DNA of 64,000 nucleotides from Parasitella parasitica NRRL 2501 (Eukaryota > Fungi > Mucoromycota). Positions within the stretch are counted from its first letter, which is position 1; each line of letters begins with the position of its first letter. A program made the position numbers and the translations under genes. Below, one piece after another: positions 1 through 64,000 of the stretch. The notes beneath the pieces are model-generated. The model did no database searches, was not told where the DNA came from, and saw only the letters and a list, made by a program, of their open reading frames with translations. Location: assembly GCA_025201805.1 (NCBI GenBank), contig MU619336.1, positions 58,925 through 122,924 of the forward strand, given 5' to 3'.

Positions 1-2516
1 CGTTTGTCAAGAGTCTATCAAGAGTATCCGTCGCCTCTTGGTCGCGATAGGCGATAAATATCAGGATCTTGAGACGAGATCCAATCATGCTTTCAATCAA
101 CTCTAACGACGGTTCATCTGCCAAATGTAAATCATCCAAAAACTATATATTGCACACACTGTCAGTAACTGTATGTAAAAATGCAATGGAAAAAAAAAAA
201 AAAGATCTAGTTTACCAGAGTCACCATCCGCCATTGAGCCAATGCACGAAAGACTTCAACAAATAAGTTGTGGAATCGAATGCGTGTCTCTACATTGTCT
301 AGGTGAATTTGATCTATGGGTTCTTCGGAATCTTCGCTATCAACAGGATCCAATAGAGGCCTCAATTCAGGCACCAAATCAGCCAATAACTCAATTTTAT
401 AGAATTGAGCGCCCAAGTGTGATTTAAGATGGTTGTAAAATACATGGATTTCGTCTTCTGATTCTGACAAGATTTGTTGCAAAATTTGAGAAAGTGATTT
501 CAGAATGCAACTATATGGCACTTTGTGTCTGGAGTCGAATTTGGAGATGGCCACATAACTAGATGAGAACAAAATTGAGTATATCTACCAAAAAAAAAAA
601 AAAAAAAAAAAACAAGACATCCAAATCACTTTACCCATGTTGCCTAGCAACATTTTGTACAGCATTAAATACGGTTGACTTTCCAACACCACCAGGGCCT
701 GCAATAGACACAATTTCTACACCTTGTTTGTTTGCATGCTGTCTACCATTACCGCTAGATATGTCACTTCCGTCAAAGCCGCTGCAGTAACTGGGTGAAG
801 CATTTGACTTTGTACCTGTGCCCGTTGTGCCACCCACAATACTACCTTCGTTAAATGAGAGTCTATCACTCAAGCCATCGCTCACGCTTGCATGGCTTGC
901 TTGAGGATCGCCTCCACTAGTGATGGTGCGTAGAGTAGAGCTTGTCGAATACGATTTGTCACGACGGTTTCTAATTGATTTATATACACCAGCGACGCGC
1001 TGTACGATGTAGGTCATTTCACTAATGATTCCCTGCCTCCCATATATTGTTTTGGGTAATGTAAACACCGAGGCAACGTCTCTCTCTGCTAATGGAAATG
1101 GCTTGATCACCTAAAGGACAGGAACGAGTTAATTTTGGCTGAAAAAAAAAAAAAAAAAAAAGATGAAAACCAGACTTTACTTCGACACAAGAATCGGACG
1201 CATATTTCAAACGCTTCAAGCATTCCTTTAAATCAGCACGAATCCCATTTGCGCTATTGTATCTATCATCAGGAGACTGGTCATTGTACGCAGATTAGCA
1301 CACATAATATCGTCATAAACTCAAGGTCCTATGATTGCATCCTACTTTGTTTGTCATTCTTTCAACGATGCGTGCAACCACCTCGGGTACGTCGAGTTGT
1401 ATTTCATGAATCAAAGGGACTTTGCGACTCAAGATGCCATTTAAAATCTCTAGGGGGCCGCCATCAAACGGATTTTTGCCTGTCAGTAGCACAAAGAATA
1501 CAATACCCAGCGAATAGATGTCAGATCGATGATCAGGAACATAGGTGGTGCGTCCAGTCTGTTCTGGGCTCATGTAGACCAGGAGGTTCTGCAGCATATC
1601 CATCGATTCCTTATTAGTAGCTGTCTTTCTCCAACCCTCACTTGTCAAGTATGTCTCCAAGGACTTGGTCCCTGATCCAAAATTCCACATTTTTACTCGA
1701 GAAGCATCCTCGCCTGTCCATTGGAAGGCGGATAATCTAATTTCTCCATGAACGACGTTGTTGCGATGGATGAATTCTAGGCAATCTGTACATTTGATGG
1801 CAAAGCGAAGAAACGTGCCGAGATCATAGGTCGGTCCATTGCTCGGTAATCCAGCAGACGGCAACGGTTGGTAGTAATAGGTGTCCACAGTCTCCGATTG
1901 TGCTTGTCGAAGACGTCTTTTCTCGTCATTGATGGTCGTATCGCTGCCATTGACAGATAAGCTTTTCTCGGAGCCACCCGTGTATTTGGAGGACGAATCG
2001 TCTGATTGTCTTCTGAAATTCAAGTAGTTCTGTCCTTCGTCTGCATATATTACAATAGTGATTCCGCTTGGCAAATGAATGTATTCCAATGGTCGAACTA
2101 CCGATGATGGGGAGTGTAGAATGATTTAGCACTAGAAGGCAAGGGGATAATCCAGTATCTATGGTTACCTAGAAACGATGATCCGTCGTTCAATTGATAC
2201 AGTCTCTTCATAATATAATATTCCCTCTCTAATCTTAATGAATTGGGGGATACTTTTGCGACCACAGGCTTCTTGTTTGAGATCCTGTTTACAAGGGGGG
2301 AAATCAATATATGTAGTTTGAAAGCCAATATGTATGTTGGAATCAACTGCAACTAGCATACCTATAACCGAATACGATATCTACATTTTCGCCATGGGCT
2401 AAACTAGGCACCGGGGCTGTTCTGAAATGGTAATTTGGAATTTGCAGAGCATCTCCAACTATACTAAACCCAGTAGAGTCGGTAAATGACCCTGTCGTTG
2501 ACCCAGAGTTTGACAT
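1..2516 (-). CDS. Hybrid histidine kinase, group X type (Chk1/Mak2-Mak3-like): N-terminal Ser/Thr kinase-like domain plus AAA ATPase; 5' part only, spliced, continues past the window start
   Basis: Exons give MSNSGSTTGS..., RLEREYYIMKRL, YMSPEQTGRT..DHRSDIYSLGIVFF, LPKTIYGRQ, P-loop GPGGVGKS and SKFD...PYS, the STK+AAA architecture of this family; GT-AG introns between ORF pieces. The HisKA/receiver part is not in the window. Confidence 0.85.
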
Positions 2517-2540
2517 TATGTTGAAATGAAGTATCAAGCA

Positions 2541-2814
2541 NNNNNNNNNNNNNNNNNNNNNNNNNNNNNNNNNNNNNNNNNNNNNNNNNNNNNNNNNNNN
2601 NNNNNNNNNNNNNNNNNNNNNNNNNNNNNNNNNNNNNNNNNNNNNNNNNNNNNNNNNNNNNNNNNNNNNNNNNNNNNNNNNNNNNNNNNNNNNNNNNNNN
2701 NNNNNNNNNNNNNNNNNNNNNNNNNNNNNNNNNNNNNNNNNNNNNNNNNNNNNNNNNNNNNNNNNNNNNNNNNNNNNNNNNNNNNNNNNNNNNNNNNNNN
2801 NNNNNNNNNNNNNN
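2541..2814. other. Assembly gap (run of N)
   Basis: N run; shorter N runs also lie at ~6027-6036 and ~40867-40876. Confidence 0.99.
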
Positions 2815-3069
2815 TTGGCTTGTGTTTTCATCGCAATTTTCCATTTTTAAAGGAAGGCGAGCGAGTGATAAACCGCTAAAATTATGGCGAAACCCCCAAA
2901 GGTTTGGTATACATTTCCTTTTGGTTTAGATCATTTGAGAATACTCATTCTGCTCGATATAGTACAACGCACAAAATTCTCGCCTATTAAAATAGCAATC
3001 TTTATTTAGTTAGAGATGTGGTCATTATGATATACCTAAAGAATAACATGGAATATTTTCTCTTTTTGA

Positions 3070-3739
3070 TCAATTGATGATGCCAGCACCGACAACTCGA
3101 GATTGGTCGAATTTTGCTTTTGATAATTTGAAAGTTCTCGGCATAGGATTTGCTTTCACGGTGTTGGCTATAAAATGATTCCAAAAGTCATCAATGTTAT
3201 TTTCAAATGTGTCGTTTGTGTCTGAAATGATCTGTCCAAAAAAATCAGCTCACAGGAAATCAGCACTAAAAGATTACGAAATAATACCTCTTGTCTGCCA
3301 TCTTGAACAATCTGCATTACTGTCTCTGTATTCTGTTGCTGCAGATAGCCTTCGACATTGGTGTCTTGAATGGGCTGTCGGTGCTCTTCTAAACCGCCCA
3401 AATGAATTGTGCCCAATTCCTTTATCAATATTTGTGTGTTGACTCCTCCTTGAGCCAAGAAATAGTGGCTAATAGCTCAACATTTAGTATGTTTTTGTTT
3501 TGTTTTATATGTCCGTTGTTAACGTACGCTCTGATATCAGTTTTTTCATCGCTAGCTGCTGTCTTTGCAGAGAGCTTTTGTGTTTGAGAGTTGATTTGGT
3601 TCAGTCCTCTGTCGATTGATGGCAGCTCTTGTGGGAGGATTTTACTGTTTGTAAGCTTTGATCGTTCTAAAATTTGTTTCAAAGACGCAGGTCGCTTCTC
3701 AGCAGTGTGTTTTGAAGTTTTAGTAGTAGTGCTTTTCAT
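3070..3739 (-). CDS. Nucleoporin Nic96/Nup93 N-terminal region only (~184 aa, 3 exons: 3739-3528, 3468-3288, 3231-3070)
   Basis: Spliced product contains LKQILERSKL..ELPSIDRGLNQINSQTQKL, AHYFLAQGGVN and DTNVEGYLQQ, which match the Nic96 N-terminal motifs; both introns are GT-AG and keep frame; TGA at 3070-3072. Confidence 0.75.
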
Positions 3740-3907
3740 TATGTTTGCAACGGAATCTTGGTCGCGATTAAAGGGTTATAGATATATAAAAAAAAAAAAA
3801 AAACTGTGGAATCACGCACGCAGAAGACAGTACAATCTCCAAAACGTCACAATGGATGTGTAATTTGCTCTTTTTATTCCATGATGGATATATTGACCTT
3901 GTCCATG

Positions 3908-4341
3908 TTACGGACCAATAGCACTATTATTACAGCAAATGTTAAAGTTTGATTTGAATTGTAAAGCGCTCCCCCATGAGACATTACCATTTGACAGGAT
4001 ACACCTCCCACTTTTCCCAAGCCTTGGCCTTGTAATAAGGATCCTTGACGATCATCTCGTTGACTTGCTCGGCTGATTCGGCAGACACCAGCAAAAAACT
4101 TCCCTCCATTTTGCTCGACTAGTTTGATTATATTAGCCGTCTGCTGTGCTCCTCAAAGCTGCATGACAGCAGGGTTTACCTCATGATTATCCAAAATAGC
4201 ACCACCTACTAACAATTGCTTTTCTCTTGCTGCTTTTTTGGCACCTGCTAGATGCTCTTCACGAGCAGCGAGACGGCGGCTCAGTGCTTCAGGGTCTTTG
4301 TAGTCTTGAAGCATGACCAAGAACTGATGGGTTTCTGTCAT
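3908..4341 (-). CDS. YCII (YciI)-related domain protein, 3 exons
   Basis: MTETHQFLVMLQDYKDPEALSRRLAAREEHL...GGAILDNHE / KMEGSFLLVSAESAEQVNEMIVKDPYYKAKAWEKWEVYP contains the R..HL, GGA and DPY motifs of YCII. Confidence 0.85.
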
Positions 4342-4555
4342 TGTTTCAAGTGTGAAAAAAAAAAAAAGGCTCAATTCTGGCGGAAACTCACTTTTGACAG
4401 GCGTGCAAGATAGCAGACGTCTTGACTTGAACAATATATACTTGCTATTCGCATTCAACATGATACAAACACAATAAAAATGAGGGAAAAAGTAAACAAG
4501 CTCGTGTGAAAATGAATTTGCTGGATCTCTTTTTTTTAGGGGGAGGGGAATAAAA

Positions 4556-5995
4556 TTACAAAATATATCTATAGGTGCGTTCGCCAACACGCCCTTCTGT
4601 CTCTATCCGCTTATTCAGCCTGGATAAGTGGACTCTTAGAATGGCTGCGCTGATGGCAGCAAGTAGCATGGCAGCACCATTGATCATGTTGGACCCGATG
4701 TATCTTGGTGCGTCGGACGGCCAGCCAGAATACAGTGCAAATGTACAGATTAATGCGCCAAAATTGGCCACAGACGATACGATGCCTGTTGCAGACGCAA
4801 CTGCAACCGGATCTTCCTTGGAATTGGCAGTCCATGCCATACTCTGAGCAAAAGATATACGCACACATTAGCATTTAAGGAACGCCACACGCCACACGCC
4901 ACACGCCATGCTACACTACACTATCCTACACTATCCTACACTATACTGCGGACTTACCAAAGGTACAGTAGGATAGGTTCCTCCTGCAACTACCATTAAA
5001 CCAAAATAGCGAGCTCCAACAGGCTTTGCAAAACTCAGGATGCAGAATCCCACAAACGACACACAGGATGCTCCGATTATAAACCAACTGCGGGTGTTGT
5101 AGTGGTCGCTTAGCCGGGTAACGACATAGACCATAATCATGCCAAATACAAAGGGCGGGATGCTCATCAAACTGACTTGAATCGATGTAAATGTGCCAAT
5201 CTGCTGCACAATTTTAGGCAAAAAGTAACCCAAAGAAGTAGCTGCCATGACAGGCGTAAAGTACAGCACACAAAACAGCCACACCTTAAAATCCTTGAGC
5301 TCCCCGAAAACCTGCTTCAAATCTCTCTTCATGTTGCGCTCTTCTACTGTCTCTGCTGTCTTGGCCTGCTGTGTGGATGATTCCAGTCGTCGTTTCACTC
5401 GGGCTCGTTCATCCTCGTTCAGAAAGCGGGTCGATTTCTCGGGAGTCGAAGGTAGATATATTATAGTTACAAGTCCAAATAGAAGAGATACAATACCGGA
5501 AATCAGAAACAGCCACTGCCATCCGTACAAGCCGCCTTTTGTGTCGATCAATTGAACGCCTGCTGATATGAGGCCACCCACTGCGCCAGAAGCAGGTCCA
5601 GCTAAATAAGTGACGCCAATCCTAGTGGAAATCTCCTCGGGTTTGTACCATAATGTGTTGTAAAAAGCTACATATTTTGCAGTGTTATTCAGCGTATCAT
5701 TATGATCGGTCTTTATGGACTTACTTATGCCTACGTATGTCATTATGGTTAGCAAGTTTTGCATGAATTTCTATTGTTGTTTTTGCCTACCTGGCCAAAA
5801 TCCAGCTTCAAAAACACCTAATAAAAACCGTAAAAGATAGAAATGCCATGGCTTTGATATTGCTGCCATGCACCCTGTGACGATGCTCCAAGTAATCATG
5901 ATTCGAGCAATCCATAATGCAGGGTTTACATGAGCCATCATTAAATTGGAAGGCACTTCAAAGATCTATTACATGGTGTAATTTAGCAATCCTAA

Positions 5996-6026
<31 letters not shown>

Positions 6027-6370
6027 NNNNNNNNNNTTACAATATAAGCTACGTAAAACAGACCAAGGCCAATGTTGTTTTGCTGGGCTGTTAATCCTGC
6101 TGTATCCATCAACGTATGCCCTTCATCCTTATTCATAGTCATCGCAAATCCAACATTCGAACGATCCTCGACAGATAAAAAATACAAACAAAACACCCAC
6201 GGCACAATACGCCAATCTAGTTTTTTGAGTAGCTTTTTATCTCGGTCCAAGTCTTGGTCCTCGTCCTCATCACTTGAATCAAGGATTACGACGTTTTCAG
6301 GTGTAGTTCCTGCACTACGCTGTCGAATCTCAAGCTTTGCTGGCTCGCTGTTGGTTGGAATCATGGTCAT
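4556..6370 (-). CDS. MFS transporter, Dal5/Tna1 (allantoate/nicotinate permease, ACS) family, spliced
   Basis: KLDWRIVP, DRSNVG, PSNLMM, RFLLGVFEAGFWPG, LWYKPEE..TR, GLYGWQWLFLISG, LPSTPEKSTRFLNEDER, D.P.Y..G motifs and many hydrophobic helices. Confidence 0.92.
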
Positions 6371-7510
6371 TGAGCAAAGAGCAGTTGGCTTTTTTTTTTT
6401 TTTTTGTTGTTTCACCACTATTTTTATACAGTGCTGCTAGTCACCGAGGAAATGACTTTACGCAAATTAAATGTACTGTACCATGATTGTCATCATGATG
6501 ATTATATGGCATTTGCTACTTTCACCTATGTTAGCTCCTGAATTAGCGAAGTTTGTCTGTTTAATAGCATATATTTAGCCAATTAATCGAAGTCTTAAAA
6601 TTATCATGTAGATCATATTAATAATCACAAAGTGAGTCAAGTATGGCTAATGACTTCCACCCTTCAGTTATATACACAATGAAACCCTATACCAATCAAA
6701 GAATTTATATTTACTGGATGATCTCTATAGTGTTTTTAAATTTTCAAGTAGTTCTGCATAGATGATGGAGCTTCTCTTTTTAGTGTGTGTCTTGTAGTGG
6801 GAATGATCAATAAACTATCATACTTCACCGATTAAGATGCGCTTACACAAAGAAATTTTGATAAAGCAATAGAATTTCTCAAGAGCTATAAAATCAAATC
6901 GGTATACCGTAGTATGCTGACCTTTGAACAATTAATCGATGTAATCTGAGGCCTTTGAAAGGCTGCTATTTTATGATATTAGCACTTTAAATAATGTTTG
7001 GCAACATTTCACATTGAAAGATTTTACTGCCATGGATACTTTATCTTGCGAAAAAGCAATCTATTTTACTTTGTGCATATTAGAAATATGTATAAAACCA
7101 ATTGTTACCTTGTATAACAGTTTATATTTCATCCTGTGTAAGCTCATTGGAAGCATAAATATGCTCTAACTGCGATTATATCAATAGTAAGTTCCTTTAC
7201 TGATGCCCCCATCCTTACTGGTTCTTCCGTTGGCTCCCCCATTCTAACATTAGGAGCAGACTGTCTGATTTTAGGATAAAATAATTTGATAAAACGAACT
7301 TTGATAATAACAAAAGTAAGTTTTGCTTGAATGATGAAGAACATGGTGAAGAACAATTGAACTGGCTACAAGCGATCTCAAGACAAGTTCTACGTGCAAG
7401 CTACTATGTCAGATTACAATACCTTAGAATTTACAAAGCACAACTCGCATATGTTTTGTGATTTGCGCTTTTATTTAACGGGTTGATTGTCCCTTTTCGT
7501 AAAAAAAAAA

Positions 7511-7765
7511 AAGTACAATAAGCCTTGGGCTATTGTCTTGGAAGAGACCTTTATTTAAATTGTACACAATAACCACATTCTACTGCAGGTTCATAGAACA
7601 TTGTTATAAATACAATAAAGCATACTATCAGCTCATTCATATCATGAGATCATTCATAAAGCACCACAATAAATACAATAAAACGTACTAGAGCTCTTTC
7701 ATATCAGAAGCCTTATTTATTAATATACAATAAACCAGAGTTACATTTGAAAAGTATAAATACGA
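7511..7765 (+). promoter_or_regulatory. Promoter of orphan gene: ACAATAA motif cluster, imperfect tandem repeats and TATA box
   Basis: ACAATAA at ~7515, 7566, 7612, 7666, 7675 and 7727; unit TAAATACAATAAA..TACTA..AGCTC.TTCATATCA occurs twice (~7607, ~7670); TATAAATA at ~7755, about 70 bp before the ATG. Confidence 0.5.
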
Positions 7766-7826
7766 GTGCTATTAATTCAGTTTTTCCCCCATCTTAAACA
7801 CTCAATTACTCCCAATATCAACAACA

Positions 7827-9494
7827 ATGGTTCAAGAAAAAATATTCACTGGACTTGCTGCTTTGGACGAACACATCGAATTGCAAACTAAATCGAAACC
7901 TTTACGACTTTACAAGCCTGATCTTTCTGACGATCTCGATCCGAGCGAATGGGTTTCCATCCACGAATACGAGTTAATTAAATTCATTTCAAAGGACTCA
8001 CACCACAGCAATGTGATTACTCCACAAATGTTAAGTACATTAAAAGAATTGCGACTTAGCAACCCTGATCTTCCGCCTTTTTGCAACTGTTACGAAATTG
8101 AAGATTTGCCCGATTTTCCTGTTGAATTTTCGGATGAAGAAGTTGAAGAATTAAGAGCTCGGGACAAACGAGATAAAGCATACCACATTACTATGTTGTA
8201 CGAGAATAAGCCAGAAGAATTGGATCTATGTGAACTTAAACTTTCGGACAATGGCGACTATATTAAATTTATCAAGCCACACGTGGGCATTGAATGCCTT
8301 GGACTATACCAGCCCGTCAACTTGACTGCTTCTTCGCTTGAGTATTTCTTACAGAAACTACTAGGGTTGACATCCATCAAACTTGAAATAAGCTCTTCTA
8401 ATGATGCTGAATTGCAAACAGAAAAGCCTACTAATTGGAACAGCCTAATCACCGATTTTTGCAAGCGTCTCAAGGATTTTGAGGAATGCAAAATTGTGAT
8501 CAATTGCTCCGATTTTGAAGATTATTTGAGTCAAGTTAAAAATTGGGTCAAGGTTTTAAACGAAGTTGCTGGTTTGAACAAGAAAGGAGTTCCAAGCTCA
8601 ACACTTCTATTTACAGAAGGCAGTAAAGAGAATGAATATTTTATTATAATGGAGCAAAATGGTTCGTGTGTCATGTTTGTCATACCTAACTGCGTTGAAG
8701 ACAAAAGCATCCAACAAGTCATTGAATCTACAAAACCATTTTCACCCAAGGGCATCCTTATATCCTATCCAGAGAACTCTAGCTTTCCAGACAACTCTAG
8801 CTTTTTTGAAAAGTTTATAGACACGGTCAAGGGCTTTCGTCAAAAATCAGCTACAACCTCTTTGTCCGAGTTCGCCAAAAGCTGTATCAAACCATTAAAG
8901 CTTGATGATATCAGGATTTTCGACGAGAAGTTCTATAAAAAATTGAATTCCAAATCTGATAAGCCAAAAGCTAAAACTGGACACCAAACTACTTTGAATG
9001 ATGTTGTCTCTATGATCAACTATGGCGCTAAAATTTTACACTTGTCTAACCTTGATTTCTCTTGCCCCTCATTCAATGATCGAGAAATCAGCGAAAAAGA
9101 AAGTCCTGTAGATATCGATCAAATTTGTTTTGTAAACTGTGTGATTGATCCGTTGACATTTGGTGAAATGTTGTCAGCAATAGCAAAAACTGATAATTTG
9201 GTATTTGTTAATTGTACTTTCATGGCGCAATCTTGTAACAAACTCGAATTTGACTTCGAGAGAACAAATGTAAATAATTTACTATTGTTTCAGCCACGAG
9301 TAGTTTACAATGACAGCACTCCAGTTGCCCCAACTAATTGCCATAAATATGAATATAACGTAACTAAGGATGGCCTTCTTTGCCGAGAAACCTCTAGCGA
9401 ATTCCTCATTTCGATCCGATTCCATGATTGGAAAAAGTTTTCTTTTTATATGGATGAGGAAGTCATGCATTATGAGGAGGACGAAGAGCACTAA
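7827..9494 (+). CDS. Intronless orphan protein, 555 aa, with degenerate LRR-like beta-strand repeats
   Basis: Uninterrupted ORF with good ATG context (ACAACAATGG), TATA upstream and AATAAA downstream; intact paralogue at 34156-35805; periodic xLxLxx/IxFxNC strands. Confidence 0.85.
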   Translation: MVQEKIFTGLAALDEHIELQTKSKPLRLYKPDLSDDLDPSEWVSIHEYELIKFISKDSHHSNVITPQMLSTLKELRLSNPDLPPFCNCYEIEDLPDFPVEFSDEEVEELRARDKRDKAYHITMLYENKPEELDLCELKLSDNGDYIKFIKPHVGIECLGLYQPVNLTASSLEYFLQKLLGLTSIKLEISSSNDAELQTEKPTNWNSLITDFCKRLKDFEECKIVINCSDFEDYLSQVKNWVKVLNEVAGLNKKGVPSSTLLFTEGSKENEYFIIMEQNGSCVMFVIPNCVEDKSIQQVIESTKPFSPKGILISYPENSSFPDNSSFFEKFIDTVKGFRQKSATTSLSEFAKSCIKPLKLDDIRIFDEKFYKKLNSKSDKPKAKTGHQTTLNDVVSMINYGAKILHLSNLDFSCPSFNDREISEKESPVDIDQICFVNCVIDPLTFGEMLSAIAKTDNLVFVNCTFMAQSCNKLEFDFERTNVNNLLLFQPRVVYNDSTPVAPTNCHKYEYNVTKDGLLCRETSSEFLISIRFHDWKKFSFYMDEEVMHYEEDEEH

Positions 9495-9945
9495 CTTTAT
9501 GTAACCTAACCTCCTCAAAGCAATAGAGATTTAAAATAGTCTCTTTTTATATGTCTATGGTATAACTTTTATATGCATCTTTCCTTTGAAGTAAGATATG
9601 CCTTTCCAAGTTTATGAATAAACAGCTTTATTTTTATGCAAAATTATTACCTTATTCTTTGATATTTTCAAACCTTGCAAGAAATGCAACCTAGCCGATT
9701 GTCGTGTGTAGCAGTAGATAAAAATTCTCTATTTGATATATTGCTTTTAAATCAGCTAAATAGAACAACTAGTTCGATTGCCATTGGAAATTAGTCCTTA
9801 CTACTTCTTCTTTCTTTAGATGGCATTGCAATTGGATCAATACGATGCAAGACCTCAAAATAAATAAACCAACTGGATCATGTCATTGACGACGCAAATA
9901 GCAACACCCCTTCCGAAAGCCCTCTGGACAGTTACCAAATGCTAA

Positions 9946-11241
9946 TCTCTATATATACTGTACACTATTTTCAAAACTTATTCGCACAAGCTGAGAAAAA
10001 AATTGCCCACTTTTTGTTTTACTTTCTGCACACATCGTTTAAAGACTATTTTGAACTTAAAGATATGATATAGATAGCTTATTTTACAGCACGTTCTCTT
10101 CGTATTTTTTAAAAGTGTGCAAAAAAAAAAAATAGCGTGCAGAAATAAACCGAATAATTTCTGAAAATAGTGTATACATGTGTGGGTACCTCTATTGGTA
10201 TCATCATTGGTATGAGCTTGACCGAACCATAGGTTTTTATTAAAGTTATTTACTTGAGAGATCTAGTTGTATCTAGTAGCTCTTACGGTTTTAAAATTAA
10301 TTAATAAAATGAATAAATGTAATTATAAATTAGCTATCATACCCTTTGCTTCAGATTTGCATGTCTAGGTGCTAGATTAATACACTCAAGTGAATTAAAA
10401 AGTCAACTATTGCGGGAAATTCAATGCAAGAAACCATAAAAATACTTACTTTTAAAACCTATTCTGCTAAAATCTAGTAGCCAGACTTACTGTTTGGCCA
10501 TTTTTTTATTATCTTCCAGGATTTGCGAATAGTCTTACTATTTTTTTTCATCAATGTGTATAAAATTTTCTGGTTTTTAAATAGTATAGACGAATATAGT
10601 TAGAAAGATTTAGAAAAATAGTTACTTGATTAAAAAAACTCTTCATGCTCGCACTACACATTTTTAGCGCCTTTCGTCGTACAAGATAAAAAACACTGAT
10701 ACTTTCTTAAACGAGTTATTTTCGAACGTTACATTATCTCTGTGAACATTTTGTGGAATAGAGTCAAATTTCTGGTTCAACATATTAACATATTATTAAA
10801 CAGAACGAAGTGTTCAGCTTAAAAAATCGCCTTTTTTGGATTTCGAATCTCCTAATTTGGTTGATTCAAGCTATTTCTCCCGACTTTCAACATGATTTAC
10901 TCTGTTGAAAAAGCTTTTATTTCAAATCAAAATACACGACCATTTATTTCACGCTTTGTTGCATACGCACATATTTTTTTATAGTTTTCTAAAGCTTCTG
11001 TATATTTTTAATTAGTTTTTAAAATGAGATATACTTGATTTAACGCCGACTTTTCAAAAATCCGAAACTTGAATGGGAACTAAAAAACCAAACAAAGTAA
11101 TTATAAACTCTATTCCTCGTTGGATTTTAATTCTAAACGAGCTTTTATACACCCCCCCCCCGAACTACGGCGATATTTTTCGATCTTCGTTCTCATTGGG
11201 GGGGGTGCACAGTTCGCGCCTGCAGCGGGCTGTCCCACTTA
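9946..11241 (+). mobile_element. Candidate non-autonomous Helitron-like element
   Basis: Starts A|TCTCTATATATAC (Helitron-like 5' TC end); ends with a GC-rich imperfect hairpin GTTCGC-GCCTGCA-GCGGGC followed by TGTCCCACTTA (degenerate CTAG); non-coding interior; adjacent to a Pif1 relic. Confidence 0.35.
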
Positions 11242-11361
11242 ACACAATGTTAAATCAAACGAAATAAGAAACAATAAGTGGAAATAACATTTATGAATTG
11301 TATAAAGATATGATATATTATGATTATTTGGTATTTTTTTTGTTTAAATCCCCGAAGTTGG

Positions 11362-12185
11362 TTAATTCTGAAGAATCTCAGTGTAGACGACGTTTGATGT
11401 ATATTCTCCTTCTTGGCTTGGGGTTGATGATGATTCAGATGTCATCTGGCCTTTTAACTCGAGATATAGCAACGTATAATTGGCCATGCGAGAAAATTGA
11501 CACAGGAAGATACAGCCCTACAAAGTCCAGAGTTTGACCTTGCGATTTATTTATCGTCATGGCAAAAGCTGGTCTAACAGGGAACTGACAACGCTTAAAT
11601 TCTACGCCGACTTGCTCAACTATCGAGTTTAACGTAACTCTGGGTATGAGCACAACTTCAGCCTGGATAGTGTTCCTTGTGAATGCTCGACAAATAAGCC
11701 TTGTACCATTACAAACACCGTGAGCAGGATCGATGTTTCTGTGGGCTGAATAGGGAAGGAGCCATTGCCGATAGCAAGCAAAATTTTGTAATGACATGGC
11801 TTGTTGAACACTCGTGTTTGTTGTTAAGCTGAGTACTTGTACTTGCGGCCAAAGGTTTGAGGTCATCAGAATGCATGCTTGAATGATTTCTTCTTTACTG
11901 CCATGAGGAACAACAGGTAAAACTTGACGAAAATCGTCACCAAAATACAATATTTTTTCCTCCAAAGGGAACATCTGCCTGTCTTTCGTCTATTTGCTTC
12001 ATGGTATCTTTAAATGCCCTGTCTACTGTTTCAAGAACATCACGGCTGATCATCGATGCTTCATCCCAAAGAATAAGTCTTGCGCCAGGAGATCTGGGCC
12101 TCAAAGAACACACAGATGAATCATTGCATCTAAGAGGAATACTAAATCTTGAGTGAGCAGTACGGTCACCTTTTAAGCGCTGGAG
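11362..12185 (-). pseudogene. Helitron-type Pif1 helicase remnant, frameshifted and internally deleted
   Basis: RTAHSRFSIPL, ILWDEASMI, VPFGGK, DFRQVLPVV, GVCNGTRL, QFPVRPAFAMTINKSQGQTL, FSHGQLYVAISRV and TSNVVYTEIL, spread over different frames. Confidence 0.92.
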
Positions 12186-15100
12186 ACTATTTTTTGCGAT
12201 TTGTATCATTTTAATATGAGAGATGAGTAGATTTGAAACAACCTTGGTATTACTACCAATTAAGGTTAAATAGCTGCTGTACCTAGAACATTTTTATAGC
12301 GGGGGACTTTTCTTTTCTTCTTTGTTAATTCAAATGCACATTAAAACTATGTCAAAAGAACTTAAATAGCGAGGATATTCAATTATTATTATTAACAAAC
12401 ATACCTTTCCACAAGTTTTATCACGATTTTTTTATGTCAAATCCACAGTATTTCCAAGTAATTTTGATGATAAATGTAAAGCATTTTACAAGATCGCTAG
12501 ACGATTCAAATTGGATCGTAATTTCTCCGACATGGACTCTATTAGTCAATTTAGCAACCTCATTGAACTAGAAGCGCAAATACAGCACATCGCAAAAGCT
12601 AAAAAAAAATCATGTCGATTCGTGAAAGCGATATCCTTAAAATTAAAAAAGTCATTGGTTACTAATAAAGACTTGTTTGATTGGAAAGTTAATCATAATG
12701 CATTCAGTTTCATTAGGAAAAAAGTTATCATGAATATCAAATGTACTATTCCTCCAAGTACAATATGGGATTAGTGAGTATACAGTTCACTGTCTTTAAT
12801 GATGAAGTTTTCAAGATTGTATAAAGGAGGTGAGGTGATCAATTGAAACAGATGCTTACACTGGAATGTTTATATGAATTTTAACGATGATTCTTGACCT
12901 ACTCGACAACCCTGGTGACAACACTAGTATAAACACTGTCTTCATGAACGGCGAAACGCTGAATAAGTTCAGATTGCATTTCACCCGGCAACTCGAAATT
13001 ATCATCAGGGTCTTCAGTGCCTTCATGATGAATGAGACTGATAGTAACATCAGTGGTGCGAACAAAAATTTGAGGAAATTAGTTGCTTACAAAAGGAGTC
13101 TGATGACCACCTTCTTCAATTTACCTAATTTTTTGACACTTTTGAAGATCAAATTCCCCAGGAAAACGAAACTAGTTTGACAGGATATTTGAAATTAATT
13201 TGCCCAGCTTTCGAAAATAAATCTCCCGGTTTTTTACCAGCTCTGGTCAAAACAATTATTTTCCAGATTCATCCACAATCCTTCAATTACCTTCTGTGAA
13301 AAGATTTGTTACTTGATAAATAAAGAAAACTATTCATCGTCATCATAATCTTTACCATCATTTTCATCGTCTTCTTCTTCATCGTCTTCTTTTTCAAAAA
13401 TGGAATTTGCCATTCAAGCATTGTAGTTGTGCTTTTTCTTTTGATCGACTTTAGTTGAGACGTTTACGATGTCATTTTCGATACTGGAACTATTATTATA
13501 GTAATCTTACGTAGATCGCCCAACATTTCCCAAAAAAGAAAAAGTAATATTATATGATGCAAAATATTGGAGGTCTTGGCCATCATTAGAATTACAAAAA
13601 AAGGGACTCTTGAACTGACATTAGGCCTTATTACGAGTTACAGTGATAATAGGGCTTCTCTGTCACTAGCAATTAGCAATTTATGAATTATTCATAAATC
13701 ACACAAGGGGCCATTACAGCAAAATATTGTGTTCATTAATTACCTTCTTCTGCTTCCAGCTCGATGAGCCATACCTGTTTTATCATATTACTATGACGAA
13801 AGGTACACTTGTGGTATCAAAAATACTTACTTTATGGAGCTGTGTCATGTACTAAAAATATTCTTGACATGATATCATCTTCAGATAGATATTTTTACAG
13901 CTTAAAAGCAAGAACTATAGCCTTGTGTGCCATTTTTTGATTGTTTTTATAAACAAAAGTGCCCTGAAAACACCAGAAATAGTATCCATTGGGGAAAAAC
14001 TACATTATATATGATTTTGGCGCAATTTGAGCACGATTTTTTTTTCCAAGCAAAAAGAACGAATTTTTCAAATTTTTTCCTTGTATCCACGCATCCAAAA
14101 TCATTGATTATGCATTATCCTCGATTTTGACCTCAAAAATGCAGCTTTTTACTATAACATATATTGGAGGAAAATGATCGTTGTAGACCATTCCATGATC
14201 TGAAAGACTGGCAATGAGCTTTGATTAAGCAAAATGTTGATTTTTTCCTCTTAATCTGTTTTTGAGGTTTTTCGGCAGAACTCCTTCCATAAGCATACAG
14301 GAATTATGAAATGATACCATCTTGTAGAGCACCCAGAAATACAGCTATTATCATAGACTGATAGCCGGGGTATGCATAGTATCAGAGGATGATATCTTGC
14401 CTCAAAGAAGTAATTTTGGTTTCTAATTGTCCAAATGGAGTTTTTGAAAGAAGTTTTCCTTCCTAATTTTGGATGCGTTTAATCTCCGCTATCAAAGAAA
14501 AAATCGTGTTTTCTTTTGAAGAAAGCATTAGCTTTGAGAAGCAATAGCTTATCCAATTCAATAGAAAAACAATTTTAACCTATCTTTTTCAAATGCTGCG
14601 CTTCTTGGCTTTCTAATGGTAGTACTCGCACGTCTGTAACTGGCTTGACAATCTCACGCTCCGATTTTGAAAAATACTTTTCCGAAAAAGTCCAAAAAGT
14701 CGTTGCGTTTAACTGATGACAACTTAAAAAGTACAAAAAATTGCTCCAAACTATGCGAATATGTAATCAAAAGATGTCTTATAGTCTAATGCACTACTTT
14801 GAATTACTTGTTTTTGTGTTTGAGATCTTTAAACACTGTTTTCTTACAGTTCTCGTCTTTTTTCTGACAATAACACACTAAAGTTTCCGGCGCCTAAAAT
14901 CTACGCTGGGTTTGCAGACACACACTTTTGAACCATTCCAATATTACAGAAAAGACGGCACAGGTTTAAATAGCTGTTCTACTGCGCAACTGGATATAGA
15001 GAGCCCAGATTGGTGCTTGTTTGGCAAGACCTCCTGATCTAAAAGACACCAGATCTACTGAAGGTATAAGAAAGTGCCGGAGAAAAGGAAACAATTTGCC

Positions 15101-16419
15101 ACCAGGATAACACACCCATTCATAAAAAATTATATGCATAGAAATTTATGAAATCCCAAGGACATGAATGTGTTAATCCTCAACGTTGCTCTCCATTCCT
15201 GAATCTAAGTAAAGGTTTTTGATCCAAAGTCAACAGACACACTTACACCCTGAATTACAGATGTTATCAATAGACAACTACAAATTTTTTTAAAGAATAC
15301 CTTGAACTTAAAGATATGATGTAGATAGCTTCACAACAGGTTCTCTTTGTATTTTCACTATGAATGAAACAAAGCAATCACTCCTCTTCTCTCAGAAACT
15401 TAGCTTTTATCAAAAATTAAGGTTTGTTACCAGAAACCCTGATATATACTATCACAATCACCATGACCTTTATCATTTACTCTCAATTTTTTTTTCACAC
15501 ACTGTAAAATGACATATTATATGCAAAAGCAATGATTATATTAGCCATCAGAGATCATTTTTATCAATTGAAAATTACCTTTTTAAACTGAGTAGCTATT
15601 TTTTTGAGGTTCTACCCACCATTTATCTTGATTAATGATTTTTTTTTTCGAGCTCAAGACGATATTGTTTTTCAGCAAACTATAAAATGCAAATAATTGA
15701 TACAACAGTAGAGCCTAGTGTATACTAATAAATACCCAGCAAAGTATCGGTTCTTATGAAATGTGCCGCCTTTCTTCTGCTTTTTTCTTTGTTGCTACAT
15801 AATAAAAAAAGATCAGAACGTAGGTTGATTTTTGCATTTAGAAATATGGGTATACCTCATTTACTTCTATCTAATTGATATAATAAAGCAGATTGCTCGG
15901 TAAAAAAATTTTTTTTTGTCCTATAGTTTCTTTAGACACGCTTACTTCTTTTCTGAGCTTTTTTAAACCTGCTTTTCAATTGTATTCTTGTATAAGGTTT
16001 TTTCTACTGCTAAGGACGCAGGAGACTCAATAAGGGCAGAATGTCTTCTTTTTGTCATGTCTGTATGACAAAAAAAGAGAAGCGATGCTCTGCGGTGCTG
16101 TTTGGAATTCCTTGCAGTAAACAGATCAATTCCCGAGACTAATTCAACTGTTTTGCTGTTGTTTAAGTGTAAATTACGTCGAATAACTAAAATGGTATGG
16201 CATCTCAGGCGATAGAATAGCAATTGAGTACATTGGACAGAATTTAAACGTAAGAAAGTCCGAATTACTTCAAATATACAGCACAATCCTATATACGTAT
16301 ATATCCAAACGAGACGTTCTCAGTTTTCAACGTCAGATTCAGGAATATGGTATCTATTGGCTCAAACTTTGATCACGTGCAGATGATCAATCAGCACCAT
16401 CACAAAATTAATTTACACT

Positions 16420-18364
16420 TGCAACAGAATGGAGGCCTTGGTGGTTGGCCCGAAGTGTGGAACGTCCGTTGCCAAACGGATGGTTAACAGTTCGGATCCT
16501 GGTGTGGTCAGTTTGGTTTTGATATTTGATGTAGTACTGATATCCTGATTTTGTGTGTTTGTTCTCCTACTCCACTTCTTTCCTATGACGTTTTGCATGC
16601 TGGTTCATGTCTTCTTCCACAATTAAACAGACCTCTACCTTGGTCATACACCCTAAAGCCTCGGGTACCAAATCACTTGCCCCCCCCCCCCCCACCGCTC
16701 ATGGTCTCATGTAGCCGCGGGGAAAATCCTGTCTTGTCACAATTCTCAGCAAACAGTTGCCAACGGATCCAAACCTACATCGTCGAAGCCTAAAAGTGGC
16801 CTAGCACCCCGCTCTTCGACCCAGGATTCCAAGTATGCCACTCGAAAAAGCGATATATTTTTTGATGTCATTACTCCCTACATCGTCCCCAAGGAATCCA
16901 ACAGTACCTTGATCGAAATTATTGATGTTGCAAATACATCTGCTTTGAAAAAATTTCTCGGTTGAGGAAAAGTTTCCTTTTTATGGCGCTTTATTGAAAG
17001 TGCGCAAATACTTGCAACATACCTTCATCGAAACCTGCTGGGAGCGCAGGGTGGACTATCCATTATTGATGTTACTGTACAACAACACATCTTACAACAA
17101 CGCTATGTTCGTGCCCTGCTTTTAGATAATCAGGTTAATCAACCGATTCCTTCTTTCCTACTAGAGACATTATCCACGTTTATTCAAGTGACCTACGGGA
17201 CTCCTTACCCTCAGCTGCCAATTTTGTTTCGAAACTATCGTTTGGGTTCTCGTCTATCCGGCCTACACTGCTTGCTTCCTCTCTTTCGGTCCGTCGATGC
17301 CTTCTTCGTTGAAGAATCTTGGGATACATGTCAAATATCAATGGACACGCTGCTACATCTACCGCTGACTTCACTTTGCCACCAGGACACTACAGACCCC
17401 AGTATTACTCATCATAATCTGATCCGTAGAAAACAGGTACAAGCGTTTTTCGAATCAATTTGCCTTCGGGAGTCTGTCCTTTTTACGCCAAAAGTCAACT
17501 GCCCTCACCCTGTACTCCTTAGGAAGCTTAAGCAGGCCGTAAGCTCAGCTGCTCTAACCTTTACACCAATGCTCCACATATGTTTATCTCCTCCGTCTGG
17601 ACCTGCTCTCCCGGCTTCATCTGCGGGTGGCGTCGATTTTACTCCTTACCTTTCTCACAAGCTTAACTACCAAAGTATAGCGGTCTTGTCCATGACTAAT
17701 GCTCAGCTTCGTGCGATGTATATGCGAGATCACCCCCCAATTGCCCGACCACACGTTGACTTGAATCGATTCACAATGGCCTCTTTTCTTCACACCAAAA
17801 TGCCTAGTGCAGCTCGTAAATTATAGTTTCGTCTGATCCACAACAAAGTCTCTTCCAAAGCCAACATAGTCAATATTCTTCGTTTGACTGATGAAATGTG
17901 TGTCTACTGCGGTATGCGGGAGACTACTTGTCATATGCTCTTTACTTGCCCTACTCATTATGAAATCTGGTGGAATTACTTTTCCTTGGTATTCGTACCC
18001 TCTGCACCCCTCAATATGGCCAAAGTATACGAAGACGTAATGTCGTTAAATTGGTCCACATATCGTCTCTTAGACTTTAACTTGCGCATGTCTACCTTTG
18101 AAGCCTTTACATGCGTGATCACAGCCATCTGGCGGGCCAAATGGCTTAACTTCTTTGAAACAGTTGATTTTGACAACCAATCCGTTGTGGACCGTGCCAT
18201 GATCAACCTGAGACAATTGTCGTCTTTAAATTATTGTAGATAGTTTTTGAACATCCTCGAGACGGGTCACTTATCCCTACACCCGCTCTCTTTTTTTATT
18301 ATAGTCATATTACCTTTCTAATATTTCTCTTTTTATGAATTTCTTATCTTTTAGCTTCATACTT

Positions 18365-18407
<43 letters not shown>
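16420..18407 (+). mobile_element. Defective non-LTR retrotransposon (L1/Tx1-like LINE) with poly(A) tail
   Basis: Post-RT motif GGLSIIDVTVQQHILQQRYVRAL at ~17050; ARKL*FRLIHNK (TAG at 17824 where W is expected); zinc finger CVYCGMRETTCHMLFTCP and AIWRAKW; pyrimidine-rich 3' UTR and A41 tail at 18367-18407. The 5' boundary is approximate. Confidence 0.88.
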
Positions 18408-18412
<5 letters not shown>

Positions 18413-20255
18413 GGGCATTATGCTTATACACGAAAGAAATGTTTATCTTCAGACGCAAATCTATTGAATGTTGACTAACAATGAAAGTCTACTTCATTAT
18501 TTTTGGACATGGGCCACTTCAATTTCTTTGTTATCTTCTACCAAGAAAATTGGTTCCATGCCAAGATCGAACGCCCTTACTACTTTTGTTATCAAATAAT
18601 ACTTCGCTTTTTTTCAAAGGTAAGAGATAATAAACCTATTTAGCAGGCAAACTTTTAATTTTTCAGAAAGGATTTCATAGTAAATATTTTCCCAGTATTT
18701 CGTTTTTACTAAGCGTGCGACATATTAAATTGTTGTAACTGCTACTGCTATAAATGTATTTGAAAAACTTTCCTTGTCCATCCCTAACACGGATAGTTTT
18801 TCAAGCTGGCAGACTAGGGCCTGTTCTTCGCAATTGTTGAAGGCATTTATAAACAAGCGGTAGAAGCGGTTAATTTAATCCAAAATATGAACAGATAGCA
18901 TAATTCCGGATGGGCTTTATGTGAACGAGGCTAGCTCCTTTGTCCACTCCGCTCGCCTCAGTGGGTCTGTTCTAGTTAAATCTTGGAAAGAATTGGCAAA
19001 CAAATCATTTATTATGAAAATATATTAAATCCAGTCAAGGCTTCCACTTGAGATTGCATAAATTTGAGGGTTCCAGGATAGATATTTGCATACAGTTGCT
19101 TCAAATTTAATTATAATCGAGATAAAATTAGATAAGATGCACTGTTTATTCCAATGAATTATGGCATATATCACGCACTTTATTCTTGTTCTCGACGTAA
19201 TTCGGGAGTTGCAGCCCTAGCTCTACACCTAAACGATACTGTTACGTATTATTTTCGTTTCTTTTTTTAAATTAATAAATGAAAAACGAAAGTGCAGGCT
19301 ATCTGATACTTAATCACGAGTAAAATTTTCAATTACCTTCAAAAGTTGCAGTGCAAATCTTTTTTTTTGGAAGGTAGGGAGGGGGGGGAGGGATACGGCC
19401 AAAGGAGTCATGGATGGGTTGCTACAGCCGTTTTTGTCTTAGTCTTCGTCAACTGACGCATTTCCGTACGGAACCCTTATAATACGAGTTACCCAAACAG
19501 TTTCTTCGACCAAAAGTTATGTCAAGAGCAAGAACCTAAAAGGCCAATTAGGTTTTTTCTTTAAAATGACGGCAAAAGACTGGAACTTTTGTAACTACCT
19601 ACATGGCCTATCTTTCAAAGCTTTAGCAGCACATTATCATGACCAAAGAAAAAACCTCAATGACTGAATTTCCTTCCTCTTGGTAATCTTTTAAGGTTTA
19701 ACACGCATCATATCTCTTTAATTATAAAGGGTGTTCTTCCCTGAAATGTACAGATATGGAGAATGATCTATCCAGAGGCAATCAATTCGGTTGATCGTCC
19801 TCATGAAAAGTACATTTGAAACTGAGCAAATGTTTGTATGCATACATATTTCTATAGATTAAATTAAAATATTGACTTAAAATGTCCAAGATATCGCCGT
19901 TACGTCTAATAGCGGGCAGGGCTGCTGATTTATTATGACTATTTCCACGACAACAACTGATCAATGCACATTATACGACAAAATTTCAGTACGACGATTG
20001 TTTTTATTTTGAAAAAAGTATAGGGATGTAGGAATATACAGAAAAAAAAAGAGGCGGGAATTAAGAAAAAAAAACTATGTAATAATGAGTGTAAGGGAAT
20101 AAGATATAATATACAAGACAGGAAGTACAAGCTTATTCAAAATAAAAGAAAAAAGAACAAGGTTAGTAGTTTGTGTGCATCGAAATGCACCTCTCTTTTT
20201 GGGTTGGATTGTTATTTTTCTGTGTGATGTACAAATAAAGGAATATTGAATCGCC

Positions 20256-20666
20256 TTAGCGAGCAGCTTGTATGGTGAACTTGGGAGAAGCATTGCCAGA
20301 ATTGCCCATCAAAACGATAATATACGAAGTCTTGGTTTCGAGATCAGCGGGTAGAGTAATGGTTTGAGAGCCAGCATTCAAAGCGAAGCCCTTGGCAAGA
20401 TCACCGAATTTGAGGTGTTCGTTGTAAGGATCATTCTTCTCAAGGTAACCCAACTTAATTGTACCCTTGTACTCACTGGGAATAGGAACTTGGTTACCAT
20501 TACCATCGTTATAGGTAGTCTCCCACTTTACAACATAAGTTTGACCGGCCCTCCATTTAGTGCCTGAATTAGGAGTGGTAATCTTGGGATTGATAACAAG
20601 AGCACTTGCCAATGATAAGAGAAAAGCAAAGACGAATAGAACGGTGGCTGCAGTTTTGTTGAGCAT
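20256..20666 (-). CDS. Small secreted protein with Kre9/Knh1-like N-terminal Ig-like domain
   Basis: Signal peptide MLNKTAATVLFVFAFLLSLASA, then ITTPNSGTKWRAGQTYVVKW...SPKFTI; single exon. Confidence 0.85.
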   Translation of the reverse strand: MLNKTAATVLFVFAFLLSLASALVINPKITTPNSGTKWRAGQTYVVKWETTYNDGNGNQVPIPSEYKGTIKLGYLEKNDPYNEHLKFGDLAKGFALNAGSQTITLPADLETKTSYIIVLMGNSGNASPKFTIQAAR

Positions 20667-23600
20667 TGTAGTTAAAGTTGTGATTATTAAAGTCAATGAA
20701 GATAAAAATGAAAAGATGCGGTAAATTTTTGTTGGTATTTATACGTGAACGAAAAAGGTACGTGCATGAATAAACATGGCAAAATCCTTTAACCCATAAA
20801 ATGATGATGATGATTTGAAACACTGCATATTTTATCAGTCAGTCGTAAAACCTTAAATTTATTTTAACCATTTGGTTCACTGCTGCTAAATTTAAAAAAC
20901 AACGCCTTACTCAATATGCATTTTCTTTTAATTCTTCGTTGTTGATAGTGGATCAGTTCAGTACTCTGGTCAAGCTTTTTAGGTCAGTAATGTTAATAAA
21001 TAAAAAATACAAAAAAAAAAGAAAAACAATAAAGAACATTTTCTGGGGCTACGATGAATTAAAGGGTTGCATAAATTTTAAGTGATAAAGTCGCTGGGTA
21101 AGCTGAACAATTCTTGCGTTTTTCTTGTAATCTAGATTTAGAATCCCATCCCTTGTATCTGCTGGAGTTTTGGTAAACGTCCTTCAGCCCAGAAATAAAC
21201 ATTGAGAAAAATATATTGATCAAGAAACTACATCAACAACAAGCCCAAACGAGGCTGATATAACAGCCGACACGTACTGTGCTAGTTTTTGAAACCTTTA
21301 TCCCGTCCTTAACTGACTAAGGGGAGAAATTCACAGGGTGTATCTTTTATATCACCAATAAAATGGCTCAAAAACGCTTTTGCTCACTGACTAACCACTC
21401 ATTAATAAAGTCTCCTAAATGAAATAGCACGCATATTATTTTGCTATTGCTATTATAGCTCTCATTTCCCCCACCCCTTTATGTTTAAAATACAATAGTT
21501 ATTAAAATATATCGCCACTATTTGCCATCATTTCCTTCTGCATTATTAAACATAAATGGAATATTCAAATGATCAAATGGCTAAACCTTGTGGCATGCAT
21601 CTGGGATTCATGCAAAACGAGACTGTACCCAAAAATTGAACTTTTTGACATCTGGTAACCATGAAACAACATGGCCTATTTATTAAAGGAGCTTTCCATC
21701 ATACGAAATCGCATATTGAAGGCATGATTGTTCGATTATAACGAGACGCGTCAAATTAAATGTATTCGACCAGCATACATGATGTAGAATGACCTACTCA
21801 TGTTGCACACACATACACATACACACGCGCACAATTCTCCAACGAGTTTATATCCCTACCTTCTTTCATTACATCATAACATTTAATATATTATGTCCAC
21901 GCCATAAAAGTTTCTACTGTTAGTTCCAATACATAATAGAAAGATGTCGGTCAAGATCTTCAATTTTGAGCGAGTGCTACTGCTGAAAATGCTCTAAAAA
22001 AAGGATTTATTTATCTGTGTGGGCTGAAATTAAGTCCATATTCAATAATGTTGTCAAAACGAACAAAGTATTACAAGAGTTTTCAATTGCTATTCTGTTT
22101 CATGATGCTTAGTACTTAGTGCTTAGCGCTTAGGCTGTAAAGAGCCACAATCTAGAATATTATGAATCGTTACGGTACTGAGTTTAGTCGAATAAATCGA
22201 CAAATAGGTGATTAGTGCCAATAAAACTAATTGGACTATAAATCATGCCATTATACGATAAAGATTTCATAGCCGATTTTGCTTGGCAACAATAAGTAGT
22301 TTTTTGCTTTAACAACACTTGCTTAGAATTGATCATGGGAGCAAAAGTTACCGTATGACAAGATGTATGCCAAATACAGCCATTGAGATTGGATCTAGTC
22401 TTTTCAAAAACGATTATTCTTGTATCAAAGCAAACAATATAGAGATGTATCCATGCTATATCAAGTTTAATATTTTTGCTTATACATAAGCAAGCTTTAT
22501 TGTGTAGCCTGAATGGATCACTATCGGCTATGCACATGTATTTGTATCCAGGCCAAGATCAGATGACTACGAGAGTTTTATCGCTCAACTCTAGATCAAT
22601 ATATCGTTACACAGAATTTGATATTTTTTTCTCTATAATACAGTGCATTAGCAAATATTCATTTTGACAAGCTAGCGATATACCAGTAGATACGATCTCA
22701 CTTTTACGTTAGTATGTATATTCGAGTCAAGAAACCAATTCAAAATATAATGTAATTACCCGCATCTTGTGTATTTCGACTAAAAAATCAGTTTTGAATG
22801 CACAAATAATTATGCGGGATTAGTATAGTATTAGGCCTATTCTTTTTAACAAGAAATTTCCAAAAAAAAATATATCAAAAAGTTGTTCTGATGCACAAAT
22901 ATGTATCATGATCCAATGTCGCATTGTCACCCTAATATGCATGTACAAATGTATTAAAACAAAACTTTTAATAGTATTTGGCTGTTTATTTTGAATATTG
23001 GGTGAGAGATGTAATTATTATGGAGATTATAACAAGACATATTAGATGGATAGTCGTAACCAGTGGATCCTGTGGTTAATAAACCATTGCGGTATAACAT
23101 CAAATTCTTTCTATGATGCATTGATGTCTTGTCTGCATTTAATTTATACGTTTACTTAATATCTAACATATAGTTGTTGCACTTGCACAATACATCAGGC
23201 ACTACTTGCACGATTGACTTTTCAAGGGTTTTATTATCGAGGTAAATCGGCGTCATTATATACAAATATTATCATTTGCTTAACTTTTTGAATCCAAAGA
23301 CCTATTGAAAAGTTATAAACTTTGTATAATGCAGGCTATAGCAGCCTTGTTGCAGCAACAATAAAATAGAAACCGCTGCGATCAAGTAAACCTTCATGCC
23401 TTGCCATTTATGGTGGAAGTTATCAATAATCTAATAAATCAAGTGTTGTTTTTGGCCCGAGAAAATGTGATGAACCTACAAAAACTTTTTTAGGTAACCA
23501 TCGATATATAGGTCGTCTAGTGAAAATAAAGTTTGTATCAATAGCCCTGATCATGGCTGTATCAGACAATAACACATAGTCTGTGTTGTTTTTTATGGCA

Positions 23601-24329
23601 AATGATGTGCTTCAATTTACACTATATATACTTATTATAAGCCATCCGAACAGATAAAACGTGTACATGAAAAAATTTGACAGCTCTAATTTATCATATA
23701 CATATATCCTCTCTTGAGCGTTTCATCTAGCAGAATTTATGCTACTTTTGAATTATGTCCGTATCTCAAAGTGATGAATGAAGTGCAGTACCACACATAT
23801 TTACTACAAGTTCAAGTTCATAAAGCTCAAAAAAGTATGCTAAAAGTGAGGAAAAGAACCTGCACATCTCTCTATGTTATGATTATAAATGCCAAAAGTG
23901 AACTCAAAATGCGAGATTGCATCCTTGAGTGCACTTAATGGTGAAAAGGTTCCATATATCAGATAATAATTTCAATGCTTTTAGCTGATCAGATTAATAA
24001 ATGCAATTTACGCTTTGGCTTTGTCGTTTTGTACTTGCTGGAAAATCTTTTAATTGAGACCAATTTTCATATAGCTTGCAGCTTACATATTACAAAATGG
24101 GATACATGAAACAGATGAATGCAAAAATTGACAGCGATTGACACTTTATTTTGAATTACCTCAAGTATCAATGTCATTATTGTAATGCAAATGATTGTCA
24201 CCTTATTTGTTACACCGAGGAGCTTTTTATTGAATAAGAAAGGAGTTACTGGCAAGAGTAGATATTACGGTATGTAAATGAAAAGCGAATGTTGCGCATA
24301 CATTTTTTGCAGATATGTTAAACGATTGA

Positions 24330-25785
24330 TTATGACGATACTCTTCGAAATCGGCCTCTTTTCACACGTTCGGCTGAATGTAGAGCTGTGAAGGCGATCT
24401 TTTTTTTTCGTTGGGACGTACATTCTTCGCGATGTGGCCTTAATTGGAAAGACGAGCTAGTGGAAGTGTTAGTCAGAGTGGGAGGCCTAAAGAACCAAAC
24501 ACACAGTCAATGTTTGTTTTGTTAAGATCTACTTTATTCGTTTGAATACAATACCTCGTAGTTGTTAAACTGTGAGCTAATTTAGCATATGTGAATAAAC
24601 CTCCTAGTCCTTTCGAATATGAAGAAAACGGAACGATGAAAATCATGTAGCACAAAATTATCTATCCATAGTCCAGAATATATTAAGCGATGCCCCCGAA
24701 TCATTATACACAATTACATCTCTTACCATGTAAATAATATCGCTACTAGACTTCTCTGAACCGGCAGTTTGTTGCTTTCCATTCAATTTGTTTTTCAATT
24801 CCAAATTCTCATTTTCTAATTGCGAAACCTTTTCCAACAAACTTTGATTTGCACTACTAAGATCTGTGCATTGCTCTTCTAGTGCAGACAAGTGCTCGCG
24901 CTTTCTTTTGCGGGAGAGTAAAGCTGCAGCTCTATTCTTTATCAATCTTTCCTGACGCTTTATAATGGTAGCAGCTTTTTGTAGATCTGTATTGGAATTG
25001 ACAACAGGATATATGGCAGGGGCTCTGGTAGTCGACCCACTCGTATGTTGGTTGAGAGTTAGGGTCGATTTTATGTCTATCGACAATTCCTTTTTCGTCA
25101 TAAAAGATTCTCGGCTATGAGTGCTGTTGCTGGCAGCAGGCAAAATAGAAGGCAAGTGCTTTGCAGGTGCAGGGGCAATGACAGTTGGGATAGTGGAGTT
25201 ATGGCGAAGAGGAAAAGAAGTTAAACTTTCGCAACTGCTTGAAGATGCCACGCTATAGCTAGAATCTCGCTTCTTACGCCCACGCTTCTTTTTAGGCTGT
25301 TCGCTGTCAGAAGATGATGAATAAGAGCTTAAGGATCTTGGGGATGCTGGTGGATGCTGTACATTGTGGTTGTTTTGTTGCAAATTAAAATACGGCGGTG
25401 AACACACCATGTTGATTGTCGTGTCACTCATGTAGGCAGCAATTGATTGATGTTGCATCTGGTCATGGCTAGGCATCACGAATTGTAGGTTAGTAGTATT
25501 CAAAACATCAGTATGAAAGCATGGTGTGGTTGCAGGCTGATGCTGACGAAACAAATCATCATTAGGAGTTGAAGGAGCAGAATACCAAGTTGCATCGTTA
25601 TGATCATAGCCCGAAGATGCTATTGCCGTGGCATAGTTTAATTCTTGAATTGAACTGAATTTGGGTGCGGTTGGAGAAGGAGAAGCTGTAGAAGGTGCCA
25701 TATAATCAGGATTTAGGTACGACATTAGTAAGTCTTCTTGATCTTCTTGGAAAGCAGGGTCAGTCTTAATGCAGCGCTGTATCAT
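24330..25785 (-). CDS. bZIP transcription factor with putative C-terminal transmembrane segment (ATF6/CREB3-like layout), spliced; 3' end uncertain
   Basis: RQERLIKNRAAALLSRKRKREHLSALEEQCTDLSSANQSLLEKVSQLENENLELK; NLS PKKKRGRKKR; splicing at IIYM|GTAAGA gives IIYMIILCYMIFIVPFSS. Confidence 0.8.
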
Positions 25786-28189
25786 GGTTATACTTCTTGT
25801 ATGTATATATGTAATGTATTTTGCAAAGAAAAAGGAAAAAGAGAGGAGCATCAAGATCATGTAGATTTATTTCAATTTTAAGTTTAAAAACACTTAATGT
25901 GAACAAATATGGAAGCAAACTTCTCAGTACTCATTGCCCTGACAAGTGAAACGATGTGTGTCAAACTTTGCTGGCGGTGCTACACCAATGATGCAGATGG
26001 CAGCATATCCTATCATACCTCGATCGTACTAGCACATACCTTAATTATATCTATAAACAAATAATGCGATATAAAGGTATATTGCTGTGCTCAATTGTAA
26101 ACAAATAAATAGAATTCATTCAAGGCCCTTTATGAGAATGAACGATTACATGCTTTATACGCAAAATCTATCAGCGAGAACAAAAAATCAGGATCGACTA
26201 GCTCAAGAGCAAAGAATTCACATGCAATTGTTTTGGCCAGATTGTAGCATAGAGAATAAGGTACTGTGATTGTAAACGAGTCAATTTGAACAATTATATT
26301 CAAATTAATTTATTTATGCATATATAAACAAATGCTGTTTTTGCTAGATTTAAATACACATACAATGGTTTCATACTATTTTCAATGAAAGGAATACTGT
26401 ATATAAAATCTATAATCGTTGCCTATCCATTTGATTGAGCTTTTGCTCTCAAGCTGTTCAAAATAGATCACAGTAATTACACTTCAATTTGAAGCAACAT
26501 TTGCTTATAAGTTTGACACCACTCCAACACTAATTTTAGCGTGTCTTTTAATTCCATTAATGTGGGCGATTGTGTTTGTGATTTCAGTCCTTCCAGTATC
26601 ATAACAGGCTTATCTTTATAAGTTCTACTCCAATGCATTTAATGTAAATTTTTGCATGGTTCTTTTCCAATCAAGAAACTTACACAAATAAATGCTGATT
26701 GTCGGATCCTGCCTTTGTGCCGTGCTTTAAAAAATTGTAATCAAGAGCATATATATTGCATGCAATATAAACATCTTGGATGCAGAACTCAATTACAAGA
26801 TCTTGCTTCAAAGGCGGACTGAAAAACTAAAACGTGTACATTTTAATATATCAAGTCTGTCGCCTCATTACAGTTATTTTCGATACCTTTGGATGGCACA
26901 CTTTATAAGGGAATAAAAATGCTTCATTTGGGTAGTCAAATGCATGGAGTGCACGGTCCACATACTGATACATGTCCTCCAAAAGCTAATATCATCATAT
27001 AAGTGAAAAAAACGATGAAAAATCTTTTTCATTAAAGATACCTCAATAGTAGCTTGTTTGTATGAAGGCATAATAAATGTTTCTACTCGATTCATAGCCA
27101 GTGATATATAGTTAATTGCTTGTTGTGCCTTTTCATCAATTAATTTATGCTCAATTTAGAGTGCAAAGTTGCTTTTACCTGCTCCAAGAAATAAGGTACT
27201 TCGTTCGTAATTGTAGCTTTGATGGGAGTGTCTTGATGATAATTAACCAGTTTGATTTGAAGTTCCTAAATTCAAAGAATACAACATGAACATCATAATT
27301 CTTTTGCTGTAAATTACATGTATACCGCTTTTGTAATATGTGATCCGCTCAGAGTGATAAATCCTTTGATAGTTTCATTCCTAAATCATTTTTGATTAGC
27401 ACCTGATGTATACTGTTTATAATTGTTTCATGAGATTCTCACTGTGTTAGAGGTAAATAGTCCGTTTTGGCTATGTAATCAACGTTTTCGATTAGCAGTA
27501 CGTTATTGAAGAGAAATGTGTATGATTACTTTGGCTTGTTAAAATGGTTTGACTTTTCTGAATGTGAATAGAGGCTTTTATTAAAGGCGGCTAAAATAGT
27601 TATAATCATTTATTACCTCGAGTTGTATTTTTATTTTCTCCAATACAGGCGGGATGATATCGTGAAGAAGCCATTCTTTTTGTTTAACCTAGAAAATATA
27701 TTGTCAGAACTGTGTGTAAGACCTGGCTCTTTATAAATTACTGCTGTTTCATTTTCTTCGGTTTTGTGCATAGTACGAATAAAAAAAAAAGATCTCGAGG
27801 GAATCACGAAAGAAGCCAAGATTACATTGTGTTTGCGCATGATAATGTAACAAACACACAACGTCACGGTGAAAAGCAACAGAGTGTTAAAATGTTTTTC
27901 TAGGCTTACAAATGCGTTATATTTACAAATAAAAAGCACCGTATATTATGAAGGATTTTGAGAACATAAAAACAATTTTTGTTTTGGTCTATACAGATCT
28001 ATAGACAACATTACACGCGCTTGCATTAACTACTATGATCTTCAACATGAAAGTATTAAAGTACCGCTTTGTACTGATCAATACCGTATTTTTGGATGAA
28101 CAATGGTCCACACAAATAGTAGAAAGATAACATTACAGTAAGCCTTTATTGTTGCTTTTTACAAACATAAAAACCTAAAACAAACTTGC

Positions 28190-29746
28190 TTAATCCCATC
28201 CACCAACATCTAAGCCAGTGCCTGTACTGCTGTTTTCCTTCTTGTTTTCACTCTCAAGGGCAGCAACAATATCCGTTGGCTTCTTGTTAGCTGCCTTTAC
28301 CTTCTTTGATTTGTCTATAACCCCAACTACACCTGTTTGTGCCTTTGTTTGTGGCTTTGCAATGGGAGCAGCTACTTTCGCAGGAATAGGTTCCGTCACA
28401 ACAGTGTTAGTAACGGAATTTTTCTTGGCCAATGTCTTTTTTGTAGCAGGAGCAGCCTTGACCACTTTGACCTTCTTCTCAGTAGCAGGTTTGTCTTCTG
28501 CCTTGACAAAAAACATATCCCTCTCATCATCAACCTTCCTCTTCTTTTTCAATGCTGGCTCATCATCAGCTTTGGTAACTGATCGTTTCGATTTGATTTT
28601 AGCGATTTCCGTGCCTTTCATCTTAAGTTTCTTTTTATCATCAACGGCGGCAGCAGTTTCAGCCATGTTAATATCACCGTCTTCGTCCATAATGCCATTA
28701 GCTTGCCTCTCCTTCTTCTCCTTTTGAAGTTTCATGCGCTTCATACGCTGTTTCTTCTCGACAATATTAACATTCTCTCTTTGTTTTTTCTTACGCTCCA
28801 AAAATTTAGGATCAAATCTTTCTCCATCTAAGATACGGAGTGAAGGTACGAGATCGAGGATCTAATTGGCATGAATATAAGTACAGATATAACTTTAAAT
28901 CTCGATATACTCACCTTTTCAAGGTAATCTTTCTTTTTTGCAAGAGGATTTCCTTTTAAATTTAAGCTATGAAGCTTCAACAACGAACCAAGAGGAGCAA
29001 TGTCCTTCCAATTTGCGATCGCATTGTTGCCAAAATCCATAATTTCGATAGCGTTACAATTTCGTAAAGTTTCGGGTATCTCTGTAATCTTGTTATCGTT
29101 CAAACGAATCTCTTTTAATAAAGGGTTGTGTGATAGATCAGGAACTTGAGTGAGTAGATTGTGTGCAGCCGATAGTTTGGTTAGTTCAGCAAGACTAGAT
29201 AACCGCGGGGCAGTATCAATCTTGTTATGAGAAATGACTGAATGTAGACTTAATAACACCATTTTAACAAATAGGAATACCACTTACCCAGAGTATTTAG
29301 TTTTAATAAAGGTTCTATATTTTCTATTTCTAGCAGCTGGTTGTTATTCAAAATAAGTGCTTTTAATTGCTTGAGACGGGTGATGTGAGGGCTCATATGA
29401 ACTAATTCATTGTGGCTGACATTCAAGACTATTGTGATGTTAACCTAATCTGTCAGTGGATCAAGTAAATCTTACCATTGAGTTTTTGAAAATGCTGAAA
29501 TCCTGTGAAATCTTTAAACCTGTTATTTGAAAGGTTTAAAAGGATCATTTCGTCGACTTGCTTTAAGCCTGCGATTGATTTTTCACCTTCCAGATCATTA
29601 TGAGATAGAATGAGCTTACGAAGCTGCTTGCAGGCTGAAATATCTTGTATTAGATCAATTTCCTTTCTTGATACATTGACTTCTTTCAAGGATTCAAGGG
29701 GTTTACCCTTATAAATTTCGGAAATGACCTCAATTGTCAGCTTCAT
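28190..29746 (-). CDS. Leucine-rich repeat protein (SDS22-like LRRs plus Lys-rich C-terminal tail), spliced
   Basis: LRKLILSHNDL, LNLSNNRF, LTKLSAAHNLL, LKEIRLNDNKI, LHSLNLKGNPL and an LRR cap; basic tail ending VGGWD. Confidence 0.85.
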
Positions 29747-30124
29747 TCAAGTTCAAGGCAAATGAAGGAATTTTTTTTTTTTTTTTTTTTCATTCTTTTA
29801 AATTATCCTGGATACTCAAAAATGGTCACGAATGCAGTCCTTTTAATATGATTATAATAGATCTAAAGGATATATTTCCAATAAAATTTTACGATAGAAG
29901 TGCCATAGTCTAATCGAGTGTGTATATCTGTTTTATTTGGATCTATACTACTAAGCATTGCTTGTAAATGGTAATATTCATGAAAACTTGATAGAAAATT
30001 TTAAACGGCTCTTAAAGCGGTGTTTGTAAAATAGTTTTCATCGCTTTCTCAGCAGAGCCTTTTGACTCGCGAGCTTCTTTCACTTTTTAATGTATTTTTT
30101 TTCCATTTTATCATAAAAATTATC

Positions 30125-31363
30125 ATGTCAGAAGAATCGGATCCCTTTGAATGCCGTCTGTCATTTCTAGATCTTTTGAAAAAAGTCAATGCCTCACAAC
30201 AGTCTATACATAAAGTAGCCATTTATGCCATGCGACATAGAAACTTATGTGAAGATCTCTATAACTGTCTTATTGAACAGCTTGAACAGGTAAGGTTGTC
30301 TTTTTTTCTTTTATCGATTCGATTTAGTACTATTAGTGTAAATTATTTGATTCTACTATGGGGGAAGGGATATTTTGTTAAAAGATGCATGGATTTATGA
30401 GTGAGGAAACACATATTGTGCATTGGTGAATGCAAATCTATGGCAAGGGATGGAGTTGAGTAACTGTTAATTTGTACAGACAATCTTCAATTTTGTTTCT
30501 TTGCTCATGAATCTGTTGCATTGGGTTTGGATGGTGTATATTTTCTGTAAATTATAAAATTGAATAGAAAACCATAAACAAATATTAAATCGTCTCGTTC
30601 TTTTTGCATCTGTTTTCCCTAATTTTGTTGAATGATGATCATCTCTTATGTAGGCGTCACTAAACGCTAGGTTGAATATAATATATGTGCTGGATGCCAT
30701 ATTCTCGGCGAGTCAAAAGTCAAGATACTCGGGTTATATCGACTTGACACGGCCAGATCTGCCTCGAATAATCCATGCCGTTGTCGCTAATGGTCCAAAG
30801 GGAGTACTGAACATACCAAATACACAAAAGGTAAGATTTTTTACATTGCTTTGATTAATAATTGATTAAATACTTTTTTGTAGATTATAAATAATTGGAA
30901 GCGCAAAAATTACTTTGAAGCAAGTGAATTAGAGGAAGCAGAAAAGCCATTAATAGAGTGTGCATCAAGGTAACTGATATAATAGGAAAAAAGCTAGAGA
31001 AGACTTACAAATTTTATTATCTGATAGCTCAAGCCAAACACAATCAATTACCATTGACTCATTTTCAAAACAAGATATACTTCGTAGAATGGAAGAAGAT
31101 AGAGAAAGGGTAAAAACCATAGGAATTTAATTAAAAAACAAACAGATACTAATCCCAGGCAACAGCATAAGCGATTAAGAGAGGAGATATGGATACGACC
31201 GGCTGATGAGAGTCAATATGCAGAATTTGAAGAGTTTTGGAATACAACAGAAACACTAGACCCAGAAACCGATTATGAAATGATGATGGTTCAAAACATG
31301 TTGCGTCTCCCTAATTATCCTTGGAACTCAATGCTTGATCAACGATCAGCCATGCCCCAATAA
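30125..31363 (+). CDS. CTK3: CTD kinase subunit gamma (Ctk3/Lsg1-like), 5 exons
   Basis: DPFECRLSFLDLLKKVNASQQSIHKVA, EDLYNCLIEQLE, ARLNIIYVLD and C-terminal ILRRMEEDRER|HKRLREEIW. Confidence 0.88.
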
Positions 31364-32151
31364 ATAAACCGATTTTTATTAATGACAACTCTTTCCACAT
31401 ATAATTTTACCATTTAATGTACACAAGGATCAATAATTGTTTGATGGGCTTCACTCACTAATAAGGAATTGTTGTAGGGACAGTTATGGTAGTGAAAGGT
31501 GTGGTAGTACATGGCAAAGAAAATGCCTCTTTTATATGCATATATATCTCAAATTTGCGTGAGAATACTGTTCAAGTTTTTTAAAAAGCTCAAAATGACA
31601 TTTTATGTGTTACTTTGTTCGATACACAGAGCAAAATATCAGATCATCAAACAGAGGAATCAAGGAGGGACGAGTAGATTGAAGTTTCTTGCACCGAAAA
31701 CTTATTTATAGAGTGATTGATTGGGTGTCGAAATAAATTTCCAGTTTACGATGTCCAACAAATTTAGAGAAAAAATGTTCCAAAATGGTGAAATTAATAC
31801 ATAATGCTACTATCATTTAGCCGTGATCGTGAACAAACGTTTTACAAGTACTTGTATGAATTTATAAAGCATGGCAATTTGCAATCGCATTTTTGGACCA
31901 TTAATCTAATAAACTATGCTTGGAAAAAGTGTTGTGTACCTGTTTGACAGAAAATGCAAGTTACACCATGTTGAAAAATGAGTTAATTTGTAGAAGGATC
32001 TTTCTTCGGGTACTTGCTCGGAGCTATTATCTATATACCAACAAATTCAAGGTTCTGACGAATATAAAAAGAGGATAATTCAATGTCTTTGTTCTTCTGC
32101 TACTCCTTTCCCAGCAACATTGTAATCTCTGGTTTATAAAAGCACAACACA

Positions 32152-33572
32152 ATGTTTAATGTTCATCCAATGCAGTTGACACATGCACCTGAATTTCGAA
32201 TTCATTTGGACGACGATCAAGTAATACTTCATGGCTCAGCAGAAGAGTCGGCAGGTGTGATATTAAGAGGTAGTATCATACTGAACTGTCATGAGCAAAC
32301 CAAAGTAAAATCAATCACCCTGAAATTTACTGGCACTACAAGTGTCAATTGGACTGAGGGTGAGTGTATGGCATTGGCGCCTGAACAATGTCAAATAACG
32401 TCTTATTTCAAATATAGGGTTGGGCTCTCATCAAAAACATTACAGGGCAGAGCGTAAAATACTCGAAAAAGAATGGACATATTTAAAATTAAAGAAAAAG
32501 GCACATCATCTTTGCCAAGGACAGTATAAATGGGAGTTTGAGCTGCCTTTGCCGGGAAATTTACCGGAATCTGTAAATCATGAAATGGGGCAAGTTCGAT
32601 ACCGCTTGAAAGCTTATTGCGATAGACCAGCATTTTCAATGAATTATGTCGACAAACGTATTATCAAAGTAACCAGACTCATGTTACCATCCTGTCTTGA
32701 TTTGAGCCAATCTGTCGTAATCTCCAATGTCTGGGCTAACAAGGTAGCGTACGACATCAGTATCCCTTGCAAAGTTTTCTGCTCCAACAAGTCGATCCCA
32801 ATTTCATTTGACTTGCTACCAATTGCGCCAAATCTGAAGATTAAATCTGTTGCTTGTTCGCTGAAAGAATATGTCACTTGTTCTACTTTGGATCATTATA
32901 AAACCGAGGGAAAAGTTATCAACCACCTCCGTGATGATCGCTTGTCGATGGATGCTGCTACTGGACATTGGAGAAAGACCGAGCTGCTTCATGTGCCCTC
33001 TGAATCCAATCATATCACCTACGACATGTGCGGTGAGCTAATTCAGGTAAAGCATAAAATTAAGTTTGCCGTCGCTTTGCAAAACTCGGACGGTCATATT
33101 TCCGGTAAATATATCATGTACTTCAAACTTTAACCGAATGAATCTAACATGTATCTTATAAGAATTGAGAGCTGCAATTCCTGTCGTTATAGCCCCGATG
33201 CTTCCCGAAGACGATGACAATGTCCTGCCTGCTTATGAAGATGCCTGGCGATCCATACCTTATAATGTGGAAACATTGGCCCATATGATTGATATGGGTG
33301 AAGTGTCTCCATCGGCTGCTGCTGCTGCTCCTCCCCCTGCTCCTCCTGCTTTGCTAGCAACATCCGATTCACATTCAACTTTATCTTCATTGTCATCCAA
33401 TTCTGTCAATAGCAATAGTTTCAGTGAGAGAGATTACATGAGTCCCGAACCCTTGCCATGGATGGGTATTGATATATCTAGGGTACCATCATACACAACT
33501 GCTTTACGCACGGGCACTCCATGTACACTAACACCCTCACTTCCCAATTATGAATCGATTACTCTTGCTTAA
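32152..33572 (+). CDS. Alpha-arrestin (ART/Rod1-like ubiquitin-ligase adaptor), 3 exons
   Basis: Arrestin_N (LRGSIIL, YKWEFELPLPGNLPESV, VRYRLKA), Arrestin_C (HKIKFAVALQNSDGHISELRAAIPV) and PY-type motifs LPAY, VPSY, LPNY. Confidence 0.9.
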
Positions 33573-33705
33573 AAACAACTGTCGTATGCATATACCTCGT
33601 TTTTTGTAAATATTTTGCTCCTTTTTTATATAAATAATAATTTCTTGTCTTCAGAAGCTGTATCTCACAGGATCTCCAGCCTAGGACATGAATAAACATA
33701 TTTTT

Positions 33706-36700
33706 TTAGCATTTGGTAACTGTCCAGGGGTCTTTCGGAAGGAGTGTTGCTATTTGCGTCGTCTATGACATGATCCAGTTGGTTTATTTATTTTGAGGTC
33801 TTGCATCGTGTTGATCCAATTGCACAGCCATCTAAAGAAAGAAGAAGTAGTAAGGACTAATTTCCAATGGCAATCGAACTAGTTGTTCTATTTAGCTGAT
33901 TTAAAAGCAATATATCAAATAGAGAATTTTTATCTACTGCTACACACGACAATCGGCTAGGTTGCATTTCTTGCAAGGTTTGAAAATATCAAAGAATAAG
34001 GTAATAATTTTGCATAAAAAAAAGCTGTTTATTCATAAACATGGAAAGGCATATCTTACTTCAAAGGAAAGATGCATATAAAAGTTATACCATAGACATA
34101 TAAAAAGAGACTATTTTAAATCTCTATTGCTTTGAGGAGGTTGGGTTATATAAAGTTAGTGCTCTTCGTCCTCCTCATATTGCATGGCTTCCCCATCCAT
34201 ATTAAAAGAAAACTTTTTCGAATCATGGAATCGGATCGAAATGAGGAATTCGCTAGAGGTTTCTCGACAAAGAATGCCATCCTTAGTTACGTTATATTCA
34301 TATTTATGACAATTAGTTGGGGCAACTCGAGTGCTGTCATTGTAAACTACTCGTGACTGAAACAATAGTAAATTATTTACATTTGTTCTCTCGAAGTCAA
34401 ATTCGAGTTTGTTACAAGATTGCGCCATAAAAGTACAATTAACAAATACCAAAGTATCAATTGTTGCTGTTGCTGCCAACATTTCACCAAATGTCAACGA
34501 ATCAATCACACAGTTTACAAACCAAATTTCACGGATATCAACAGGGATTTCTTTTTCGCTGATTTCTCGATCATTGAATGAGGGGCAAGAGAAATCAAGG
34601 TTAGACAAGTGTAAACTTTTAGCGCCATTGTTGATCATAGAGACAACATCATTTAAAGTAGTTTGGTGTCTAGTTTTAGCTTTTGGCTTATCAGATTTGG
34701 AATTCAATTTTTCATAGAACTCATCGTCGAAAATCCTGATATTATCAAGCGAGAATGGTTTGATAGAGTATTCGATGAACTTGGACAAAGTGGTTGTAGC
34801 TGGTTTTTGCAGAAAGCCCTTGATCGTGTCTATAAAATTTCCCAAAAAGCTATACTCCTCTGGATAGGATATAAGGATGGCACCGGGTGAAAATGGTTTT
34901 GTAGATTCAATGACTTGTTGGATGCTTATGTCTTTATCGCAGTTAGGTACGACAAACATGAAATACGAATTGTTCTGCTCCAATATAATAAAATATTCAT
35001 TCTCTTTACTGCCTTCTGTAAATAGAAGTGTTGAGCCTGGAACTCCTTTCTCGTTCAAACCAGCAACTTCGTCTAAAACCTTGACCCAATTTTTAACTTG
35101 ACTCAAATAATCTTCAAAATCGGAGCAATTGATCACAATTTTGCATTCCTCAAAATTCTCGAGACTCATGCAAAAATCGGCGATTAGGCTGTCCCAATTA
35201 GTAGGCTTTTCTGTTTGCAATTCAGCATCATTAGAAGAGCTTATTTCAAGTTTGATGGATTTCAACATTGGTAGTTTCTCTAAGAGATACTCAAGCGAAG
35301 GAGCAGTCAAGTTGACGGGCTGGTATAGTTCAAGGTGTTGAGTGCGCTCGTGTGGCTTGATAAGTTTAATATAGTCGCCATTGTCCGAAAGTTCAAGTTC
35401 ACATAGATCCAATTCTTCTGGCTTATTCTCGTGCAACATAGTAATGTGGTATGCTTTATCTCGTTTGTCCCGAGCTCTTAATTTTTCAACTTCTTCATCC
35501 GAAAATTCAACAGGAAAATCGGGCAAATCTTCAATTTCGTAACAGTTGCAAAAGGGCGGAAGATCAGGGTTGCTAAGTCGCAATTCTTTTAATGTACTTA
35601 ACATTTGTGGAGTAATCACATTGCTGTGGTGTGAGTCCTTTGAAATGGAATTAATTAGCTCGTATTCGTGGCTGGAAACCCATTCGCTCGGACCGAGATC
35701 GTCAGAAAGATCAGGCTTGTAAAGTCGTAAATGTGCCGGAGTAGTGCACAAGTTGAGGTGTTCGTCCAAAGCAGCAAGTCCTATGAATGTTTTTTCTTGA
35801 GCCATTGTTGTTGATATCGAGAGTAATTGAGTGTGTAAGATGAGGAAAAAATTGAATTTATTAACACCTGTATTTATAATTTTTAAATGTAACTCTGGTT
35901 TATTGTATATTAATAAATACGGCTTCTGATATGAATGAGCTCTAGTACGTTTTATTGTATTTATTGTGGTGCTTTATGAATGATCTCATGATATGAATGA
36001 GCTGATAGTATGCTTTATTGTATTTATAATAATGTTCTATGAACCTGCAGTAGAATGTGGTTATTGTGTACAATTTAAATAAAGGTCTCTTCCAAGACAA
36101 TAGCCACAGGCTTATTGTACTTTTTTTTTTTTACGAAAAGGCACAATCAACCCGTTAAATAAAAGCGTAAATCACAAAACATTTACGAGTTGTGCTTTGT
36201 AAATTCTAAGGTATTGTAATCTGACATAGTAGCTTGCATGTAGAACTTGTCTTGAGATCGCTTGTAGCCAGTTCAATTGTTCTTCACCATGTTCTTCATC
36301 ATTCAAGCAAAACTTACTTTTGTTATTACTAAAGTTCGTTTTATCAAAGTATTTTATCCTAAAATTAGACAGTCTGTTCCTAATATTAGAATGGAGGAGC
36401 CAACGGAAGAACCAGTAATGATGGGGACATCAGTAAAGGAACTTACTATTGATATAAGCGCAGTTAGAGCAGATTTATGTTTCCAATGAGCTTACACAGG
36501 ATGAAATATAAACTGTTATACAAGGTAACAATTAGTTTTATACATATTTTTAATATGCACAAAGTAAAATAGATTGCTTTTTGGCAAGATAAAGTATCTA
36601 TGGCAGTAAACACTTTTCGATATGAAATGTTACCAAACATTATTTAAAGTGCTAATATCATAAAATAGCAGCCTTTCAAAGGCCTCAAATTACATCGATT

Positions 36701-36907
36701 AATTGTTCAAAGGTCAGCATACTACGGTATACCGATTTGATTTTATAGCTCTTGAGACATTCTGTTGCTTTATCAAAATTTCTTTATGTAAGCGCATCGT
36801 AATCGGTGAAGCATGATAGTTTATTGATCATTCCCACTACAAGACACACACTAAAAAGAGAAGCTCCGTCATCTATGCAAAATCACTTGAAAATTTAAAA
36901 ACACTAT
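33706..36907 (-). repeat. Copy 2 of the ~3.2 kb cassette, lying between the convergent arrestin and P450 genes
   Basis: Reverse complement of 6727-9945; starts ~130 bp after the arrestin stop and ends ~54 bp from the P450 stop. Confidence 0.95.
34156..35805 (-). CDS. Intronless orphan protein, 549 aa, paralogue of 7827-9494
   Basis: Intact ORF colinear with the 555-aa protein; same C-terminus YEEDEEH; one 6-aa indel. Confidence 0.85.
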   Translation of the reverse strand: MAQEKTFIGLAALDEHLNLCTTPAHLRLYKPDLSDDLGPSEWVSSHEYELINSISKDSHHSNVITPQMLSTLKELRLSNPDLPPFCNCYEIEDLPDFPVEFSDEEVEKLRARDKRDKAYHITMLHENKPEELDLCELELSDNGDYIKLIKPHERTQHLELYQPVNLTAPSLEYLLEKLPMLKSIKLEISSSNDAELQTEKPTNWDSLIADFCMSLENFEECKIVINCSDFEDYLSQVKNWVKVLDEVAGLNEKGVPGSTLLFTEGSKENEYFIILEQNNSYFMFVVPNCDKDISIQQVIESTKPFSPGAILISYPEEYSFLGNFIDTIKGFLQKPATTTLSKFIEYSIKPFSLDNIRIFDDEFYEKLNSKSDKPKAKTRHQTTLNDVVSMINNGAKSLHLSNLDFSCPSFNDREISEKEIPVDIREIWFVNCVIDSLTFGEMLAATATIDTLVFVNCTFMAQSCNKLEFDFERTNVNNLLLFQSRVVYNDSTRVAPTNCHKYEYNVTKDGILCRETSSEFLISIRFHDSKKFSFNMDGEAMQYEEDEEH

Positions 36908-36960
36908 GTATATATATAAGTTTATCTAGAGGCAGGGATATGAAATGAAAAAAAAATTAA

Positions 36961-38862
36961 CTAGTACGCTTGGTCACTGTCAGGAACACAGTTGAAGCGC
37001 TTGCTAAACTTTAGCTTGTGCGGTAGCGTCATTGCTGTGAGACCACCGCTACGAATACGGTCAATATCAGGCAAGCCTAACTTATCGTCTGCTTTTATTG
37101 TACATCTTGAGAGAACCTGCACCAAAGCATTGAATATTTGTGCTTCCGCCTAGAAACAGTAGAGAGATTAACAAGTATACACACACATATATATATATAT
37201 ATATGCGAAATCAAGTACCAAATATATTCCTGGACAAATTCTTCTTCCCCATCCAAAACTGAAAAGGTCGCGCTCTGTAAGCTTACCATTCGCAGAAGCA
37301 TGCATCGTTTTGAGGTTGCTCAAAAATCGATCAGGAATGTACGATTCAGGATTGGAGAAATTTTCGGGCTTTCGGTGCATGCTATCCATACTTGATATCA
37401 GCATGGCTCCTTTTGGGATAACAAAGTCTTCGATCAAAACTATGAGACATTTTCACGAATTAGACCTATCACTCGTAAAAGAATTCTGCGTATATGAATA
37501 TATTATGTTACCATCTTCCTGAACACTATGTGGTAATCCGAAAGGACTAGTTTGTCGGTAACGCATGCTCTCTTTTATGATAGCAATACAATAAGGAACC
37601 TCTAGGCGTTCGTGGAATTGCGGGATACGACCATGGGCTTTTGTGAATCTGTCAATCTCTTGGAATGCTCGTTTTTGTACTTCTGGATGATGAGACAAAA
37701 TTGCAAAATTCCATGATAAACTAGTTGCTGTAGTCTCTGTGCCCGCTGCAATAATGTCACCTGAATACGACAATCGCGTTATTTGACTATACATGCATCG
37801 TATATTGACATGTTACTTACACATGAGGACTATCTTTTCTTCTTCGCTGAAATTATACTTTTGCTCGCTAAGCGATTTAACGACATTAGGGCCCTCTCTT
37901 TGCATGGCTTCTTTTAGCAGCCTTTTGAATACTGGATCCCGTTTCGTTTTGATAAAGCGCTTCATTTTCACTTGCGAGCCAGCAAAATAGTCTACGATCG
38001 AAAGGATAGGTAGAAAGCTGGCCAGGTCGTTCTCCAGTCCTCCAAGAGACATGGTGCGCTCTATCAACTCACTCAACTCGATAAACTGTGGATCTTCTAT
38101 TGTGTCGAATCTCGCGCCAAAACAAACCTTGTATATGACATTTAAAGACTGCATCATGAGATGCTGCATGGGGTCCACGCTCCCATGTACCTCTGTTGTG
38201 TCGATAAGGCGATTTGCCAGCTCGAACGACTCTCTGTTTATAGAATCCATGTATGTGTCTATTTGTTTTGGTGCGAGTATAGACATCACTATAAAATAAT
38301 TGAAGCGAGTCAATTGCTGTATAGACAGACTTGTCCTGTATATTTATGGTACCTGCCGACCGGTTTTTGTTCCACGATGGTCCTGGTTGAGCGAACCCAA
38401 TTCCTCTGAAGAAAAATACCACAAGCTTAGCAATGAGCACAGTTTATCATTCAATTAAAGCACTTACTTTCCTCTGAAGCTATAGTGCTCTGACGCATAT
38501 GTAGAGTAGGGTCTAAATGATGTCTCAGCGCCATGCAATACAAATATTTTGTGAGCCAGCTCTGGATCATCCACCATAATCCAAACTTGTTTCCCCATGT
38601 GGACCTTGATAATAGGGCCGAATTCTTTGTGCCACTCAACGAGTTGCTTTCCAGGTGCAGTGCCTAGCGCGAGCATGTGGCCAATATACGGATAGCGTGA
38701 ACCTGGAGTAGGGATCTCTTTTATTGCTTGAATTCGTTTGCTTTTGTTGACAGAAGATGCAGAATGGCATGTGGAGTACGCTAGGGCTGCAGCAGTGGCT
38801 ATGCCAATGGCGGGAATCATGTAGTTTTTTCCCAACAGCGTTGATAAATTAGTGTCTGGCAT
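36961..38862 (-). CDS. Cytochrome P450, spliced
   Basis: N-terminal anchor plus PTPG, I-helix AAGTETT, ExxR (ESMR), PDRF and heme motif FGWGRRICPG; last exon ends SDQAY*. Confidence 0.95.
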
Positions 38863-39666
38863 TCTGGAAAGAGTATAAACGAGAAGAGCAAAGAAAAAAA
38901 AATGGATGGAAGAGAAAGAAAGAGACTGAAATAAATCTATTCAGGTACATACATATTAAGTTTGACCGAGTATATCTTGAGATATACTCATGATTTGGAC
39001 GAATAAGGGCGTTGCATTGATCGATTTACCAAAGCTCCCTTGAATTGCTTGGTTGAGTGTATTTATTGGGCGGTTAATCCCTTGTGCAGCAAATGCTTAT
39101 GCAGGTGCAATGTAGACAAACAATATTGCGTTTTCTTTTGGTAATATGTAAAATTAAAGCCAAATACGCCTGTCATATACAGAACGCTTTTGATTACTCA
39201 AAACGCCTTTACTGTAATATATGACGAAACTGCGTGGGGTAGACCACACCTTATACCATGCAATAAACTGATAATGACACTAGTTTATTTAGAAGCCACT
39301 AGTTTATTTAGAAGCCATTGTTTGCGGTAGGACAGAGCTGTACTATGACTCGAATAACGCATAAATGTGGTCAAATCATAAAAGAAATTGACTGCGTAAA
39401 CAGAAAGGCCACCTGCCTACACCTCTCAAATGAGAGGTGAACATTTGACAAATTGTGCTAGTTGAACGCGTACAGTTATATGCGCGTAAAATTCTCTTTC
39501 CTATGATGACTTCAAGTAAAGCATTGCGATACACTCGTACATGACAGCTTTTCAAATGTACATTAATCAGTTACTGAGCCAAATACCCCAATTTCGAGTT
39601 CTTTTTGCAAAAAAAAAAGTGCTTTTCAATAATAAATGCCTGGCAAAAGTTTACCTTTTATGCATG

Positions 39667-39893
39667 CAGTGCCTCAGGTGCCAATTGACGCTTTTAGTAA
39701 TTAGCTCTGGTTCTATTCCCGCGCATTCTAACAGCCTATTTTGTGCTTTTGACTAAACCGAAGGTTTTTATTGCACACGCCATTTGGGGTTGCCAAAAAC
39801 ACAAATTAAGATACTAGAAAGTGCCAAATGGGTTGTTAGAATACGCGGAATTGGGACTCGAGCCGATTTCTCAATTGGCACCCGGAGGCACTG
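39667..39893. mobile_element. MITE-like element with ~85 bp degenerate terminal inverted repeats (CAGTGCCTC...GAGGCACTG)
   Basis: CAGTGCCTCAGGTGCCAATTGA...CCGCGCATTCTAACAGCC pairs with GGTTGTTAGAATACGCGG...TCAATTGGCACCCGGAGGCACTG; non-coding; CAGTG termini resemble Tc1/mariner. Confidence 0.7.
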
Positions 39894-40897
39894 TGCAACA
39901 GCAAATATTATTGTGAAGGCATCACAAAATGCATTGTAAAGTGAATATTACACCTTGCAATCAGCTATTTACTCGTTTTTCACATCAAAAATAGTATAAT
40001 TTATACTTTTTTTAACCGGTTCAAATGTCCAGAACCGCACCAAAAGATTCCCCAAAGATCGTAGTTACTATCTGCTGCATTTCCACAAAAAAAATAAGTG
40101 GTGAAAAAATCATCGATTTTCAACGATTTTTCATGAGGGTCTACAAGAAAAAATAGAGAAAAAACAAGAAATCTCGAATTTGACCTCAAAATCGCAACTT
40201 TTTATTATGGTATCTATTCACTGAAAACATTCCGTGTTGCTGCAAAAATGATGCGCAATTGCTATTTCAAGTATTGTGTATGCAGAATATAAACTTTTAG
40301 CCGAAAAACGTATTTCTCTTCAGGCCCAAATTAGTCGAAACTTTTGGTTAAACATTTACTCGAATTTTATACCAGAAGATGCAGAATTAAATAATTTACA
40401 ACTCTGCTTAGAACAGTAATACGTATTAACTTGATAATTTGACCAAAAAATGCTAACAGAACTCCAATTCCTTTTTTCGTCAATCAAATCTAACAAAAAA
40501 AAAATGAACATCAAAGTCGGCAACTGAATTTTTCATCATCTAAACAGGTACAGATTTTCCAGTATAAAGAAGACTACACAGAACTAAGACCAGTATGAAG
40601 GGAGATATAGTAAAATCAATATTGCAAGACCCTTTACAAAGTCTTTAAATTACCTATAGGTACTAAAGATATGTGAGTTAAGCCGTGATTTATAACATCG
40701 ATGGCTGCTTTGACTCAATTCAGAAAATTTATGTATTACCCTAAAGTTTCCAAAACAAACTGTTACTCAATTAAATATATACTGGTTTTAACAGTGCAAT
40801 TATTATGATGCACAGCATCGAATTAGTTTTCTTTTTTTTTTATGTGTATATTAGATGTACTTTTTTNNNNNNNNNNGTGCACAATAACCACAGTTAA

Positions 40898-43061
40898 TTA
40901 ACCAAAAAGGCGCTGCCACCATATTTTCTTGTGTGTTTTCGACTTTTTATGGCTAACAGTTTGCGTACTCTGTATAGTTGGGTTCTTTTTCAATGGCAAG
41001 CGAATCATTTTTTGGTGCGCAGGAGCCCATTCATCAAACCAGATGCCGAAAACTGCAATCACCGGCATATGATCACTTACACCAAGCAAAGAATCATGCA
41101 AAACTGCGTCATACGAGTAGCAAACTGTATCCCTGGCAAACTGTCTTCTGTTTCTGAGGCCAAGAGATGTGAATAGAGACTTTGCATTGCTGTTGGAGTT
41201 TCTCTTTTTCTTCTTGCTTGCAGTGCTTCTAGGTAAAGAAGGCGGTGAAATGTGGTGTGTAGATGCACGATCACACCACAGAATGCGATCAGTCCAGCTG
41301 GGCACGCGTTGTTTCTCTGAGCTATCGTAGCACAAAATAGTGTTTGGTACATCTACCAGCGCTATTTTAGAATCGCACATGGAAGTCGGATTCTTGTGGC
41401 TACTGTTGTCGTCGTCCTCATCCTCCTTATTATGATTATTATGATTATTATGATTATTATGATTAGTATGTTCTTGGGGTATAGGGTAATGGCTGCTGCA
41501 AGTAGGAGAAACTATCTTCTTTTTGCTGCTCAATTTACGCTTTATACTATTGACAGATTTGCTTTTGGTGAATTGTATTGTTGCTTTGATCGAGTCTTTT
41601 GTGGCTATTATTTTGGCACTGGTGGGTGTCGGTAACGAAGACGTGGAGGATGTAGCGAGGGAGACAGAAGTGGTATTATTAAGGGTTTGAGAAGGTCGTG
41701 TTGATGACCTTGATAGTGGGTATGAGAGATTAGAATCTTCTAATGTAGTTAATGCAGCAGCAGCAGCAGCACCAGATATAATTGTGTCTAGTTTATATGT
41801 AGGAGGAAACTGTATCGGGTGTTCCTGAAAAAAGGCTAAAGGCGAACCTTCTGTTCTTCTTTCCACAGATAACTGGTCATATTCTAACAATGTCTATACA
41901 TGCGACAGTTGAGTTATCTTGTTTGCACACAAGATGTATAATACATACATTGTAATCTCCTTGTTTTAAGGCATCAAAGACAAAGGGTCTCTCGGCGTTG
42001 ATACGGTAATTTGTATCACCAAACAGAAAAACGTGGTCGAATTGATCTATAACAGAGGGATCTACCAAAATATTGTGATATTAAAATATATATATAAATA
42101 TATTAGTTTCATTGTTACATGAAAAGGCCACTACTTACAGGGCTTCTTTTTCTTTTTCCCTATTTTGAAGCTGGGCATTTTTAGTTCGTACAGTATTCTT
42201 TGTATGTTTGCATTTCTTTCTGATAATTTTGTCTGATGGGCTATAGATATGTACATGTAGATGTGTGATTAGAGTGCATTAGAGGGACACGTATTACATG
42301 TGTATACCTCGAAGATGACAGTTGATGAATAGCAGGGACCTCGACCCAAATAAAATGGACACGGCCACGGCACCTTTGTTCCTGAAGCCATTGATAATCA
42401 GTATCTTTGTTAGCCACGCACACACGCATACACACATACACACACACACTCACCCGACCATGTTTGCCCAGCCAGTCTTTATCGATTCAGACTGAACATC
42501 TTTTACCAGGTAGGCTACAGGTAACCAAACAAATACAGCGACATGCAATGCAGCTAACGTTTCAGTCTTTACCAATTTATAGTGGGAGCCGAGATAATCC
42601 GATAACCTCTTTTCCCAAACCTCTTTTGAAGGGTAGAAAAGGGATTCGGATATGTCTCGTTCGCATTCTTGCGTGCCTATCACTAGTAAATGGTAAGGAT
42701 GTGTAGCGGAGCCGTCCAGGCTAAAGTTCTTTGGCGTCATATTTTGCAGAATCTCGTTTTTTGTTAAAAACGTGGATAAATCAATGGGCAGTAGTCTGCC
42801 ATACATGTTCCAGGTACCAATGAATACTTTAAGTCTATCCGCATAGCACCCTCCATTGGCATATGATAGCTGCGCCAAATTATTAGTTTCAGGTGGAGAA
42901 GGGTGCTGTTGAGTTGGTATCGGTGTTCCACCTCCATCTCCACTATTAATGTCGCCATCAAATCTGGGGCTGTTCCTTTGATGTTTTGGCTTGATGGATA
43001 TTAAATGAGAGACCGCTTTCGGTAGCGCCCATAAATGATTGCTATTATCGATGTCGGTCAT
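40898..43061 (-). CDS. Inositol polyphosphate 5-phosphatase (IPPc/EEP family), spliced
   Basis: VFIGTWNM, VIGTQE, GNKGAV, FINCHLRA, FDHVFLFGDTNYRI, FPPTYK, PSWTDRILW, SDHMPV. Confidence 0.93.
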
Positions 43062-43092
43062 TTTATGGTAAGAAGACGAAAAAAAAAAAGCA

Positions 43093-43108
43093 AGAGAGAG
43101 AGAGAGAG

Positions 43109-43140
<32 letters not shown>
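43093..43140. repeat. (GA)n microsatellite in the divergent 5-phosphatase/SCAP promoter region
   Basis: Two GA runs separated by AAAA. Confidence 0.9.
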
Positions 43141-43144
<4 letters not shown>

Positions 43145-43386
43145 AAAAAGGAACCAGCAGGAGCCTTTTAACGAATCTAGAAGGAGGCATGGCTCATTAT
43201 CAATAAAGATTTCAGGGTGACACTGGGCCCACTTGAATCAAAGGAACCATTGGTTGAGGCAGTTTAACCCGAGTAAATTCAGTGTGATTTATTAATGTGC
43301 AAAAATTTCTTTTGACCCCCCCACCTTTTTTATTCTTCTCCTTTTTTCTTTTCCTAACACACACTCACACACTACTTGTATATTAA

Positions 43387-46300
43387 ATGCCTATTAGGGC
43401 TGCTAGTAAGGTAGTTAAGATACTATCAAATCAATACTATGAATATGGAAAATTAGTAGCATCTCGAACCTATTTATTACTACTATTTTCTTTATCGTTC
43501 ATATCATTCTTTTCATTTCCTCTTGTATCCAAATACTTCAGTAACATAGTAGCGCCCACTCTACATAGCAATATACCTTCAACGCACATATCAACCACAC
43601 TAGATGCTCAATGCTGGCACGCTTCAGCTCACATCCAATTCAACAATTTTACACTATCGAGAAACTCGCCCTCCGCTTATTTATTGACTGAGCAGATTAG
43701 GATTTCTCGGCCGAATAAATCCGTCAATTACGAGCTAATCCAACTAGCAAAACAAATCTATGAAAGCATCGCAACGACTATGGTTACTGTGAGCAGTAGC
43801 TCGGCTCCTGTGTCTCTGGCATCCATCTGCTACAAACACCAAGGGCACTGTTTAATCCATGCTCCACCATTTACTGCATTTCAAAACGAACTTGATTGGA
43901 CATTGAATACCAAATTAGGGAACAATGATAATTCTTACGAGACACATCCCTACAGCGTATACTCGAATGCGACATTTGATCTTCAAGGCAACTTTGTCAA
44001 GGCAGATGCAGTTCTACTCACGTTTGTGCTGAATCAGACTATTCAAAATGGAGATACGCTGACTATCTGGAACAAAATACTGAACGAGGTGAAATCAAAA
44101 TTTGACGTACTGGAAATTCAGCAGCATTCTGACAGAGATGGCACCCTGTGGTCGTCTTTATCAAACACGATGCCGCATATGATTCAATATAAAGTAAGAA
44201 GTTGCCCTGTTTTTTTTTTTTTTCATTTGACAATAACTGAAATTTTGCATTATAGTTTAATTTGTTTCCATATGACATTTCGTACAACGTGCAGTTCTCC
44301 ATCATTGCATACATTGTCGTATTTTTCTTGGTATCAATGGCCTTTGGAAAGTCCAATCTGGTCAAATCTGGGTATACATTTGGCTTGGCAGCTATATTTT
44401 TATCAATTGCTTGTTTCACAACTACCTGGGGCATATTCGACAAACTCGGCATCTCGTTTCACTCTGCACCTTGGTATCTCTTGCTGCTTGTCGTCAATAT
44501 CGGCTGCTTGGAGAATATCTTTTTGTTGACAAATGCAGTGTTGTATGCTGGATGTGACATGATTGTGACAGAAAAGATTAGCAGAGGTAACTATTACAGC
44601 ACGTTGCCATGGTTTTTCGTCCCCTCATTTTTATAAACAATAGGCTTGCAAAGTGTCGGCGTTCCTATGACAGCTACCTTGATTGCTGAATTACTTATTC
44701 TTAGTGTGGGCACTCACATGGATACTGACCTTGTAACAGAATTCTGCACATTTGCAAAGGTTGCTCTGATTGTCGACTACATTTTGGAAATGACGTTCGT
44801 CATTGCTGTGTTGTCTATTGATATCAAGCGTGTCGAGGTAAACTGCAGTACAGCTCAGCTTAAATGCCTGCTTGCTAACAATTTCTACTAGCTGGCTGAT
44901 TTAGACGACCGTCAGATGTCAAAACGATTACATGAATTGTCTAGTTTTGAGCATGACAAGGAAGGGGTTCAATCGGATTTCTGCCCGATTCAGGACACAC
45001 CAAATAAAGAAGACTCGAAATCTTGCGCCGAGTGCAAAGAGTTCAAAACGCATCGAGTATTTTGTGCTTTTATGGTATGTTAGTTGCAGGTTTGCTTGGA
45101 GATATACTTACACGTTCATCTGTTTAGCTTTGCTTGATTGTACTCACGTTATCGCTGTTTGTATCCAAAGATCACCACCGCCATAAAAATGTTCCCTATG
45201 CGCTGATTCTGACCGAGAAGCACCAGCCAGATTTATATCAGTTGTCAGATCAATTTTGGTCCACTGTAAATCCACAAAAGGACATTACTTGGCTCCAAAT
45301 CCAACCGCCTCATTTATTCATTTTCGACAAGGACGTAATTCGAGTCCAGGAACATCTCAATTTTCTGCAGCAACTGTATCAAGTCAAGTCAAAAGCGATC
45401 CACTACAGAACCGAATACCGTCCGTCTCGCTTCCGCAGGCTTGTATTGTCTCTAGTGCAGAGCTTTCTCGTGCTGATACTCGGCATCAATATCCCCATCT
45501 TGATCCTTTGCTTGGTTATGATCGGTATCATTACCTGGATGACACCCAAATGGCGCAAACAATGGCTCGTTCCTCTTTTGATCCATTGCTTCAACGAGTT
45601 CTTTTTATATCTGATACGCTGTTATCCCACGCAGTACTTGAAGCGCATGTATTTTATCTGGATCAAGGGCCGATCATTCGAAAGCGACGTCAAGGAATAC
45701 GATGCAGATGGCATACACCACCGGGGCGCTATTTCTGTGCAGCATATTTTCAACCAGCAACAGTACCGTGCCAATGTAAAAACTGTTCAGCTTCGTACGC
45801 TGACAAATCAACACGTTGCCGATATCCAAAACTTGGACGCGAATGCCAAACAAAGCTTGGTATCTTGTGGCCAGGACGGCCGGATTATCCTGTGGAATGT
45901 AGACAGGAAAAAGGCTACCTGGGTTGCTCGATTTGATAAATTATATCCCTCCCGAGGGGGTGTTCTGCAGGCTCTGCTGAACCCTATTTTCTTTCCGTCT
46001 AACAAAAAGAAGACACTGGGAAAAAAAACGTCCCGCCAACAACAGCAGCAAGAACCCCAACAACCACCACCGCAACCACGCTCTGTATCGTTATCGAAAA
46101 ACTACCTCTCCAAGGCTCGTCTTGTAAAGATTGATCAAGGCAACAAATGGGCTGCTGCTGGCTATGATGATGGCTTGATCCGTGTGTGGAACGTGAGTAA
46201 CGGTGCTCTTGTGCGTGAAATGGATGTGCACCCCCAAATGCCGCTCGTTGAAGTCCAGGAAGAACAATCAGGCTGCAGTACGATGCGCAACAGATTTAAT

Positions 46301-48718
46301 GGAATCCATAGCGGCTCAAGCTCCCCAACCCTAACTCATACTAGCTTTGCATTCTCCTCTGCGTCATCTGCTTGCTCCAATAGTACAATCCACAGTGTTG
46401 TCAGCGTCAGAAAACCCGCCATTGATCGTATTCTGTCCATCGCCTTTATTGGCGTGATCACTGAATTCTGTCATCCGTTAGTTGCTGAAGCGGCAGCCCG
46501 TTGTCGATCCTCTTCAGACGTCGAAGCGTCTCAAAACTACCTTGTGTCTGCTCATAAAAGTGGCGTTCTTCATGAATGGAACATCCTATCAGGGGAATGC
46601 ATTCAATCGATCAAGACGGGTCACACAAAGGATATTACTCAACTGCATGTAGTGGACTCCAAAGCTCTTCACCGTAAAATTGGTGTTACTTGGGTCTTTA
46701 CAGCTTCGAAGGATGGCACCGTCAAATGCTGGGATCGTCGATTTATTGCATCGTCTTCCACCGTGAAACAAACAACGTCTGAGGACCACGCGGACGACTT
46801 TAGTCAGCACGTGACCAAATGGACTCTTGTATATACGATCAAGCTGAATAGCCCTGTCACTTCGATTGCTACTGAGCTGCCAGTGGGTGGCATGGGTATT
46901 CTGGTTACCGGCTGCAGCGACGGCACAGTCAAAGTATGGAATTTCGAAACTGGCAAGTCCGTGTGCGCATTGTCGTTGGGAAAAATTACCAGCAAATCAT
47001 CTCAGAACATGGCCTCTGTTGGCTCTGCTGACTCTGATTTTGGCCTGAGTAACGCAGGTGGTCCACTTCGCAAATTCTCAAAGTTTTCTCATGTAGTTGG
47101 TCAAAGCATGAGCGATGGCTCTGATGACGATTCTTCTGATTCGTCGCTTTCCTCGTTTTCTCGTCATACCGCCTCTGATCATCGTGGTGCGATCTACCAA
47201 GTTGTGGTGACACGATATTGCGAGGTGGAGAACGGGCCAGGCCTTTGTCGCGGCTGTGATACTTGTTTTGGTAATGGCTTCTTAATTGCTTCAAGTGCGA
47301 TGGACAACAAGGTACACGCTTGGCGCTTGGAACGTTCGGACAATGGCCACGAAGGCTCCTGTACGCTGTGCACAAAAGACTATCACCGCAAGCAATACAA
47401 ACATCGCAAATCGTCCCTTGGCAACAGTGACGATGGCACCAGCGATCCATTACTGCATAAATCTGCCACTGCAAGTAGTAGAAGACGACGAGCATCGCAG
47501 CAAGGCAGCCACAACCCTACAGTCAAAAAGAGACATGTTGCCTCTCGAGCAGCTGGTGTGTCTGCAGCCAATGGCAACAGCATCAGGGATGATATGCTGG
47601 AGTTGCTGGACATTGAGCAATTGGCTGGAGATGCTTTTATCCCATTGAGGCCCACCTTTCTCGGTAAGATTGATCAACCTGCCGGGCGTGGTGTTGTCTT
47701 TTGTGATAAAATCTTGGCTGGTGTACGTCGTCGTTCCAATTCAACCCACAGCAGCAGTAGCAAAAGTCCAGTGAAGAACGGTAATAATGAATGGGAAGCC
47801 TGGTTCGCTTCTTTACAATATTACGATCCTGCCGATTCGAAAGAAGATGGGAATCCCAACAGTATCAAGATTCCTATTGAGACGTTCAACCTGGATGACG
47901 ATCAGCAAAATATCTCGTTAGCCCCACTCGCGGACAAGGAGGAAGACTCGCCCAAAGCAGCTCAGGTCTTGAGAGATACGCTGCTAAGTCTGTTTAGTTT
48001 GTCCACATCACCATCTTCTGCTGCTGCCCCCACTACGCATGTCAGAGATCAATTGAGATACAAGGGCATTCACGCGCATATATCTGAAAATAATGAGGAT
48101 GCCAAAAAAATTGACAATGACAATGATGACCCTCATGAAGAGAGCTTGGAAGCAAGCGAGAACTTGCCTTTTTCTGCGGTGCGTCATGTCATTCCTCTGG
48201 ATGGGGCTGGCTTGGCTTGTGATTTTGGCAATTTCATCAAACTGGTGTATCTTGACAAACCTACTTTGACCGAAAAAGAGCATGCAAAGCAAACAAGAGA
48301 TGCGATGGAAGATCATAAACGTCGCCAAACGATTGCTGAACAGGTGGTGGCAGAAGAAGACGAACCAGAAGAGTCTTCTCAGTGTCAATGTGGTTCTGAT
48401 GAGGGCTCTGGTACACTATGCTCGCCTGGAAACAAAGGTAAAGATGGCTGCTGCGGGGGCGTGAATAAAGATAAAAATGGTGGCAAATGTTGCGGTGGTG
48501 CTGGAAATGTCAAAAAGAGGCAGCAAGAAAAGAGGCAGCAAAAGTTGTTGCTCAAGAAGGAAACACTGTTTTTTGACAACAACAACACATGCGGTGGCAT
48601 TCCTAGTATTGCTGAATGTTCTCTAAAAAACAACTGCTCTCGTGCTGCTGATTGTACATCATCAAATCAAGCATTGGCTTCAAGCGCTTCAGTTTCCTCC
48701 TTCAGTAACTGGCTGTAA
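43387..48718 (+). CDS. SCAP: SREBP cleavage-activating protein (sterol-sensing domain plus WD40), spliced
   Basis: SSD motifs LENIFLLTNAV, EKISRGLQSVG, EFCTFAKVALIVDYILEMTFVIAVLSIDIKRVEL; WD40 repeats (SCGQDGRIILWN, AGYDDGLIRVWN, TASKDGTVKCWD, TGCSDGTVKVWN). Confidence 0.92.
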
Positions 48719-48731
48719 AATTGTATATTAG

Positions 48732-48762
<31 letters not shown>

Positions 48763-50063
48763 TAGTGCACACAGACAAAGGCACACATACACACATACAC
48801 ACACATAAAAGAAACTATTGCATACCCTTTCTCTGTAATTTCTATTAGGTAGCTTTGTATTTCTGCTGAAATGCAAATACTTATATAGTATTTTTATTTT
48901 TTGCTGATTTCCGTTGTTTATTGTAGTAAAATAAACCTATTTTTTTTTTATTTCGCTAGTATATTTATACTGACATGTAAGCAAAGAAAGGAAAGAAAAG
49001 CGCAATAGCGCACATTGGTGAGAAAACAGATGATAAATTAGACATTTCTTGAAAAAAATATGATGTGATTTTTTTCAATTTCAATAACAATATGCTAGTT
49101 GTGCAACAAACTGTTTTTTTTAAATGGGCTACCTTTAGAGCTTGAAAGAAAAAGCAATGTTTTACATTGAGTGGTATTTCACCCAAAAATGAGGCTTTCG
49201 GTTCGTACCAAGATATGCTCAAGTTGCTTATTGGGACTATGGCTTACTGTTGTATCCAAAATAGGCGCATGGCTGACTAAACTGGCTGTATGGGCTGTCT
49301 CAAATTTCCATTGCTAATGGCCTCAAGAAAACAACAAAGTTATCGAACATGCATGCTATACATGTGTAGAGCTAAAGTTATACTGCGTAATGCTTTGGAA
49401 GAGACATTTTGCATCATAGATATCCTAAAATATTCATTGGTATAGCACCCACTACTAGAAGATGGCGACGTGTGTTTATAACATAAAGCATGATCGGGCA
49501 CAGAAACAAATCGTTGTTGCGTTTGTGCAATCGACCGTACACAACTTATTATAACGTATTTGACGAGACATCTAGTACCGCGCCTGATGTTACCAGACAC
49601 TGATAAAGATTCATGCTTATTAGCCATGTCATGATTCCTTTTGCATTACGAGTGCTTCGTCCAGCTGCCTTGTGCTGAATTGTGCGACACTCTTCCAAAA
49701 ACATAAAACTGTTTTTTTTTTCACAGTTTACAAGATATTTAGGGGGCCGTACTATTGACTACTTTATCATGAAGGATAAGTTATAGTGTTGTCAATTAAT
49801 TAGCGTAATAAAGAAGTAAATATATGCAAAATATCATGCCATTAGTGATTGTTGGTATTAATGATAATGTATGCGACATATTTTTTTTTGAAAAGCATGG
49901 CACTAAATTGTGCGATACTCTTTTCTAAAAACATACGACACTGTTTTATTTAAAAGCGCGACACTTTAATTTTTTTATTGCGACATCATTTCGGCCTAAA
50001 AAAAGATTGACATGTCGCTTTTTTCTTTTTTCCATTCTGTATAGTTAGATACGCCTAGAAGCC

Positions 50064-51790
50064 ATGATCCATTTAAAAAATAGCGCAATCCTTAGCAAGC
50101 AAGTCCAGAAACGCTTGGCTCTTGCAACAAAGCGACCATTCAGCAATGCACAGAACTATGATGCGCTCGTCTTGAACGCTTATACGAACAAAGGCAAAGT
50201 CAGTTTAGCTGCCAACAAGGACATCTCGCAAAAGACAAAGCAGCTTATTGAGGAGCAGCTTCAAGTTTCAAATTTCAAAAAAGCAGGAGATGTTCGCACC
50301 CTGTACAACGTGGGTGGCGTAAAGCAAGTGGCCGTTGTTTCTGTTGGTAAGGAATCTGCAGTGCAAAAGGATGAGCAGGAAGCTGCCCGTAGAGCTGTAA
50401 GTCGGATTTGAACAATACGCACCACAACAATGGCTGATTCCTGCGTTTAATAGACTGCACTTGGGTTGCAAGCATTGAAGCCTCAAGGTGCTAAAAACAT
50501 TGGCATTGACATATCTGTCAGTGCACATGGAGCTGGCGAGGGCTCTGTACTGAGCCAATTCTCGTTTGATAAACTGAAATCAAAGAAAGCAGCCGAAAAG
50601 GAGGAACAGGATATCCAAGTTGGCCCCTTCTCGGAAAGCAACAACAACCAAGAATTAACATGGCAAAGCGGCCAAATCTACGGAGCCTCTCAAAACGTGG
50701 CACGCATGTTGATGACTTCTCCAGCCAACCTGATGACTCCAAAACTGTTCTCCGAAGAGGTTGCTTATCTCTTAGCTGGACTGGAAAACGTGGAAGTGAT
50801 TGTGCGAGATGAAGAATGGGCGGCAAGACAAAGCATGAATGCGTTCTTGTCTGTGGCTAAAGGAAGTGCAGAGCCGCTGAGATTCTTAGAGATTCACTAC
50901 AAGGGCGGAAAGAAAGGCGACGCAGTGCATGGTTTAGTGGGAAAAGGTGTTACGTTTGATGCTGGTGGTATTTCGTTGAAGCCGTCCAACAATATGGCCC
51001 TGATGAAGGGGGACATGGGCGGTGCTGCTACTGTAGCTGGCGCTTTATATGGTATCTGCAAGCTGCAGTTGCCTGTTAACGTTGTTGCCGTGACACCACT
51101 CTGTGAAAATATGCCTTCAGGTACAGCAACCAAGCCAGGCGATGTTATCAAGGCCATGAATGGCAAATCTATCGAGGTTCTGGACACGGACGCTGAAGGG
51201 AGATTGATTCTAGTAGGTGAACAGAGATGATGAAAAGTCGTGGAATACTGACTTGGATGTATTAGGCCGATGCGTTGTACTATGTTAGTTCCAAATATAG
51301 CCCGGAGAGTTTGATTGATCTTGCTACATTGACAGGCGCGATGGACGTGGCTCTTGGTGATGTATTTGCCGGCGTATTCACCAATTCGAATAAATTGTGG
51401 CACAATTTGGAAAAGGCGGGCAAAGTGACAGCAGATCCTTTCTGGAGAATGCCACTAAATGACGGATATCTGAAAGAAATGCAAGATTCAGCAGTAGCTG
51501 ATTTAAATAATCTCGGTAAGGGCAGATCAGGTGGTGCCTGCTCAGCTGCTTCGTTTTTAAAGGAGTTTGTGTCTGGGCTTGAGGATAACCAGAACAAGAT
51601 TGACTGGGCACACATTGATATTGCCGGTGTGATGGATAGCCAGGGCACGGACGGATATCATATCAAGGGCATGAGCGGTAAGAGGATGAGCACTAGCACA
51701 AATTGAGCAATCTCGGTACTAACAGCATGACTTTCTTTAGGTCGTCCCACAAGATCTTTAATTGAATATGTGCGTGGTCTTTCTAAATAA
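50064..51790 (+). CDS. Leucyl aminopeptidase, family M17, 4 exons; possible mitochondrial presequence
   Basis: VGKGVTFDAGGISLKP, MKGDMGGAA, DTDAEGRLILAD, DLATLTGA, WAHIDIAG; basic N-terminus lacking acidic residues. Confidence 0.95.
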
Positions 51791-52158
51791 ATAAATAACC
51801 TATAGACGCATGACAAAATAGGTACAGTATGGCTTTAGTCACGTGTGGGTGTTTATAATTGAAGGGGCTCATGTCATGGTTTTAGTGGGGAACCACCACC
51901 TTTTTGTGAAAATACACACAGGAACACACTTTGGAGTTTATATTTCTTTCTCTTTTCTTTTTCTCCAAAAAAAAAAAAAAAAAAAAAAAACCAGGAGGGT
52001 TAGGGTCTACTTTTATTCTTCTTTTTGTTATTATTATACATCTGCATCTCTCTTTCTTTTTCTCTTTCTCTTTTTTCTCTCTCTCTTTTATCACAACAAT
52101 CCTCCATCAAATTTTTTTTGTTTAAACTTGAACGAAAAAAAAAAAAAAAACATACAAA

Positions 52159-53388
52159 ATGTTACCCATAACATTTGACTTGGCAAAATATCCAACAGTC
52201 GATACTATTCGGCTACTGGCATCTTTATTGGAAAGAATGACGCTCGCTAACGATCTACTGAATAAACAACCTCAACAGCAGCGCCGTGCTTCTTTACAGC
52301 AACAACAGCAGCAGCAACCACAGCAACAGCAAGCACCGGCCTACACCCGGTTTCATGCCAGATTAGTGCCTTCCATCGATATCTATTCCTACTTGTCTAG
52401 AATATTAAAGTACTGCCCCTGTTCAAATGAATGTTTTTTGAGCTTACTGGTATACTTTGATCGCATGTCCAAAAATTCGCTGGCGTTGACTGGGACACCA
52501 TTTACTATTGATTCTTTCAATATTCATCGACTTATCATTGCTGGTGTTATGGTATCCAGCAAGTTTTTCAGTGACGTGTTTTATACCAATACTCGATATG
52601 CAAAGGTAAAGCGAAAAGGGGAGGGGGGGGGGAAGAGGGAGGAAAGGGGAGGAGAATATTGACTGATCGATATATTGATTTAGGTTGGCGGGTTACCGGT
52701 CAGTGAACTAAACAATCTTGAACTGGAGTTTCTTAAATTGAATGGCTTTAACCTGACCGTTCCTATCAGTGAGTTGCAAAAGTATGGCGACCAGTTGTTG
52801 AAGGTTGGCTATATGACTCAAGTCAAATCAGCCGGTTTTCGCCATACTCGCTCTAGTTCATTAGATCAAACAAGAGATATTGAACGAGTCTGTGATTTAA
52901 CCCAAAGAATGTCGTTTGATGAACAGCAATACCACCAGCCTTATCATCCACATCACTCTCAGCAACAACACCAATATCAGCAGCAGCGTTTCTATAACAA
53001 CAGCAACAATAGCAGCAAACGACAACCAAATCAAGTTCGTCGTATGACCAGTGCCAACAGCTTGAAAGACAATAACAGTCGATTTAACTATGAGCAGCCA
53101 CGACATTCTCGATCGAGTGTGAATTTGCATCAAGTTTGGAAACCAAGTAGTCCACTTCCTCAGGAAGAAGGCAAGAACCGACGATTGTCATTAACTTCTA
53201 TTCATGCTCCACCCTTCATACCTAGCAGTGAGCTGCAACAACCTCAGCCGCACCAGCAGCATTTGCAACAACATCAACAGTTGCAACATCAGGGCCAAAT
53301 TTACTATTACCCACCCATGGGAATACCTACACCGCCGCCTTCTGCTTCCCCGGTTCACCATCAATCGACATCGTCCTACTACTTGTAA
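52159..53388 (+). CDS. Pho80/Pcl6-7-like cyclin (Pho85 partner) with Gln/His-rich tail, 2 exons
   Basis: FHARLVPSIDIYSYLSRILKYCP, NIHRLIIAGVMVSSKFFSDVFYTNTRYAK|VGGLPVSELNNLELEFL. Confidence 0.93.
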
Positions 53389-54115
53389 TAGTAAATTGAC
53401 CCAGAAAGACAGATGCACATTATATATCTCATTATTCTATTGCACACTACAACCATATATATATCATACACACATACAAACTTACACAGCAAAAAACAAA
53501 CAGCCTTTTTGTATATATCTATCATAATTATCACAAGTATTTTATTTAATAGCATCTTTCTTTTCTTGATCTGTCTTTTTCTGTCTTCCTTATCCTACTA
53601 ACCATACTACTACCATTATTATTATTAACATATTATTATTTAACTATATATCTTTTTTTCCTTCTTCCTCTATGAAAATAAACAAAACATAAAAAAAAAA
53701 TACATCTTGTGCTACCTCGTTACTAGTGAGGATGGTAGCTTTTTTTTGTGAGGTTTGTACTAGTTGATTTATGTGCCTTGATTTTTTCCTATATTTTTTT
53801 TTCTGGGTGTTCTACTAGTTGACAAAATTGATTCTTATAGTATGTTTGTACTAGAGAAGCAAAGGGACCGGGAGAGAGGGGCAGGGACACATTAAAAAAA
53901 TTTACTTGATTGTTGCAACGAAAAAAAAAAACTAATATAAAAGATTTAATACATGTAACCTTGGCCAAATCTTTTGGCTCTTGATACACGAGCAAGTCTA
54001 TATATTTTTAATGCTACACAGAAAAAACCAGTAATATTAGAGTGTTCATATCTTTAACCTGAAGAAAAAACCTCTTCTTATCATTTTTCTCTTTCTATCA
54101 TTATAATTGAAAAAG

Positions 54116-55291
54116 ATGGGGCCAAGATCAAGAAAAAATCATGTTTCGCATTTCAATGTGATGGTTGTTGGCTTCTCAGGGGTTGGCAAGACATCTTTTG
54201 TCAGAACATTGCTAGAAACCTTGTCCCTGGACCAAGCTAATGCGGCCGCCAATACTAACAAAAAGAGACGTGATTCATTTATGAGCGAGAATTCGTCAGT
54301 TGTGGTTCAGGAACAACTGCAAGGCCCTATTGAGAGAACGACGCAGCCGTATACCATTTCAAGAGAAATCGAAATAGAAAAAAAGGAACGCATTATATTG
54401 ACCATCATAGACACGCCTGGTTTCGGCGCTGAATATCTAGTCGATAAGCAGCTGTACGATATTACAAAATACATTGAGCATCAATTTGATTTGACTCTAC
54501 AAGAAGTATGCGTTATACATTAACATATAGCGGATTGAATCATAATAACCTCCTTTTTTTCATACAAATGTAAAATGTAGGAATCAAAAGTGAAACGTAA
54601 CCCAAAGGCCGTGGACACGCAGGTCCATTGTTGTTTATACTTTATCGACCCCAGGAAACCAGCACTCGATGAATTCGATATTCGTATTTTGAAGCGACTC
54701 TCAAATCGTGCCAATGTGATTCCCATCATTGGAAAAGCAGACAATCTCACCTTGGCACAAAGAAACCGCTTGAAGCCTTCCATCATCAAAGACATTTATA
54801 CTACCCATAAAATCCCCATATACGGTATGCCAGACGAGGAACAAGACGAGGAGGAAGAGATGGACGATGAAGGGAAGAGCGATAATGACAAGAAAGGGGA
54901 AAAACCTACAACACTCGATCAATTTCTACTGCAATTTGATTATGAAAACGAGGATGCCGACACTCAGTCAATCTTGAGTTACTTGCATACTGTTCCTTTC
55001 ACAGTGATTGCCTACGAAGACGATCCAGAAACCGGCAGCCCTATCGATATTAGTCCAGATATCAAGCTGGGCCGTGATTTCGGGTGGGGCTTCATTGATT
55101 GCTTGGGTGAAAAGTACAGTGATTTCGTCAAGCTCAAGTACATGCTTTTGTCTTCTCATCGTCGTTATCTACAGCTGGATACTGTGGAGAGATACTATGA
55201 GCAATACCGCACTGAAAGGCTGATGCATAAGAGAGTTACAAAGATTGCAATGGCTGCTCCACCTGCTACAGCTTTTTCTTCTTCTACATAG
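54116..55291 (+). CDS. Septin, 2 exons
   Basis: FNVMVVGFSGVGKTSF (G1), DTPGFG (G3), VHCCLYFI, IGKAD (G4), PFTVI and septin unique element GRDFGWG..SDFVKLK. Confidence 0.93.
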
Positions 55292-55792
55292 TATACCTTT
55301 GGATCTTACATTTTTGAAATAAATTATTGCTTGCTGGTAATGTCTTGATGCATCATGTACGAACTGAGACTGTAGCTATTTTCTGTTGTCTTGCTGTCGC
55401 ACAAAATATAAACAAGCATCCCGACTTGAAAAACACTAGGGGGGGAGGATGTGAAATTTGGTGATAAACAATGCGCCATCTTTGGTATTGATTTTGAAGT
55501 CATGAGATTCCTAGTACTTTGATCACATTGATGTGTCTTTAATTATAAAATGTTTTTCATCATGGCCTATAAAAGAGACCCCCCTCGATTTCACACTGTC
55601 AATCAGTGACAAAGAGATCTAAGCTTTTAGCGCCTTTTAGAATAGTGTCTCGAACATGCTGTCTTACCTTAGAGGGGAAGCTGCGAATATGCATCATTAG
55701 TCGTTGTTGACTGGGATTTAAACAAGCAAAAAATTTTGGAACGTGCCAAAAGATCTTGAGAAAGCAGGTTGTTTCAACATTTATACAACAAA

Positions 55793-56527
55793 ATGCAGAC
55801 TACAGAGCTATTTGGTGGTGCTATCGTGGCTCCAGTCTTTGACTCATTTTCGGATGCAAGGTTTGTATATATGGTTGTGTGACAAGTGGTCCTACTCACG
55901 CAGTCATCTAGTCAATTCCGTCAAGTACCAGACAATCAGGAAGTTTTCGTTGACTCGAACACGCAGCAAAGTTTGATTTATGAGCTCTTGGAGCAGGTTG
56001 AAGCACAAAACGAACAGGTAGCCCAGTAAGCACGCACAAAATGAGGAATTTATTAGAGAATTAGAGTAGTAACCGTTGTGTAGACATCATTTTCAACAAC
56101 TAGCTGATGATAACGATGCTAAAGAATGCAAGATAATCTCAATGGAGGTTCTATGCCCCCAAAACGTATCGCCTCATCTACCGTAAGCATGAATCAGCCA
56201 TAACGCTCGTACTTTATCTGACATCTTGCCTCATTTCACAGCCAAGATACGACCGAGATATATGCTGTGCAAGGCGAACAAAAGGTTGCAAAGTTTAACG
56301 AAGCCGACGCATTCAATACAGTAGAGATTGTTCTGGTCGTTGTGCGATTGACCAACGTTAAAGCTGATTTTGTCATTTCCATAAATGCACCAGCCAAATT
56401 GGCACAAGCCAGCAGTGAGCAAAAATCAGTCAATTATGCAAGTGCTGTTACTATTGACACTGTCAAACAAGAAATGCTGGCTATTTTGAAAGGTTTACAA
56501 GTTAGGGATTGGAGCCTTTTCCAATAA
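55793..56527 (+). CDS. MOG1: Mog1 (Ran guanine-nucleotide release factor), 4 exons
   Basis: MQTTELFGGAI, DAS|QFRQVPDNQEVFVD, SLIYELLE, HFQQLADDNDA, QKVAKFNE, DWSLF. Confidence 0.9.
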
Positions 56528-56602
56528 AGGCGATTTTTTTTTATAAATATATCGTAAATAGTAGTAAAGGCGTTGCCATATAGATGGAGGGGGGGGGGAG
56601 GT

Positions 56603-57848
56603 TTAAGTGTGTCTTCTATGCAAGTCTGTTTCATCACGAAGCAGAGCTGAACAGACTGAGCTCACACTGGAAGTGGCTGCGATGATTTCCTTGTAATCGA
56701 CATGATAAAGTTTCGGTGGTAAACCTTTCCCAAACTTTTCGTTTACATGATTCGAACACAATAAGGCTGAAAATAACACCAAAATATGCACTGGAATCAT
56801 GCTGAAAGCCACAGTCCATGTAATCCTCAATGCTTCAACTGTCAAGCTTTGGTATTTGTATTTGCACCCAGGATACAGTGTTCGAGGGTAGCATTTGTTG
56901 GAGCGTTCATGGTAATCAGAGAAGGTTTTATAGCCGCAACAGCGTAAATTTGCCTGGAGATTTGCTCTCCCTGACGAGTCCAGTGTATAATGCCATTGGT
57001 AGGACAATTTTCCCTGTTTTTCTCCATGTCAATAATACAATAGCACTCGGCCCTTCATATTGCAAACATACCTCAATGTTCCATTTGCTTTTTCTGTAAG
57101 CCGTATATCCGATAGCAGCAATCAAGCCCAAACACGGCCACATGAAAAGATTGTATACCGCCAAAAGAGGTCGATTGTTAAGTATTATAGCTGCAAATCC
57201 TATCAAAGAAGTCAAGAGGCAAATAACACCTGCTGCTGTAACCACTATGCGTATACATTAGTATTGACAAAGCGTGCAATGTGCCCAAGCATACAACTCA
57301 CAGTTGACAAGTGTTTGTTGCCCAATCAGAAAAACCAAGGCATTCTGGTAGACTATAAACCACGTTACACATGTATGAGTTCTCGACTTCAGCTTTTGAC
57401 AGATAAACCTTCCCCCCCCCACCAAGAACTTACGTCTAAAATATGTACATAGTCCCAAAATAAGTGTAATAAGACCGTAGGCAAAAAGCTATGTATTTCA
57501 CAGCTTAGTAACCACAAGTAGGCCATTCAATAAAATAAACTGCGCACTTACTAGTGAATTCATGAGGATAAGCCATATTTTGTGTCCTGTCCAACGACGC
57601 CATTGTTTGACAGGGATACTAGGAGAACCCTCAGGCACATGTCTCTTCATGATGTGTAGATCCGAACTCGTACTGGATGTCAGTGATATATTGTTATGTC
57701 TCATCCATGGCAAATGAGGTCTGATAAGAGCATTGTCGTTCCATGTTACTACACTACTGTTTGAAGAAGGATGTGATCCTGTTGAGTTGAAGGATTTCGA
57801 CGATGCCGTTGAAGATACAGACGGATTTAGCGCAATGGATCTGTTCAT
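56603..57848 (-). CDS. Tetraspanin (fungal Tsp2-like), spliced
   Basis: Four hydrophobic segments; EC2 LQANLRCCGY, CYPRTLYPGCK; ALLCSNHV..FGKGL.PK.Y. Confidence 0.85.
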
Positions 57849-58388
57849 CTATAGTATTTTAAGACGTAAAGAAAGGAGAAACGTGCCCGGGTTAATTGAC
57901 ATTTATTATAGACACTAAAACTTGTCAGTTTCAAACAGTCTAATGTGTGTACTAAGCTTTTAGTTTAAATATTTCTAGCATTCATATCCTTAATGCAAAT
58001 GCAAAAGCCTTTCTAAGCTGTAGAAAAAGGTGCACAAATTTGGTGCACCTTTAGGCATTGGTTACTTGGCGGATGCTAGCTCCAAAATGAAAGATGATAC
58101 TACAGTATATCACTTTATCGTATCGATTCATTGCAATACACGGTCAATTTCAACATTGAAGCATCTCTTCGATCTACAAATTGAAATGGCGAAAAACCTC
58201 AACTCTGGTGTTGATTCGGCATCTTTCAAACAGGTGTCTTGCGAATTTAAAGAGCAAACCCCTATATTCAATTTATACAATCCAGCACATGTTCATCATA
58301 TCTGCAAAGCGAAAGACTCTTTGTTTAAATACTCAAATCCAGTAGGATATGCCAGCTAATGCGCATAAGAGCCTTGAATACCAGATGA

Positions 58389-60526
58389 ATGACTATTTGT
58401 TGTTACGGATTTCTGTATGACCATCTGTGCTGCCTTCATGTGGCTTTGTATTCCTTGATACGGTATTATAGTCTTGAATACAATACAAGGCTTATTAATT
58501 CTTCTTTCTCTCCCTTCCTCTTCCTTTGTCCCCGCATATCGCAGCATGTTCTTTTCGTATATATCAAGGCTTGTAAGATAACAAAAGTATAGGTTAAAAG
58601 GGAGTGTTTGCAAGATCTCAAACTGATACATCCTTTTGCGTAGTTTAAACAGCTGTCCAAGTCTCGATGGATCCAGGTGTACTTTGCATTAGTGATAGTA
58701 CAAACGCTGTTGTCAATACCTGTTCTCATAAAGACGCTAGTGAATACAGAGGACGTAATGCAGAATACAAACCACACCCAAGACGACTTGTCACTGCCAG
58801 ACGATCGAAATGCGATTTTTGGAAACTATCTTACTGCCAAAGGCTACAAGATCATCTATGAAAATGTCTTATTTATAGCTTTTGAGATATGGCGGTTATG
58901 GACTTTGACTGACGGTGTATGTGAATTTGCCTATATACATTGCTCCTACTTTATTGATTGATTGCTTGTTTAGATTGTGCATTTGAATTCTCTGACCATT
59001 CTTGCTTCTGCCTGGTTTTCAGTATTTTCCAGTGTCTTCAATGTGTTGGTATGTATGCGCACACGGAACAACATGCACTGCCTATGTATTTACTGAATTA
59101 ACGCCCTTCAAAGCTCGTCATTGAATCTAACAAATGGATTACTAGTAAATTTGAAGTGCTGAAGGTGGAAAACAAGAACCTCCAAATTGCTCTAAGTACT
59201 ACGCTGTTCCTTTTATCTGTGCCTGTCATAATATCTGCATATAAAACCGCCAAAATCATCGGCTGGCAAGTATACAAAAAGATTGGCAGCAGTATTGAGC
59301 TTCAGAGTAAGTCAAGAGCAGTAGTGATTTATAATACTTTCAAATTAACGACCAGTAGATATGTACCAAAATGTCCAGTGGTTTGCGCTATGGCTCAAGA
59401 TTGACATTTATTTCGAGATTGTCCTGTTGATCTTCACAACCGTTGTTTCCAAAAGACTTGGTTTTCAGATCATCTGCATCATAATGACTATTTTAGTATC
59501 CGTTTCATTGATATTTGCGAGGTTTGCAATTACAAGGGAGAGTAACTGGATGATGTTTGCATTTCTGTTCCTGCAGGTGATGTTACTGGTCTGCAACATC
59601 TATAGTCTTGTTGGTTTGTTCGAGTATTCGGCTGTGGATCTCTGGTTTACCGGCATCGTTTATGGTAACTATTCAAGCATCGGCTGTCGTCCAATCTTTT
59701 TAATGTCTTTTCTTTCACCATAGAATTTGCATCCAGTATCTGCATAATAGTAATAATGCACAGAAAAAAGATTGTTATCAGCATATTTGTAACTAATCTA
59801 TAAATAGATTACCGTGTATATGGCCATCAGATGTCAAATCAATTTTGGTAAAGGCCTTAAGCCGTTTGGTAAGCTTTTTCATATATCACACAGCTTTACA
59901 TAGATGTGTATTTTATTTATATACATGTATTTATAGTTTTCTGGATTCCGTTCCAAGGGACTGCAAAGTTCATTGAGGAGCCACCACATTACGCTATAGA
60001 GGCTGGCTTACTAGGCGTAAAGGGCAGTAACGATCGCATGCCCATTGATGACGAAGATGATGATTTCTACAATGAGTCTACATTAACGGAAACTAGAAAA
60101 GCACTTGTGCTTGACGACAAATCAACTCAAATTCTTCGCAAGTCGATGGAACAAGTTGACAATCTCAAGATGGAGAAATATTATGCGAGCAACATGATAC
60201 CAGACGCGATCAAACTTAAATCAGACGCATCAACCCAGCCTGCAAGGATGGCGATGAAACCCGTGCCAAAGAATGCCACAGTTACAACCGTTACTACAAC
60301 TATTAATAGGAGCAAACCGTGGCGAAGCGAAATTTCTCCGGTACCTGACAACAATTCAGAAACACTCTCTACAATAGTTCTAGATCCAGGAACATCTGAG
60401 CCTACCATCATGAGGCGAGTGGTGCATCCTATCTTAAGCCCAACAACGCCAAATTCATCCACGACAACAACAATTACCAAGGCGACCTCAACCACAACTA
60501 TAACCGCAACTTCGATTTACCCTTAA
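58389..60526 (+). CDS. Multi-pass membrane protein, UPF0658 (Golgi apparatus membrane protein)-like, paralogue A; start uncertain
   Basis: IYENVLFIAFEIWRLW, IGWQVYKKIGSSIELQ, LKIDIYFE, ITRESNW, CQINFGKGLKPF; many short GT-AG introns; Thr-rich tail. Confidence 0.7.
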
Positions 60527-60835
60527 TTTGCTCGACCCTGAAAAACCTTGCATTGCATGTGTATCTGCAGTTTGCGCCACAATCTCTTTTTTTTTTTTTA
60601 TGTTTTTATTTGGAGCCCATGCTTTCTTTCTGCACGCAATAATAATAAAAAGGGGGGAGGGAGGCTGAATGAATTACCTTACTTGAACAGAATCGTATTG
60701 ATTGTTCATTCCACATATAAAATCATCTGATATGTTGTAGTGCATATAAAAGAATAAGAAATCACTCAGCCTTTTTGATGATTTACTTGACTTCTACTCT
60801 TTTGCTTCTTCTATTCTTTTTAATCTTGTTGAACA

Positions 60836-62427
60836 ATGATATTTTCTGTGTTGGTACGATCATATATTCAATAGATAATCACGTTCGTAGCAAATTATTC
60901 ATACTTTTAGCAATAGAAACGACGAGTCAAAAAGTCGAAATGGGGTATCCTTTTTCTGGCTTTAGCTGGTTTTCAAGTGGTTGTTGCATTGGGCTTCCTT
61001 ATCCCAGCCTTCATACATGTGAGGGAAATTCATGATGGCAATGGCCTCAATAACGACCTGGCAGACTATTCTGGAAAGTCATTCAAAGTGTCTGGAGAAT
61101 GTCTCATGTTCATAATCTTTGAACTTTGGCGGCTATGGCTGGCTATAGACGGCGTATGTCATAAACACAAATTTACTAATTTGCTCCCCCCCACTAAATC
61201 TAAACTTTAGGTAGTTCGACTAAATTCAAGGACAATATATGCCTCTGCGTCGTTCACTATATTATCTTTTTTGTTTAGCATCATGGTATATACATCAACG
61301 CACATAAGTATATATATGCAGCTGCTAACGTTTTTTATTTTGAACTAGTTAGTTGCAGAATCTGTCAATTGGATCAAAGTAATTAATAATAGCCGATCAG
61401 CAATAGAGCATCCAGAATACAACAACTTGCGTTTAATCAACCAACACCTACAGATCGCACTTTCTGTATCCATATTCTTGCTCATTTTCCCTACGTTTTG
61501 GGTTGCAAATCGAATCACAAAAGATTTTGGCTGGGACGTGTACAAAAAGATTGGTAGTAGTATCAAAATACAAGGCAAGTCTTGCACACATGTCTTGCAA
61601 ATAGTGCAAAAAGCCTAAACTATTTATTACGTGTGTAGAAATGTACATTGACTTGCAATGGCTATCATTAATGTTGAAAATTGACATATTTTTCGAATTT
61701 CTATCGTACCTCTTGCTTTTCGTATATCAAAAATTCAACACACCTTTTGAAATTGCTTCCAGGCTCTACATGTCACCAGACGATGGTCTCATCGTATTTA
61801 TCGTGCTATTACTACCTTCTTTTATTCTTTGCAGATTATCGATAGCAAGAGAAAGTCATTTTCTCATGAGCATTTTTATCTTTGTTCAAGTTGCCTTTTT
61901 AGCAAACACGATCGTTACTGCTGTGGTCACATTTGCCGTAGCTAGGGCATGGTATGCTTATATGATGTACAGTAAGTAATATAAGATTATTACAGGTATT
62001 GATCGCTGAATTCTAACTCTTATTTTTCTCTCTAGTTGCTGGAGTCTTGGTTGCAGCGATTGTAAGAAGAAAAACCAAAACAATTTGTTCTACGAATTAT
62101 TGTATATCAACTTTTTATATAAATATAGGCAACCATGGGTCTTGCTATCAAATGTCAATTGAATTTTAACAAGGGTCTCAAAGATCATGGTAAGCGGCTA
62201 TAATGCACTATAGTAATTATGCCATTAGTTAATTACTATAAATAGTTCAATGGCACCCTTGGAAGAGAAATCTTTCAATCAAAAGGAAATCAGTAAATTA
62301 CAATACTGTGCATGCAACAGAAGAGTATTTTGGCGCAAATGGCAGAAGAGATAGTATACCGATAGATGACGATGATTCCTCAATGCATATAGATATGCTT
62401 CCTGAACCACCAAGAACGAAGCCATGA
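60836..62427 (+). CDS. Multi-pass membrane protein, UPF0658-like, paralogue B (tandem duplicate)
   Basis: FIIFELWRLWLAIDG, FGWDVYKKIGSSIKIQ, LKIDIFFE, IARESH, CQLNFNKGLK; intron positions match paralogue A. Confidence 0.7.
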
Positions 62428-64000
62428 TAATTTGGATGCTATAATATGTGTATAACAAAAATTTGAATCGTTACATATAAACTGTAATCTTGACACATAA
62501 TTCATAGCGTATTTGCCGTGAAAGAGCAATATACTTTGCTACAGACATATCGTGGGTTAATTTTTGTGTTTAATAATGTGGTATCAATAACATTACATTA
62601 ATATATTAGAAATTAAACTTTTTGATTGAATCAAGCGAAGTCTTTATTTTGTTTTAATTCCTTCAAAATTTTGAGAACGTAACTGTATAGAAAGAAGAAC
62701 TTGAACTTTTTTCAAAGCTTTAATATCTTTTTCTTCCTTTGTGTTTTTTTTTACTTGATGTACGCATTTTTATAGAACCTTTGGTGGCTACTTAGTACTC
62801 TATAACATTGGTAATAGTGCATAATTAGTTACCGGACTATCGATAAATAGTACAACCAGAAATAAAATAGCACCTCAGTATATGCCAATAACAAACCTAA
62901 GCAAATGTTATTCTTCATCTCCCTAGATAATTTTAAGCTTTTAAGTCCTGTATAAGATTTGAGAATATATTGCACATAATCGATAACTGTCCGTAACAAG
63001 AACCTGCTATTTGACAGACGCCATTTCTCTCGATGCAATATTTTTATTCTGATTATCCGAATGAGGAATTATTCAAATAAAAAAGTTATGAATTAATCAG
63101 GTCGAGATCTCGTTTATTACATGAAAAAAATAATGGTTTATTATATACTAGTGAATCTAAGTAAACTAAAGGGGGGATCAGATATAAATGTGAGACATGG
63201 CATTATTGCATCCATATAAAGGCTACATATGTCATATCTAACTTAGTCATAATGCACGGATCATGATATTAATTGTTGGTAATTCTTTTACAAATAAGGA
63301 ATAAGCTACAAGTTGTAATTGGACCTCTTGCAAGGTTCCAGGCTTATTCAAAGAATACATCTAGATCAGATCGCGGGATGTCGGGAAGACATCCTACCCG
63401 ATTTTCTCTTTAATGTAAAATAGAAAGATAGGTCTGTCCTGGAAATGCTGTGATTTAATAAGGTTTGACACTTCTTGTCAAACATCAGATGTTATGTGGA
63501 TAAACATTGCTTGAGATATATTTTAGTATAAATAGAGATTATATCTTATGTCAATAAAAGTCTTTAGTTTTGTATCTAGTTTTATTCAGAAAAGTCTTTA
63601 TTACTTTATACAAACAGCATTCACATAACATTACGCTGCGCCCTTTGACACTAGCACAACAGGCATGATTTAGAGAATAGAACAATAGATTTTACCTATT
63701 ATCCATGAACATGTCCTGTTAAAATATAAATAAGGATCATAATCCATTGGGATATGTTCCTGAATTGAGTTCAGAATTAATTTTACTAGAGTTTAACTTC
63801 AGGTTGGAAAATTGACACATCGTTGCATATAATCAATGATAGGCTGCGATAAAGAGCAAATCAAAGCCTGTCTTATGCCCCATAAAAACAGGCATAATCA
63901 TCGCTATCTGAGCATAACTTGATTTCCATTGGGCAATGTCTCTATCAAAAGTTATGTGCAAAAACAATTTTATTTTTCAATATTTATCATAAATATTGAT

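Follow-up and report, generated by a model that had tools for sequence, protein, structure and literature searches.

A 3.2-kb block carrying a leucine-rich repeat (LRR) gene occurs twice, in inverted orientation, in the window analysed here, a 64,000-nucleotide stretch of contig MU619336.1 from Parasitella parasitica NRRL 2501. The most likely explanation, to which we assign a probability of roughly 60%, is a duplicative insertion, one-off and fairly recent, of a functional host LRR gene that is diversifying rapidly, and not the activity of a recurrent mobile element. Judged from its sequence, the gene appears to be a chimeric offshoot, devoid of an F-box, of an intronless F-box/LRR family specific to Parasitella.

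Structure and copy number of the block

Copy 1 (positions 6727 to 9945, forward strand) comprises a 1.1-kb 5' flank, an open reading frame (ORF) and a 0.45-kb 3' flank, while copy 2 (33706 to 36907, reverse strand) lies where the arrestin and P450 transcripts converge, filling the space between their 3' ends. The two copies, 24 kb apart on the same contig and separated by a 23.8-kb segment, align as five collinear inverted-repeat segments with 93-97% identity. Both the identity profile and the end alignments showed that at both ends identity drops from approximately 96% to approximately 30% over a few bases, so that the inverted duplication with abrupt ends described in the initial annotation was borne out. 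When copy 1 was searched against the 32.8-Mb genome, only the 100% self-match and one 94% match were found, and neither 36-nt end of the block was detected anywhere in the genome other than at these two copies. Recurrent mobility, which further copies with the same ends would have indicated, is thus not supported. Two copies without shared ends elsewhere were also what the initial annotation, alongside syntenic presence in relatives, had named as refuting its mobile-unit reading.

The 5' part of the block proved simpler than first described. It contains no ORF longer than 70 amino acids and gave no match at E<=1 to residues 1-235 of the F-box/LRR family, the region queried for an F-box relic, and thus the "upstream relic" was not recovered; in place of a "repeat-rich promoter", Tandem Repeats Finder detected only a 12-bp unit present twice (7331-7355).

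As repeats of 94% identity carry a general risk of misassembly, an assembly artefact or collapsed haplotypes had to be considered. However, both copies reside on one contig in inverted orientation, and DNA contigs of run X2, 15.4 kb and 4.0 kb long, cross both junctions of copy 2 with 0 mismatches, while the loose ends of the X2 block contigs continue into the sequence on either side of copy 1; all four junctions were therefore reproduced by an independent DNA run. In addition, for the copy 1 stretch, six runs contain 81-90% of its words. The misassembly named in the initial annotation as a possible explanation was thus not found, and we consider an artefact extremely improbable. X2 shows no difference from the assembly, X10 represents the same strain in a bisulfite-type library, and the DNA runs with the block all look like one strain. 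Run X11 (2014), which carries the same species label, contained no sequence with a similarity of 80% or more, not even for the arrestin and P450 genes.

Genomic context of the two copies

Copy 2 is flanked by convergent arrestin (stop codon 33570-33572) and P450 (stop codon 36961-36963, placed from four joined RNA-supported exon pieces) genes, the stop codons of which would be approximately 186 bp apart without the block, in agreement with the gap of about 190 bp noted previously. The RNA contigs of arrestin and P450 end at 33679 and 36925, respectively, so that no more than 27 and 18 bp separate copy 2 from the two transcript ends. Copy 1 is located approximately 290 bp upstream of a minus-strand MFS gene, and a broken PIF1-type helicase relic (11435-12209) is found 1.5 kb outside it, consistent with the MFS gene and Helitron debris reported for this neighborhood. 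The segment between the copies holds ordinary host genes (Kre9-like, bZIP, LRR, CTK3 and arrestin).

Between Kre9 and arrestin the window is collinear with the other public Parasitella assembly, GCA_000938895.1, whose locus was reached through the bZIP orthologue and compared up to 125 bp beyond the stop codon of arrestin. Relative to Mucor lusitanicus the region is inverted, with breakpoints at approximately 21.9-24.3 kb and 38.9-40.9 kb, and this inversion is common to the other Parasitella assembly. The analysis also shows that the two public assemblies labeled Parasitella parasitica are too divergent for strains of one species.

The left flank of copy 1, inspected as a genomic repeat that might reveal an empty site, is unique in the genome. 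The repeats matching its right flank were set aside, as they are due to a 214-bp Tc1/mariner-type MITE that is unrelated to the block and begins 7 bp beyond the right 9-bp repeat described below.

The block gene and its relationship to an F-box/LRR family

Each copy contains an intact intronless ORF, as previously described, of 555 amino acids in copy 1 (7827 to 9494, forward strand) and 549 amino acids in copy 2 (34156 to 35805, reverse strand), the proteins being 84% identical. An 18-bp tandem duplication (x2.1; 8768 to 8804 in copy 1, forward strand), identified by Tandem Repeats Finder, accounts for the sole indel between the ORFs, an in-frame difference of six codons. Pfam searches with both proteins and with their separate halves returned nothing, neither a transposase domain nor an F-box, and a word-indexed search of 5.8 billion proteins matched only the two proteins of the window.

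The protein consists of two dissimilar parts. The N-terminal 126 residues (7827 to 8204 in copy 1, forward strand) have no genomic relative and no Pfam match at E<=10, and are modeled as disordered, with residues 54-107 identical in both copies. Residues 127-555 (8205 to 9491, forward strand) are predicted to adopt an LRR solenoid fold of the FBXL/RNI-like type. The initial annotation had suggested a structure search, and the predicted model indeed matched LRR proteins: all 50 of the 50 best VIA-align rows were LRR proteins aligned over residues ~120-555, with Z scores of 9.6 for RanGAP, 8.7 for FBXL17, 8.4 for FBXL2 and 8.3 for TIR1, which are middling values from a model with a mean pLDDT of 57. 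Foldseek gave no match against the PDB at E<=0.001, its weak rows being mostly LRR proteins, and the atlas leads for this region point to FBXL-type clusters.

A family relationship emerged within the genome itself. In hhalign, residues 127-536 were aligned with columns 236-625 of a Parasitella family profile with a probability of 99.6% and an E value of 8.6e-24, and the homology was also recovered by tblastn (E down to 6e-22) and phmmer (matches P0004-P0012). An F-box-like domain (PF12937) was present in four of the five paralogues tested, whereas residues 1-235 of the family had no match in the block ORF. The F-box would dock a protein to SKP1, with the LRR solenoid as the substrate-binding part, and the block proteins appear to retain only the latter. 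The family comprises approximately 18-20 intact members together with pseudogenes and fragments, and includes tandem clusters, and paralogues were found on C106, C58, C70, C149, C20 and others; its members are uninterrupted, intronless frames of 600-735 amino acids, a single-frame format to which the two block ORFs conform. The named relatives among 1.84 billion representatives were all Parasitella proteins, and the annotated proteins of the other Parasitella assembly include no orthologue of the block gene. Other family members were rejected as recent duplicates of the block, as only their coding part is similar (~70% nucleotide identity) and they have no flanks in common. Given this homology, the label "orphan gene" in the initial annotation was wrong, and the lack of introns, which it had contrasted with nearly all host genes here, is no mark of foreign origin since the whole paralogous family is intronless.

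Insertion marks at the junctions

A perfect 9-bp direct repeat, ATCTCTATA, brackets copy 1, lying at 6721 to 6729 on the left and again, as ATCTCTATA, at 9945 to 9953 on the right, which indicates that copy 1 is an insertion with a putative target-site duplication. A perfect flanking repeat of at least 9 bp arose in only 100 of 200,000 random placements (+/-4 nt slack), a chance probability of approximately 5e-4. No flanking direct repeat was found at copy 2. The last three nucleotides of the left repeat, ATA, and the first nucleotide of the right repeat, A, are also present in the flanks of copy 2, and the end alignment thus gives junction microhomologies of 3 nt and 1 nt. Immediately to the right of both copies is a 9-nt TA-rich run, inverted between the two, which is of low complexity and self-complementary. 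The predicted empty site at copy 1 reads GGATGATCTCTATATATACTG.

Divergence, selection and expression

Comparison of the two ORFs yielded dN of 0.083 and dS of 0.051, and thus a dN/dS of 1.65, with the excess over 1 supported by Fisher's test (p 0.03) and by a spectrum-aware binomial test (p 0.002). Nonsynonymous divergence was twice the divergence of the flanks (p 9e-6), and both real frames are intact, although the frame stayed open in only 0.7% of neutral simulations. The best reading of these values is that positive selection has probably acted on the protein as both copies diverged. Substitutions between the copies were not enriched on predicted strands. Two earlier studies describe rapid diversification as the norm in F-box/LRR substrate-binding domains (PMC8665587, PMC3030570).

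Run X7 was identified as RNA from its spliced arrestin and P450 contigs. It contained contigs of both copy types, at low depth and confined to the ORF, and no RNA contigs on the non-coding parts of the block, including the 1.1-kb 5' part.

Origin of the duplicated block

We propose that a family member kept its LRR solenoid, lost the F-box and acquired a novel 126-residue N-terminus. The 3.2-kb block, consisting of this gene with 1.1 kb of upstream and 0.45 kb of downstream sequence, would later have given rise to an inverted copy 24 kb away, with copy 2 as the nearby donor and copy 1 as the new copy, which may have entered a staggered break and thereby generated the 9-bp target duplication. 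Both copies would then have been retained, transcribed at a low level and driven apart by positive selection. The ATA and A microhomologies suggest that a break was repaired, or a replication template switched, with a nearby donor as the source and no transposase involved; both the copying direction and the mode of repair are deduced from this single junction pair. Several observations, among them the 9-bp target duplication discussed below, count against this scenario. Copy 2, snug between two transcript ends, also looks like an insertion, and a duplication with random endpoints from a resident donor does not predict such a fit. In addition, new gene copies often evolve faster, whereas the protein branch of copy 1 is shorter than that of copy 2 (0.043 versus 0.17), which counts against copy 1 as the newer one.

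Under an alternative hypothesis, the block would form a non-autonomous mobile unit whose ends are defined and which was moved in trans, in at least two insertions, by an undescribed transposase or by the endonuclease and reverse transcriptase of a LINE. A 9-bp target duplication is a classic signature of a transposase or endonuclease, and 9 bp is the usual length for Mutator-like elements; the identical abrupt ends at both loci, the insertion-like way in which copy 2 exactly fills the gap between convergent 3' ends, and the intronless, self-contained nature of the block are also in line with this hypothesis. However, two copies in 32.8 Mb, with ends found nowhere else, are few for such a unit, and other family members are old duplicates. 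No terminal inverted repeats (TIRs) were found at either copy, the best end alignment scoring below the shuffled mean, and the only trace of a MULE transposase in the genome was one weak, stop-containing PF10551 match; the absence of TIRs and of a transposase in the block reported initially therefore stood, while the suggested MULE cargo did not. The hallmarks of a Helitron are a 5' TC, a 3' CTRR with a subterminal hairpin and insertion between A and T without target duplication. The 3' end of the block reads CTAA, with A as the next base and no A|T insertion site at copy 2; the shared boundary lacks a 5' TC, a GC-rich 3' hairpin is absent, and copy 1 has its 9-bp duplication, which speaks against the proposed Helitron cargo as well. 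LINE retrocopies are marked by a 5' end at the transcription start, a poly(A) or LINE tail, loss of the promoter and a flanking target duplication. The block does not fit a retrocopy, since copy 1 has no poly(A), copy 2 ends in only 6-7 A without a flanking repeat, and the 1.1-kb 5' part was carried along although it has no RNA contigs and would have to lie within the retro-copied transcript; the absence of introns is uninformative here, as the whole family lacks them. Of the block-wise mover envisaged in the initial annotation, copying as one unit, with a 9-bp repeat at copy 1, was thus upheld and repeated mobility was not, and we regard a mobile unit as possible but doubtful. It is quite unlikely that the copies are instead breakpoint duplications of a 23.8-kb inversion under the staggered-break model, in which case the block was never inserted. 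The inverted copies do bracket a segment of ordinary host genes, a TA-rich run lies to the right of each, and the region was already inverted once relative to M. lusitanicus. Such an inversion, however, leaves the perfect direct repeat of copy 1 unexplained, the TA-rich run may carry little weight given its low complexity and self-complementarity, and the breakpoints relative to M. lusitanicus differ and belong to an event that is older, being present in both Parasitella assemblies.

The block has also been compared with selfish genes that kill or disadvantage non-carriers, whether as drivers or as toxin-antidote systems of the Spok, wtf or nematode type. A selfish gene would explain the duplication, the rapid change of the protein and its lineage restriction, including the dN/dS above 1 with intact frames and the lack of an orthologue in the other annotated proteome, and work on Caenorhabditis links ubiquitin-ligase adaptor families to hybrid incompatibility (PMC12951971). 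The product, however, has no Pfam domain and its predicted fold is an LRR solenoid, two overlapping products were not seen, and the only two copies are linked. The sole feature resembling a conflict gene is the dN/dS above 1, which is equally usual for F-box/LRR substrate-binding domains. A Spok- or wtf-like driver, as first suggested, therefore found no backing in domains, sequence or copy-number spread, and a selfish gene of any of these types seems very unlikely. A further reading, which we consider unlikely, combines both ideas in a conflict gene of a fusion mycoparasite: a ligase-free LRR "receptor" would bind fast-changing host or non-self targets, or block its F-box relatives, and would be carried on a 3.2-kb unit that inserts with a 9-bp duplication, without TIRs or an enzyme of its own, a mode for which no family has been described.

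Comparison with known systems

The lineage-specific F-box/LRR (FBXL-type) birth-and-death families of Caenorhabditis and plants are comparable in that the LRR solenoid of the block proteins is homologous to a local family with an N-terminal F-box-like motif, and in that this local family has tandem clusters, pseudogenes, fragments and fast evolution, the youngest pair having a dN/dS above 1. The block proteins differ in having no F-box and an unrelated, partly conserved 126-residue N-terminus, so a role as an SCF substrate receptor cannot be assumed, and the family is so far confined to Parasitella. Pack-MULEs and other transposon-captured cargo likewise involve a host gene copied as a block with its flanks, and share the 9-bp duplication length, but here there are no TIRs, only two copies, a duplication at one of them and almost no MULE transposase, and the cargo is a complete gene under selection and not a fragment.

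Templated insertions and dispersed duplications arising by break repair or template switching of the MMBIR/SDSA type are described in a previous report (PMC8421209). The block resembles these in its nearby source on the same chromosome, its inverted orientation, its microhomology of 1-3 nt and its short target duplication; it differs in that the 3.2-kb insert is far longer than usual and contains a whole gene, and a single event underlies the proposed mechanism. Spok of Podospora combines nuclease and kinase domains, and wtf of S. pombe encodes a multi-pass membrane protein from two transcripts. The likeness to both is an analogy only, that of a lineage-restricted, duplicated and fast-evolving single-gene unit, as there is no similarity in sequence, domains or architecture and no multi-copy spread.

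Implications for gene family evolution in Parasitella

With the "orphan" label corrected, the block provides a clean, small example of new-gene formation in a fungal family, through loss of the F-box, a new N-terminus, duplication with regulatory flanks and divergence under what appears to be positive selection. The product is putatively an LRR binding protein unable to recruit the SCF ubiquitin ligase, and could serve as a decoy, competitor or adaptor for the targets of the family, with fast-changing recognition. If relatives carry the block at other sites, it would represent an undescribed way of moving whole genes, and the finding would matter more if the F-box-less protein interferes with SCF adaptors or acts in the parasite-host fusion biology of Parasitella.

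The two copies and their surroundings

The stretches at 6727-9945 (copy 1) and 33706-36907 (copy 2) are joined by five collinear inverted-repeat segments with 93-97% identity, and in a global alignment of the copies with 400-bp flanks, identity drops over a few bases at either end of the block, from approximately 96% to approximately 30%, in agreement with the abrupt ends described in the initial annotation. Each copy harbors one uninterrupted ORF, as had also been reported, encoding 555 aa in copy 1 (7827-9494, plus strand) and 549 aa in copy 2 (34156-35805, minus strand). The two proteins share 84% identity, and their sole indel, six codons in frame, is due to an 18-bp tandem duplication in copy 1. 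The genomic setting was likewise found as first described: copy 1 lies beside an MFS gene (minus strand), whose 5' ORF piece ends about 290 bp to its left, and copy 2 lies between an arrestin gene (plus strand, ending at 33572) and a P450 gene (minus strand, stop codon at 36961-36963, placed by joining four RNA-supported exon pieces), with a stop-codon spacing of about 186 bp once the block is subtracted. Near copy 1, where Helitron debris had been noted, a broken PIF1-type helicase is present as two ORF pieces (11435-12209, minus strand; profile positions 66-223 plus 2B and UvrD_C parts), which is plausibly such debris, but no Rep/Helitron_like_N part was found nearby.

Misassembly, raised earlier as an objection, is excluded. 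In the public sequencing run X2, contigs measuring 15.4 kb and 4.0 kb span the two junctions of copy 2 with 0 mismatches, and others connect the block with precisely the sequences that flank copy 1; in addition, six public runs contain 81-90% of the words sampled from the copy 1 stretch. Because the runs that contain the block seem to derive from the assembled strain itself, they confirm the assembly and carry no population information. Over 32350-38300, the contigs of run X10 depart from the reference almost solely through C>T changes (260) and G>A changes (691), whose density approximates that of C or G in the sequence. X10 is evidently a bisulfite-type library made from this strain; conversion within the block seems complete, with no sign of dense cytosine methylation there.

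Block ends and the insertion mark

In the genome of 32.8 Mb and 450 contigs, whose proteins bear the label Parasitella parasitica BD408DRAFT, the block matched exactly two places, and its 36-nt left and right ends were confined to them with three mismatches allowed, so the further copies with the same ends that a mobile cassette had led one to expect did not emerge. The block ends are not mutual inverted repeats, their alignment scores lying below the shuffled mean, which upholds the reported absence of TIRs. Neither a 5' TC nor a 3' hairpin is present at the block ends, poly(A) is not present at copy 1, and the genome-wide search for a MULE transposase returned a single weak match containing a stop. 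That the block is a selfish gene seems to us very improbable.

A perfect direct repeat of 9 bp, ATCTCTATA, flanks copy 1 (6721-6729 and 9945-9953) and is a putative target-site duplication. When a 3.2-kb interval was placed at random within this window with a slack of +/-4 nt, a flanking repeat of at least 9 bp occurred in 100 of 200,000 placements (5e-4), and this rarity indicates that copy 1 is an insertion into the sequence ...GGATG ATCTCTATA TATACTG.... Homology between the copies overlaps the left repeat by 3 nt (ATA) and the right repeat by 1 nt (A), as would be seen with junction microhomology. The repetitiveness of the right flank of copy 1 is not related to the block and is due solely to a neighboring, unrelated Tc1/mariner-type MITE of 214 bp (9961-10174), with TIRs of about 70 bp, a TA duplication and termini TACACTATTTTC..., which starts 7 bp beyond the right 9-bp repeat; its family has at least 69 genomic matches, including members of 0.6-1.6 kb on contigs C1, C99, C114 and C193.

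Copy 2 has no flanking direct repeat. The contigs of run X7 skip the GT..AG and CT..AC introns of the arrestin and P450 genes, and X7 is therefore RNA; its transcript contigs end at 33679 (arrestin) and 36925 (P450), and copy 2 occupies all but 27 bp and 18 bp, respectively, of the gap between these convergent 3' ends. It is doubtful, although conceivable, that copy 2 is likewise an insertion and the block a discrete unit inserted twice; this tight fit is its strongest support, of a circumstantial kind. Our analyses establish one block in two copies, with an insertion mark at one of them, and the copying probably ran from the arrestin-P450 locus to the MFS locus, through repair or template switching where a staggered break had formed.

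Between the Kre9-like gene and the arrestin stop codon, the assembly of Parasitella CBS 412.66 and the window are collinear, the compared locus reaching 125 bp past that codon. The bZIP gene between the copies (24658-25860) has a CBS 412.66 orthologue with 69% protein identity and Mucor orthologues with 61-63%. In Mucor lusitanicus, bZIP directly abuts an Exo_endo_phos gene, and the bZIP-to-P450 segment is inverted relative to that arrangement, with breakpoints at about 21.9-24.3 kb and 38.9-40.9 kb, away from the block copies. The inverted arrangement is common to both Parasitella assemblies and is thus old and unrelated to the duplicated block. These two 'Parasitella parasitica' assemblies are very distant from each other, with about 77% DNA identity in the Kre9 region, and are probably not one species; run X11, under the same species label, contains no sequence of 80% or higher similarity to the arrestin or P450 genes.

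Selection and expression

Synonymous divergence between the copies is 0.051, compared with 0.050 in the 5' flank and 0.023 in the 3' flank, while nonsynonymous divergence reaches 0.083 (dN/dS 1.65). This excess is significant by Fisher's test (p 0.03), against a spectrum-aware neutral expectation (binomial p 0.002) and against the flanks (p 9e-6), and no third paralogue able to donate divergent patches by gene conversion was found in the genome. In neutral simulations with 117 substitutions the frame stayed open in just 0.7%, indicating that both genes are maintained. The rate of protein change exceeds the neutral one, and the protein branch is longer in copy 2 (0.17) than in copy 1 (0.043). 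Among the 53 differences in the 5' flank (6727-7826 versus 35806-36907), 28 are G/C in copy 1 and A/T in copy 2 and nine the reverse, whereas within the ORF neither direction prevails.

Run X7 contains short contigs of both copy types within the ORF, at a word depth of about 4-5 (12-21 for neighboring genes), and none on the non-coding parts of the block. This shows that RNA is present from both copies; contig depth is a poor gauge of level, and transcript ends are not given.

Origin of the gene in an F-box/LRR family

The gene, initially regarded as an orphan, belongs with a family of intronless F-box/LRR genes. In a protein search of the genome, weak hits were obtained to frames that run uninterrupted for 600-690 aa on contigs C106 (a cluster), C58, C70, C149 and C20; these paralogues begin with an F-box-like motif (PF12937 matched four of the five tested), and a profile of nine paralogues matched the block proteins with a probability of 99.6% (E 8.6e-24), aligning residues 127-536 with family columns 236-625. 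By profile search the family comprises about 18-20 intact genes in the genome, alongside several pseudogenes and fragments; pseudogenes with stops and 255-aa fragments lie at C9:361227-365408, C1:313585-314573 and C20:226487-227767 and on C73 and C191. A 4594-aa ENA protein, P0003, aligns with the family over 18 stretches and probably represents a tandem array fused into one gene model. An exhaustive HMMER search of 1.84 billion representatives yielded, beyond the paralogue, 11 relatives at no more than 33% identity, all named ones being Parasitella proteins, and a typical family member as query also recovered Parasitella proteins only. A tree built from the shared region places the two block genes outside all other members, on a very long stem of 2.0 changes per site.

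The AlphaFold model (18-row alignment, mean pLDDT 57) comprises a disordered segment (residues 1-127) followed by alternating strand-helix repeats. The structure search proposed earlier led to LRR solenoids, which account for all of the best 50 matches among 48,161 solved chains, including RanGAP (Z 9.6), FBXL17, FBXL2, TIR1 and Rad7; Foldseek and the ESM Atlas gave the same lead with low scores. Residues 1-126 lack an F-box and a Pfam match, and the genome contains no relative of them; the 1.1 kb upstream of the ORF carries no trace of family residues 1-235. Residues 54-107 are identical in both copies, suggesting that this new N-terminus is under constraint.

A full-text literature search for Parasitella parasitica with F-box returned matching literature concerning another fungus. 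In plants and nematodes, F-box gene families are described (PMC3030570, PMC8665587) as expanding, decaying and diversifying fast. The gene of the block is a family-derived LRR gene without the F-box, and we infer that its protein is an LRR binder uncoupled from SCF.
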